This document shows, in pieces, positions 1 through 64,000 of a stretch of DNA of 64,000 nt. Origin of the DNA: Diplonema japonicum (lineage: Eukaryota > Protista > Euglenozoa: Diplonemea); contig OZ025712.1 in the NCBI GenBank assembly GCA_964019335.1, positions 310,001-374,000 of the forward strand. Reading direction: 5' to 3'. The notes below the pieces were generated by a model. It worked only from the letters and a program-made list of their open reading frames with translations, was not told the origin of the DNA and ran no database searches. A program made the translations under genes and the position numbers. The first letter of the stretch is position 1. Each line of letters begins with the position of its first letter.

Positions 1-764
1 TTTTCCTCGCGCTTTTTTTTTTTTCTTTTTTTGAATTCTCCTTGTATTTTCCGCTCTTTAGCACCATTTACGACGGGAGTTTTTTTTTTCTTTTTTTTTT
101 TTTTTTTTTTTCCCATTTACAGGAGGGAAACAATTGTATGGTTTGCAACCCAATCAAGTAAAAGAAAGGGAAAAAAAAACTACAAAAAAAAAAATACACC
201 CATCAGAACAAGGAAGCGACCGTACGAAACTTTTGGGGAAGAAAAAAAAAAACAATGAAACATAAAAAAACCACCCCAAGAAGTGATAAATAAAAAAAAA
301 GAGGGGGCAAATAAAAAGACAACAGCAGGAGGACGGAGGGGAAAACAAGAACAAGGATCTTTTTTTTTTCTTTTTTTTTTTGCATTTTTATTCTGACAGC
401 GTAGATTATAGAAAGGGAAGTAGTGGGGAGAAGAGAGAGAGAGGGGGGGGGGGGGGGGGGTGAAAGGGGTAAAGGATTACATTTTTCTTTTCTTTCCTTT
501 CATGTATTTTTCTTGCATATCCCGCACGGGTAAAAGGGGAGGTTTTCTTTTTTTTTTCCTCCTCCCCCTCCTCCCTCGACATCAAGTTTCATAAAGGTAA
601 AAAAAAAAAAGTTTTTTTTTCATCGAGTTTTTTTTTTGGTTTTTTTTTTTGTTTAGAGAGGTTTATCAAAAACCCCTCCGGAAAGAAGCGACAAGATTTT
701 TTTTTTTTTTTTAGAAGTAACACGTTAGTAAAAAGAAAGAGAAAAAAAAAGTTGTATAGTTCTG

Positions 765-803
<39 letters not shown>

Positions 804-810
804 CGTAGTC

Positions 811-1323
811 CTACTTAGCAGATCCCTCGAATTTCAAAGAGATGAGCGTTTCACCCTTGCCGTCCTTGATGATGGCGGTACCCTTGAAGGAAACCTTGCT
901 GGGAACGGGAGACGGGGTGGGAAGCTCGATGACTGTCGAGTTATCGTAGCTGCCAGCACCGATAAGCGGGCAGGGGGGCATGGGCTGGTCAATGTGCTTC
1001 TTCACAACAGGGACGGTGAAGGTACAGTTACCACCACACAAGGGACAGTTCACCTTGAAATCGATAAGGCCGTCCAGCTTAACATTCATGTCAACGGTGC
1101 TGCCTGTGTCGATTGCCACAGGAAGTACGACCTTCGCAGTTCCAGTGTAGTTTGACCCCCAGTTGAGGGTACAGTCATTCGACCCATACATGTCCATCCC
1201 GGTGCACCCGCTGCTTAGAATAACCGTCCCTGATGCGCCAGGGAGGATGCTTTCAACAGTTCTAGAGATCTCGATTTGGGCCGCGGCACCCGCTACCAAT
1301 GCAAGAATCATCATAGTCTTCAT
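811..1323 (-). CDS. Secreted ML-domain (MD-2/NPC2/GM2A-like) lipid-binding protein
   Basis: 170 aa ORF with signal peptide (MKTMMILALVAGAAA), several Cys and a beta-rich C-terminus (KVSFKGTAIIKDGKGETLISLKFE). Confidence 0.6.
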   Translation of the reverse strand: MKTMMILALVAGAAAQIEISRTVESILPGASGTVILSSGCTGMDMYGSNDCTLNWGSNYTGTAKVVLPVAIDTGSTVDMNVKLDGLIDFKVNCPLCGGNCTFTVPVVKKHIDQPMPPCPLIGAGSYDNSTVIELPTPSPVPSKVSFKGTAIIKDGKGETLISLKFEGSAK

Positions 1324-1879
1324 TTTTGTTTTGCTTTTTTCTTCCTTTTTTTTGAAGCAGTTGGACGGCTGGGGGGATTAAAGCACGTTCTGGAAAGAAA
1401 AAAAAAAAGAGAAAATGTTTGGGAAGAGGGGGGACCTTTTTTTTTTTCCTCTTGTGGACGGGAAAGTAAAAAAAAGGGGGGGTTGGGGGTTGGGGGGGGG
1501 GGAAATGTGCTGAACTAATTTGTTGTGGGGGATTTAAAAAAAGGGGGGGGGGGAGAGGGGTAAGGAACAAAAGAAAAAAAAAAACACCCTAATCCACCAA
1601 AGGGTGGAATAAATAAATAGGGTAATTTGTCACGAGTAGGAGGAGCAAGCCCCAGCTTATGTGGCAAACTGGAAAAAGAAAAAAAGAAGAAGAACAACAA
1701 CAAAAAAAAAGAAAAACACTTACGTCATTTTTTAAACCGTCTTTGGAAAAAAAAAAAAAAAAAAAAAATTGGTTAGAAATGGATTTGGAATCTTCTCTCC
1801 AGAGACGATAGCAAAAAAAAAGGGGGGGGGGAGAAGGGGTTTATGCAAACTGCCACAACAGATTTTTTTTTTTTTTTTT

Positions 1880-2647
1880 TTAGTACTGAAGAGGATCAAA
1901 CGCACCACCACCACCGATGCTATAATAATCAACAGGAAAATCAACCTCTTGACAAACAGGCGGCAACGAAACGACACCAGCAAAAGGAGAAGGGGAATCT
2001 TGAAAAGACCCTCCACAAACTACTGGGACGATGCAAGCATCCAAACGCTCCCTCTGTCTCTTCTTGCTCTTATTCTTCTTTTTGTTCTCGCAAGGGGGAT
2101 AGTACTTGTCCTTCATCGCTAACTGCACTGTCGATGCATAGACCTTGACTCCGGAGCCCGTCTCAGAAACCTCTACTGTGTCTATTAATGGGTCGCTGCA
2201 ACTGAACAGGTAAGACATGCTTTCAGGTACTGAAAACATGATGCTGTGGCAACAGCTCCCCAAGGGTCCCTTGACCACGTGATGCCGGCCTACAGGACCC
2301 AAACCTGAGCGCTCAACATAAAGCTTCACAGCGTTTTTTATCACTTCGCTAGGGAGCGGTTCGGTAGATGTCGAATGCAGATCTATTTTTGCACACTCGC
2401 CCTTTTCTCTGGTGTTTCCTCTGAGGATCACGCCTTGCTTCGCCTGTAGCTTGTCCCCCACCTCTTCACCGAGGCTATTCAAAGCTTCATTCACGCTCTC
2501 CCCTTCTTTGAGGCATAAGAAAATGTCCTTTTTCCCCGGAAAGTCCTTGGAGATCTGGTGAACTTGATGCGTTTTTCTCCCAGTCCATTGCGAGGGTACA
2601 TCCGCATCGCAGCCTCTGAGCCAGACACCGTTCTTCTTGCTTGGCAT
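1880..2647 (-). CDS. Hypothetical protein
   Basis: 255 aa ORF in homopolymer-free sequence, on the same strand as all neighbours. Confidence 0.65.
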   Translation of the reverse strand: MPSKKNGVWLRGCDADVPSQWTGRKTHQVHQISKDFPGKKDIFLCLKEGESVNEALNSLGEEVGDKLQAKQGVILRGNTREKGECAKIDLHSTSTEPLPSEVIKNAVKLYVERSGLGPVGRHHVVKGPLGSCCHSIMFSVPESMSYLFSCSDPLIDTVEVSETGSGVKVYASTVQLAMKDKYYPPCENKKKNKSKKRQRERLDACIVPVVCGGSFQDSPSPFAGVVSLPPVCQEVDFPVDYYSIGGGGAFDPLQY

Positions 2648-2713
2648 AGTGAGAGGGGTCTGTTGTGATGATGATGGATAAAAAAAAAAAAAAAAAAAAA
2701 AAAAAAGTTAAAA

Positions 2714-3949
2714 CTAGGTCATAATTCGCTCCCCGAACAGTGTTTTATGCACGTCGTGGGTGTTTTTTTTGCGGGTGTCCTTTCCGCGGATCACAACCCC
2801 TTCTGCCCCCTGTTGGTCGCCGTTCAACAGGTAGCATTTCCTGAACACAGGTAAAAGCGAGTCTGTTTCCGGAATGTTCTTACCCTTCATCTCCTCACGG
2901 TGTGCCTCCATCTCATCAACCCGTCCGGAAGCGGCGAGAACGGCTGCGAACCTGTAATTAATCCCTGGGAGGTCTCCAAAACCGTGTATAACCGAACGGA
3001 GAAACACCCCCTTTGCCATTGTAAGAACCTCCTGTGGGTCACGTGTGGCGGGTGTTTGACTCAACTCGTTAAAACACAATGAGAGGAGGGTCTTGTAAGT
3101 CAAGCTGGAAACCAGTCCCAAGGATGAAATGTGCTCCGATATCTGCAGCGCTCCGGGGTAATCCGAAGCTCTGACAAAAACCAAAAGTATTTCATGCCAG
3201 CATTTTTTGTCGATTGGGATGGATCTGGTGTGCATTTCCGCGGTCAGCTGCCGGGCTTCAGATGTTTGGTTGCAGCAGCTCAACAAAGCTGCAAAGCAAC
3301 CTGTATCAGGAACGATCTTGTGGACCTCTTCGGCCCATTTTAGAATAGAGACGGATCTGGTGAGGTTTTTGGTGTGGAGCATTTCCTTGAGACAGTACGA
3401 ATTCAACTTGAGCTTCTCGATTTTTAAAAAAGATTTTGCTTTTTTGAAAGCATCGTCGTGTCGGCCGGCCTTATTATACGCGGAGACCACCGAGCAAAAC
3501 ACAAAACTTGTCAGACTATTCTCCCTTTGCCGACAGAAACCATGTCTCCTCATAAGCTTCCAAGCAGCTTCGGTCCTCTCAACATTTCCTTGTTTCGACG
3601 CTGCTGTCATTAACCATTTAAATGTTTGTTTATCGGGCGGGACATTTGCGTTCTTCATAAACCCATAAACATCCCATGCTGCGTCATCCAACCCGCTTAG
3701 AGCGCACAGCATAATGCCCACTGTGAACGTACGAGTGCCTACTTCGCCGTCTTTACGCAGATCCTCTATTACAATTCGTATCTTATTCCCCAGCCCTTTT
3801 AGTTTTGTGTTCACCTCTAATGTCCAGTCCGGGTCCGTCCCCACGGGTATTATTTTTTTTAAAGCCTCGCTGGTTTCCTTGTCGCTCCTCCCGTGCCGTC
3901 TCGCCGCGTGTTGCACTGTTCGATACAAACATCTTGTGGGGGTTAACAT
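2714..3949 (-). CDS. Pentatricopeptide repeat (PPR) protein, probably mitochondrial
   Basis: PPR-like ~35 aa repeats (PDKQTFKWLMTAASKQG, VFCSVVSAYNKAG, PDTGCFAALLSCC). True start taken as MLTPTRCLY (transit-peptide-like); the upstream ORF extension is homopolymer UTR. Confidence 0.8.
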   Translation of the reverse strand: MLTPTRCLYRTVQHAARRHGRSDKETSEALKKIIPVGTDPDWTLEVNTKLKGLGNKIRIVIEDLRKDGEVGTRTFTVGIMLCALSGLDDAAWDVYGFMKNANVPPDKQTFKWLMTAASKQGNVERTEAAWKLMRRHGFCRQRENSLTSFVFCSVVSAYNKAGRHDDAFKKAKSFLKIEKLKLNSYCLKEMLHTKNLTRSVSILKWAEEVHKIVPDTGCFAALLSCCNQTSEARQLTAEMHTRSIPIDKKCWHEILLVFVRASDYPGALQISEHISSLGLVSSLTYKTLLSLCFNELSQTPATRDPQEVLTMAKGVFLRSVIHGFGDLPGINYRFAAVLAASGRVDEMEAHREEMKGKNIPETDSLLPVFRKCYLLNGDQQGAEGVVIRGKDTRKKNTHDVHKTLFGERIMT

Positions 3950-4531
3950 CTCATTTTTTTTTTTGTTTTTTTTTTTTTGTTTTGTCTTTTTGAAGGATTG
4001 TTGTAGAGGTTTTTTTTTTTTTTTTTGACTTTCAGACATGACAAAAAGTCGCGCCTGGCCAGTATGACTAGGCGGTAAGCTAGCGAGAGAAGCGGGGAAA
4101 AGAAAAAAATATATATATGAGTTAAAGGAGGCCGGTGTTGGCGGCGCCCTGCTGAAGAAAAAAAGATTTAGAAGAGGGGGGGAAAAAGGAGAGTGGGGAA
4201 GGGTTTTTTTTTTGTGTTTTTTTTTTTTTTTTTTTTTTAAATATTTTCTTCTCATGGCGGGCAAGAACAAAAAAAAAATAGAATTACAGCGAGCATTTTA
4301 AAAAATAAAGAAAGAAAGGATTGGGAAAGGGGGGAAAAAAAAAGAAAAACGGGAAAGCCCCACACTATTTTTTTTTTCTCTCTTTTTTTTTTTTTTTTTT
4401 TTTTAAATTCTAAAATAAAAAAGAAATCCCTTTTCTCCCCCAAGTCACCTCCCCCATATAGTACCGTTTTAATAATATTAAGAAATCATTTTAAAAGAAA
4501 AAAACTTGATATCAAGTTGTGTAGACCCCAT

Positions 4532-4569
<38 letters not shown>

Positions 4570-4574
<5 letters not shown>

Positions 4575-5982
4575 CCAGCGGAAGCGAGTTCCTGACCTTG
4601 CTGTAGTTCCTGAAGAAGGATTCCAACAAATTGTTCATATACAGGATGTCCAGAGTCCCGCACTGCTCCCTCACACTGTGCATCGAGAGCATGGGGTTTC
4701 CGATGTCGATAGTGGTGATCCCTGTCAATGTTGCAGTGATAGGACCGATTGTCGACCCACAAGGAGAATCATTCTTCACACAAATCTCCTGCACGGGTGT
4801 CGATGCCAATGAGGCCAACGCCTTAACAATACTGGATCCGATAGAATTCGTCGCGTACCTCTGGTTGCTGTTGTACTTAATAGCTGGCCCAGCATGCATT
4901 GTGGGGCGATGGTTCATTTGGTGACGATCGGTATAATTGGGGTGAACACCATGAACACCGTCGACAGAAATCACAAACGATGACCTAATCGATTGCTCAT
5001 AAGAATCGGGATCGGCCCCGTCAAACACGCTTACAAGGCGCCTTACAACATCAGTAGTGAAGCTTCCTGCAGCACCGACTGCAGAGGCAGATCCCACCTC
5101 TTCATGGTCAAAAACCGCAATCATCGAAACCATATCATCAGCCTTGACCTCATTGTCGGTCAATGAAGTCAGTGCCTTGATGACACTGTAACAGGAAATC
5201 TGATTGTCGATCCTCGCTGAGAAGATAAATTCGTCATACAGACCGCCAAGACACCCTTTGTGGGTGTCGTACAGATAAATTTCAAAATCTGTGAGTTTCT
5301 CAGCAGGGCAGCCTGCTTCTGCTGCAATGGCGGCTAGAAGGTCGGAGTGGTGCTTTGGTTTGTCACTGGTTTCGTTTCCATTAACGAGATTTGAAATTGC
5401 CTCGGAGCACAGCATTGGTAAGAGGTGGGTTTCCTTGTTGAAGTTGAAACCTTTTGTCCGTTCGTCTGCGGTTGTCAGATGGATGGCAAGATTCGGAATT
5501 CGCATGATCGGTTTGTCAATCTTCACCAGTTTCGTCTGTAAGTCCCCCGCATCGTTTGTAAACACCACCCGCCCTGCAATGGACACATCTCTGTCAAACC
5601 ACGTGTGCCACAGACCGCCGCCGTATGTTTGAACACCTACTTGTTTGTATCCTGATGATTTTTCAGCGGTTTTGGGTTTTAATACGAAGCAGGGGGAGTC
5701 GGTGTGCGCGCCCAGGATTTTCAGCCCGTTGCCCTTCTTGTAGCCTCCTCCCACGGTGAAGGCGATCAGGCTGGATTGGTTGCGGGTCACGAAGTACTTT
5801 CCGGCGGCTTTGACCTTTCCCTTCCAGCTGTCGTTTTCCATTAGCTGTGTAAAGCCCTTACCGAGAAGCTCCGTTTTGCACGTTTCAACCGCGTGGAACG
5901 GCGACGGCGAACTGTTCAAAAAATTGACACATTCCTGCGCTACCTTGGTGCTTGCCGCACGGATCTCTTGGGTGATGGCCAT
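4570..5982 (-). CDS. DNPEP: Aspartyl aminopeptidase (peptidase M18)
   Basis: Motifs SPSPFHAV, GAHTDSP, YGGGLWHTWFDRD, DHEEVGS, HGVHPNY, SPCGSTIGP, LSMHSVRE. Confidence 0.95.
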
Positions 5983-6724
5983 TTTCTTTTTCTTCTTTTT
6001 TTTTTGTTACCCCCCTTTTTTTTTATTACGGTGAATTGTGAACTGGAAAAATTTCCGGAATTAGAAGAAAAAAAAAAGATGAAGGAAAGGGGGGAAAAAA
6101 AAGAAAAAAACGCAAGGAGTAATTTCTTTTTTTTTTTTAACTATGCGTGCAGCATATGCCCCCTCGCGCAGGAATGTCTGAAAAAAAATCCTAATAAGAA
6201 AAAAAAAAATAATTATTAAAAAAAAAATTGAAGCTTTGCCAAATGCGATAATGGTAGGGGGGCGGAGGGGAAAAAATACAAAAACGAGGCCTAGAAAAAA
6301 AAAGGGGAGGGGGATTGAAATCTCTTACTTGGAAGACTCCATGACAGAAAGGGAGATATGAGTGTGTGACTAAGCATTTTTTTCTTCTGTTTATTTTCTT
6401 TCCTTTTGTACTTTTTTAATTAAACTGGGGGGGGGTCAAATGCCATAAACACCATTCTCAAGTGATGGGAGCTTTCTGCGCTCTTAGACAACACTTCATT
6501 TTACAAAGGTGTCTTTCTTGCCCCGGGGGGGGGGGGGGGGGGGGGGACTGTCTTCGGCATTTTTTTTTGGATACCGGAAAGGAAAAAGCAACAAAAAGAA
6601 GAGAGGAAAAAAAAAAGAAGAAAAAAAAAAAAACAGTACAGTTTTAAAAGAAGCATTACAAAAAAAAAAAAAAAAACTCCCTTTTTTTCAAAAAGGGGGA
6701 AAGGTGAAATTTTTTTATTCCCAA

Positions 6725-9700
6725 TCAACTGGCAAAAGCTTCCCCCTTAAAGAGCCTATCAGTAATGGCCGCTTCTTCAGCTTTGCTTAACGGCTTCGAT
6801 TCATGGCCGGGCTTAAGGTATTTATGCAAAAGCGCTTCCCTCTTATTTCGCGTGACCTCTATCCTGGCGTAGTACAAGTCCTTGTTCACTCTTGCATGTT
6901 CTTCCTTAGAAAGTCTCTTTGCCACGCTGGGAGTACCGCTTTGTCTGGCTATCAATTTGTCCATTGTTGCCTCCTTGCGTTGCACCGCTTGCTTGTGAAG
7001 ACGGTCGACGCTGGCCTCCATCCGTGCTGAGTCCATCTTCTCTCCCGCGACCTTAGCCTCGAGGAACCTCTTGCTTAGAAGGGATTGTTTCCGCTTCGTG
7101 ATCTCGATCTGCTGGGTGTACATGCGCTCCACAGCCTTCTCGAGCTCCTCTTTCGACAGTTTTTTCGTTTTTGCAACGGTGCACAGTTTCCCCCTCAGTG
7201 TCTCAAGTCTCTTGTTCCGTACCTCTGCACTGTGCGTGTGCAATCTTTCGGACATTCTTTGGATCTATTACGGTTTTTTTTTTTTTTTTTTTTTCCCCAA
7301 AAATATACCTCATCGGTCGTCAGCTTCTTCTCAGACCTTGCTGAGCATATTGGTGCCACGGGATCGAACGCAGCTTCGAGCCTCCATGGCTCAGACCGTG
7401 CATACCGCATAGGCAGTTGGACAGACAACGGACGGCCGACAACCTTTTTTTTTTTTTTTTTTTTTTTTTCTTTGCATTTTTTATACCACAGCTGAAGGGT
7501 CTGGTGTGACGGACATCGGGTCGTGGAGGGAGCTCTTCCCGTCTGCGCATCTCTGCGCGTGGGGGAACCCTCCTGCGAAGTCCAATATAACGACATCGTT
7601 GGCAGGGTGGTACTGGTTCGCAGCGTAGTTAGAGTGGTCGCTCTCACCCGCACCGCCGAACACGAACCCACGGCACTTCATGTCGTCCTCTGTGTCGGGG
7701 TCGATGTCGGAAGGGAAAATGTTAAGAGACACGTGTTGCCTTCCCAACAGCCCTGCAGGGACTGTCATCTCAAGGCGGCGCCACATCAAAGTATCCAGGT
7801 TCATGACATGGCACTGTGAGGAGTACTCGAGAAGACCTGTGCTCCCGCCGAACAGAATCATCTTGTTCTCGAAGACTTGTGCGGCGTGCCCCGACCGTGC
7901 TCCGGGCCGTTCGCCCATTGCCTCTTTCTTGTTCCATGTGCCGGCTGCGAATGTGTAGGACCACAGGTCATCCACCTGATCACCATCGGAGTTCTTCCCC
8001 CCGTGCACCCACATGGCATCGTTCCACACCACTGCTGTGTGGTTGATCACACCGTGAGGTCTGGGGCCTGAACCTTGTTTTCGTATCGGGACCCATTTCA
8101 TTTTTTTAAGGTGCAGCGTGTCGAGGGCGTAGGATACCCCGCCCTCCCTGTGCCCGCCGAAGATCCACAGCCTTCGTTCGTAGAGCACCGCCGTGTGGTT
8201 CTTGACCGCTGTGAGGTCTCGCTTGGGCATCTTGCTAGGGTGGAACAGAGCAGGGTCGTGAAGAACCTCCTTCGGAACCCTTGTCCACCTCTTGCTCTCT
8301 AAGTCCAACGACAATATGTCTGTGCAGTACCCCGTGGGGCCCGTCAGTTTGTTCAACGACAGGGGTGAGATGTCGCCCCTTGGCGACGAGGCACGCGAGG
8401 AGCCATGCCCATGCCCATGGTGGTCTTGCGCATTAAAGTTCGGGCCGAACCCCCCCAGCACGATCATGGTGCATGCGGGGTTCTCGTCTGGGTCGGACCA
8501 TGGGAGCCGTCCGTGCCACAAGGTGCATGTGTGCCCGTACCGTCCTGCCAGGGGACGCACACCAGTTGTGCTGAGCTTCTTCCACACAGCAGTGTTTATG
8601 TTGAACGCGTAGACAGAAGGGTCCAGCTCGCTGTTCCTACCGGACCTGCCACCGAAGAAGTACGCGTTGACGCCAAGCTGGACAGACGCGTGGCGCTCGC
8701 GTTTGGAAGGAGCAGGGTTGCCACGGGACTTCAAGATATGAACGGAGTTGGCAGAGGACGTTGAGTTTTCTGCTCGGCGCATCAACGCAGCGGAGTGGTT
8801 GGTCCTGCGAGCACTGGGGGCGGAGGCGGGGCGTTTCGGCACGATCTCACGGGAGGTAGATCGGGAGGTGGCGCGGACCTTCTCTTCGGCACGAATCGCA
8901 CGCTCCCTTTCGCCCTCCAACAATTGTTCCAACTGCTTTATGCGTGACTCCATGGCAGCGGTGCCTGTTGCAGGGAGTGGCGAGACGTCTTGAGAAGCCC
9001 TTCCACTGCTTTTCCGTTGTGCGGGGCTTGGGCTGCTTGAGTCGGTCCCAGTGTCATCCGCGGGCTCTCGTATCGTCACGCTGGGCCTTCGTTTTTCCTT
9101 CTCTTCTGGTTTTTCCTTCTCTTTAGCTTTTTCCCGTTCGCTTTGCATGCTGTTCATTAATTGTGTCTCTGCTGCTATTTTCTCCTCGACCACACCGTCT
9201 CTCGCAACCTCCTCAGATGTTATAAGTACGGATATCTTCGCCTTGTGTTCTTTCTCTGCTTCTTGCTGTTTTTTTCGTGTTTCTTCCTCTGCCGCCCGTC
9301 GGGAATCTTCTTCTTCTTTTTCCTTTTGCCTTCGGACGTGTTCTTCTTGCTCCTTTCGTTTTCTTTCCTCTTCATCTTGCTCTGCCTGCCGTTCTCTTCG
9401 TTCCTTCTCGCGTTGTTCCTCTTCTGCCTCGTCAGCCTCGCTGTCGTCTGGCATGGTGTAGTCATCTTTGTACTCACTGCTCACAACCGTCCCATTCAGG
9501 TCCTTTTTAGGTTCTTCTTCTTTCGGATCGTGTTCTTCTGGAGTCACCACTTCGGGTTCGGGTGTCGCCGGCTTTGATTTCTTCTTGTCTTTCTTTTTTT
9601 TCTTGTCTTTTTTGCTGGTTTTCTTCTTCTTTGTGTTCCGTGGGGTATCCACAGAGGTGCTGTGGGAGAGCTCGGACGGCGTTGCCGTTGTCTTCCCGTC

Positions 9701-10435
9701 GCCGGGGTTCGAGGGGTATGAGAAGTCGGTGTTGCCAGAAAGCCTTGAGTCTTGAGGCTGCAGCGCGTTTAATGCGTCTTCTTGCTCTTGATTCTCATTC
9801 TGCATCCTTTCAAGGTTTGACTTGAGACGTGCTATGAGCGCGTCGTCACCTTCATCATCATCATCATCATCATCGGAGTAGAGGGGGTCGTCGTCATCGG
9901 GCTTTGGGGCTGGGGGTGGTATGGATGCGTTGCTTCCGTGGGTTTTGGCGTCTTTTTTCTTGGATTTTTTTGATTTTTTGGATTTCTTGCCGGAGGAGGA
10001 AGATGTTCGCCGCCTTGTAGCGGTGCCGGGGCGTTCTAGTGTGGGTGTCGCACTGCCACTGCCGCCACTTTGGCCGCTTCGGCCGTTCATCACTAAAGCA
10101 ACTTCATTGTCGTCGTCATCATCATCCAAGCCGCCTAGGCCTGACTGTGGCCGTAGTTGTCTTGCGGAGGTAGGGCGGCCGCTGTACGTTCCCGCAGTTG
10201 AGGGTCGAGAGACAGCCCTGTCGACGTCGTCCGAGATGCCGTCCTCGTCATCTTCATACACGCCAAGTTCGTCTTTTAGCTGTTGTTCGTACTGCGCGGC
10301 TTGCTTGCTTTTCTTTTTCTTCTTGTCGGACGGGTCCTTGCCGCTCTTTTTGGGTTGTTTCGGTTCCTCTACCACCACGGGCTGTTCGAAATCGTCTTCG
10401 AACTCATCCTCGTACGACCCGTAGCCGTCACTCAT
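6725..10435 (-). CDS. Kelch-repeat protein with long charged N-terminus; 3 exons (introns 7444-7486 and 7265-7308)
   Basis: Kelch motifs (GRYGHT, NHTAVLY..LWIFGG, ARSGHAA..MILFGG). Removing two GTAT..AG A-tract introns joins ORFs 7481-10435, 7195-7671 and 6725-7255 in frame. Confidence 0.8.
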
Positions 10436-10713
10436 TTCCCTGTGGAGTGGCTTGACTTATAGATGCAAATTAAAATTTTCAGGGGGGGGGAAAGGAAACA
10501 CTTTCAAAAAAAGAACTTGCAACAAAAGTCGCCTTTTTTTTTCTTCTAAAGGGGGAGGGGGGAAATGTGCGGGTAAGAAATGGGGGACGAAGGGAGACAA
10601 AAAAAATGGGACAAAAGAAAAATGGGGAAAGAAATGAGGAGGAAAAAAAAAATCTAAAAATCTATCCCCCTTTTCAAAAAAAGAGGCTCTTCTCCCCCCC
10701 CACCCCGTCACAT

Positions 10714-12170
10714 CTAAGAGCTCTGGTCCTTCATGTCCAAAAAGCCTTCGGTCGCAGCATCGTTGTAGTCTTTAATGAGACTCTCCACAACCTGTTCGCT
10801 GTCCTTGAACTCGTCGAGGTTTTCCTTGAACGGGTCGAACTTCTTGTAGTTCGCAACGAACGCCTGGTTGGCCATCATTTTCTTGTACTGAGTAAGCGTC
10901 CTTTTGAACAAGTTCGAGATCGATGTGTGGTTCGTAAGCATAAGACCAGATACCCTGTGCGCGGTTTCAATGTAAGGCGATTTTTTCGACAGCGCAACTT
11001 GACAGCCAGCAGGGCCCCATGGGATGAAACGCAAATCTCTACTTTGCAAGCGAACAAGTGACTGGTGAACCTCTGAAGGATCGACATCCCCTTGAATAAT
11101 ACATTGAATGGACATATAAGCCCCGCCATGTGTTGTTACAGAAACCATGTTGTTCTTGGGATTCAACAAACGCGTGATAACATCTAGAACAGAAGTTTTT
11201 CGCACTCTTGAAACAGCGCCCTGACCACCCACTCTTCCAATCGGGTCGAGCGATAAAGGTGTGTATCCTGTCATTAAGAAATGCGTTCTTGGGAGAGGGA
11301 TTAAAGATGCGATTAAATCCTCCAACCCGTTGTTCATGTATCCTGGGTATCGCAGAGTAGCAGTCGAAGCGGCCATGACCGTGGCTACAAGTTTGTTGAC
11401 CTGAGTTTGACCGGGGTTGGAACCCTTGAAGGTGTCTTCGGCGATTCTGTACAGAGCGTTGTTGTCCAGGACTACCACGCAGTCCGCGCATAGAGTAAGT
11501 CTTTTCATGGTTAGGAGTGAGTTGTACGGCTGCACCACTACGTTGGCTTCGCCGCCTCTTTCGGAGTTTGCTGGGAAAACCGAATACGTCTGGACCAGTT
11601 TCTTCGGCCAGTGGTCCGACATATTTTCCAACAAAAACGATCCAAGACCCGACCCCGTCCCACCCGCAATAGAGTGCGTCATTACAAAACTATTTTTTTT
11701 TTTTTTTTTTTTTTTTAAAATACCCTTCGAAAGAGTCACTTCCTTCTACCTCTCTCGAGATCATATCATTCAGCGTTTCAGAGATTTCATGGCCGATTGA
11801 AAAACTGTAATTATTATTTATTATTATTTTTTTTTTTTTTTCTTTCATACCCATTTGCCCAGTTGTTTCCCGCCCCGGAGCCTTCGTTGTGGACGTATAT
11901 ATTTTCAGGGTTAAACAGATTTGTTTGGGGGCCTTTTTTTATATTGTCCACGACACCGGGTTCGAGATCGATTAGTAGCGCTCTAGGGACGTACTTGTGG
12001 TCGTCAGCTTGGTAGAAAAACACATCTTTGCAGTCACCCGCTGTGTCGGTCGCGAAGGGCTGCAGGGTCCCATCATCACCTATGCCATGTTCCAAACACA
12101 GTTGTTGCCAGAATGAACTTCCGACTTGGTTCCCGCACTGGCCGACCATCAGGTTGCATAGTTCTCTAGG

Positions 12171-12173
<3 letters not shown>
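10714..12173 (-). CDS. TUBG: Gamma-tubulin; 3 exons (introns 11805-11850 and 11690-11723)
   Basis: [36 protein letters not shown]. Splicing restores [34 protein letters not shown]. Confidence 0.97.
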
Positions 12174-12204
<31 letters not shown>

Positions 12205-12718
12205 CCCTCTTTTCTTTTCCCCCTCTCCTCCTCTTCCCCTTCTTTAAAAAAAAAAAGTTTTTTTTTTTAAAAAAGGGAATAATTGAAAGGGAACTTGGGG
12301 TAGAAAAAAAAAGACACAAATTTCAAAAAAAAAAAAAAAAAAAAAAAGAGGTCATATTCGTGGTGGGGGGTGGGGGGGGTGAACAGCCAATTAAAAAAAA
12401 AAAAAAAGAGACGTGGCCTTTCAATGTGGAGTGAATAAAGGTAAGAAAAAAGAAACACAATGATGAACAGAGGTAAAAAAAAAAATGAAAAAAGAAACTC
12501 CGGAAAAAAAAGGGGGGTAAAGGGGGTGGGGGAGGGGGGGGGTGCACACTATAAAGTAAAAAGTGATATAAAAAAAAGGATAAGAACTATTAAAAAAAAT
12601 GGGGGGGGGAAAGCGTCTTTTTTTTTTTGATACTCCACTCTCCACACACAAAAAAAAAATCTTTTTTTTTTAAATATTCTTTCATCATCATTTTTTTCTA
12701 ATTTTTTTTTTTTAAATT

Positions 12719-12740
12719 TTACTGCTGGGTCGTTTCCCTG

Positions 12741-12773
<33 letters not shown>

Positions 12774-14397
12774 TTTCTTACTCTCACAAATTTCAAAAAA
12801 AAAAAAAAAAAAAAAAATCATACTTGGGTTTAACATCAGGCACATACACATGAAGCCTTTCCATAAGGTGTACCTGGGTCTGGGTTAGTTTGGCAAGGTA
12901 GTTGGTCATCAGCAGGTCCTGTGTGGTGCTGTTGTACAGCTTGTCAAACGACTCCGGTGAGACGGGGGGCACGGACTGGAGGAGTGAAAGCAGCTCCCTT
13001 GCAACCTTCGGGTTTTCCTTCTCCTTCCCATCAACAATTTTGTCGGCGTAGTCAAGGGAGTTCTTGATAACAGCTTGGATTTGGAGGAGGTGCTTGTGAA
13101 CTTGTTCAAAAGGCGCACGGTCATTCGAGGTAACTGACGAAGCAGCTCCGGACCTAATGGTGGGCCGCTTCTGGCACGACTGCAGCTCATCAGTTTGAAC
13201 CTCGGGAAGGCCATCAACAACAGGCTTCAGAATAATATGTCTGTTTGTAATCATTTGATCAAGCGCGAGCTTCTCGACGGGCGAATGGCACTGTATTTTT
13301 TTTTTTAATTTTTTTTTTTTTTTTTTTATTTCACTCTTCGTCATTTTCTTCACTCACTAGGGGCCTCATTATTTAACGCGAAATGGCCATTATTTAACGC
13401 GAAACGGCCATTATTTAACGCGAAATCGCCATTATTTAACTAGTTAAATAATGAGATTTTGCAGTTAAATAATGGCCCTTCAGAGTGAAAAAATGGGTCT
13501 TGTCGTGGAAAAAAATGCACCCAACCCCTTGAAAAATTTTTTTGGGGTGGGGGTATTTTGACTATTTTTGGCCATCTGAGGCCATTCCAGCCCTTAAAAG
13601 TGGGAATAAGTGCCTTACTTCCCCTTTAAATGCCACGGCGAAATAGCTACCCTGTATTACCTTAGGAAAATCCCCAAAAAGCTGACCTGCGTGAAAAAAA
13701 ACAGCAGTGAAAGCAGTGAAGAGTGAGTGACTCAAATGACGAAGAGTGAAATAAAACGACTTACTTGCCGCCAAATGAGCCATTATTTAACACTCGTTAC
13801 CCGTTTTTTTGCACTCGGGCCCTGCGGGCCCTCGTGCAAAAAATTCGGGAACTCGAGTTAAATAATGACTCATTATTTGTTGGCAATAAATAGTTATTTT
13901 TTTTATAATACCTTCCATTGGAATGGAATCTCCTTAAAACAGTCCGGGACAGTCTTCTCGCCAAGCTCTACATGGGACAGGATGAAACATTTCGAGTTAA
14001 GCGTACCGTTCTGAAGGGACGTGTCCACAAGGAGGTTGACGGAGGAGCCTGTCTTGATGTATTGCTGGTATTGTTTGTGCAGCGCGCGGGAAATAACAGG
14101 GTTGTGCTTGTTTGTGTACCACCCGACCAGCCTGTCCTTTTGGTAAATTTTGCGGTGCAGTTCCAGCATCTGTTTCTGGAAGACCTGGTCGTAGTGGAAC
14201 CCGGTGCCCTCCTTGGTGTGGTGTTTCACGGGCACACAGCATTTGATCTCCAGCACACCTCCCACGGTGCTCCCCAGCAACGCACCGTACACCTCGTTTG
14301 CTGATTTACCGCTGCTGGAGTCGTAGTCCCTCCTTGTAAAATGGTCAAGGATGCACATGGGCACCAGGGGGTCGATTACTATGCTTGGGGTTGACAT
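12719..14397 (-). CDS. EIF3F: MPN-domain protein, eIF3 subunit F-like; introns 13291-13911 and probably 12738-12823
   Basis: ILDHFTRR, VYGALLG, LVGWY, LVDTSL and C-terminal QDLLMTNYLAKLTQTQ. Splice junction FQWK|CHSPVEKLALD is in frame. Confidence 0.85.
13324..13895. mobile_element. Intronic palindromic, non-autonomous transposon-like element
   Basis: ~22-nt inverted repeat (tttatttcactcttcgtcattt / aaatgacgaagagtgaaataaa) bounding 13324-13756, 20-nt tandem repeats ccattatttaacgcgaaa at 13367-13440, and a ~135-nt hairpin at 13759-13895. Confidence 0.6.
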
Positions 14398-14567
14398 TTT
14401 TCCTTTTAATATCCTGGGGGAGGGGGAGGTTTTTTTTTCTTTTTTTTTTTTCTTTCTCCCCCAACGTGCTTTAAAAAAAAAATCACCATTTCACTCCCTT
14501 CTTTCCCCCCCCCCAAAAAAAAACTAAAAATAAAATAAAAACCCCTCGTTCGCGTGTATGTGTAACG

Positions 14568-14600
<33 letters not shown>

Positions 14601-14621
14601 CTTCCCCCTCCGTAACCCGGA

Positions 14622-15509
14622 TCACCACCGGCACAATAATGACTCGCCTTCCTTCGGAAGCTTCCGCACCAATTTGCTCATAAAAAATCCAACGTTGGGG
14701 CCGCAAAGAATCCCGTCGACTTGTTCTCTCTGCCGGTTCAGTTCCATGTCGCGGTGCCGCCTGCTCGAAGCGGCCACCGTCCGCCTGTCGTTGATAAATG
14801 TTTTCAAATCAGCGATCGTCGGCTGCCTGTGCTCTGCAGGTGCCTCGTGTACATCAAGGAGCCTGCGTGTTTCCTCTCTAACCCCATTTTCAAGAATTTG
14901 TTTTTTCTTCACGTTTCGAAGGCAGGCTCGACGCCGGGGACGAGAAATGGGTTTTGCGTTCACCTTTGTTTTTTTTGGTTGTTCGCACGATTCTTGTTTA
15001 CCATCGACATCGCGGTTCAACAAATACGAATAGTATATGTTGTTCACACTGCCCAGTACGCGAAGCACCACCGATTGCCCGATTAAGTTGTTTGGGAAAA
15101 TTGCAAACGCGAGAAAATTAGACAACGGCTTGAACAGGTAGGATACGCCCTGTGCCTCGAAGAAATCCGCTGAGACCTTCTGCTTGACATCTTCCCAACT
15201 ACGGGTCTGTAGGTATCTGAAGCCGCCCATGGACACAGCCCGCAGAACAGGTGCGAAGACGATTTGGTTGACACTAGTCTTTCCTGCGGCGATCCATAGT
15301 TCGCCTCCAGATGGGAACATGACGTCCACGGCGTAGTGGCGGACGAATTGTGTCATCCCTTGGAACGCGACACCGCTCCCCGTGAACAACGCAGCTCGTT
15401 CCCAATCCGTTTCCTTCTTGCCCTCGATCCACTGCGCGCAGAGGTCCGCCCCCAAACTAAACCCCGCATTCACCACCAAGAACCCCCCGAGGTTGACCGC
15501 GATGTCCAT
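14622..15509 (-). CDS. Mpv17/PMP22 family membrane protein
   Basis: GADLCAQWIE..DWERAALF, KTSVNQIVFAP, WEDVKQKV..DF. Confidence 0.8.
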   Translation of the reverse strand: MDIAVNLGGFLVVNAGFSLGADLCAQWIEGKKETDWERAALFTGSGVAFQGMTQFVRHYAVDVMFPSGGELWIAAGKTSVNQIVFAPVLRAVSMGGFRYLQTRSWEDVKQKVSADFFEAQGVSYLFKPLSNFLAFAIFPNNLIGQSVVLRVLGSVNNIYYSYLLNRDVDGKQESCEQPKKTKVNAKPISRPRRRACLRNVKKKQILENGVREETRRLLDVHEAPAEHRQPTIADLKTFINDRRTVAASSRRHRDMELNRQREQVDGILCGPNVGFFMSKLVRKLPKEGESLLCRW

Positions 15510-15634
15510 TTTTTTTTTTTTTTTTTTTTCCTAGAAAAAAAATTTCTTTGGAGAAATATAGGGGGAAAAAAAAAATCTACAATAACAAAAAGAAAGGGGG
15601 AAAAAAAAACTATTCTTTTAAGGTATGCGTTTCG

Positions 15635-16185
15635 TTTTTGCGCTCACCGGCCGAGCTGCGCTTAGTCCCCGTTGTCCTCGTTCTGGGGGCTCTGGCGGGT
15701 TCCTACTGCGGTGGTCAAACTGCGGGGCAGCCTTGTCGGTGTCTGCGACAGGTACCTGTCCCGCAAGCCTTCGATGCTACTCATGGTCCGTTCCGGGAGT
15801 ACTGGCCTCCTGTCATACCCGTGTGTGGTCGGTCCTCCGATACAGCGTAGGGAGTTGACGCGCTCCACTCGTGTCCGTGCCCCTCCTCGACCTAAACCCA
15901 TGTTGTGACACGTCCGCCCACGACTCCTGCCAGACCAAGATGCGTCTCATCCCGTTGTCGCCCACAGCCTGTACACGGCGCTGGTGACGGTGATCGGGCG
16001 GTGGTCCAACGGGGCTCTGCCCTCACTTTTCGGGATCAGAAAGCGCTGTCAATAGCGCCTCCGGCCACTCGCCGGTCTCCTCGACGACGTTGAAGAGCTG
16101 CGCCCACCTCTCGAGCAGCGCGTCAGGTATAGCCTTCAGTTCCGTGATCCTCCAGCCGTCGACGCCTGGGGTGCCCCTCGCAGGC
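15635..16185 (-). mobile_element. Degenerate, internally deleted non-LTR retrotransposon (LINE) with RT fragment and 3' end
   Basis: Frameshifted RT motifs TPGVDGW..ELK..LFN..GEWP, DHRPITVTSAVYRLWA, WQE and QHGFR. The 3' ~100 nt recurs at 40856-40955 and ends in an A-tail. Confidence 0.85.
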
Positions 16186-16196
16186 CTGCTGTTTAA

Positions 16197-16236
<40 letters not shown>

Positions 16237-16237
16237 T

Positions 16238-16786
16238 CTAAGGGTAACAAACAGGCTGGTATTTATGACAATATTGGTCGGGGCCCCTTGTGGGGGACAC
16301 CACCCTCTTGGGTTGGTTGTAGATATTGCTGTTTTGGTCGGTGCTGCTCCTGCTTCTTGTGGAGCGGGGCACGGAACCGGTGCTTAACGTTCCGCTGCTC
16401 CTTAAAGTAGACAACACAGAGGACTCCAGCAGACGGGGCGAAGTAGGACGGTGGGACCCCGAGACAGCCTTAGCAAGCTCCTTAATCGCCATTGAAGGGA
16501 CGAAGGGTGACCTGGTGGTCACTGGTAGTGTAGGTTGCTGGGTGCTTGTAGCGGGGCCGATTTGGACTTCTGTGATTTTCGTTTTGGACTTTCCATGAAG
16601 AGGGACACTCGCTCTCAAGTTCTTGCTGTATTCCGCAAGCTTCCTCGCGTATTCACAAAGCTGTGCCGCCTCATCCCCCGCTGGCGCCTTGACCCCTCCT
16701 GACAGCAACAGCGCCTCGCCGCAATTCTTGCAAAATTTGTCTTTTACCTCGATTTGTTGCTCGCATTTGCTGCACGTTACTTCCAT
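16238..16786 (-). CDS. Hypothetical zinc-ribbon protein
   Basis: MEVTCSKC..FCKNCGEAL double CxxC; ATG directly after an A-run. Confidence 0.65.
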   Translation of the reverse strand: MEVTCSKCEQQIEVKDKFCKNCGEALLLSGGVKAPAGDEAAQLCEYARKLAEYSKNLRASVPLHGKSKTKITEVQIGPATSTQQPTLPVTTRSPFVPSMAIKELAKAVSGSHRPTSPRLLESSVLSTLRSSGTLSTGSVPRSTRSRSSTDQNSNIYNQPKRVVSPTRGPDQYCHKYQPVCYP

Positions 16787-16917
16787 TTTTTTTTTTTTTT
16801 CCCTCCTCTCTTTCCCCCCTTTGTGTGAAATGATTTTTGAGGGGGAAAAAAAAGAAGGGGGAGGGGGAAAAAATGGGGGACAGGGTAGACATGTAAATGC
16901 ACCATCTCCCTCTTTGC

Positions 16918-17364
16918 TCATTTTCTCTCCTTTTTTTGTTGTTTCTCTCTTTTTCGTGCGGCGTCTCGGCGTGCCCGCCAGAAGCTCCGCAGATGCGGGT
17001 CTTTCCAAGGATCATAGGTGAAACCAAACGCTTCTTTCTGCTCTGTTTTGCTTGCTGCTTGGGAATCGGGGAGTACCGAAAGGCGCGCGACCGATTTCAT
17101 TAAGTTCTCGGGCGACACGCGAAGGGTGTTTGCCAAGGTCTTTTCCAGAATCTTGGTGTCGGTGGCGTTTGACCGCTTGGCCTTTTCCCGAGCCTGCAGG
17201 GCTTCTGCTGTTCGGTAAAGTCTGCTCAAACAGGCTCGTTCGCTGCTTTTGCTGTGTTTTTGCATCCACCGTGACCTCACACTTTTGTCCACCTTCCACC
17301 CTTCCAGCAGCACGTCCACACCGGGCTTTACGCTGGGCAGCCACACCCTAGATTCGAAGTTCAT
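16918..17364 (-). CDS. Hypothetical protein
   Basis: 148 aa ORF flanked by homopolymer UTRs. Confidence 0.6.
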   Translation of the reverse strand: MNFESRVWLPSVKPGVDVLLEGWKVDKSVRSRWMQKHSKSSERACLSRLYRTAEALQAREKAKRSNATDTKILEKTLANTLRVSPENLMKSVARLSVLPDSQAASKTEQKEAFGFTYDPWKDPHLRSFWRARRDAARKREKQQKKERK

Positions 17365-17841
17365 TTGGGATTTTTTTTTCCTTTTTTTTTTTTTTTTTTT
17401 TTTTTTTTGAATTTAGCGGCTCGATAGTAAATAAGAAGAAAAAAATAGAAAATGTAAGAATAATTGGCGGCAGCAACCTTGAGGAAGTGGAAAAAAAAAA
17501 AAAAAAAGAAAAAAAAAAAAAAAAAAAAAAGGAGAACATAAAAATGATTATCCCACTCCCCACCCCTCCTTAATTTCGCCTGCATATCCAGCGCAGTGGG
17601 CGCCAAGGACTTGCCGGGGACAAAATGTTTAGGCATCAGAGAGGACATCGGAAGAAGAAAAATTTTTTTAAATAAATGTACAGAAACTACGTTTTGAAAA
17701 AAGAAAAAAAAAGACCCCCCTTTTTTTTCTTCTCTTTTATTTATTTCCCTGTGGGAAAACGAAAAAAAAAAAAATATATATATATAAGGAAGAAAAAAAA
17801 AAAGGCGGGAGGGGGGATGTCGCTTATAACGCTTGTATTGC

Positions 17842-18732
17842 TCACGCCATCTCCACGCTGATAGCAGTGGCCTCGCCACCACCAATGCAGAGAGATGCGA
17901 CACCACGGGACTTGCCCTTGGCACGGAGCGCGTTAAGAAGGGAAACGACGATCCTGGAACCAGAGGACCCGATGGGGTGGCCGAGCGCAGTGGCACCACC
18001 GTGCACGTTGACCTGCTCGCGGGGGATGGAGAATTCCTTCATGGCGGCCATGGTGACGACAGCGAAGGCCTCGTTGATCTCCCACAGATCGACATCCGAA
18101 GCCTTAAGACCCTGCTTCTCAAGAAGCTTGGCGATGGCGGGGGCAGGGGCAGTGGTGAAGTACTTCGGTGTCTGCGCGTGCTGGGTGTACCCAGTGATCC
18201 ACGCGATGGGTTCAATCCCAAGCGCCTTCACCTTCTCCTCTGACGCCACAATGAGTGCAGACGCACCATCGTTGATGGAAGAGGAGTTTGCTGCTGTCAG
18301 GCTGCCGTTCTTGTCGAAAGCGGGTCTTAGCGATGTGATCTTGTCAGGGCGGGCCATGCCAGGGCCTTCGTCCTGGGACACTACGTTGACCTTGCCCCCA
18401 CGGCCCTTGACCTCAACGGGGGCGATTTCCCAGTCGAAGACACCGCTTGCCTGTGCGGCCTTCGCCATCTCCAGGGACTGCAGAGCGTACTCGTCCTGCT
18501 GTTCCCTGGTGAATCCGAACTCCTTTGCGCAGAGCTCACCGCAGTTCCCCATGTGCACGTTGTCATACGGGTCCCACAGCCCGTCGTGCACCATGGCGTC
18601 GATCGCCTTCTTGTCACCCATGCGGTGCCCCGCCCTCGCGTCCGGCAGCAGGTACGGGATCCTGCTCATGTTCTCCATCCCACCCACAAGGACAGCGTCG
18701 TTGGCACCTGCCTTGATCGAGTCTGGGGTGGT

Positions 18733-18764
<32 letters not shown>

Positions 18765-19183
18765 CCATTCATACCACCGCCCATCATGATGCACTTCATC
18801 CCAGACCCGCACACCTTGTTCACGGTGGTGCAGGGCAGCGAGTTGTCGAGTCCGGCCTTGATGACGGCCTGCGAAGGTGATAATTGATTGATTGGAGGAT
18901 TTCTTTTTCTCCCTTTAATACCTGACGGGTGGGGGCCTGCCCAATACCGGCAGACACAACGTTTCCGAAGAGCGCCTCGTCAAGCTCGGCAGCGGGGAAT
19001 TTGGACTGCTCCAGGGCAGCTGGGGGGTTTTTTTTTTTTTACAATAGATTTCTTTTTTATTTCTTCCCCCACCATACCATTGATAGCAGTGGCAGCAAGG
19101 GCAGGCGCGGGAACACCGGCAAAAGCACCGCTGAAGGCACCCATAGGGGTACGCTTCGCAGCGACGATGGCAAGACGGGACAT
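17842..19183 (-). CDS. Acetyl-CoA acetyltransferase (thiolase); 4 exons (introns 19020-19077, 18869-18921, 18723-18774)
   Basis: [51 protein letters not shown]. Three GTAT..AG introns restore the frame. Confidence 0.95.
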
Positions 19184-19246
19184 TTGTTATTTCCTGTTTT
19201 TTTTTTTTTCTTCTTTTTTTTTTTCTAATGCTAAATTTACTATTGG

Positions 19247-19277
<31 letters not shown>

Positions 19278-19337
19278 GCTGCCATCAACTAGCTTTTTTA
19301 GTCTAACAAATACATTTCCCCTTTTTTTTTAATTTTC

Positions 19338-20141
19338 TCAGAACCCGTACACATCAGTGACATTTTTCCTGAGAACTTCTATAGTGCTATCTAACGACTC
19401 CCCCTTCAATTTTGCAATTAGTTCGGCGATGTGGATAACATGCCCCGGGTAGGCTGTGCTTCCACGGTGAGGAACAGGCGCCATGAACGGCCCGTCTGTC
19501 TCGGTCAGCAACGCGTCCAAAGGCAACGCTTTCACGGTCTCCCGCAGAGTATGAGCAGAGGGGAAGGTGAGTGCACCTGTAAAACCGATTTTACAGTTAG
19601 GGAAAGCCGATACGAAATTCTTGGCTTGAACAGGGTTCCCTGTAAAGCAATGGACGTGGATCGGGTGATTAACGGAGAGATGTGACTCCATCACAGAGAG
19701 TGTCTCGTCCTCAGATGACCGAGCGTGGATAACTACGGGCTTGTTGTAGTGAGCCGCCCGCTGTAGCTGCTCTGAGAGAACATTTTGTTGAAGAGACCGG
19801 CCTTGTTTATCTTTTACATGATGGTAGTCGAGGCCGCACTCACCCCATGCCACTGTCTCCTTTCTAACCATCCACTTTTCAATGTCATGGCGTACTGTGT
19901 TCCATTGTTTCGCCGCGCAGGGGTGCAGGCCGACAGCTGCTCTTACCCCCCAGGCTTTCCCGCTGTCCAGTACCGTCTCCAAGGTTTTAATGCCGCTGTA
20001 GTCGCAGGCAATGTGCACGGCACCCTCCACGTTGCTTTTTTCCATCACCTCTCTCACGCCCTCTGCCAGATTTTTCTGTTTCATTTTTTTCACTACCATG
20101 TCTAAATGGACATGTGTGTCCACTAGCCGTCTTGCACGCAT
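19338..20141 (-). CDS. TatD family DNase
   Basis: DTHVH, GLHP, GECGLDY, VIHAR, HCFTG, ETDGPF. Confidence 0.93.
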   Translation of the reverse strand: MRARRLVDTHVHLDMVVKKMKQKNLAEGVREVMEKSNVEGAVHIACDYSGIKTLETVLDSGKAWGVRAAVGLHPCAAKQWNTVRHDIEKWMVRKETVAWGECGLDYHHVKDKQGRSLQQNVLSEQLQRAAHYNKPVVIHARSSEDETLSVMESHLSVNHPIHVHCFTGNPVQAKNFVSAFPNCKIGFTGALTFPSAHTLRETVKALPLDALLTETDGPFMAPVPHRGSTAYPGHVIHIAELIAKLKGESLDSTIEVLRKNVTDVYGF

Positions 20142-20753
20142 TTGTCTGAGTGGAAAAAAAAAGTTTTTTTTGTGTGGTTAGAATGGGATGGGGGGAAAAA
20201 AAAAAGCAAGAGTACAAAAAAAAAAAAAATGGGGGGGGGAAACAGGAAAGGAAAAAGAAGAATTTTTTTTTCGCTCCGTCGGAATGGTTAGCAGCGGCCC
20301 ACCGCGGTGGCGTGCCAAAAAAAGGTGGGGGGGGACACGGTACGGTCAAAACGATGGGTTCGGCCTTTTTTTTTTTTTAAATACAATGCACATTTTCTTA
20401 CGAACACAAAAATGACGAAAGCAGCGTTGAGGGCACTTTTTTTTTTGTGGGAGGGGAATACATACAACCACCGTGACCATCCTTATAAGAATATGGAAGA
20501 AAAAAAAATTAAAAATTATGGGTAAACATGAACAGTAAAAAAGAGGGGGGGTTATTATCAAGTACTTAACTACAAATAAAACAAGGGGGAAAAAAATATA
20601 CAGGTTTGTTGCTTTCTTTTCTTTTTTTTTTCTGAGCAAAAACATGAGCATAGACAGGTCGAGGGGGGAAAAAAAAGGAAAGGAAAAAGAAAAAAAAAAG
20701 CAGTAACAAACAAAACATGGCGGCGGAGAAGAAAAAGAAAAAAAAATGCCTAC

Positions 20754-23700
20754 CTAATAATGTTTACGAATGTTCTTCGGCGTCGATGAATCAATAAATT
20801 TAAGACCTGAGCTGGACCCAGACGGAGTAGCGGAATACCGAGCCCCAGGTCCCCCACCCGTGCCTGTCCCCTTCGGGGTTGTGCTCCGCCCGTAAACTGC
20901 AGAAGCTAACAAAGATGACGTAGAAGTTCTAGACCGACTGGTAGCCTTTTTTTTTTTTTATTATTTATTTATTTATTTTTTTTTTAATACCCTTGGTTTC
21001 GGTCCCTGTCTCTGCGAAGTCTCAGAGAGTCTCGCTCCCTTCTGCAGCCTGGTGCCCAACTCTTTGGTTCCAACAATTCCCTTTTTAAGGTCCTGCGGTA
21101 GAACCTCCACGTTAATGAAGCCCTCGTCGGCGTCCTTCAGCAAAGGCGACTCATGTGAAGACGGGTCTGTGGCCATTGGGGATTCCTTCGGGTGCTGCAA
21201 GACAAGCGGACCTACAGTATCTACATGAAGTACAGACCGCCTTGGTGAGTTGGCACGGGGAGAAGAGGTCCTCGACCGAGGTGAACCACCTGCTGACGAC
21301 GACGCCTTTCGCTTCACAAGCTTGTCGAAGAGGTTTAGAGAATCGTCATGTTTTTGGCTGAAGTGTTGCGGTGACGAACCGTGGTGCATTTTTTCATAGT
21401 CAGTAAGATATTTTCCTGCAATGGTGTTCACTCTCTCCATACTTATATCCAAGTGATGCTTCACCGATCGGACCGATTCTGTCATGTAACCTGAACTAAT
21501 CTTCATGACACCGCTCCCAGTAGACTGTGCCAACGCCCGTTTGTAGATAGGGTCTTTGGCGAAGCATCTGTGGGTTTCTTTCACACTCTCCTTCACAGCC
21601 TTCCTCAGGTCCATGATGGACTGAACAAGCTCTGCTCTTGTGAACACGATGAACTCGATTTCCTCTTTTTGCTTGACGACCTCCTCTTCGATCTTCTGGA
21701 GCGTGTCTTCCTTTTGCTTCAGCAAATCGATTTTTTCAACGGCCTCGCGTTCCTTTTCCGCGAGCGTTGCTGTTAGATCCTTCACCCTGGCCTCCATTTT
21801 TTCATCATTGCCGGCTTTCAACTCTTCGTGCTTCTCGGTGAGTGCGGTGTGTTCGATGCTGAATAGTCGCAGTTTTTCCAAAGTTTCTTGCTCGTTGTCC
21901 TGAGCACGGGATAAACGGGCTTTTAATGAAGACAGTTCGCCTGTTTGGCTGTTCAAAGCGGTGTCGGCTTTCTTAAGGTTGGCCACTGACGATGAATGTC
22001 GTAGTAAAACCTCGTTTTCCATGTCTTTTAGCTCGGCGATCACCTTCTTCTGCCTGTCGGCCACATCTTGCAGGTTCATGATGTCGCTCTTCGCGTCTGC
22101 CAGTTGTTTCTTCAACCCGTTTAGTTGAGCCTTAAGCTCATCTTGTGTGGTTGTGTCCCCTTCGAATCTCACCTTCAGCCTCTTAAAGGCGCGGTTGCTG
22201 TCCTCTAGATCTATCGTGAGGTTCTCGATCGTTGTTTCCATTCGTTGTTTCTCTGCGTTCAGGGAGTCGAACGTGTCTTCAAACTGCACTGCCTGTGCCG
22301 CTGCTTCCTTCAGCCGTGCCAACCGGCTTTCCATCGCTTCGTGTTCCACGGTTTTGTTCTTCATCTGGTTCTCGAGGCGGGACTTCTCCATCTCCAGCAT
22401 TTCAACGGTGCACTTCAGCTGCATGGCTTGCTGTGTTTTCTCGCTGTTGGCCTCCTCCGCCGCTGCGATTCTCTCCTTAAGTTGTGCCACGCGTTTGTCG
22501 GTTTCCTCTTCCAGTGCCTGTAGCTGTCTTGTTGTTGTGTCCAGTTCCGTGTTGAGCCTGCTGTTTGTTGCTCTGAGGTTCCCTGTTTCGTCAGCGTGTT
22601 CCGTTCCTTGTTTCTTATGTTGTGCGCGAAGTCCTACCAATTCATTCTCAAGTGTAGCTGCATTGTCGACAGCCTGATCACGCTCCCTTGTGCAGGTGTC
22701 CATGGTGGACGTGTACAGCAAGGATTCCTCCCTTAGCCTCGTGTGCTCCTCACGCCACTTCCTCAGCTCTTCATCTTGCTCGGCGGTCTTCTTAACAAGT
22801 TGCTGGTTCTCTAAGTCTTGTACATGTGCCTTGTCGGCCGCCTGTTGCAGCTGCCTCTTGTATTCTGCGTGCACTGCATCAGCCTCATCTATCTTCCCTG
22901 AGATTTTCACTTGAACCAAACGGAGCTCGTTGGCCTTGTTCTCCATGTCCTCGTTCACGATTTGAAGTTGTCTTTTCAAGTCAGCGATCTGTCCGTCCTT
23001 CCTTGCCCTCTCTTCCTCGAGCCCGGAGCTGAGATCTTTCATAGATGCTTTGTGTCTGGCTCTGTCTTCTTCGAGTGCCTCGAGGCTTCTGCCATATAAC
23101 GTTGTGAGTCTAGACAGCTCCTCTTGAGCGCCTTGCAGTTCGAGAGTGAGTTTCGAGACGTTGCTTTCCAGCTTGCTTGAAGTGAGGGTTTCTTCATCGA
23201 TTTGTGCGGTTGCTGAGGCAAGTTTTTCCTGAAGCCTGGCACGCTCAACTGCAGATGATGTCTTCAGCTGCTCCACTGTGGCGTCGTGGCGTGCTTTCAG
23301 CGCGGTCAACTCTTCTTTTGCTTCTTCCAGCAATCTGTTGAGGCCTGCGATCTTCTCGTTGAGTGCTTCCACCTCATGCCCGCTCATGTCCTTCGCACGG
23401 TTCACGGCCTGTATCAAACCTTCCTCGTAGCCTGCCTTCTCCTGTTCTCTGAGCGATGTCACCCTTCGCAGTTCCCCTTGCGCCATCATGCAATCGTCCT
23501 TCACCCTTTCTATCTCTGTCTGGAGCCTGTTGTTTGCTGAACGCAGCTTGTCCTCCGAGTCTGTTGCGTTCTCCAGTTTCTTCCGAAAGGTCTCGATGCT
23601 GTTCTCCAAGCGCTGTATCTCAGAGTCGTCAGACGACTTATTGCGGTTGGCACGGACCGCTGCGTCTGCTGCGGTATCCAACTCGAGGCGCAGGGCACGA

Positions 23701-24980
23701 AGTTCCTCTCGCAGCTCCTTTTCTTGAGCCTGGTGCTCGCTTTCAAGCTGCGTGCCGGTTTTCTTTGCGGTTTCGAGTGCGGCTTGCAACTCCTTGATCC
23801 GAACCTGTTGCTCGTTTTCGCGCTGGGATCTGGTTTTTTTAGAGGCTTCGAGAGCGATCTGCAGCTCTTTATTCTGAGCCTCATGGTCGCCATTCTGTTT
23901 CAACGCTGCGTCAAGTGCCGTGTGCAGCTCGTCTAGCTGTCTCTGGTTGTCTGTGTCTAGCGAGGCGCTAGACCTGCGTGCCTTATCCAGCTCAGCACGA
24001 AGCTTGTCAGCATCACGCCGCACTGACGAGAGTGTCTCGCTCCTGCTCTTCAGCTCCTCGTTGAGTTCCTCCATTTGGCCGGCCAACGGATTGTCGTCGC
24101 CCGGCGCGTCTTGCAGCTGGAATTCCGCCTTCTGCAGGTTGGTGCGTAGCAGCATCAGAGTTCTGTTCATTTCTTCCTTCTCAAGGGTGAGGCTCTCTAC
24201 CTGTCGCTCGGCCGCTTCGCACTGTGTCCTAAGCGCCGCCAGTTGTGAGTCGTCCACACGGGAGGAGTTGGTGCCTTCCTGTGTCATGCTTTTGGAGATG
24301 ACCGCCTCGAGGGATTTGTTCTTCTCTTGCAAGTGAGCGATGTTGGATTCCGCGTCTTCGAGCTCGATGGCGAGCTTCTGGATCTCCTGGTCATGCTTGT
24401 CCATCAGAGAGTTCTCTTTTGAGGACCACTCGTCCGACCACTCCACTTCGCGTTGCTGCAAGCGGGCCTGTGATTGGGACGCCTCTTGCTTGTAGCGTTC
24501 AGCCTCTTGCTTATAGTGTATGGCCTCTTGCTCACAGTGGTCGGCCTCTTGCTTGCAGCGTTCAGCCTCTTGCTTGTAGCGTTCAGTCTCTTGACTGTAG
24601 CGTTCGGCATCTTGTTTGTAGCGCTCAAGATCTGCTTGGTCTTGCTTCGGGTGCTGAAGGATGAGCTGCGCTTGAGTATTGACCAGCTCCCTGCGTAGCA
24701 TTTGGAGCTGCTCTGTGGCGTCGTCGAGCTGCATCTGCAAACAGCTGCAGTTCCCGCACACCACCGGTTGGGCTGGGGGCAGCTGGACAGGAGGAGGCAG
24801 TATGGCAACAGGGACGGGCTCCGGGGCATCTTTCGGGCTCCGCATCCGTGTTGGGCTCGTCTGCACCTTCACAGGCACCCACACAGCAGGAGTGGTGTGG
24901 CTCCCCGGAGACGGACTTTCCACCAGCCTGCCATCGAGCCTTGTGGGCGATCTGAACCTACTCTCTCGCGACCATGGCAT
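20754..24980 (-). CDS. Long coiled-coil protein; 2 exons (intron 20946-20990)
   Basis: ~1330 aa heptad-rich ORF. Removing the 45-nt A-tract intron adds an open 63 aa final exon (ATSRSRT...RKHY*). Confidence 0.8.
24480..24630 (-). repeat. 21-nt coding tandem repeat (ERYKQEA heptads)
   Basis: About 7 degenerate copies of gcctcttgcttgtagcgttca. Confidence 0.8.
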
Positions 24981-25025
24981 TCCCTCCTGGGTGCGTGCTG
25001 GCGGGTAGTGGGGAAAGAAAATCAA

Positions 25026-25063
<38 letters not shown>

Positions 25064-25131
25064 GGCACTTGAACGTTTGTGCGCACCATTGAATACAAAC
25101 ATTATAATTACTCTTTCTCCGGTTTCTCTTT

Positions 25132-26607
25132 TCATCCTACGACGCACCTGTCCTTGACCATGGAGATGACCCTCAGAAGGCGGTTCTGGTCTTCGGGATC
25201 GGTGCACCGGTTTCGCGCGCTAAGAAGCGCTTTAAACACCTTTGCCTCACCGATATCGACGCACTGCTCTTGGTAGTTGAGGAGAAGGAGAAGGATGGAG
25301 GTTACATTCGTGATCAGCGAGCCTTCAGGGGGGAAGGTGTGGAGCACTGTGGTGAGCATGGCAGGAACCCGTGAGTGTCGAAGCGAGACAAGGCGATCCG
25401 CATTATAAGCGGCGGGGGAGTAGGTCTGTTCCTGAATCTCCCCACGGCAGAACTCACCGAGGAAAGACAGGATGTCGTTCACAATTGTTTCGCTTTCTGT
25501 CTTGGTTTCCTCTAGTTTGGAACGGTTTTGGGGGAGCTGTATATACCCCAAGGTCATCCGAAGCTTATCGACAGCGAGCTTTGGAATCTCTGCTTGGGCA
25601 ACATCAAGCGGCCAACGCTGCGCGAACGCTTGGCAAGCCTTCAAAACACTCCCGACGGTGTTCCCATGAAGGAGCATGCCTTCCCTGTTGCTCCACTTCA
25701 ACTTTCGCAGCTCCGACGCGAACTTAATAATCCATTTTTTCTTCACCGCTTCTGCCAGAAACACATAGTCTTCCACAGCATACTTCATAGATACAATATC
25801 GGAAAAGGCCATCAATGTGATGATTCGTTTGTGTGAAGCTAATACGTCGCTTGCGTCCGGTTCTTCCGCGTGCTTCGCGTACTTGTTTATCCGGTTCAGA
25901 TCGGCGATTCCAATCATTTGAAGTTTGTCTGGAAACCTCTCTAGAACTTGTTGGAGGTACTCATTGAATGTGAATATGGTAGCACCACCGGTGATGAACT
26001 CCGGGTGTTCGTCAACAACCGTCCTCCACCACTTCACCAATGGGAATCGGGATATCTTTTGCAGGGATGGGTTGTCGGTTCCCGCGCCCTTTAGCATCAT
26101 GGTCAGCAGCACCATTCCGTGTGCAAAACCAGAAACGGCAGCGGGTGATTTGTGTTTTGAAGCACGGTTTATAAGATTTGCAACTGATACGATATGCCGC
26201 TCCACAAGGTCAGGGGTTTTCTCAGGTATCCACTGAACAGTTCTGGAAAGGATGGAACACGTGGGTTTCATCAGTTCAAAGGTTCGTGTTTCGCATAGGG
26301 AGAAGAGGTCATCTAAGGCCCTGGGGTTGTGGAACACCCACGATCCCCACCCGCAGAAATGGCACGCAAGCTCGCTGAAGTTTTCGTCCGGTTTCGGGTC
26401 TAATAGTGTCAGAGATTTTTCGAGCCTGTACAGCAGGTTTATCATCTCGTCCTCGTCGCCTTTCAAAATCGTTTTTTTTATCCGTTTCCTTTCGAGGCTG
26501 AACACCTTGTCGAGTTGTGAGGTGTCCGGTTCCCTCATGGAGCCGATCCACTCCGCTTCAAGCTCCCATCGTGTTTTAACCAAGCACCTTAAGGTCCGTC
26601 GTAACAT
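25132..26607 (-). CDS. Hypothetical helical protein, probably mitochondrial
   Basis: 491 aa ORF starting MLRRTLRCL, a typical euglenozoan mitochondrial presequence pattern. Confidence 0.75.
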   Translation of the reverse strand: MLRRTLRCLVKTRWELEAEWIGSMREPDTSQLDKVFSLERKRIKKTILKGDEDEMINLLYRLEKSLTLLDPKPDENFSELACHFCGWGSWVFHNPRALDDLFSLCETRTFELMKPTCSILSRTVQWIPEKTPDLVERHIVSVANLINRASKHKSPAAVSGFAHGMVLLTMMLKGAGTDNPSLQKISRFPLVKWWRTVVDEHPEFITGGATIFTFNEYLQQVLERFPDKLQMIGIADLNRINKYAKHAEEPDASDVLASHKRIITLMAFSDIVSMKYAVEDYVFLAEAVKKKWIIKFASELRKLKWSNREGMLLHGNTVGSVLKACQAFAQRWPLDVAQAEIPKLAVDKLRMTLGYIQLPQNRSKLEETKTESETIVNDILSFLGEFCRGEIQEQTYSPAAYNADRLVSLRHSRVPAMLTTVLHTFPPEGSLITNVTSILLLLLNYQEQCVDIGEAKVFKALLSARNRCTDPEDQNRLLRVISMVKDRCVVG

Positions 26608-26730
26608 TTTTTTTTTTTTTTTTTTTTTTTTTCACTGGGAAAATATGAGGATAAAAATATATAAAAAAAAAGGAGGGGGAAAAAAAAAAAGGAAGAGAAA
26701 GAAAAACACTTCCACCCCCCCATTTTGTTT

Positions 26731-28790
26731 TCAACTGTTTTCCACCCTCGGTTCACCTGTGCCATTTACGTTATGCACCGCCTCGGGTGGCGGTGGCGGG
26801 GGTGGTTGTGAATCGTCAGGATCACGGCCTGCTTCGGGTGCTGGAGACGCTGGTTGGATAGCCTGCTGCTGCTCCATGCTCGTTTGCTCGGGCTGAGTCG
26901 TCATTACTTCGATCGGAGTTACCTCTGTAATCACTTCTTGAGGCATTACGTTTGACCCCTGCAAAAATTGTGTTTTAATAGGGCGGCTGTTCCCGTGAAT
27001 ATATTACCCTCCCCCCTCTTTTTTTTTTTGTTTCTCCGAAACTCAGCTCTCATAATCCATTTTTTATGCTTCAAGTATGACCAGGCATCACAAGTGAGAT
27101 AAAGCGGGTAAACAGGGTCCCAACATGGAAGGGGGTAAACCCCCTTGCAAGGAAAATATTTCCCGCCATCAATGCCCATGAAGAACTTGGTGTGAATGTA
27201 CAATTTTATCATCATCGTTTCTTTTTTTTTTTCCCCCTTTTTTTTTCTTTGGAGTTTGCCGTGTTCTCCCCTCCCCATTAAAAAGGCCACGGTTTTAAGG
27301 GCAAGCCCACTTCAATCTTTTGATTCTTCCCAAATAAAGAACAAAATCTCCTCTCGACACCAAAACTCAGCTCTCATAATCCATTTTTTATGCTTCAAGT
27401 ATGACCAGGCATCACAAGTGAGATAAAGCGGGTAAACAGGGTCCCAACATGGAAGGGGGTAAACCCCCTTGCAAGGAAATTATTTCCCGCCATCAATGCC
27501 CATGAAGAACTTGGTGTGAATGTACAATTTTATCATCATCGTTAAACGGAGGGAGGAGATCAGCTCTAAATATCGATGGCAGATTGTTGGGAAAGAATGA
27601 AGAAGAAAAAAAAAAAAAAAAAAAAGCCCCTCCCCCAAGATAGCCCCTTCCCGAATCTTAACTCAGCTCTCATAATCCATTTTTTATGCTTCAAGTATGA
27701 CCAGGCATCACAAGTGAGATAAAGCGGGTAAACAGAGTCCCAACATGGAAGGGAGTAAACCCCCTTGCAAGGAAATTATTTCCCGCCATCAATGCCCATG
27801 AAGAACTTGGTGTGAATGTACAATTTATCATCATAGTTAAACGGAGGGAGGGGGGAGGAGGAGATCAGACAGCAGATTGTTAGAAAAGAAAAAAAAGGGG
27901 GGTAAAGCCCTCCTCCCCCCTAGGGCTATGCTGGCATGGAAACGCGTTTCCATGCATTTTTTGAAAAAAAGGGAAACGGAAACGGATACGGAAACGGAAA
28001 CGGAAACGTTTCCTTATGTTTCCTTAAGAAGGAAGCCGTTTCCATAAGAATTTTGAAAAGTATGGAAACGGAAACGGGAACGGAAACGGAAACGTTTCCA
28101 CGTTTCCTGCCAGCATAGCCCTAGGGGGGGTCATAAGGGGGTCGTTATTTGCCCTTTTTCAGGCTCTTCGCCAAGGGCATTTTGGGCCCTTAAAAAAACT
28201 GTAACCACCCCAAAAGTGCCCACAAATCACCCAAACCCCCGTTTCCCGATGGTTTCCGGCCCCAGAAGTGCCCAGAATCATGTTCTAATTTTGGGGCCCC
28301 CGTTTGGTACTTTTCCTATGTAATCCTAGGGGCCCCTATTTTATGTTCCCTAGGATTACATAGGGAAAGTACCAAACGGGGGCCCCAAAATTAGAACATG
28401 ATTCTGGGCACTTCTGGGGCCGGAAACCATCGGGAAACGGGGGTTTGGGTGATTTGTGGGCACTTTTGGGGTGGTTACAGTTTTTTTAAGGGCCCAAAAT
28501 GCCCTTGGCGAAGAGCCTGAAAAAGGGCAAAAAGTGGCCCTTTTTAAGGACCATATGACCCCCCCTACCCCCCCCCCCCCCCCCAAGATAGCCCCTTCCC
28601 GAATCCTAACTCAGCTCTCATAATCCATTTTTTATGCTTCAAGTATGACCAGGCATCACAAGTGAGATAAAGCGGGTAAACAGAGTCCCAACATGGAAGG
28701 GGGTAAACCCCCTTGCAAGGAAATTATTTCCCGCCATCAATGCCCATGAAGAACTTGGTGTGAATGTACAATTTTATCATCATCGTTAGT

Positions 28791-28826
<36 letters not shown>

Positions 28827-29747
28827 AATAATAATAATAAAACACACACCTCTGTGTTGGTGTAACCCATCCCATCTGACATTGTCATGATGGGTGATGC
28901 TGCAGCAGCAGCTGCAGCAGCGGCGGCGGCTGCCGCAGGTGGCATAAACATCTGGCTGCGCATGTTGAGCGGTGTGGCCATGAACTGCGGCATCATCGAG
29001 GGAACGAAACCGGGGTACCGTGAAGCCCATGCTTGCTGGGACATGGTGGACATAGCAGACTTCTCGGCCTTTGTAGGCTGCGCGTACTCCTTTTCGATCT
29101 CCCCCTTAGCATGTTCCACCAGCTCAGGCGTCCCTATAACATAAGCCGCCTCTGTGGCTGACGCTTCCCGTGAAGGGATGCGGAGGGTCACACCGTACTT
29201 CGTTTCAAGCTCCTTCCGTTTGATACCACCCTTTCCTATCATTCTTGCAAACTTCTCTGACGTTACGTTTAGTTTCAACTCAACTGCCTCAGGTGCGACA
29301 GGTGCAGGTGTTGGAAGGGCAGTGTGCTGTACAGCGGGTTTAGGAGCCTCGAGAACAGGTGGTGCGGGGGGTCCTGTTGACTCGGTGTCGATGTCCCATA
29401 AGCTTTTCTTCGGTTGTTGTTTGGTTTGGGAATCCATGTCCCTCCCGGGGGAGATGAGCTGTGGTGGTGGTGACATGCTTCGTTGTGGTCTTCTTCTTTG
29501 AGGATACGACTGTCGTTTGTCCCGCCTGCCTTCTCTTCTTGCTTCCCTTTCGAACTCTCTGTCGCGTCTGTACAGCTTTCTGTCCCTGTCCCGTTCCCTG
29601 TCCCTGTCGCGGTCGTAGCTTCCCGTCCGTCTTCGGTACCGCTCGCCCCTTGGGTCCCGCTCCCGTGTGTCGCGTATCCTTTCCCTTTCCCTTTCCCGTT
29701 CCCTGTCCCTGTCACGGTCGTATCGACGATCCCGTTCATATCGGCTG

Positions 29748-29784
<37 letters not shown>

Positions 29785-30391
29785 TCATACCCTTCGTCCC
29801 TGCTGTACCTACCCCGTTTGTATCTATCGTGATCCTCCCTACTTTGACGAGCGTCGTTCTCAGGATCGTCACGTGAGTGCCGTGCCGCGCGGTACGGGTC
29901 GTGAGGGATGAGTTGGAGATTATTTTGCTTTTTTTTTTTTTCTTTTTTTTTTTTTTGAATACCGATTTTCTAGGGGTTTCTGAGGCCCTTCCTTGTGTGG
30001 AAGGAGTCTGAGAGGAGGAGAGTTGCTGCAATTTTTGATTTTCCGGAGCGGTCGTGGGCTGCATGGTGAGCTGCAGCTGAGTTTCGTCGTCAGAGTCGTT
30101 CTCGACCTTAACGAGGGCGCTTTGGATGGTTGCCTTTTGTTTCAGAACCTGCTGTTTTTGCCGTTCTTTCAAGAGTGCTTGCTGTGCCTCGGCTTCTGCC
30201 CTAAGGGACGTGACGTGGTCCAGCAGGTCCAGCAGTCCTGTTGCCCGTGCCATCTCCATTACCTTTTCCTTGACAAGCTCTTCATCGAAAGTGAGCCCCT
30301 CCTGCGTTGGCGTAGTCAATATTTTGTTCACATCTACCGGTGCTGGTAGAGCCTGTAGTAGCTCCGACACATTCGGTATGGGCTGGGCCAT
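26731..30391 (-). CDS. KH-domain RNA-binding protein with RD/RE-rich region; 4 exons (introns 29928-29962, 29745-29790, 26959-28849)
   Basis: KH GxxG motif (ARMIGKGG..ELETKYGVTLRIP) and RDRDRER repeats. All three junctions are in frame; the last joins TE|GSNV. Confidence 0.8.
27040..27219 (-). ncRNA. Intronic 180-nt box C/D RNA, copy 1
   Basis: AAC-G-ATGATGA (box C) ... CTGA (box D)-GTT terminal stem; four near-identical copies. Confidence 0.7.
27364..27543 (-). ncRNA. Intronic 180-nt box C/D RNA, copy 2
   Basis: As copy 1. Confidence 0.7.
27660..27838 (-). ncRNA. Intronic box C/D RNA, copy 3
   Basis: As copy 1 with a few substitutions; boxes intact. Confidence 0.7.
27923..28121. mobile_element. 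MITE A (TA-flanked, TIR GGGCTATGCTGGCA, internal GGAAAC repeats)
   Basis: Perfect 14-bp TIRs, TA at 27921-22 and 28122-23, many GGAAAC/GTTTCC hexamers. Confidence 0.8.
28124..28565. mobile_element. MITE B / foldback element with ~180-bp near-perfect inverted arms
   Basis: Ends GGGGGGGTCATA...TATGACCCCCCC flanked by TA; arms at ~28148-28331 and ~28347-28531. Confidence 0.8.
28608..28787 (-). ncRNA. Intronic 180-nt box C/D RNA, copy 4
   Basis: As copy 1. Confidence 0.7.
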
Positions 30392-30809
30392 AGCCTCTTT
30401 CTCTCTTTTCCTTTTTTTAAAAAGAAGAAACCCAACTTTTTTTTCCTTTTTTTTTCTGTCTTGGAATGATGTTTTTTTTTTTTTTTTTCTTTTGTGGGCA
30501 AAAAAGAAAAAAATCTTTTTTCTCTTTCAAAAGAAAAAAAAGGGGGGGAAAAGGAAGCAAATCTCTGGAGGTAAGTGGAATTGGAGAGAATGGGGGGGGG
30601 GGAGGAAAAAAACAAAAACAAAAACTAATTCGGGGCTCCATTTTTTCTTTTTTTTGTTGCTCACGAGCGTTTTTTTTTTTTTTTTTTTTTTACCTTTTAA
30701 AAAAAAGTACTCGTTGCGCTGCGTAATAATTAGTTCTTTTTTCTTTTTTTTTTTTCAAAGTCTCGACAGTAGAACAAAATAGCTAATCTCGGTAAGTAAG
30801 AAGGGAATG

Positions 30810-30848
<39 letters not shown>

Positions 30849-31304
30849 ATACTTTAGAACAATAGAACATGCTGCCGAAGGAAAAAAAGGGGGGGTGAAA
30901 GCGTGACAATGTATTCAGGAAAAAGACTTTCATTATATTGCCCTCTCTCCCCCGTTCCTCTACCTCTTATCTTGCCAGGCACTCATGACCTCCGGGGGTG
31001 TTCTCCTCTTTCCTTGTGGCTCGGAACAAAGTAATATAAGGCCATCAGGTTCTCTCTGTTTTTTTTTTTTTTGTTTTTTTTGTTTGAAACTAAGTCGGAT
31101 ATGTCCTTGGTAAAAAAAAAGTGGGAGGGCCCCCATTGGCAGGTTAAATCACATTTTCCCTCTAAAAAAGAAAAAAAAAGGGGGGGATTTTTTGTTCTCT
31201 CCAAAAAGTTTTTTTTTTTTTTTTTTTTTTTTTGTCAGTGTGTCAGTATCAACTAAGAGAAATTTGGAAAAAAAAAAAAAAAAAAGAAATATAGTACAAA
31301 GAGG

Positions 31305-31351
<47 letters not shown>

Positions 31352-31428
31352 TAGCACACACGCAAAGGGCTAGAAGCGACGCGTTCCTTTCTTTCTTTTT
31401 TTTTTTCTCCCCTTTCTTTCTCTCTCCC

Positions 31429-32120
31429 TCAGTTTATATCATCTAAGGAGGGATCACGAGGCAACTTGTACAGCACAGTGTGCTCCGCACGACGCTCAGG
31501 ATCTAGCGCAGTCATTGAACCTTGTGCAACAGCACACCACCCCCGGAAGATTCCTGCAGAGACATTTTTTTTTTTTTTTTTTTTTTCTTTCACGTACCTC
31601 TCATCGGCTTCAACATCACCAAGCACAAGGACCTTGCCAGCAACACAATGTAACCATCCCGTATGACCTGAGGGAGCCCGTTCAGAACCTTCACCCCGGC
31701 GTGAAGTTCATCATTAGCCGTCTCAAGGCCCTGTCTCAACCCCTCATATGCCGTGGCTGGCTGGTACGATGCCGGTGGCGGAGGTGCATCCTCGTCCTGT
31801 ATTTATATTTAAAGGATTGTGTTCCCTCCCCTTCCCCCCTCCAAACCTGTGGCGTCTCAAGCGCATTCACACCAGCGCTCACTATACCACCACCTATGAT
31901 GGCTGCTTGCTCGGTGAGGTGTACTGCCTCCACCGTGAACTTACAGAGGAAGTCGAGGAAAGCATGGGGCAGACCACTGATTTTTTTTTTTTCTCGTTTT
32001 TTTTTTTTTTTTTTTTTTTTTATTCACGCTACCTAAACGGATTATTACCTTGTCGGTATTCCTCGTAAGGTGCGGAAACCAGGTTCACAGCTTCGTGTCC
32101 AATACGGGTGACGGATCTGT

Positions 32121-32156
<36 letters not shown>

Positions 32157-35100
32157 CTACCTGACAGTTGGGACACCAGAAAGCAGCTCCGCGATGTGTA
32201 TTGCTTCCCACCATTTCTCAGCGAGTTTCATGGGGAGGTGTGTGGACCAGCACCCGTCGACCGAGACCTCGTCCAGCTCTATGACCATGCCCTCGATGTT
32301 GACGAGGTTCAGGAGCTCGAGCGGCTCCACGTTGAGAATGTTGCTCAGCGAACACCTCTTCGAACTGTAGTCCAGCTTGATGTGAATCTTCCCGATCTTA
32401 ACAGTCTTGAAGTAAATACCTTCCTCGATACCACCGGCACCTTCGACCATCAGGTGCACGGTTTCCCCTCGATTAGCAGTGGCTGCAGGTGGAGAAGATG
32501 AAGAAGCACCATGCGGGCTACGCTGCATCGGCGGCGAGGGCGATGACGTGTTGACAACCATTGAGTCGTACGAGGAACCCGAGAAGAAACGTTCTAAAAA
32601 CTCGAGAGCGTCCTGATCGATGTTGACTCTAAGAGGTTCGAGGTTCAACTCCAACGACATTTCGGAATGTTTCGGGGCGTCTTTCGTGCCTGCCAACGCA
32701 GCAGCAACTTTTGCCTCCACCTCCACCATGAACACGTCGCTCTGATCATCAATACTATTCACCGCCGTCACAATTTTGTTACGTGACGAAACGCTGAGTT
32801 TATCAATTACGTCTAACGTCCTTGAACCTCCCTTCAACCTCCACATGTAACCCTCATCAGTTCCCAAGGGGTTGAACATGTCTAGTAATATGAACATCGA
32901 TTCCGCGTGAAGCGTAACAAGCTGGCTGTACACCCTTGTCGTCCTGTACAGTTGTCCTGCTTTCTTAATCGATACAGTAGAGTGCATTCCTTGGAGTTTA
33001 TGATGAACGGCGTCGGGAGAGAGGGCGGCTACGAAATCTTTTCCACCGTAGAGGTTGCATGTCCATGACACTCCGGAAACGATTAGCTGAAGGGTAGGGG
33101 TTGGGTCGCCCTTTCGGGATTTTGTGCAGCGTAGCCTTGAGGTTTGAGCTTCTAAGTTCGAAAAATAGTCTTCCTCGACAAAATCTATAAGAGGTGCTTC
33201 TTTTACAAGAGATGTCTCGTATTCCGGGAGGGACTCTCTGAATAGTTGGAGCTCGTCGTCCCGGCGTTTCTCGTTGTGGTAGTCGATTTCTTGAAATGAA
33301 TCGTCATCACTGGAGTCTGTGTCGGGATGGTGTCCTGGAATCTGCACGTCCTCATTCGACTCTACTCGGAAGTGCTGTCCCAAAGTTGCCGCGGAACCGC
33401 TGATGCTGTCAGGCATGTCCAGCTTCGTGATCCTTGCCGACAAGTCCCCGCCGTCGGTGTGCTGCAAAACGTTTTTAATGGAAAACTCCGTTTCGCTGTA
33501 ATGACAATCGTGAACAACAATGGGTTCGCCGGTTAGCGTTCCACCCTTTTCAATCGGGTTTGTGGTGAAACCCATGTCGGGAACACTTGTTTGCAACGCT
33601 GCTTGGATGTCCTTCGCCGCTTGCTGTACCGCTTTTGCAGATGTCGACCTGACTGAGTCCACCCGTGCAATGGGTATCTCCTCTTCTTCAATGGGAAGCC
33701 CGAGGGCCTCCTTGTAGTACTCCGCTATGGGTTTCAAATTATTTTGTTCCTCGCCGGAGAGATAGTGGATGATGCTGTCTTGGAAGAGTTTAAAGGAGTC
33801 GGAGCAGCAGTCGGTTTTCAAACCCCCTCCTGTGACCTCAACGACAAATGGTTTATGTTGCTCGGCTTCCTCAGAGACCTCAATGTCGTTTCCCTTTCGC
33901 TCGCCGACGCCTCGCCCCCTAAGGTGCGGGACACAGTCTGTTGTTGGAGCCATGGTTTTTATCACGATTTTAAGCCCGCTGTCGGTTGTTTCAAGAACGC
34001 TGATGAACCCCAACAGCTCGAGATCGGTTAACATTCCACCTTTCGACTTTCCAAACAGAGATTTGCTCGATGCCTCCATGTCATAGGAAACAAGGTCTTT
34101 TTTGAAATGCCCGTTGTCGAGGAGCATTGTCGCACCGTCGATCCCGATCTCCGCGCGGAACTCTTCCGACAGCATGACGACAAGACACCCGAAGGAGATT
34201 TTATCCGCTGCGATTAGCACCCTTGACGACAAACCGTTCGGAGAGTAGTCGATGATGGTGGAGTTCGCGGTCACGTCGATTCTAGTCGCCCGCAACCTTC
34301 CTTGCGTGGGCGTGCCCGACAGCGATCCTTCATCATCAGAGGACGTTTCATTCATCGAATCCACACGCAGCACATCTGTAAACAGCTCTGTTAAAACCAA
34401 AACCCAATTGTTCGCATCCTGTTTGACCTGGTGCGACAGGACCAGCTTGTTCATTTCAACTGTGACGCGCATGTCTTGCCGGTCCCTGACCAATAGGTAC
34501 GCGGGGTTTGCGGGGCTGCATTGTGCGTAGCTTACGACGATCCGCAGTCCGGAGTCCTTCACCCTGCCTGCTTTTGTGCTGCGGCGGTACAGATTATGGT
34601 AATTCCTCAACACCGGATGGGTCAGTAAGCTGTTCGCACCATCGTGCTCCAAAAGCTCCAACCCGCCCAGAGTGACCCCCACTCGTGTGAACGAGTCAGA
34701 TGCAAGATGCGTTGCTGTGAACAACGAGAACTCATCCGCCGTCAGCGTGTACTTGTAACAAGGCGGCTCATCGGGGTAAGGAACGGTGTGCAGTGGTGGT
34801 GCATCCGAAGGGAAGCACATGGGAGCGTGAATGTCGAATATTACCTTTTGACAGGACAGTGTAACCGCCACCACCGACTTAGGTGTTTGCCACGGTTTCA
34901 AGCCAGCCGCAGGTGTGTTCAACAGCGACAACGGTATGGCACCCAATGTCCCGATCCCCGACATTGTCATCCCGTCTGGTTGTTGAAAGGCAACATCTGG
35001 TGAGGACATGTTCTCGGTCAAGTCAGCTATCATGTATTGGACCAGAAGGACCTCGTCTTTCTTCAGCGTTACGGCTGCCGATGGGAATGTGAATGCCACG

Positions 35101-37628
35101 TGCACGTCGGCATTTGCTGTGCATTCTGCCGCCATCGTTTCTTCGTCTTCCTCTTTGAGCATCTCCGCCACACGCGACTTCGCCGCACATGTCGCCGGGT
35201 CTGTTTTCGATTTGAACGTCACCAGAATGTTCGCTGGCCTCGCTTGGCGTACAGTAGAGCCGCCGACACCCGACCGCTCCATGCCCATCTTGCCCCCGTC
35301 AAAGCTCGCAATAACATCCTCCCTTCCAAGCCTGTCCACGCAGATCTTCATCGTTGTGCATGTCATTTTCAACACAGAATTCGGGTTCGCGTCTGCCGTG
35401 GGCGGTGGGTCCAACCATGCAGAGCTGTTGTACACCACATCACAGTCGTCAAGCTTCAGTTTTAACATGCACCCCAGCCAGTCACCTTCGGAATGGAAGT
35501 CAAGTATAGATTGCAGGTAGGGACCGATTAGGGTAAGCTCTTCTTTTTCTTTCGATTCGAAGTACGCGACGATCTCGAACTTGCCCGAGATGTGGAGATC
35601 TCTTTGAACGAGAAGAGAGTTGCGGGGCTGCGGTGGTGCAGGTTCGAAACGGATGGGGGGGCAAGGCTGGGAAGGAGAATGAACCGTCGAAGACCCAAAC
35701 GTGACAGACCGCGTGACATTCGTAGGTGGTTGGTACGGAGGCGGAGGCGGAGGCGGCACAGGCGCGGCTTGGAACCGCTTGTACCCATCACGCTCCCGGA
35801 ACGCATCATCGAAATCAGAAGTAGAAGATATCGGCGACATAGGCGAACACGGCCGACGGGTTGGCGTCATCCGACTACCTTCACAAGACTGCAACGAACC
35901 ACAAGAAGACGTCCTACCCACACTGAAACTGCCATAATCTTCATGAGGAGACTTGACACTTGGCGATATGAGTTCAGTCAACCCGCTCATGAAGTCCCGC
36001 ATCCAGGGCGTGTACAGAACAACACGAGGCGACATCCTCACCCGGATATTTTGATTCGCCGTGGTAACGGTTCCCTCCCGCGTGCATGTCGTTGTCACCA
36101 TAATTGTGACCTGCGGGCGTTGCTCGCCTGTTTTCGTCTTCACTGTTTGAAACTTCACCAAACGCCGGGACACCATCCGGGTTGCCTTATCGACTGTCAC
36201 GTCACCTTTCAGAACATTCGGGATATCCGCTTGAGAATGTACCTTCCAGCAAACATTGACAACGGACAGTGCGATCTCAACGCGAGTACCAGAGGGTTGT
36301 GCGGATATTCTCGCGAGTACGCCGGAGGATCGCCCGATTTGGCTGGCTTCGATTAAGATGTGCTCGTTGGGGAGGTCTTTGCAAGGCGATTTGATGTTTA
36401 GTTCGTTTCTCGCAGGCCCGCTTGAAGACGGCCTTGGTTCCGGTTCGATTAGCTCCAACAAAGGATCCCAAATATCCGGCAACGGAGTTTGATCCGCGAG
36501 AAGAATAGCTGCTGCAAAATGCATGACGTGGACAGTTATGCTCACTGGCGGTTCGTCAGCGTGTTGGGGTGTACTAGAAGCTGCTGCTTCATCTGAACCC
36601 ATTGATATCAAATCCGCAATACCTCTGAGGATTTGTAAGTTTCTGGACCCAACGATACAGTGAATCGATTGCAGGAAGAGAACCAGTTTCAAAGCAGATT
36701 GTTGACTTCTCGCCACGCTGCGGTCAGACGGAAACGTTAACTCAACAGTGTTCCGATCCTCAGCAACGCAAATAAAAATCACATCTGGTGATACATCAGA
36801 CGGTATTTCCGATTGGGTAGTTTTCATCGATCTCGGTGACATTAGAGTTGAAGAGAGCAGGTCCGCGTCGGCTTTTACCGTGTGGAGATAAACGACAAAT
36901 GCTTGGAAGGTCAGGATTTTACAGAAGAGCTTGCCTGTTAGCTTGTCGGGGGATGGGATATCTTTATCGTGAAACTCCAGCCAAGGGATCTCCACCCTTA
37001 GAATGTCGATCATTCCAGGTTGTGTTTGAGAGGGGAACCGGAGCGATATGTTTCCGTTTTTCACCACAATTTTCATTTTTTGAACCGCCTTGTCTATTAG
37101 TTCTTTTACCTTTGCTGATTGGAGCTCGTCTTCTTCTTCTTCTTCCTCTTCGTATTGCTCTTCTTGTTCTTCTCTGTCTGGTGTACCGCTTAAATCTTTA
37201 ACGTCTTGCCTACTAACATCACCCAATACCAAGGATCTTGCTAGTAAATCTTCCGCTTTCGCCGTTTCGTCCATCCTTGCTCCCAACCCTCCTTGGCTCT
37301 GGTCCATTTCAGGTTTTGCAATGTAATCCAGCACGATATCCACCTCTTTCAGACAGAATGTCAGCCCTAGTGTTTGCAGGGACCATGAGATGTCCAGTTG
37401 GCCTACCCTTCCGTAGGCTAGCTTTACGGGAAGGCCGGCTAGAAGTTGTTTGTTAACAACTTCTGTGTCAAACTCCAGCTTGTGGAGGGAGAACACCCCT
37501 TTTTGAAAGCTGAAGGCGGCAAACTGCTCGGGGTCCAGTTTTTTCAGGAACCGGTTCAACACCCTTTTTACGACGAAGCGGAGGACCTTGTCGGCTATCC
37601 AGTTCACGGCACTTTGCGCGAACTGCAT
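31429..37628 (-). CDS. ATG2: Autophagy protein Atg2 (chorein-N family lipid transfer protein); 5 exons (introns 32117-32160, 31977-32032, 31797-31846, 31554-31597)
   Basis: Chorein-N start (LRFVVKRVLNRFL), LYGGKDF, PLRVNIDQDALEFLERFF, IKLDYSSKR. The spliced C-terminus gives YQPATAYEGLRQG, KPMRG and LDPERRAEHTVLYK. Confidence 0.9.
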
Positions 37629-38280
37629 TTTATTTTTTTTTTTTTTAAAAAAAAAAAGAAAACGTTTATTCTTCTTGTTTTCTCCCCCTCCTCCGCCCCT
37701 CCTCTCCCGCCTTTTGATTTATTTATTTTTTCCAACAACAACAAAAAAAAGAATGAGAAACACAAAAAAAATATATCACACAATTGCAATAAAGAGGGAG
37801 CCAAAAAAAAAAAAAAGAAAAGAAAAAAAAGAAAAGAAGGAAAAGAAAAGTAGAAAATCATTTTTTTTTATTTTTGGGGGAAAAGTTCGACTTCAGGGAG
37901 GGGGGGATGAAAATTCTCTTTTTCTTTTCCGCATTTTTTTTTTTTTTAAATTGTAAAACTTGTAAATTTACCAATTTTTCTTTTCTTCTTTTTTTGCAGA
38001 CCCTAAACGCCATTGTTGAGACCTTTGACAAATATTCAGGCTGAAAAAGATAGAAGAAAAATTGGATCAATTCAGATTTATACTTTTCCCCGTTTATTTT
38101 TTTTTTCTTTTTATTATTTGGTTCTTTTCTTCTATTGTGAAGGGGTAAAAAAAAAAAAAAAAAAAAAAAAATACATAGGGGAGCATGCAGAAAATGAGTA
38201 AAAAAAAAAATGACTTACAATGGGAGGAAACGGCGGGAATAAAAAAAAAAAAGAAAATAAAAAGGAAACAATACATCAGG

Positions 38281-38322
<42 letters not shown>

Positions 38323-38421
38323 AAAAAAGAGAAAATACACACAATTTTATTTTATTTTTTTGTTTTATGGGAAAAAAAAAAAGAATATACAACATCACCC
38401 TCCCCCCCTCCCCTCCCTCAA

Positions 38422-40410
38422 TCACAGCGAAGGCAGCGTGAACGTACTAGGTAAAATGACGACAGAGTCAGGGCAAAGCGAATGTACCCACGATATCCAG
38501 GCATCTCTTTCATCGGGTGAGTTAAAGGCGATCACAACCCTTGCCTGATTAGAAGGAACCACAAACATGGACGTATCAGGGTAGTCCGTCCCCCCTGACT
38601 CCTCGGCACCACAACGAGAAATGTCATCCACGTGTATCTCTATAGGCTTCGGATCACCTTCCACCTTCAGCTCCAGAACCCATCCCCCAGCAGCATGCTT
38701 GCTGAGTAGAGTTGCTCTTTTGTAGGAGTAACGAGGGATAGACGTCAGCGACTGCAGAAGACAATTCACAGGCTCGGGAGCGTTCCCCCCTGTCCCTGTC
38801 CTTGTGGAAATCCTTGCACGTCCTGGTGAATACAATGTGTCTGATAACTCTGCCGCGCCAGGTGAAGCCGGCCTGTTGTACCTAGGGCTCCCTCCCAACG
38901 GGCTCCTCACGCTCAAAGGGCTCGGGCTCCGTGCCCCCATTGACGGGGCAATAGATGGATTGAGGTCGATTCTTCTATTAGGTGAGCTCCACACCAGGTT
39001 ATCAGGTGATCCTGGACGTCTGGAAGTAGGCATTCTGTCAAACACGGATTGGTGCGACAACGGGTGCATGGACCGTGGTGATGTGGCCCTTGTCCCCGAC
39101 CCGACTGGGTTCACGGAGACCCACGATGGGAATTGCTTGTCCCCGTCGTCGCTGTCGTACCCCGCCGCACCCCCGCTCCCGCTCCCTGCCCGCGCGCTCA
39201 GTTGTTTGAACCACAGCGGCTGCGACGGGTCCTCTGAGGTGCTTTTTACAGGCGACATAATGGTCGGCGAGGCGTACCCCGCATCGTGCACGGTGGCCGT
39301 GGCGACCCCCCCTGGCCCGGGGCTTGCTAGCGATGGGGGTGCGTACTCCGCGACAGACTGCATGCCAGGTGTGAATGGGAAGACTGCGTTCTGTATCCCT
39401 CTGTTGCTCCACATGACAGGGAAGGTTCCTTCGGGCGTCTCGTTGTGCACATCGTCGACAACGCTCGGCACAGGGCCGTGGGCCTCGCGGCACCGCGACA
39501 TAGCAGCGACAAGATCGCCGGGCTTACACTGCCCATGAGGAGAGAGGAGCAAAAGATGGTGACGGGGCTCGGAGCTGCGGTTGGACTGCCCCGGAGGATG
39601 GCATCCAAAGGGAGCCTTCGAAAATGGAAGAGACCACACAGGGCGTGTGGAGGGGACATCGTACACAATCGCAACGCGGGACTCGGGGATGAGGGACAGC
39701 TCGTTGAGCAGCTCGGCAGACTTGATGGGCCCCACGGTACGGTGGTCGGAGGGGTTGAACCCACCAGAGTCACCAAGCGAGGCAGTGCTAACTATGACAA
39801 GCACCACATCACCATCGCCTTCAGAACCCGCACATGTGGTGAGCCACCGCAGCCCAGCAAGAATGGACGCTCGAGTCGGTTTGTCAGGACCCTCCACAGA
39901 TAAGACACGCACGTCACCAGCACCGAGGGTTCTCGCGACACTGACCGCCATGTCTTCATCACAACCGTGTGATGTGATGACAACAAGACCGGTGGCTTTC
40001 CCACCACCAGTGACGACGACCTCTTTGAGCTCTTTAGTGATAGTGGCGGGGGTGGGGTTTGTGAAGGCTGTGAACTGATCACTCGGAACAGGCGGTGCAG
40101 CATGCAGGGATTCGTGTTTGTCGTTGTAGCTGTGATAGTCATCTTCGGTGTGGGCCCTGCTAGGACCGTTCTTGAAGAAGAGGAAGTAGAGGAGCGCGAG
40201 GAGAAGGCATAGAACAACAAACATGACAACAAGCCCCACAATTAGCCCGATGTAGTCTGTTGAGTCATCGTCAGGGACCAGCGTCATGGACACCACTGTC
40301 CCAGTCACAGTGCTGCTATTCACATCGATTACCTCTGGTGTCAACGTCACGGTAAGCGTTAAAGTTTCAGTAGCAGTAGCATTCTTCAGGGTAACGTTCG
40401 CCGTCGCCAT
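38422..40410 (-). CDS. Single-pass membrane protein with caspase-like (metacaspase-like, apparently inactive) region and C-terminal PH-like domain
   Basis: TM IGLIVGLVVMFVVLCLLLALLYFLFF; PTRASILAGLRWL..GDVVLV; C-terminal FNSPDERDAWISWV. Confidence 0.65.
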   Translation of the reverse strand: MATANVTLKNATATETLTLTVTLTPEVIDVNSSTVTGTVVSMTLVPDDDSTDYIGLIVGLVVMFVVLCLLLALLYFLFFKNGPSRAHTEDDYHSYNDKHESLHAAPPVPSDQFTAFTNPTPATITKELKEVVVTGGGKATGLVVITSHGCDEDMAVSVARTLGAGDVRVLSVEGPDKPTRASILAGLRWLTTCAGSEGDGDVVLVIVSTASLGDSGGFNPSDHRTVGPIKSAELLNELSLIPESRVAIVYDVPSTRPVWSLPFSKAPFGCHPPGQSNRSSEPRHHLLLLSPHGQCKPGDLVAAMSRCREAHGPVPSVVDDVHNETPEGTFPVMWSNRGIQNAVFPFTPGMQSVAEYAPPSLASPGPGGVATATVHDAGYASPTIMSPVKSTSEDPSQPLWFKQLSARAGSGSGGAAGYDSDDGDKQFPSWVSVNPVGSGTRATSPRSMHPLSHQSVFDRMPTSRRPGSPDNLVWSSPNRRIDLNPSIAPSMGARSPSPLSVRSPLGGSPRYNRPASPGAAELSDTLYSPGRARISTRTGTGGNAPEPVNCLLQSLTSIPRYSYKRATLLSKHAAGGWVLELKVEGDPKPIEIHVDDISRCGAEESGGTDYPDTSMFVVPSNQARVVIAFNSPDERDAWISWVHSLCPDSVVILPSTFTLPSL

Positions 40411-40838
40411 TTTATTTTCTTTTTTTTTTTCACAGGGGGGAAAAGGGGGGAGGAGGCTATGCCTCTCCCCTTCGTCCCTCCACTCCCTGTCCCTTTTGTA
40501 AAATAATTGTTGTTTTTAGCAGGAAAAAAAAGGGGGGGATAAAAAAGGTAGACAGATAAAAAGGAGATAGGAAAGAAAGAAAAAAAGGGGGGGAAGGGGG
40601 GGCACTTTTTATTTTTTTTTCCTTCCTTCTTCTAGTTAGGTGTAAATTAAAAAAAAAAAAGAATACTGTTTTGTACTTTGGAGGAAACAAGCAAAAAAAA
40701 AAAAAAAAAAAATCGTGATTGTGGAGCAGTGGTATAAATATTAGAAAAACAAAAGAATATTGAGAAAAAGAAAACTCGATAAAATTTCAGTGTGCATGGG
40801 GGTGCCAGAAAACAAAAAACCATTCTTTTTAGGCGTGC

Positions 40839-40955
40839 TTTTTTTTTTTTTTTTTGCGCTCACCAGGCCGAGCTGAGCTTAGTCCCCGTTGTCCCCATTC
40901 TGAGGGCTCTAGCGGGTAACTAGTGCGGTGGTCAAACTGCGGGGCTGCCCCGTGA
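40839..40955 (-). mobile_element. 5'-truncated LINE 3' end with poly(A) tail
   Basis: ~100 nt highly similar to 15640-15735, followed on the minus strand by a 17-nt A-run. Confidence 0.75.
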
Positions 40956-41150
40956 CATATACCACCTCACGCTCCCTAAAAAAAAGGGGGGGGGCATAAA
41001 ATGTAACAGGGTAACGCTCATAAATTCGTTCCAAGTCCTTTTCTTCTTTTTTTTTCCCCCCTCCCTCCTATCTATCAAACCCCCCTTTTTTTTATTTTAA
41101 AAAAACGAAATGTGAAGAACACCGTTAAGAACACACACCCATTGCAACAC

Positions 41151-42455
41151 TCAACCCGCTTGCAGTGAGTGGCACAGCACACCAACAAAGCAAATCAGAA
41201 CCAAGAAGGGTGTGCACCAAACCGGGGTGAAGACTACTGCGTAGTGGATGGATCGATACTCAACAGAGAGAGACAGAAGGAGGAGCGTGAGGTTCATTGC
41301 TGTACACGTCACGCATGTCACGGGGCGAAGAAATAGCTTGCGAAACTTTTTCCGCAGTGGGTTCGGGGTGGTCCACAACGAAATCAAAGCAAAGTGAAGG
41401 GGCAACGATAAAAGCGCGACCTGCCCCGGACAACCCCACGCCAATGCGAAGAACACCGTTAAATTCGCATTAAAACACAAAGGCAGAATACAATGTACAG
41501 GCGATGCAAAGCCCTTAAACGAGACCAACATTTGCAAGTTGACAGCCTCCATTGCAAGTACCGATCGGTGAGTTATACTTCTCGCGATCTCGACCAAACA
41601 CATCAGCGAGACGATGAGGTGCGATCCTGTAAAGACCGCCATCGCCAATGACCAAAATCGTTCAGGCAGCACCCGGATCGAAATTAGATTCAGCAAAACA
41701 ACACCCGCAACAATCCCCAGCAAAGAAGCAACCACAACGATTAGATTCGAATGCACCAGGCACCTCCTTGGGATGATGTTGAAGTGTTCCACAAGCTGCG
41801 TCCCGCCCATTGCCCTGCTTCGCATAATTCGTTTCAAAACAGACAGGCATCCTGCAAAAACAGCCACCATATACCCAGACATCAAGCCAGTCCAAGCTGG
41901 GAGGAAAGGGCCATTTTGCTGCCCCAATACACAACATATTCCAAGCAGGGAAATTTGCAGATACACCACCACGGGGAAGGCTATCACCAGTTTGAGCACA
42001 AATGTTGGGAGAGTGATGATGTCGGGTGGTGCCGCTGCAACCGAGAGGTGTTTCCACTTGAACAGTAAAACGTAGATTTCATGCATATCGGCAGCTTTTA
42101 AGTAAGGTCTTGGGGTGTAGGGGAGACACAGGCCGCGGCAGACAGTATGAAGCCCGTTATTCCAGAATACCGCAGCGGTTTTGTCGTCGCTTCTCATTGA
42201 GGACCGGAAGGCGGTGCACACTCCCATTAGCCGCACCGCTTCACGGTGTGTAAGGAAGTAGAATATTTGCCTCACCACATCGCTGGGAAGCCAAACATCA
42301 TGTTTTCTTTTGTGGTTGCTGCTCCACTTCACGATCCCCGTGTTCTCGCTGGGTAGCAGGCAGCTGATGTCGATCTCATATTGCGATGGGTTGGGTGTGC
42401 CATGATGCTGTACTGGCATATCGTTGCTATCGCGGTTGCTTCCATTCAGAGACAT
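41151..42455 (-). CDS. F-box-like domain fused to a multi-pass membrane region
   Basis: LPSDVVRQIFYFL..AVRLMGVCTAFR followed by ~7-8 hydrophobic segments. Confidence 0.65.
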   Translation of the reverse strand: MSLNGSNRDSNDMPVQHHGTPNPSQYEIDISCLLPSENTGIVKWSSNHKRKHDVWLPSDVVRQIFYFLTHREAVRLMGVCTAFRSSMRSDDKTAAVFWNNGLHTVCRGLCLPYTPRPYLKAADMHEIYVLLFKWKHLSVAAAPPDIITLPTFVLKLVIAFPVVVYLQISLLGICCVLGQQNGPFLPAWTGLMSGYMVAVFAGCLSVLKRIMRSRAMGGTQLVEHFNIIPRRCLVHSNLIVVVASLLGIVAGVVLLNLISIRVLPERFWSLAMAVFTGSHLIVSLMCLVEIARSITHRSVLAMEAVNLQMLVSFKGFASPVHCILPLCFNANLTVFFALAWGCPGQVALLSLPLHFALISLWTTPNPLRKKFRKLFLRPVTCVTCTAMNLTLLLLSLSVEYRSIHYAVVFTPVWCTPFLVLICFVGVLCHSLQAG

Positions 42456-42890
42456 CTTGAGGGCATTTTGTTTTCTCTTTTTTTTTTTTCCCCTCTCTTC
42501 TTTTTTTGGGGCTCGTTGAAATATGAATATTACGTTGTATGGATTTTAAAAAAAAAAGAAAAGAAAAAGAAAAAGAAAAAAAGAAAGTGTAATAGTTTGT
42601 ATAACAATAGCTCAGTTGAGGGGAGGGGGCATTTTTTTTCTTTGTTTGCAATTCTTTTTTAAAGGGGGTGTGTGTGAATTGAGATTCGTGACGAGGAACC
42701 GATCCTTTACAGCAACTGGACACCATCACAAGGGGGGAGAGGGGAGAGGGGAATTTAACTTTCCCCCCCTCCCCAGGATTGTGTGTACTGCATAAAAGGT
42801 GGGGGGGGGGAAGAAAAATTAAGTCAGTGTACGCACAAAAAAAAACGAAAACGAAAATTTTCGAAAGGAAAGAAAAAAGAAAAGAAATGG

Positions 42891-43103
42891 GGCTTTGATT
42901 GCAACACTAAGTGGCGTTAAGTGTGCAACAAAGCATGAACTGGCTACTTGATTACAGGGGGTGCACCTCGGCCGAGCTTTGTGTCGCAGCTCAACCCTAG
43001 GGGCGTCCCGGGTAATCAAGATTCTGCGCTCGTGCAGTTTGCTGCCTGTTCGTCACCCTGAGCATTTGCAACCGGTGATGACCGACGTGGGGCAGTGACA
43101 TCT
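42891..43103 (+). ncRNA. Candidate structured RNA (three hairpins, 3' ACA)
   Basis: Three consecutive stem-loops whose G-U pairs favour the + strand; ends ACA-tct. Confidence 0.35.
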
Positions 43104-43628
43104 AATGTACTTCTTATGTATCCATGTTCTCCCCACCACCTTTAAGAAAAGAAATTCATTTCACAGAATATAACTCCCCCCCGCCCAGGAAGACGCAGTA
43201 GAGTACACCACTCCTCACCCTTCACGGTGCAAGGTAATTTTTTGATGCAAAATCCAATCCTGTTTTTCCTGATGTTCTTCTCTTTTTTGTTTTTTTTTCT
43301 TTTTTATAGTTCTTCCGCATTATCGCTTCTTTCCCCTCCCTGTTTTTTTTTTTTTTTCCCTTTTTTTTTTTTTTTTTTTTTTTCCTTTTTTTTTTTTCTT
43401 TTTTCTTTTTTTTTTCTTTTTTTTTTCCATGCAACGTAGAACACCAATTGTGGTAAAATATACCTTTCTGAGCAGGTACGAAAGACAAGGGGAAAGAGAA
43501 AAAAAAAAGGAAAAAAAAAAAAAAGTATCTGTATCATTCAAAGGAGAATTACTGTATCAGGCACTTGTCAGTCAGTTATATGTACATTAAAAATTTAAAA
43601 AAAAGTTTTTTTTTTTCTTTTTTTTTTT

Positions 43629-45017
43629 TCAAGGTGGTGTCAAGGGTCCCAGCAACGGACTGAGGAACTCTAGCTCGCCATTCGGCACCGGTAGATGGAT
43701 AGAATTCGTCGCTTCCTCTTGCAAAGCATTCTTCAAGGCCGTCCCTTGTATGTCTTCCACCAGATTGTCCTCGACCGTGTTCCCATTAAGAAGCTGGTGG
43801 CTGTTTTCAAACGAGCGCATACCGTACTCGTTACCCACAATGGTGTTCCCTTTGATACGGACCTGCGAGTTTCCGTAAAAAACAAGACCCCCCCTGCCGC
43901 AGTCGGTGACGGTATTTCCGTCAATAGTTCCAAGGGAAAAATCGTTGATGTCAGCGCCTCCGAGATTTGCTTTTGAAACGGTATTTCCTTCGAAATAAAA
44001 TCTTGTGTGGTGGCGGGTGAATAATCCGCATGAATCAAGATTGTCGAACGAGCAGTTTCTGACGGTTGCGGTTGCACTGTCTCTTAAAAACACTCCGGAA
44101 CCTTTAATATCGTGAATTTTTGAATTGAGTAAATGAAGTGATGCCTCATCAACCATGTTTATCCCGTTCCCGGGAGATCTTGAAGATAGGTCGCAGTGGT
44201 CGATCATAACGGAGGATTTCCCTTTCGCTTCCATTAGGCATATTCCAAATGGGCTGGTTTCTCGGAGGGTGAGGTTGCGCAGAGCTCCTCCGCCGCTTCC
44301 TGAAAACACAACAGTTGGATGATTTTCGGTCGTTGTTATCACGATATCACCCTTGGCGCCTTCCCCGTAGAATTCCAAACGTTTCGTTGTAAAAATACAT
44401 TCTTCGTACCTCCCTGGCAATATTACAATTCGATCACCCGACACAGCAGCTGCAACTGCGGTACCGATCGTGGTGTATGGGGTGTCTTTATCTTGCGACA
44501 CTACCAAAGATGTACAATTAAATGCAATGCGGCGTAGGCCGGGAAGGCCGTAGAATTCCGCTTCTCTTGCAATGCTTGCAGCTGCTTCTTTTGATATTCC
44601 TTTCAGCCCGGCGAAGTTTTCCTTTGATACGTATTCTGAAATAATTTGTATGTGGGTGGGGTCTCTGTCAATGATGAAAGGTTGTTTCCCTCGGCTTTCT
44701 AGCAGTGCGTCGAAAAGAGTATAGCTTTCTGTTGTTCTGTTGATGGTCAGCCGGAGTTCTGCGCCTCCCACTATGAGGTGTAAGGTGCGTTGTTTCTTGT
44801 TGGTCTGCCCGTAGAGGGAACTTTCTCTTTCAACAAGTTCCTCGCGTTTTCGCTTGTATTGGGTTTTGTGTTGTTTTTCTTCTTCTTCTGCGTTCGCAAC
44901 CCGCTCGCTGAACGAGCTTTCCAAGCTTTCGTAAAATTTCCGCAGGGTCGAGATTAGTTTTTTTGGGTCTTCTTCTTCCTCTTGAATGCGGCCGCGCTTT
45001 CTCCGGGGGGAGTACAT
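43629..45017 (-). CDS. BTB/POZ plus right-handed beta-helix (PbH1) protein
   Basis: FIIDRDPTHI..I.EY and REAEFYGL (KCTD-type BTB); TIGTAV..GDRIVILPGRY and parallel beta-helix repeats. Confidence 0.85.
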   Translation of the reverse strand: MYSPRRKRGRIQEEEEDPKKLISTLRKFYESLESSFSERVANAEEEEKQHKTQYKRKREELVERESSLYGQTNKKQRTLHLIVGGAELRLTINRTTESYTLFDALLESRGKQPFIIDRDPTHIQIISEYVSKENFAGLKGISKEAAASIAREAEFYGLPGLRRIAFNCTSLVVSQDKDTPYTTIGTAVAAAVSGDRIVILPGRYEECIFTTKRLEFYGEGAKGDIVITTTENHPTVVFSGSGGGALRNLTLRETSPFGICLMEAKGKSSVMIDHCDLSSRSPGNGINMVDEASLHLLNSKIHDIKGSGVFLRDSATATVRNCSFDNLDSCGLFTRHHTRFYFEGNTVSKANLGGADINDFSLGTIDGNTVTDCGRGGLVFYGNSQVRIKGNTIVGNEYGMRSFENSHQLLNGNTVEDNLVEDIQGTALKNALQEEATNSIHLPVPNGELEFLSPLLGPLTPP

Positions 45018-45971
45018 TTTTTTTTTTTTCCCCTTCCTTTTTCTTGAATTGTATAAATAATTTTTATAAAAAAAAAATTTTTTTTTTTAAAATAAACAAA
45101 AAAAAAAGATTTTGGGTGGGGTCGGGAGTGTGGAAATAATAATAAATAAAGAAGTAAATTCCGGCAGGTGTGACTAAAGAAAAAGGGAGGGGGGGGAGGG
45201 GGAAATATGAAAAAAAAAAACACTTGGATGGGGTAAAAAAAAATGAAATGAAAATACTGTAAAACAGTAAAGTAAAAAAAAAAGAAATATAAGCTCCCTT
45301 TTTTGTTTTGTTCCCCTTTTTTATTTTCTCGTTTTTTTTTTTTTTTTTCCCTTCCTCTTTTTTTTTTTGTTTTGTTTCATTCTGTGGTTCCACCGTAGAA
45401 CCGCAGGAATGAAAAAAAATAAAAAAGTTTTAAAGAACATAAAAATAGGGACCTTCAGGTGCCCTATTATCATTATTTTTCATTTGCAGTACTTTTCGAG
45501 GGGCGAAAAGGGAAAAATAAAGAGAAAAAGCACACTTGTTGTATTAGCAAATTGAATATAAGCCTTCTCGCTTTACCAGATTTTGTACTTCTTTTGGGGG
45601 GGTTTTTTTTTCTTTCCCTCCCTCTTCATTTTCTTTTTTTTTTCCCTGTTTTCCCATTCTGTGATCCCTTCATCGTGGTTGTAAAAAAAAAAAAAATTGG
45701 AGAAAAAAAAAAAAGAAACAGAAATGAGTAAGAAAAAAAAAATTGGAAAAAAAAAGGGGTGGAGAAAAAAAAAATGAAAATCGGGTGGGGTTGGGTTAAA
45801 AAAAAAAAATCCCAGGGGAAAAAAAAGAAAAAATGGGGGGGGGGAGTGGGAAGGAATGAGTAATACATTGAATAAAGAAAAAAAGGGGAAATTTGTCCGT
45901 TACCTCTCTAATCTTTTTTTTTTTTTTTTTTTGAAAAATTTTTTTTTCCATTTTTTTTTTAAATATTTTTT

Positions 45972-46037
45972 TTAGATCAGGCCCCTTTCGGCCTTCATTT
46001 CAAGGCGGAGCTTGGCGACAGTGGCGATGCTCTCCCT

Positions 46038-46076
<39 letters not shown>

Positions 46077-46497
46077 CCAAACACCTGGCCCTCCTCTCCG
46101 CGTGCTCGGTGGGGTACTGGCAAAGGGTGCCGTCGGTTGCCCACCTGAAACGAACCTCAGACTCTGTCTCGTCGTACTCGGTCCCATCGTATCTCGAATT
46201 GTCAGAAATCCAAGGACCCATTTCGCTGTCTACCCTGCGGTACCCGAAGTCGTAAAAGACGTAAGCGGCCTCAATTGGGATGAAGAAGAAGATAATCCAC
46301 CCTGACCTCTCCAGAATGGACCTCATGATCCCGTGGTGCCAGTATCCAAGGAAGTAAGGGTTAGCACCAAACTGCTTCGGCCCTGCTCCGTGTCTGGTAG
46401 AACAATCGTAGTTGCTGGTGAAAGTCCTCTTCTGGTTCTTTAGCCCTCTTGCGGCTCTTGCCGCCGCAGCACCAAGCCTCATGGTGACTCCAAACAT
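45972..46497 (-). CDS. Small putative mitochondrial membrane protein; 2 exons (intron 46036-46084)
   Basis: Presequence-like N-terminus, one TM, spliced end RAR|ESIATVAKLRLEMKAERGLI*. Confidence 0.65.
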
Positions 46498-47283
46498 TTT
46501 TTTTCCCCCCCTTTTCTTGTGGGTGTGTTTTGGGGGAAAAAAAAAAAAAAAAAGAAAAATTGAAAAAAAAAAATTGTGGTGCGTAGTCTTTCCGTTGTTT
46601 TTTTTTTTTTTTTTTTTTTTTTTTTCTCCTTTCAGAAAGACAGGAAATGAGAGAGAACGAAAAACGGGAGGATGGGAAAGATACTATTACTAACCGTATT
46701 TCTTTTTTTTTTTTTTTTAAACGGTCCAAAAGAAGGCCAAAAAAAAAATTGTTTTTCTATAAAGTCAGGCGGCGGCAAAGGCCATTAACTAAGAACCCTC
46801 TTCTTTTTTTTTGAAATACGGTACAAAAAAGAGAAAAAAAACAAAGAAGAAAAAAAAACACCCCCCGAAGGTAAGGGAGGGAGAAAACAAAGGCGGAAAA
46901 AGTAAAGAGAAGAAAAAAGAAAAAAAAAAGAAAAAAAAACTAAGCTCTTTTTTTCCCGCTCGTGCGCACAAACAAATGGAGCGCCAGTTTTTTTTTTTTT
47001 TTTTTTTCCCCTTTTTTTCTTCTTCTTTCTCTTTCTTCATAACATTTTCTTCTTCTTTTTTTTTTTTTTTTTTTTTTTTTTTGCTCTTAAAAAATACTTT
47101 TTCGAAGCTTTTTTTTTTTCGAAGGGGAGAAGGAGGGAAAAAAATCCTATTTCTTTTTAAAAAAAATATAAAAAAATTCGGTGCATGCACACACGAAGCA
47201 CGTTTTTTTAAACAGAATCTTCTCAACCTCATCATCCCCCCTCTTTTTTTTTTTTCTTCTTTCTTTCCAACCTCTCTTCAAAA

Positions 47284-48350
47284 TCACCCTCCAATCTTAA
47301 CCATGGGACGATTTTCGCCTGAATGGCTAGCCAACGTCTCAATAGTGTGCCCCCCGAGAGAAGCCTGTTTACCATCAACTATCTCTGAAATTCGTTGCAT
47401 GACATCTATGTCAGAAGCATTGGTCCGTAAGAGCTGGATTTTTTTTTTCTTTTTTTTTTTTTTTTTTTTTTCCATACTTGCAAGATACTTCTTTCGTTGC
47501 TATCGAACAAACACACTTTAACCTGACCGTCCGCAAGTAAGCGCATCCTGTTGCACCCACCGCAGAACTGTGATGTCATGGTGGTGATGAAGCCTACGGA
47601 ACCGACCCAATCATCACAAGAATATCGCTTTGAAACATCTCCCCGTTGCCCCTGTATCCCCTGAAGCTTCACATCTAAGCCTTGTTCGATAGAGTCGAAA
47701 ATCGACATCCAAGGAACCAGCATATCTGACGACCAGGAGTTAGAGTTGAAAGGCATGTACTCGATGAACCGCACCTCGATGGGCAACGTTTTCGCAAGAT
47801 TGGCAAAAGCTACAACTTCGTCATCGTTTTGCCCACGCATCACTACACAATTCACCTTTGTTGTAAGCCCTGCATCGATCGACTGATGCAGTGCTTTAAA
47901 AACCTTTTCAAACCCATTTCTCCGCGTGATGAACTGATATTTCGCCTCCACAAGGGTGTCCAGTGATATATTTACATGGGTTACACCGTGCTCCTTCATG
48001 ATAGGGATTTTTCTTGAAAGTTTGATGCCGTTCGTGGTGATGCACAGCTTGTCTAAGTCGAGCTCTCCCAGTCCTTGGATCACGTTGTCGAAGTCTTTCC
48101 GAATAAGAGGCTCGCCTCCGGTTAGCCGGATTTTCTTGACTCCCATGTCCCTGAATATTCTGCTAGCTTTTAATAGTTCACCTGTCGTCATCAAATCCTC
48201 GTTTGGGGTGAGATCCACGCCTTCGCTTGGCATGCAGTACTGGCATCTCAGGTTGCACCTCTCGGTCAGACTAATCCGCAGGTAATCGTGAAACCTGCCG
48301 AATGTGTCGGAGAGCAACGATTTTGTCACGCGGGGGGTAGGGGGCTTCAT
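47284..48350 (-). CDS. moaA: GTP 3',8-cyclase (MoaA/MOCS1A/CNX2); 2 exons (intron 47434-47477)
   Basis: YLRISLTERCNLRCQYCMP, RLTGGEP, FCGGCNR. Splicing yields the diagnostic C-terminal RPMVKIGG. Confidence 0.95.
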
Positions 48351-48569
48351 TTCCCTTTTTTTTTTTGTTTTTGTTTTTGTTTCGTTGAGTCGAAGAATTT
48401 TATGCAAAAAAAAAAAAAAAGAAAATAGGGGGAAAAAAAAAAACTAGAAAGAAAATAATGCGGTGCTTAACAGTACCACCCCCATGGTTTGGGGGTATTT
48501 TTTTTTTTTTTTTTTTTGTTTTTGTTTTACCCGTTCCTTCTTCCTATTGTCAGAGGGAGCGGATTCAAA

Positions 48570-48609
<40 letters not shown>

Positions 48610-48641
48610 TAGAGATGAAAGGGGGAGTGGAGGGTCGGTCA

Positions 48642-49067
48642 CTAGTTCTTCTTCTTCTTCTTGCTCTTCTTGTCAGAAGACTCTCCTCCAAAGTAACCAA
48701 CGGCGGTGGCGCCAGCAGCAAGGGCGTGGGTCGCAAGCTCTTTGGGAAGCTGCATCTTCACAGCCGCCATGACAGCCTTGGAGCTCAAAGTCTTCACTTG
48801 TGCGTGGGTGGTGAGGCGCCCTGCCTCCCCAGCGAGCCTGTCGAACAGGTCCACCACAAAGGAGTTCACGATCGCCATCCCCTTCGCTGTGATCTGCACC
48901 TTGCTGCTTTTGGTGTCCTGCGTCCTCATCAGCCTGTGGATGTACATGTTGTAGCTCGTGTAGCTCGCCTTCTTCCTCCTCTTCTCACCGTCATCCTCCT
49001 TCTTCACCTTCTTTTCCTTCTTCTCTTTCTTCTGCTTCCTCGACTTCACAGGGGATGACGAAAGCAT
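48642..49067 (-). CDS. Divergent histone H2B variant
   Basis: SYNMYIHRLM, KGMAIVNSFVVDLFDRLAGEAGRL, TLSS, LPKELATHA. Confidence 0.88.
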   Translation of the reverse strand: MLSSSPVKSRKQKKEKKEKKVKKEDDGEKRRKKASYTSYNMYIHRLMRTQDTKSSKVQITAKGMAIVNSFVVDLFDRLAGEAGRLTTHAQVKTLSSKAVMAAVKMQLPKELATHALAAGATAVGYFGGESSDKKSKKKKKN

Positions 49068-49407
49068 ATTTTTTTTTGTCTTTTTGCAAACTGTGAAACA
49101 TGGTGTTTGGTCAATCTTTATTATAAAAAAAAAGAGGAAATTGGCACGAAGCGGCACCACCACACCAAGAGGGGGCGGTAGTTACAAAAGTGTGTGTGTG
49201 TGTGTGGGTGGGGGGGGGCAACTCCCTCATGTACCTATGTCGTAAGACAAGTAGTTAAGAGATTCTGGGGGCAGCGCAGGCGAGCCTGCATGAAGGGGTG
49301 CGTCGAATTCCCTTCGTAACAAACTTCCCTCCTAGGCACATCGCCTGAGTGCCTCTGTAGAATTTTCACCAAAAAATGCGTGGTAAAGAGAATGCATCCA
49401 ACGAAGC

Positions 49408-49472
49408 ACTTCTAAGACAACAAACGACGTGGGGCCCACCTAAAGGAACAGCACGCCCTGCAAGCCGTCTGT
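49408..49472 (-). ncRNA. Candidate single-hairpin AGA-box (H/ACA-like) RNA; copies at 49686-49750 and 49989-50053
   Basis: Stem ACAGACGGC/GTCGTTTGT (G-U pairs on the minus strand), internal loop and upper stem, followed by AGA. Confidence 0.4.
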
Positions 49473-49566
49473 TCTTCACACAGAAAAAACGCTCTCAGGA
49501 CAGTTGAACAGGCAGGTCTATGGTCCTCATGAGAAGACACCCCAGAGTAACGGCGAATTGTTTGTT

Positions 49567-49654
49567 TCAGTGTTTATTTAATCCAACTGTAATCTGCTGT
49601 ATTCTCAGCGGGCCGAAGCTCTCAGACATTAAACCACAGATGATGTGTCATCAC
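49567..49654 (-). ncRNA. Box C/D snoRNA (88 nt); copies at 49870-49957 and 50184-50271
   Basis: GTGATGA (C) ... CTGA (D') ... TGAGA (C'-like) ... CTGA (D). Conservation between copies stops right after box D, and just upstream of box C in copy 3. Confidence 0.6.
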
Positions 49655-50441
49655 TTTACATTCCTGTCAATGCATCCAACGAAGCACTTCTAAGACAACA
49701 AACGACGTGGGGCCCACCTAAAGGAACAGCACGCCCTGCAAGCCGTCTGTTCTTTCACACAGAAAAAAAACGCTCTCGGGACAGTTGAACAGGGTCACAG
49801 CACCATGCAGGCTGTGCCCATGCCTGATGAACCTTTACTTTTTGCTATGGAGAGAAAAGTGCTCGGTTTTCAGTGTTTATTTAATCCAACTGTAATCTGT
49901 TGTATTCTCAGCGAGCCGAAGCTCTCAGACATTAAACCACAGATGATGTGTCATCACTTTACATTCCTGTCAATGCATCCAACAAAACACTTCTAAGACA
50001 ACAAACGACGTGGGGCCCACCTAAAGGAACAGCACGCCCTGCAAGCCGTCTGTAGTTACAGGCAGAGTTTTGACCATTTGGACTGGGCTGCCTCGGGACA
50101 GTTGAACAGGTCGTGCCCATGCCTGATGGACCTTTCGAAGATTTGAGGTGACCATTTTGGTTTTCTTTATTTGTTTATTTGTATCAGCGTTTATTTAATC
50201 CAACTGTAATCTGTTGTATTCTCAGCGGGCCGAAGCTCTCAGACATTAAACCACAGATGATGTGTCATCACTTTCCCAATTCTAAAGGGCCACAAACCAG
50301 AACCTGACGTGATGGGGTTCTCCAAGTTGCAGGGATGCCTTAAACCGCCGTAGGGCAAGACCAAAAAGCGGTTTTAATGGGCCAAAAAAAGGTAAATTGG
50401 GCATGACGGAAAATGAGGACCTCATGCCAAGTGATGATCAA

Positions 50442-50482
50442 GTCCACCACAAAGGACCCATCCCTTCGCCGTGATCTACACC
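50442..50482 (-). pseudogene. Short degenerate H2B-variant fragment
   Basis: gtccaccacaaagga..ccatcccttcgccgtgatctacacc matches 48849-48900 with a deletion. Confidence 0.55.
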
Positions 50483-50692
50483 TGTCTGGTCAGGAAAACA
50501 GCTGCAGGCACACTCACCCTTCGCTCCCCTTCTTCGAGCTCGTCTGCAAGGGCATCTTGAGTGGGGTGAGTGTAGCTGTGGTGCGGTTAGCGGAATAATT
50601 GAGCGAAACTAAATCAGAACAAAAAGAAATCACGCAAAACAGCCTACTTACTTATTTCTTCTTTTTTTTAGCACCTCTTTTCATTTTCTTCA

Positions 50693-52125
50693 CTACCGCG
50701 CTGAAGGAGTGCTGAAAAGTTCATCAAGCTCAGTTCCGGTGCATCTCTGCTGCGGTTGTTGGGCACTGTTTTTGGTTTCCCCCCCACCCCCCTTTCTCCC
50801 CCCTCCTTACCTGGTAAAAGGAACAGAAGGCGGAGGAAACGCAGACGGTTGGGCTTGTGCTTGCGCCTGTTTATTAAGTTTCTCCCTAAGCCCGGCTTTC
50901 ATACGTTACACAAAGCATCAAGGGGGGACTGCGTGGGGAAGAGCTGTTCAAAACTGTTGCCGGAAGAAGCCGGGGGAAAGAGAGGTTGCTGTTGAAACTG
51001 GTTTTGTTGTTGTTGTTGGGGCGAGCAGTGTTGCTGCTGTTGGGGCGGACAGTGTTGCTGCGTGGGGGGTTGAAACTGCTGGAAGAGGTTTTGTTCAGCT
51101 TTGGGTGCGGGGGGCTTCTTCTTCTCATCCTCAGCCCACTCCAACATATCAAAGAGACCCTTGCCCTGCGCCTTGGGCTTCGGCTGTGCAGGCGCAACAG
51201 CGGCAGGTTCCTGAGCACCCACCGACGACAACGAAGGATGCTGGGGTTGCGTCCCGACCGTCTCCTTCGCAATACTAGGGAGATTAAGCAAAACACTGCA
51301 CCGCTTGTGAATCATGTATGCAGATGGACGCGTGGAGGCATCCTTGTTGAGAATCCATCGGATGAGCTCTGTGACATTTGTTGAGTACGAAGAACTGCTG
51401 GGCAGCGTGTAGGACCCTTTTGTGATGGCCGAAGTCGATTCAGGAAAAGGAAGCTCGAAGAAGCACACCATGAACAGGATAACCCCTAGGGCCCAATCAT
51501 CCACTCGTTGGTCGATGCGCTGCTGGGACATGAGGTTGCACTGTTCAGGTGCACGGTAAGCTAGCGTCGTCCTCCTGTTGAGATCCTCCTCAACGTACAT
51601 AAAGTCCTTCCCAGTCCGGCACAGGTAGGAGTGTGTGGTGGTTGACCCGAAATCGCAAAGCTTGAAACGGCTGTTTTCGTACCCTAGGATGTTTTCAACT
51701 TTCATGTCTCGGTGTGCAATGGGGGTCCGTTGTGCATGGAGCTCCGCCACACCACCTGAGACGTCTCTGAGGATTTTTAAAACGGTGTCCTCTGAGAATT
51801 TCTTGCCGCGCTGTAGCATCTTGTTGATTAGCGCAATCATGTTTCCGTGGACGGCCATGGGCATCACTGCCAAGATGCATACGGCCCCGCTTTTTCTTCC
51901 CACATCTGACCCGACGCAGTTGACGAGCCCGTCATGGCGGAGCTCTTTCAGGATCTGAACCTCTCTCTTCGCGGCCTCGACGTCCTCCTGTTCTACAGCG
52001 GAGCTCTTCTTAATCGCAACCATCGACCCGTCGCCGCTCCTCGCCGCGTACACTATTGCGTAGGAGCCTTCACCAAGCTTCTTCATCACTGTGTAAGGCC
52101 GGCCTCCCACAAATATCTCCGTCAT
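50693..52125 (-). CDS. NAK-family (AAK1/BMP2K/GAK-like) Ser/Thr kinase; 3 exons (introns 50867-50904 and 50766-50810)
   Basis: PIAHRDMKVENIL, KLCDFGSTT, TTLAYRAPE and a Q/P-rich tail. The spliced tail is open to TAG at 50693. Confidence 0.88.
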
Positions 52126-52686
52126 TTTTTTTTGGGGGGGGCTTTTTTTCTTCTTTTTCTGTTGTGTATTTTGTGTTTGGGGGAAAAAAAAAGAGGGGGA
52201 GGGAAATGCTTAAGACAAGGAAAAAAAAGAGAGAAGTAAAAAAAAAAAAAAAAATCGATCAACTCAAACGGGCTCAGTACGATCACCAAGTGCACCGGGG
52301 TGTTCGTGCTCAAACGACATTGGAGTGAGCTTCTAACCTGTGCAGCACTACCTCTCAGGTATAGCGTGCTTTTTTTTTTTCCTTTTTTTTTTTCCCCTTT
52401 TTTTTTTTTCCATGTTACCCCCGTTTTTTGAGAGGTCTGCTTGTGCCTAGGTGACAGTTGCTCTGCAGCTTGGCAGTGCGATATGCGACAGCCGGTCAAA
52501 GTTTGCCTAATTCTTGTCTCTCCACCGAGCACAGACTTTCCTGAAGTGACTCGCTTAAGGGGAAGTGTCGTCACGCACCTAGACCTGACCAAAAGGTCTT
52601 GCTGCCCCTTTAAAAAAAAAAAAAAAAAAACGGGAATTAAAATAATGGGAAAGGGTGGGAAAAAAAAAAAAAAAAAAAAAAACTCT

Positions 52687-53859
52687 TTATTCACCGACAA
52701 AACTCTTCAATCTCTCTAAAGGATCACCTTGGAGCGAGTCGAAATCAAACAGCTCCGCACCAGGCTCGTCTTCGGGATCGTGATAGTCAAAGTCCTCTCG
52801 GGTGAAATATTCGTGCGATATGAATTTCTCCACAGACGTACGTAAGGAAGGGTCCCAGCAGAGGAGCTGCGTGACGAGGTTGAGCTCTACACTCGACGAA
52901 GATGGCCCCAGATGGGAGGAAAGGGCAGGCGGTTCGGTATCCACAAGAATTTTGTTGATGAATTCCTGGGACGTCTCCGTGAGGTACTCTTCAATAAATG
53001 AAACGGTTGGCGGGCCGAGGAGCTTGGACATGAGCAAGAGCTGTGCAGCGGGGCCCTTTTCATCCTTGAAAATCTCGGTACCGGTGACCAACTCAGCAAG
53101 AACACATCCAGTTGACCACAGGTCAATACCACGCAGTAGTTCCTGCTTTTTTAAATTCGATCCTTCCAAACCATAAGGACACAGCTGGTCATCTCTCGTG
53201 AGTGCCTCCGGAGGGACGTACCAGCGTGTGGTGACCCATCTGGTGTTGGTCATCATGGGGTGATCTATGCCTCTGCCGGAACCTAGATCGCAGATTGAAA
53301 GGTAGTATGTCCCGTCCTGTTCCTTGATTAGAAGATTTGCAGGTTTGATGTCACGATGGACGCATCCAGCAGAGTGGATGCACTTTAGACCCCGAAGGAG
53401 TTGGTAGATGAGGAGCGCTCTGTGTTCTTCCGTCAGAACCCACTTCTCTTCCAAAACATTTTTTAGATTTGTGGTGTACAGTTCTGTAATCAGGTACACG
53501 TGTTCGTACAGACCGTGGGGGACGAGGATGTCTAATATTTTTAAGATGTTCCCGTGGGCTCCGTCATCGTCCTCATAGGTGCGGGTCACCTTGCAGCTGA
53601 AGTGTTTCAGGATCGCTACTTCTCTCAGGCAGCTTTTTGTTTTTTCTTCGGTTTGGAATACGTTTTTTACCTTCTTCACTGCGACCTCCATGTCTTTTTC
53701 TCTGTCGTAGCCCATGGCGACGCACCCGAAGGCTCCCCACCCCAGCGCTTTTTCCCCTTTTATTTCGTACCTTTCACTCATTTCAAAACCTTCTGTATCT
53801 GAACCAAACAGGTCGGGTCTTCCCGGAACCTTCACTGGGTATATAGTGTACTTTTGCAT
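52687..53859 (-). CDS. MAPK-like (CMGC) kinase
   Basis: LGWGAFGCV, VAVKK, LREVAILKH, YQLLRGLKCIHSAG..HRDIKPANLL, VTTRWY, YHDPEDEP. Confidence 0.88.
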   Translation of the reverse strand: MQKYTIYPVKVPGRPDLFGSDTEGFEMSERYEIKGEKALGWGAFGCVAMGYDREKDMEVAVKKVKNVFQTEEKTKSCLREVAILKHFSCKVTRTYEDDDGAHGNILKILDILVPHGLYEHVYLITELYTTNLKNVLEEKWVLTEEHRALLIYQLLRGLKCIHSAGCVHRDIKPANLLIKEQDGTYYLSICDLGSGRGIDHPMMTNTRWVTTRWYVPPEALTRDDQLCPYGLEGSNLKKQELLRGIDLWSTGCVLAELVTGTEIFKDEKGPAAQLLLMSKLLGPPTVSFIEEYLTETSQEFINKILVDTEPPALSSHLGPSSSSVELNLVTQLLCWDPSLRTSVEKFISHEYFTREDFDYHDPEDEPGAELFDFDSLQGDPLERLKSFVGE

Positions 53860-56800
53860 TTTTTTTTCCCCCTTCCCTCTCCTTCCTATGAACGGGGTTT
53901 TTTATATTTTTTTTGAAAAGAAGCAGGCTGAGGGGGAAGAAAAAAAAAAAAAAAACAATGGGGGTGTGAGGAGGGGAAAAGGATGGGGACTGTCACAATA
54001 AAAAAAAGGGAGAGAGGGGAAAAGGAGAGATAAAAAGAGAGAATAAAAAACAGAAAAAAAATACCCCCTCCTCGTGCCCACAAAAAGAAGGGGGGGGGGG
54101 GGGGGGAAGAACTCAACCTTAACAAAATAGGGTCAGGGAGAGAGAGCCTTCAGAGGAAATATCGTCTATACTTTTACCGATTATGTCACAAGCATTCCTT
54201 GCGTCTTGCTGGGACTTCCCGGAACAGTGACTTGGCAACAGGCAGGACACAAGTTTTTTGTGTTGGGGGGGGGGGGGGGGGGATCACAGGCAAGTCAATG
54301 AATACTTATAAAAAAGGGGGGGAGGGGAGAATAGAGGCATATTGCTGGAAAGAAGGGGCAGGAGGCAAAACTACCAAAAGGGAGGGGGAAAAAAAAACCA
54401 GAGAGAAGATAACTGGCCAAAGTTATTCTCTTGTTTTTTTTTTTTTTTTTTTTTTTTTCCTCCCTCTTTCATTCTTCTTTAGGGCTTGGAGTGGATTTCC
54501 GCGGTGGGCCAACACAGGAGAAAAAATAAAAATAAAAATAAAAAAACTAAAAAGTTTACAGTTACACATGAAAGAGCTCACTCTTGATTCCATTTAATTT
54601 TAAAATTAGTTTTGTTGGGTTTTTTTTTTTTTATTTTTTTTTTTAGTTTTGATTTATTTTTTTTTTCATTCACACTTCACGCTACATCTTGGTTGCGAAA
54701 GTATGATTTAATGTTCTTTTTTTTTTGTTTTTTTTTTTGTTCGTTCTTCCAAAACTGTTATGGAAAAGCGCGAGAAGATCACAGGAGGGAAGGGGAGAGA
54801 CATGACATGGGAAAAGAAGAATACCGCAAACCCCAATTCTTAAAATAATTAAGAAGGTTTACAAGTAGCCCCCTTTTTTTTGTTTTCTTCGTTTCTTCTA
54901 AACTTAAAAATCCTTCTTCTTTCTTTACATAGAAATTTTTTCATTTTCTTTTTTTCCCTCCCCCCCCCCTTTTTATTTCCATCGTCAATGCCTCAGCGAA
55001 TTTCTTTTTGTGGAATCCCCAGTTTCGGGCTCCCAATAAGCCAGAAGCGGAATGGCGAATGAAAAAAAAATAAAGAAGAAAAAAAAAAAGAAAGAAAAAC
55101 GTAACGGCTCAATCTCATCTTTTTTTTCGAGATATATGAAAACAAAAAAAAGAGACATTTAAGGGTACCTGCGGTATGTGGCAGGACGCCTGCAAAAAAA
55201 TGGGATTCTTCCCCCCCCCCCCCCGCCCCCAGCGAAAACTGCGGGAGGGTGGAGGGGGGGGAGAATGTGCAAAAGTAGCTAGTGTTCTTGTTTTTTTTTT
55301 TTTTTTTTCCCTTCAATGAAGGTCCAGGGAAGACAGCCAAAGCTAACTTACTCGGGGTCCATCACCGAAGCCCCTAGGGGGGAATGCTACTTCCAGTGTC
55401 CTAACCTAACTAGGGTTATAAGTGTGTAATAATAAAAAAAAGTTTAAGTTTTGCGTCTTTAGACCAAAGAAGGCATAAAGGAATTTGGAAGGAAAAAAAA
55501 AAAAGAAAACAAAAAAAAAAACCAGAGCAGGGAAAAAAAAAAAGAAAAAAAGAAATTGAGGGGTTTCCGTTATCACTTTCCCTCCTTTTCCTTCTTCTTT
55601 TTTTTTTTTTTGCTCTTTTTTTTTTCCATTCTTTTTTTTTTGTTCTTCATACGAGGGGGATTATTATTTTTTTTTTTTCCCAAGGTCTTCAACTTTTTTC
55701 CCCATAATTGCTCTCAGTTTTTTTTCTTTTTCTTTCAAAAAAAAAAAAAACCTTTTCCCTCAGTACTGACGAGCTTACGGAAAGGGAAGGAACAGGACGG
55801 GGAGGTGGGTGAACAGGGAAAAGCTTGGACTTTTAGAACGACTTTTTGAAAGAAGCACAACCAAAAAACGAAAATAACCGCCCTAAGAGTCTGTGGTAAA
55901 ATAAAAAAAATAAAAAAGGAAGGGGGTCAATTTTTGGATTGATGTGATGTTGCGAGTTCAAAATCCGGCCCCTACAAAAAAAAATAGTTGTTAATTATAA
56001 GAGAGATACGGGAGGGGGAGGGGGAAGCACACACGAGGGGAAGGAAAAAAAAAAGAGAGAAAAATAAACAATCGCGCAAAATCTGCCAAAAAAGCGCAAT
56101 GACCTTTTTAAAAAAAAAAAGGAATAGGAGGGAAAAAAAAAGAAAAAAAATACCATCCAAATTTTAGAAGGCTTCACAAATTACTACATCTACAGGGGGA
56201 GAGGGGAAGGGGGGGGGGATGGAGAAACATAGAGTAAAAAAAAATTGACTTGCCAGCGAAAGGGGGGGGGGGAGAAAAAAAACAAGGGAAGGGGGAGGAA
56301 AGGAAAGAAAAAAAAATACAGAACTACAGGAAGAGTAGAAGAAGAAAAAAAGAAAATTGGAAGATGGTACCCCTTTTTTTTTTTTTTTAAAGTATTTCCC
56401 CTTCACGGGGCCCGCGTGTCGCAAACTTTTCTGTCAAAGCGCATTTAAAAAAATGGAGCCAGACGGTAAGCCAGGAGAGAAGAGAAAAAGAGGAGAAGAG
56501 GGAGGTGGGGGGGGTCGAAAAAGTGTTAAGATTAAAATAGGTGATAAAAAGAGCAACATTCCCGCTTGCTCCTCTTCAGGTTTCTCTCCCCCCCCCCCCC
56601 CCCCCTCTCTTCGTGTTGATCAAAAGAAATCAAAGGGACCATTCATTTTCTTTTTCTATGATAAAGTAACGGGGGGGGGGGGGGGGAGAGAGCAATGTTT
56701 TTTAAGAGCAAGCCCTCACATGAAGAACCCACCCTTAAAAAAAAAAGATCTCGAGGACCATGTATGGTCACGATGCAAATTGGGTGAAAAAAAATTTTTT

Positions 56801-56929
56801 GTTTAAAATGCTCTTCTCAAAGAAAAGCAGAAAAACAAAAACAAAAAAAAAGTGGTTAAAAGAAGGGGGGGCGGGGGAGGAGGGAAACTAAACTTTGCTT
56901 GCAGCGGCTCGTTGTTTTCAGCGCATAAA

Positions 56930-56969
<40 letters not shown>

Positions 56970-57136
56970 CACAGGCAAAAAAAATATATTGAATATACAG
57001 AATAAATTTTGCGGTGCCTCTTTCTTTACCCCCCCAAAAAAAACTACAAAAACAAATGTTCTACAACTTCTCCCCCTCCCCCCCCCCCTTTTTTTTAAAA
57101 TGTATTTTGTTCATCTTCCCCTTATTCTTCTTCGTC

Positions 57137-58218
57137 CTAAACCTGCACATCACTGAATTCCATATCACCCTCTGAAAAGGTGTCTTGATCAAAGGGTTCT
57201 CCGTGATTTTTGTAAGACCCCTCATCGTTCTTCAAAGGTGACTGGGCACGATTTTGCTGCTCAATGGCGGCTGCTTCCGAGTTATCGTTTCTGAAGAAAC
57301 AGAAGCAAAGGGCAAGGAGAATGCAACAGAACGCGAGCGACCCAAGCACGATTCCAACAATGGCACCATCAGAGAGATCATCATCAGAATTGGATTGCGG
57401 TTCAAGGCAAGTATACGCCGATGTAGATGACTGCAGGATGGGCTGCCCGAACTCACATGAAATCGCAGAGCATTGAGTAACTGCATTCCTACTGTTTGTC
57501 AACGAAACTGTTTTCGTGGCGTAATCAATATCGCACTCATTTTCCTCGACTACTGTGAACGTGGATGTGGCTTCTGTCCCCAAAACATTTTTCAAATCGC
57601 TGTCTTCGTTTAGCTTCTTGCTCAACTCTGCGTCAAGACTGGGGAGCTTTGAAGAGATATCTTCCTTAGTCATCTGAACATCAAGCCCAGCATGCAACGA
57701 CCCACAAATATCAGTCATCCCAAAGAACCTCGAAGTCGGTATCCCAAGCACCCCCAACACAACGCTAATGAATCTCTCCCTAATTGTTGTGTCTCTTCCG
57801 AGTGCGCAGTTTGCCAATGCGAGATATATTTTCAAAAGTAATCTCACGAGGAATCGTGCAATGGCGCCGGGTAGGGTGTTCACAGGGTAGCACTCGTAGT
57901 GCATGACTCCCTCGATTTCCATGTTCCTGAAGCCAGGGCTGCAGGTGCAGGTCCCGTCCACAATGTTACAGCTTGCCAAGACATCCCTTTCCAACCCTGG
58001 TCCTGCGGCTTGTTGGCAGTCGCCGTCGGTTCTGCACCATTCTATTGGAAGCTGGTCAGAGGGTGTGTTTGCCACTTGTAGGTCGATCGCTCTTTTGTTT
58101 GATTTTTTTTATTTTATTTTTTTTTATTTTTAAAAGCATACCCCCTTTCCGGTTCGCTCGCCTGTGTTCCGAAACACAGCGACAGCACTGCGAAGGCAAC
58201 ACATCGCTTCATCATCAT
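57137..58218 (-). CDS. Type I membrane protein with Cys-rich EGF-like ectodomain; 2 exons (intron 58092-58141)
   Basis: A signal-peptide exon (MMMKRCVAFAVLSLCFG) splices in phase 2 to the ORF; CNIVDGTCTCSPGF; TM GAIVGIVLGSLAFCCILLALCFCFF. Confidence 0.75.
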
Positions 58219-58325
58219 TTTGGTCTTTTTTTTTTTTTTTTTTTTTTTGCTCGGAGTAAAAAAAAGAAAGAAAGAAAGAAAAAAAATTCTATTACAGATC
58301 TCTATTATTTTCTCCCTTTCTTCTT

Positions 58326-58991
58326 CTACGCATATAACTGCTCTCTCAGCACCCGGAACCTTTCCATCAAAGGCTGTTGAAACGCGTGCTGCTGCTGCTC
58401 CTCCTGGAGGATTGTGGTGTGTTTGGAAGGGCTCACGTGGGGAGAGTCAAGAACCGCCGAATCACCAAATAGCGGCGAACCATCTTGCAGAGAAGGCAGA
58501 CTTGCGCCCCTTTTCCGTGGAGTAGAGATGGCTGATGGTGGCTCAATTGCAAGAACATCATTGGGCGGTGGAAGCATTGATAACCGTGTGTTCAAGGTCG
58601 ACTGGAGATGCTCTAGCTGAAGGAGAATTGTGTCCAGCTTTGCAGGAGAGGAAGGTAATGGGTGTGGTGAGGGGGAGGGTTCATATTCTTCTTGAATAGG
58701 GAGAGGTGGGGGCAATGCATCTGAAAATATTTTTTCCTCTTTTTCCACTTCCTCTTCTTCTTCTTCTTCTTCTCGCGGTTCTTCTCGCCGCCATGTCACA
58801 AATTTTGGTGGTCCGGCAGTCCATATTGAGTATGAGACTCTCTTCCCTGCCCTCGTTCTCCCTCTGACAACTTCTTCCTCTGATGGTGGCCACGCAACTT
58901 TCATCTGTTTTGACGGAGAACTCAGCCGCCTTCCCGGCATTACAGGGCTTTTACTTCTTCCCCTAAGTAGCATTTTTCGCTCGTGTAACAT
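58326..58991 (-). CDS. Hypothetical protein
   Basis: 221 aa ORF in coding-like sequence. Confidence 0.6.
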   Translation of the reverse strand: MLHERKMLLRGRSKSPVMPGRRLSSPSKQMKVAWPPSEEEVVRGRTRAGKRVSYSIWTAGPPKFVTWRREEPREEEEEEEEVEKEEKIFSDALPPPLPIQEEYEPSPSPHPLPSSPAKLDTILLQLEHLQSTLNTRLSMLPPPNDVLAIEPPSAISTPRKRGASLPSLQDGSPLFGDSAVLDSPHVSPSKHTTILQEEQQQHAFQQPLMERFRVLREQLYA

Positions 58992-59163
58992 TATTTCGTT
59001 CTTTTTTCGCCTTTTTTTTTTTTTTTAAAAATAGGGTGAACACCGGAGGGGTGGAGGTCCAAAAAAAATAAATAGGGGTATAAAAAAAAAAAAAAAAGAG
59101 AATCGGGAGGGAGGAGGGAACAGAAGAAAAAGATATTACAAGGGAAAAAAAAAATGCACACTA

Positions 59164-59202
<39 letters not shown>

Positions 59203-59538
59203 AAGGAGGGTTGAAATAGATTTCTTTTTTTTTTTGGGACACTGGCAGGAGGGGTTAAAAAAAATGGGGAGAAAAAAAAAACATGCCAAATATGAAGAAA
59301 ATCTTTTTTTTTTTCCTTGGGGTTTTGAAAAAAAAAAGAGCACCCCCCCCGATAGGGGGACAGTTTAAAAAAGAAAAACCTCTAAGTATACAAAAAAAAG
59401 AGAAAACCCCATATCCGGCCGTGGTTGTCTTTAGGGGGGGGGGGGGGGGAGCATAAGGGGAAAAAAAACAAAAAAGAACCGTATGATAACACTTCCCAAA
59501 GAAAATGGAAACAAATAAATAAAAAAAAATTTTTTTTT

Positions 59539-59601
59539 CTAGATAACCCTGGTTCCCTGCCCGGTCATAATTTGCCCCGGTATGTTCATGTGAGTACCAG
59601 A

Positions 59602-59635
<34 letters not shown>

Positions 59636-60432
59636 TTGTAACATACCCCACTGGACCAGCATCGAACTGACCATAAGGAGCTCTGATGGGCGTTCTCTTG
59701 CTCTCAAGCGAGGCCCAATTCTCCATCACGATTCTTTCTTCCTCAGAATCGGTGAAAGATTTTTCAGTGGTGTCCTTGTGCGCCTCCGACAACCCAACCC
59801 CGTGAAGCGCCGATGACCTGAGCGAAGTGATCTCCTCCTCCGTAAGGTCACGCACCTTTTCACAAGGAACCCCCGCCCACAGCTCCCCGCTGGGGATAAC
59901 CATGAATTTTTGAACAACAGAACCCGGTGCGACAATAGACTGCGATTCAATACGAGCACCGTCCATCACTACACTACCCGCTCCCACAAAAACATCATCG
60001 GCAATAGATGCACCAGTAATGGTGCAGCCAGGCTCGATGGTCACATGGCTCCCAATTGTACAGGAGCTGCCTGGCGAACATCTGACAACACACCTGTCCT
60101 GAATTGTAGTGTTGGCTGCTATGCTCACATCTCTGCTATCCGCTCTGATAACGGTTTGGTAGAACACACCGACTTTCGAGCCCAAGTGCGCCGCACCGAT
60201 TACATTTGCATTGGGAGCCACGAAACAGTCGTGGTTCACATAAGGGGTTCTTCCCCCAAAGGGGTTCACCCTCCTCCAGCTTGTCACTCGTTCTTTATGC
60301 GTATTGGTACCTTGGAAGATGCATCCTATTCTATCAAGCTGTGTATGTTTTTTTTTTTTATTGGGGGTGATATACCTGAAACGCAGCCTCCCTGCACGCG
60401 AACCCAAACCCTCTCGAGAAATGGTTCAGCAT
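59539..60432 (-). CDS. Gamma-carbonic anhydrase-like subunit (mitochondrial complex I type); 3 exons (introns 60339-60375 and 59603-59646)
   Basis: Spliced N-terminus GFACREAAFQ|LDRIGCIFQG resembles plant gammaCA; FVAPNANVIG, hexapeptide repeats, IPSGELWAGVP. Confidence 0.88.
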
Positions 60433-60716
60433 TTTATATTATTATTTTTTTTTTTTTTTGTATTCCCTCTTTTTTTTTTCACCGAAAAAAAAAAAAGAAG
60501 AGAAAAGTATCCCCTTCCCTCTTTTTTTCCCTTTTTTCTTTCCTGTTTTTTTGTTTGTTGGGGGGGTTGGTGAAAAAAAAAAAGTAAAGCAAGCGTAAAT
60601 GGGATTTCAAAAAATAGGGAGTCAGAATGTGCCCGCGCCCAGAGGGTTCTGATGCCGGCTTTAAAAAAAAAAAAAAAAAAAAAAAAAATCTACTCAATTC
60701 TTTCCCAAAACCCTTC

Positions 60717-62948
60717 TCACCCCACAACCGAGTCCTTAATCCGTAGGTACAAAGTTCCATGAGGTGGTGTAAACCACTTCTCCGTTGCAACCATGTTGCA
60801 GAGACTCTTTGCTTGGAGCAGTACTGTGGGAGTGTAGTGAACAAGAATGCCTCCCTCAGGGAGTGGAGGGGTGGCGGGAGGAAAAGGAGCTAGCGGCCCC
60901 GTGGCCGACGCGCCGAGAAGCGACCCCCGCAGGAGAGGATCCGGGGTCAAAGCGGTGGTTCTAAAATGCTTGAGAATCGTTTCGCAAAGGAGGACCGTCG
61001 TTAGGAAATCGGAAAATTTCGCTGGCGGCTCAAGATAGAAATCTGCAGGGCTCTTCGGACTGCACGAAACAAAGAAACTGAATAAACAATAACCCAGCTC
61101 CATGAAGTACTTCTTCACTTCGTTGCACATCTCCGTGATCTCAGGATGCGTCACAACCTCCTCACGAGACGGGGCCTCTTGTTTCACAACAACGACCTCC
61201 TCCACCTCTTCAACAACCTGTCTCTCCTGTACTTTCGTACAGCCCTGCACATCTGCAACTTCGACAGATTCTTCAATCCTACTTACTTTCACGCCTACCA
61301 AAGCGATGGACTTGCATTTCTTTTCACGTTTCTTCGCTTCGGGAGGGTCAGGCATTGCAGTTTTCACGTCCGCGGTTCGTTTCAAGTGCCTTGTATTGTC
61401 TGCTGCTGTGTACGGCCTTGCTACCCGTGACGCAACAGGTAGTTGGGTTTGCATTTGAGCAGCCGAACACGGTCTGATCAACTGTTGTGGTGAGAGGGGT
61501 GTTGCAATATTTGTTTTTGATGCTTTCTTGTGAAGGAGGTACTCCGCCTGGACAATCAGTTCCGGGTGTGTCAGAAGAACTGTTTCGCTTCCCGAAGCTG
61601 CCAGCGGGATCTGCAGCTCCTTGCTGTGCTGTATTAAGAACATCCTGTTCACTTTTTTGACCTTCGAGATCTCCTCCTCTCTCTCGCGAGCTTCGTCTTT
61701 CGCTTCTTGTATAGAAACCTGCGGCAGCCTCACCCTACCCACAGTGCATTCTTGCAGGTCCTTTTTGTATGAGTACTTGAATGCAGGCGCGGGTGTGTTG
61801 TTGTTCGTCTTTACCACCAATTGAAGTTTGGTTGTCTTGACAGTAGGCTGTACTGGTGTTGTTGTCTTTTTCAGTTGCAACGCAGCGTTGGCGTGGAGTG
61901 GAACGGGTTCGGGTGGTGGTGGTGGTGCCCGTGGTGGTGGGTTGTCCAGCAGCTTCTCTACCGGCGGTTTTTTCCGTTTCTTTTGTTGTTTCTTCTGTTT
62001 CAAAAGCAGCTCCTCCTTGTGCTGAGCCGCTTCCCGCTGCTGTTCCCGCTCGCTGTTCTTCACCGCTTGCCGCATTTTTTCTATCTCGCTCTCACGTTCC
62101 CGCCTCCTCTCCCGGTCCTCCTTTCTTTCCTTTTTCATTCGAAACATTTTTTTAATTTTAAGCGCACGGTCGGCAATATCAGCAAGCTCCACAGAACGAA
62201 GGCTTGTTGCCAAATCGACAGGCACCTTCGAGTCAGATATCCTGATAGATGTAGCAAAGAGAAGGTACAGTGCATTGGTGTCGGATATTTTGAAGTGGAG
62301 CACCATTCGCGACACGCTGAGGTGGTCGACAGTGAGAATGTGGGCGACGATGGTGTGACAATGTTCCTTAAGACGATTTCTAAGGACTGGGCTTGCCTGC
62401 ACCGTGTGAACAGCATCGGGTGGAGCTTCCACTGTAACATGTCTTTTATACAAATCGACGTGCGTGTCCAAAACGCTGTGGACATTGTACCTAGACTCCA
62501 CCATGAACAGTCCTGGTGACCAGGTCGCGCTGAGTACTGTGTCGTGAACGCCCTTAGGTTTTACGAATTTCTGTAGTAGCCCCCTTGGTTTTTCGGTGTG
62601 GCTTACACTCAGGAACTGTCCAAGTGCATCGGGTGTGAGGTATCTTATGTCTTGCTTTACGCTGATGAAGACAGCGCACACCTCTCCTGGTCGGGTGCCG
62701 TAGGTCATCATTGTCCTCACGATGTCCATTGTGCAGTCCTTTCCCACCCTCTTCTTCACCTCTGGTACGCCCTTCCGTTTCCCTCCCTTCTCGCAGACAT
62801 ATATGGTCTTCACAAAGCCTTGCTCCAACAATACTGTGCACGGTACCAGTACCCTTGCTCCGTACAGGTCCTTGTTCTCCTTTGCCAGGTGGTCGAACAA
62901 AGCCGGGCCGACACCATCGCCCTCTACTGGGTGGTTGTTCAGCACCAT
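60717..62948 (-). CDS. Hypothetical protein (~740 aa) with central coiled coil
   Basis: Long ORF; start taken as MVLNNHP because the upstream extension is homopolymer. Confidence 0.75.
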   Translation of the reverse strand: MVLNNHPVEGDGVGPALFDHLAKENKDLYGARVLVPCTVLLEQGFVKTIYVCEKGGKRKGVPEVKKRVGKDCTMDIVRTMMTYGTRPGEVCAVFISVKQDIRYLTPDALGQFLSVSHTEKPRGLLQKFVKPKGVHDTVLSATWSPGLFMVESRYNVHSVLDTHVDLYKRHVTVEAPPDAVHTVQASPVLRNRLKEHCHTIVAHILTVDHLSVSRMVLHFKISDTNALYLLFATSIRISDSKVPVDLATSLRSVELADIADRALKIKKMFRMKKERKEDRERRRERESEIEKMRQAVKNSEREQQREAAQHKEELLLKQKKQQKKRKKPPVEKLLDNPPPRAPPPPPEPVPLHANAALQLKKTTTPVQPTVKTTKLQLVVKTNNNTPAPAFKYSYKKDLQECTVGRVRLPQVSIQEAKDEAREREEEISKVKKVNRMFLIQHSKELQIPLAASGSETVLLTHPELIVQAEYLLHKKASKTNIATPLSPQQLIRPCSAAQMQTQLPVASRVARPYTAADNTRHLKRTADVKTAMPDPPEAKKREKKCKSIALVGVKVSRIEESVEVADVQGCTKVQERQVVEEVEEVVVVKQEAPSREEVVTHPEITEMCNEVKKYFMELGYCLFSFFVSCSPKSPADFYLEPPAKFSDFLTTVLLCETILKHFRTTALTPDPLLRGSLLGASATGPLAPFPPATPPLPEGGILVHYTPTVLLQAKSLCNMVATEKWFTPPHGTLYLRIKDSVVG

Positions 62949-63450
62949 CGTGAGAACCCCCCCCTTTTTTTGTGTTCTCTTTTTTTTTGGGGGGGGGGCA
63001 AAAAGGGAGATTTTGAGCCGGGGGCCTGGAACCCAAAGAACAATGTCCGGGGGGGGGGGGGGGGGGGGGAAGGTGTCTTTGAAAGGAACCTGCAGTATGT
63101 GACCGGATCGCCTAAATAAAAAAAAAGAAAAAAAAGAGGAAAAAAACCGGTTCAAGTTAATCCAGCACTTTTGCATCTTGCGACGAAAACAAGAAGGCAG
63201 TCGAAAAAAGCTTCTGTCCGGGAATTGGTCAGGCCGCGTTGTGGTGTTGGCTCAGAAAATCTTTTTCTGGGTAATTTTGTCAATGCGACATCCCCACCCA
63301 ACCCACACTTCAGTAGTCTTTCAAAAAAGAAATAAACCTCAAAGACTTTAGAAAAAAAACCTCCCCCCAAAAAAAAAACGACGGATTACAATGATCTCAA
63401 AAATAAAGAAAAAATCCACTTTTTTTTTCTTTTTCTTTTCTTGTCGCAAC

Positions 63451-63903
63451 CTACAAACGGCGACCACGCCTACCACCCTTACGACGGGTGCAGTCGGTGG
63501 GAGTGGGGGTCACATCCTCGATACGGCCGATCTTGACACCGGCACGCGCAAGCGCGCGAAGTGCGGACTGGGCGCCGGGGCCGGGGGATTTGGTGCCGAC
63601 ACCACCGGTGGCCCTCAACTTGATGTGAAGCGCAGTGATACCGATCTCCTTGCAACGAGCGGCAACGTCCTGCGCGGCAAGCATTGCTGCGTAAGGGGAG
63701 GATTCGTCCCTGTCGGCCTTCACCTTCATTCCACCAGTGACACGCACGAAGGTCTCCCTCCCGCTCATATCGGTCACGTGCACGAACGTGTCGTTGAAGG
63801 ACGCGAAGATGTGGCACATCCCGAAAACCATGGTGTCGGCGTCCACGTTGGGCCCAAGCCTCGCGGCCTCCTCTTTCACTCTGACAACCTTCTTACCGGG
63901 CAT
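63451..63903 (-). CDS. RPS14: 40S ribosomal protein S14 (uS11)
   Basis: [44 protein letters not shown]. Confidence 0.98.
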
Positions 63904-64000
63904 CTTTGATGTATTGACGAAACTGGCTGTGCGTTTCTTTTTTTTTCTTTTTTTTTTCTTTTGAATATCAGAAAAAGAGAAGAAGTACGTCCACGAAAGT

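Follow-up and report, generated by a model that had tools for sequence, protein, structure and literature searches.

The tiny GT-AG introns that interrupt the genes of the marine protist Diplonema japonicum are real, and they are probably ordinary U2-type mini-introns. They would be specified by base-pairing of the donor with U1, by their length (about 33-58 nt) and by a (C)AG at the acceptor, and the homopolymer body would not act as a specific purine-tract signal. In the window (the whole 64-kb stretch of DNA analysed here) we placed 19 such introns of 34-86 nt, all on the minus strand, at the places where a sequence-only reading had proposed GT-AG mini-introns. For eleven there is independent evidence, which comes from RNA-derived data in six cases and from the continuity of protein profiles in five; the remaining eight were placed by reading frame or composition only. 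A-rich mini-introns are already known from this species: Thakur et al. (2025, RNA 31:1826, PMC12621601) reported 10,131 introns with a median of 41 nt, 98.3% of them GT-AG, with (G)/GTATG as donor, CAG as acceptor, a tract region in which A is more frequent than any other base, and YTRAY in only 13.9%. The phenomenon is the same, and its published treatment consists of a logo and one discussion sentence. To this we add the head/run/tail architecture, the coexistence of U-run and other introns (A-run to U-run introns in a rough 70:30 ratio), a long intron whose 3' end is A22-CAG, the intact U2 GUAGUA, the U1 complement, an SF1-type gene and the lack of a species-specific change in U2AF65.

Could the segments be something other than introns, namely homopolymer assembly errors or coding poly-lysine retained in the mRNA? 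A-runs encode lysine in every frame, homopolymers are error-prone in sequencing and some candidates (the KH-gene pair, see below) leave the frame intact. Nonetheless, we consider this reading extremely improbable, and for the 11 supported window introns it is refuted. Indeed, eight D. japonicum introns have been confirmed by RT-PCR (Thakur et al., 2025, PMC12621601), and in our data the DNA run X8 retains the intron segments, whereas the RNA-like contigs of run X7 (100% identical) are without them and are shorter by exactly 43 and 86 nt, as predicted. In the kelch gene, a stretch of 50 letters in the genome is represented by 7 in X7 record 17, and the missing 43 nt are exactly the length of the intron at 7444-7486 (GTATAAAAAATGCAAAG-A25-G, with the end of the A-run as acceptor); its removal also joins 990 open codons upstream with 82 downstream. 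X7 record 21 has 108 letters against 194 in the genome, and 12738-12823 (GTATGA-T23-...-A24-CAG, with the U-run on the 5' side and the A-run at the acceptor) is the sole GT..AG placement of exactly 86 nt. The organism's own transcript-derived Atg2 protein, P0020 (2001 aa, 100% identical), maps only after removal of all four introns of its gene, namely intron 1 (32117-32160, 44 nt, GTAGAATTT-A30-CACAG), intron 2 (31977-32032, 56 nt, GTAGCGTGAAT-A25-CGAG-A12-TCAG), intron 3 (31797-31846, 50 nt, G/A-rich with no run) and intron 4 (31554-31597, 44 nt, GTACGTGAAAG-A22-TGTCTCTGCAG), each as a gap of precisely that length. Lengths of 62 or 72 nt for intron 2 were rejected, as the gap in P0020 is 56 nt and a single GT..AG placement is possible. 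Four introns of the U2AF65 gene are likewise absent from the transcript-derived protein P0001, and together P0020 and P0001 skip eight segments exactly.

Pfam profile coordinates are continuous across five more introns. In the gamma-tubulin gene, exon 1 covers positions 2-81 of the Tubulin profile and exon 3 positions 112-189, and a 26-aa exon 2 fills the gap between intron 1 (11805-11850, 46 nt, GTATGAAAG-A15-TAATAATAAATAATAATTACAG) and intron 2 (11690-11723, 34 nt, GTATTTT-A24-TAG). In the thiolase gene, Thiolase_N continues from 2-31 to 34-65 across intron 1 (19020-19077, 58 nt, A/G-rich and then A13-CCCCCCAG), on to 66-94 across intron 2 (18869-18921, 53 nt, without an A-run and with the pyrimidine-rich tail TCACCTTCGCAG), and from there in exon 3 to 98-260 in exon 4 across intron 3 (18723-18774, 52 nt, GTATGAATGG-A30-CCACCACCCCAG).

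Among the other eight, reading frame points to four. The other kelch-gene intron (7265-7308, 44 nt, GTATATTTTTGGGG-A21-CCGTAATAG) separates 123 open codons upstream from 179 downstream, and unspliced read-through meets a stop after 37 codons. Near the 3' end of a 1,350-codon gene, the 45-nt intron at 20946-20990 (GTATT-A10-TAAATAAATAAATAAT-A13-G) is flanked by 1382 open codons on the upstream side and 63 on the downstream side, with a read-through stop after 5 codons. The MoaA intron (47434-47477, 44 nt, GTATGG-A22-G-A10-TCCAG) lies between 322 and 49 open codons; Radical_SAM and Mob_synth_C fall in the upstream exon, and the downstream exon searched alone against Pfam gave no match. The first intron of a gamma-carbonic-anhydrase-like gene (60339-60375, 37 nt, GTATATCACCCCCAAT-A12-CATACACAG) is preceded by 21 codons, counted from an ATG at 60432, and followed by 250, and read-through again stops after 5 codons. 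The last four are weak. Two lie in the KH gene (29745-29790, 46 nt, GTATGATAAATTT-A28-CCCAG, and 29928-29962, 35 nt, GTATTC-A14-G-A13-G) and were called from their sequence; at 81 nt together they are frame-neutral, and splicing yields an exon rich in Arg and Asp that runs on into the downstream RD/RE domain. The candidates at 46036-46084 (49 nt, GTGTTTGG-A38-CAG, 199 open codons upstream) and 59603-59646 (44 nt, GTATGTTACAAC-A31-G, the putative last intron of the gamma-carbonic-anhydrase-like gene) have last exons of 20 codons, in the latter case whether spliced or not.

The median length of the 19 window introns is 45 nt, and ten fall within 43-46 nt. In these, the combined length of head, run and tail stays at 43-46 nt irrespective of the length of the run (e.g. 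17+25+1, 9+30+5 and 11+22+11). Intron length is thus constrained, an argument based on about 35 introns, and the clustering fits the length-based half of the earlier proposal that 3' splice sites are recognized differently here; the purine-tract-specific half was not supported, since the cell also splices introns that have U-runs or G-runs, end in C-rich tails or are CA-rich in the body. GTAT donors predominate as had been noted (14/19, as GTATG, GTATT or GTATA), and the acceptors are CAG in 13 introns, AAG in four and TAG in two. Early AGs are bypassed at position 29 of the moaA intron, at a 21-nt option in a KH intron and at the CGAG of Atg2 intron 2. The interior of the window introns is 73% A. 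The A-tract described by the sequence-only reading is indeed present in most of these introns, a sense-strand A-run of at least 10 occurring in 17/19, a share that overstates the true one in the genome. Sense A-runs of this length outnumber T-runs 21 to 1 within the introns (binomial p = 1.6e-5, a test biased because the intron list was partly picked by eye from such runs), compared with 98 to 88 outside them. Some introns carry C-rich or U/C-rich tails, such as the CCACCACCCCAG and TGTCTCTGCAG given above.

A less biased picture comes from 18 introns of five genes (Atg2, thiolase, gamma-tubulin, U2AF65 and CDC48) picked for conservation or availability regardless of intron content. The direction is the same: the last 20 nt are A-rich (A 63%, C 16%, T 15%, G 6%, i.e. 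31% pyrimidine), and runs of at least 10 are found for A in 9/18 and for T in 0/18. The motif YTNAY, sought within -50 to -5 of the acceptor, occurs in 0/18. A pyrimidine tract between branch and AG is likewise missing, apart from short tails, rich in C or in U/C, that are seen in a few introns. The observation that most introns are without a pyrimidine tract or branch consensus was therefore correct, and a classical U-rich tract cannot be what the selection of the 3' splice site relies on.

Nor is an A-run obligatory, as the same cell splices introns of other kinds. CDC48 has an A-run in one of five introns, and one U2AF65 intron contains G12/U8. Poly(U) introns occur elsewhere in the genome: the T48 intron of a NIPA gene is demonstrated by the orthologues P0014 and P0015, which bridge it without a gap, and seven more are candidates that join ORFs. 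Counted genome-wide on one strand with repeats excluded, GTATG is followed within 10 nt by A12 at 521 sites (130 in the reversed order) and by T12 at 293 (125 in the reversed order); long open frames were joined at 14/20 sampled A12 sites and 8/20 T12 sites. In five sampled U-run candidates (one verified by orthologues, the other four by ORF-joining), GTAAC, CTAAT, ATGAC, TTAAC or TTGAC stands in the tail 4-15 nt before the AG. The runs in these five end 14-28 nt before the AG, whereas A-runs very often adjoin the acceptor, and the two positions are thus not interchangeable.

The splicing machinery of D. japonicum looks ordinary, judging from its genes. The 5' end of U1 snRNA, AUACAUACC, is the exact complement of GGUAUGU, and the RNA begins AUACAUACCUG, complementary to that same sequence and matching the GTATG donor consensus; the likeness of the donors to that of the spliced-leader RNA, drawn by the sequence-only reading, is unneeded. 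U2 snRNA is canonical (139 bits) with GUAGUA intact. Divergence or loss of U2AF65 and SF1 had been suggested as a check, and neither was borne out. The U2AF65 gene is present and expressed, and aligns to RRM1-2 of human U2AF65 (E = 4.5e-18); a KH gene of the SF1/BBP type is there as well, scoring 43 bits where the cut-off is 30; for U2AF35 we rely on the report of U2AF1/2 in this species (Thakur et al., 2025, PMC12621601). Compared with six other diplonemid sequences, the RNP motifs of D. japonicum U2AF65 are identical in a relative of 86% identity (P0002) and keep their form (xCCVFxF-type) in more distant diplonemids. As they are common to the aligned diplonemids, there is no species-specific change in D. 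japonicum. RNP1 of RRM2 is without the usual two aromatic residues in all of them (KACCVFEF against KGYAFCEY in human).

With GT-AG ends in all 19 window introns and all nine verified U2AF65/CDC48 introns, donors complementary to U1, absence from mature mRNA of those with independent support and this set of components, the introns probably belong with the U2 type; the missing YTNAY does not bar them, because degenerate branch sites are known elsewhere. A U12-type assignment was rejected: the donors are GTATG, GTATT or GTATA rather than RTATCCTT, there is no TCCTTAAC branch site, and only U2-type snRNAs have been found in D. japonicum (Thakur et al., 2025, PMC12621601).

In the mechanism we favour, an intron would be defined by three things: pairing of the donor G|GUAUG with U1, an intron length kept near 33-58 nt, and (C)AG at the acceptor. 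Between these ends there would be no sequence-specific branch or pyrimidine signal, the interior acting as low-complexity filler that is mostly a sense A-run and, in some introns, a U-run, CA-rich sequence or a C-rich tail. Such filler may set the spacing, remain unstructured and hold few competing GU or AG. An A-run could supply branch adenosines near the acceptor, the AG at its end or a few nt past it being used, whereas in U-run introns a branch-like motif would lie in a short tail between run and AG. Where the branch forms is an inference, as is the view that tract identity goes unread, and A may be favoured either for this supply of branch sites or through avoidance of U/C tracts, which mark spliced-leader acceptors. 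Three observations count against a mere spacer: the verified 1,429-nt intron of the U2AF65 gene needs no filler and ends in A22-CAG, which looks like a 3' signal; A-runs and U-runs differ in their position relative to the acceptor; and diplonemid RRM2 RNP1 is without the two aromatics, so that its binding preference may differ.

The first and the last of these would fit an A-tract that is a true 3' splice-site signal replacing the pyrimidine tract, with a dedicated A-binding protein or a shifted U2AF65 recruiting U2. Additionally, many acceptors lie at the end of a run or at most 5 nt from it, and no base is more frequent than A over the last 20 nt of the intron, whether across the genome (Thakur et al., 2025) or in the 18-intron set. 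We nonetheless regard such a signal as unlikely. Half of the introns in the five-gene set are spliced with no A-run, the U-run, C-tail, CA-rich and G-run introns exist, and the RNP form of U2AF65 is kept in other diplonemids, including Rhynchopus humris, for which, as for other trans-splicing diplonemids, C-rich intron tracts are reported (Thakur et al., 2025, PMC12621601). Moreover, the 64 kb contain 98 sense A-runs of at least 10 outside introns, and a single long intron ending in an A-run is weak evidence because such runs are common in all non-coding DNA here.

That abundance could also mean that the runs have no role in splicing. Slippage expansion would fill non-coding DNA, and the sense A bias would arise by selection, as an intragenic U/C tract followed by AG would act as a spliced-leader acceptor or polyadenylation signal and be removed. 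The window holds 208 A or T runs of at least 10, in leaders, tails and spacers and in near balance outside introns; G- and C-runs are common too. One example is the A32 run adjoining the gamma-tubulin start codon (12173-12204, minus strand), which belongs to the 5' leader and is not an intron; X7 record 19 extends 28 letters beyond 12165 at mRNA-body depth, so the run is at least partly transcribed. The sole leader acceptor supported by RNA, and a probable one, is the CAG at 10440-10442 (minus strand) 5 nt upstream of the kelch ATG, which follows a C9/pyrimidine stretch and not an A-run. There the genome match of X7 record 17 ends at 10440 with 17 more letters unplaced, the leader itself not being seen, and the contig of the upstream gamma-tubulin gene ends at 10487. 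Tracts of T27 and T33 with an AG also lie just upstream of the ORFs starting at 2647 and about 25028. Against this explanation stand the U-run introns, which show that U-runs are tolerated within genes and which, from pattern counts and ORF-joining, may account for roughly one quarter to one third of the GTATG introns whose body is a homopolymer. The C-rich tracts of other trans-splicing diplonemids, the count of one leader acceptor seen at the RNA level, and the tight length clustering, which points to selection on the intron itself, weigh in the same direction, and we give an absence of any role little credence.

Equally doubtful to us is a division of labour between two 3' signals, in which U/C tracts would mark spliced-leader acceptors and A-tracts the acceptors of cis-introns, read by a poly(A)-preferring factor, either a U2AF65 whose RRM2 has been re-tuned or a different protein. 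The A22-CAG end of the long intron, the acceptor-adjoining A-runs and the leader acceptor after a C-rich stretch are compatible with it, and if it were true the cell could tell the end of an intron from the start of a gene.

U2-type mini-introns with little internal information have counterparts elsewhere. Those of ciliates and of the Bigelowiella nucleomorph have narrow length ranges, few internal signals and a weak or absent pyrimidine tract, and are removed by a standard spliceosome. The D. japonicum introns are similarly tiny, narrow in length and signal-poor; however, the former are A+T-rich in A+T-rich genomes, whereas D. japonicum has a genome of about 47% G+C and intron bodies that consist of a homopolymer, mostly of A, specific to one strand. 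In yeast, the first suitable AG past the branch is chosen, the pyrimidine tract is dispensable and the branch site is a strict UACUAAC. D. japonicum resembles it in the presumably short distance from branch to AG, the unneeded tract and the disregard of AGs that are too close or too early, and differs in the absence of YTNAY from the 18 introns although its U2 keeps GUAGUA. Kinetoplastids, which are euglenozoans too and likewise array their genes on one strand and add a spliced leader, need long pyrimidine tracts for cis- and trans-splicing, and the single leader acceptor seen here has a pyrimidine stretch before it as well. They are nearly without cis-introns, in contrast to D. japonicum, where these are frequent and mostly without such a tract. 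Finally, the non-conventional introns of euglenids and hemistasiid diplonemids occur in the same phylum and are likewise short, and we rejected this class for the introns described here: non-conventional introns are without GT-AG and have ends that pair, whereas the D. japonicum introns are GT-AG throughout, with U1-complementary donors and ends (GTATG... and ...A-run-(C)AG) that, read by eye from the sequences, are not complementary to each other.

The window is compact and eukaryotic in character (~47% G+C), with nearly all genes on the minus strand; the nearest named proteins come from Diplonema papillatum (52-62% identity), and two EukProt transcriptome proteins are 100% identical to exons here. 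The runs X1 and X2 show close relatives whose exons are 96-97% identical. We located 19 GT-AG segments, all on the minus strand, for which the evidence is RNA-derived (six), profile continuity (five) or reading frame and composition only (eight, four of them weak). The short, mostly A-tract-bearing GT-AG introns of the sequence-only reading are thus confirmed, with RNA-derived data or profile continuity behind 11 of the 19. The run X7, whose contigs are identical to the window, behaves as RNA does, in that depth differs from gene to gene and segments are absent from the contigs. These RNA-level data consist of contigs only and cover one 6-kb stretch, therefore starts, ends and levels are not readable from them. 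Homopolymers are masked in the read data, so that no joints are listed at A-runs, and coordinate arithmetic is usable for two introns: at 7444-7486 record 17 of X7 has 7 letters for 50 genomic ones (deficit 43 nt), and at 12738-12823 record 21 has 108 for 194 (deficit 86 nt). The species' own transcript-derived Atg2 protein (P0020, 2001 aa) maps onto the minus strand only with four gaps, of 44, 56, 50 and 44 nt, and this mapping places the second Atg2 intron at 31977-32032. Exon by exon, the thiolase gene runs along Thiolase_N positions 2-31, 34-65, 66-94 and 98-260, and gamma-tubulin exons 1 and 3 cover Tubulin positions 2-81 and 112-189. Profile searches were performed with single exons rather than a joined spliced model; P0020, the species' own U2AF65 (P0001) and two NIPA orthologues (P0014, P0015) were mapped back onto the DNA. 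Pfam had no match for the small MoaA and Atg2 exons. Our own ORF-and-splice dynamic programme was dropped after three versions, which had linked adjacent genes via spurious introns placed in low-complexity spacers. A symmetric scan, in which every A or T run was checked for a GT..AG segment that joins ORFs, was set aside as too noisy, since spacers rich in homopolymers often contain open frames of 60 codons. An argument from the depletion of lengths divisible by three (1/19) was rejected for ascertainment bias.

The core of the poly(A) mini-intron finding is already published. Thakur et al. 2025 (PMC12621601) described RNA-seq-supported introns in six diplonemids, with RT-PCR validation of eight introns; for D. 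japonicum they give 10,131 introns (98.33% GT-AG; median length 41 nt), with (G)/GTATG as the donor, CAG as the acceptor and YTRAY present in 13.9%. No mechanism is given there except "a highly adaptable spliceosome". What we add is the architecture of the introns and their length constraint, the U-run introns alongside them, the canonical U1, U2, U2AF65 and SF1-type genes, and a long intron with an A-run end.

The usual layout starts with a GTATG, GTATT or GTATA donor and a 0-12-nt head, whose last bases are often Gs; an A-run of 12-38 nt follows, and a tail of 0-22 nt leads to (C)AG. Lengths of 43-46 nt are found in 10 of the 19 window introns, and head, run and tail together come to ~44 nt at any run length. 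Early AGs go unused, at position 29 of the MoaA intron, at a 21-nt option in the KH intron and within Atg2 intron 2 (CGAG). The window has 208 A or T runs of at least 10 nt; in the sense orientation A and T runs number 21 vs 1 inside the 19 introns, a list partly found via the runs and hence biased toward A-runs, and 98 vs 88 outside. We therefore turn to a less biased set of 18 introns from Atg2, thiolase, gamma-tubulin, U2AF65 and CDC48, genes picked for conservation or for a transcript-derived protein. Their median length is 44 nt; an A-run of at least 10 nt occurs in 9/18 and a T-run of that length in 0/18, the remaining introns being A-rich, CA-rich or C-rich-tailed. The A bias is real, and a long run is present in only about half of the introns. 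The claimed absence of a pyrimidine tract and branch consensus also holds in this set, in which the last 20 nt are 63% A, 16% C, 15% T and 6% G (some tails being C-rich) and YTNAY occurs in 0/18. In introns and spacers alike, a short G-run very often precedes the A-run on the same strand, as GGGG-A(n) or, on the opposite strand, T(n)-CCCC (for instance at 7294-7298 and 18764-18768, and in loci L012, L014 and L019 elsewhere in the assembly), which suggests that some strand-oriented purine-tract process is at work in the genome's non-coding DNA.

The splicing machinery looks conventional. U2 snRNA has 11 matches in the genome, and the best of them, full-length at ~140 bits, read ...AAGUGUAGUAUCUGUUC..., with the branch-pairing GUAGUA intact. 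The U1 5' end, AUACAUACCUG, complements GGUAUGU exactly and so accounts for the GTATG donor; it differs by one letter from that of human U1, AUACUUACCUG. The U2AF65 gene lies on contig C19, where P0001 confirms four introns, the longest measuring 1,429 nt and the others 36-38 nt; the protein aligns with human U2AF65 RRM1-RRM2 at E = 4.5e-18 and retains the RNP motifs of RRM1. RNP1 of RRM2 reads KACCVFEF (human KGYAFCEY), a form common to 6/6 other diplonemid sequences aligned, including Rhynchopus humris, and therefore not specific to D. japonicum. A gene for an SF1/BBP-type KH protein is present on C1; the Pfam SF1-HH profile (PF16275) gave no match, and none in the controls either. Loss or divergence of U2AF65 or SF1, which had been put forward as something to look for, thus finds no backing, and judged from these gene sequences, loss or special divergence of U2, U1, U2AF65 and SF1-type factors is not the explanation. 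U1, U2 and SRP RNA genes are clustered within ~3 kb on C12 (799002-802241), and U1 and U2 are spaced by ~2-9 kb on at least four more contigs (C14, C36, C75 and C81). On C47, the CDC48 N-terminal domain occurs twice in tandem (positions 9-650 vs 738-1500 of locus L054); the upstream copy, of 213 codons, ~75% similar and with a low-complexity end, could be a pseudogene or the product of a partial duplication.

Our data are in line with ordinary U2-type introns that are minimal in form and intron-defined. Pairing with U1 would set the 5' end, a length window together with (C)AG would set the 3' end, and the interior would act as a spacer. A-runs would be the favoured spacer, being unstructured, without G and a source of branch adenosines beside the acceptor, and U-runs could also be used, given a separate A-containing tail. 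The earlier interpretation is supported in part: of the two mechanisms it inferred, length-based recognition is closer to the data than a purine-tract reader. What speaks most against the spacer reading is the 1,429-nt U2AF65 intron, which ends in CGAAC-A22-CAG even though no spacer is needed there. A-runs are common in non-coding DNA here, so one long intron weighs little, but it leaves the A-tract as the true 3' signal an alternative, if an unlikely one. This intron (C19, 431680-433108) separates RRM1 from RRM2 and is unusual where most introns are ~40 nt; both of its strands have ORFs, the longest of 294 codons, so it is possibly an inserted element.

Introns with U-runs are found as well. 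A 67-nt segment, GTATGCGTC-T48-CGAATACATGACAG, interrupts a NIPA magnesium-transporter gene, and orthologues from a diplonemid (P0014) and from D. papillatum (P0015, annotated) bridge it directly (...ANSVLLIGG|TINGLVCF...); poly(U) introns therefore exist. Counted genome-wide on one strand with repeats excluded, GTATG is followed by A12 within 10 nt at 521 sites (130 in reversed order) and by T12 at 293 (125 reversed). The A12 sites on contig C1 fall in one-strand blocks (13 consecutive on minus, the next 8 on plus), as expected from one-strand gene arrays, and open frames of at least 60 codons are joined at 14/20 sampled A12 sites and 8/20 sampled T12 sites. By these counts, about one in four to one in three GTATG introns with a homopolymer body may be of the U-run type. 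In five sampled candidates, one proven by homology and four supported by open frames, the U-run stops short of the AG, and the 14-28-nt tail in between holds a branch-like GTAAC, CTAAT, ATGAC, TTAAC or TTGAC. At the end of the KH-domain gene (28754-28847), the ORF continues through T30 as poly-Phe, and a perfect UACUAAC lies within GTGTGTTTTATT...T30-ATGTTACTAACGATG...; this may be 3' UTR, or else an intron of the U-run type whose branch site is yeast-like. Downstream of this T30 is a 58-nt motif, GTACATTCACACCAAG..., which recurs at 27468 and 27764.

On a third reading, slippage would make runs everywhere, and selection would purge genes of U/C tracts, which mark spliced-leader acceptors. Little speaks for it beyond one RNA-supported, probable leader acceptor on the minus strand, the CAG at 10440-10442 after a C9 stretch, and, from sequence, two spacers with a T-tract plus AG; the existence of U-run introns weakens it. 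This acceptor sits in a very short spacer between two genes (10436-10500): the gamma-tubulin mRNA contig ends at ~10487, inside a C9 tract, and the probable acceptor of the next gene follows 46 nt beyond that end and 5 nt before the ATG. The T27 and T33 tracts (sense), each followed by AG just upstream of the next ORF (2640-2716 and 25027-25059), resemble classical leader acceptors with a pyrimidine tract, and just 66 nt make up the spacer at 2648-2713. In many genes, sense A-runs of 13-32 nt abut the start codon or lie within ~15 nt upstream of it (minus-strand sense, 12173-12204, 15509-15529, 26607-26632, 45017-29, 37633-46 and 60445-59). The gamma-tubulin leader reads A32-ATG, with at least ~21 of the A's on the RNA-like contig at mRNA-body depth, and such runs may be poly(A) leaders in 5' UTRs.

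Thousands of introns that lack both a pyrimidine tract and a branch consensus are spliced out by a textbook early spliceosome (U1, U2 with GUAGUA, U2AF65 and an SF1-type protein), making D. japonicum introns a natural test of the minimum sequence information needed for 3' splice-site choice. The question is directly testable, because a chromosome-level assembly and RNA-seq exist for this species. In practice, gene finders that have learned from pyrimidine tracts will overlook such introns. An A-run translates as lysine, so an intron of 3n length with an A-run body leaves no trace in the reading frame. In oligo-dT libraries, the A-runs of introns and leaders could also cause internal priming.

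Further repeats were seen in the window. An array at 49391-50380, in a stretch without long ORFs, has three to four copies of a ~300-nt unit with cores of 86-199 nt that are 95-100% identical; an Rfam search of the window, array included, gave no match, and the array may consist of small RNA genes. Within a 1,350-codon gene, a 21-nt unit is repeated seven times (79% matches; 24481-24627) and, being in frame, encodes a 7-residue protein repeat.
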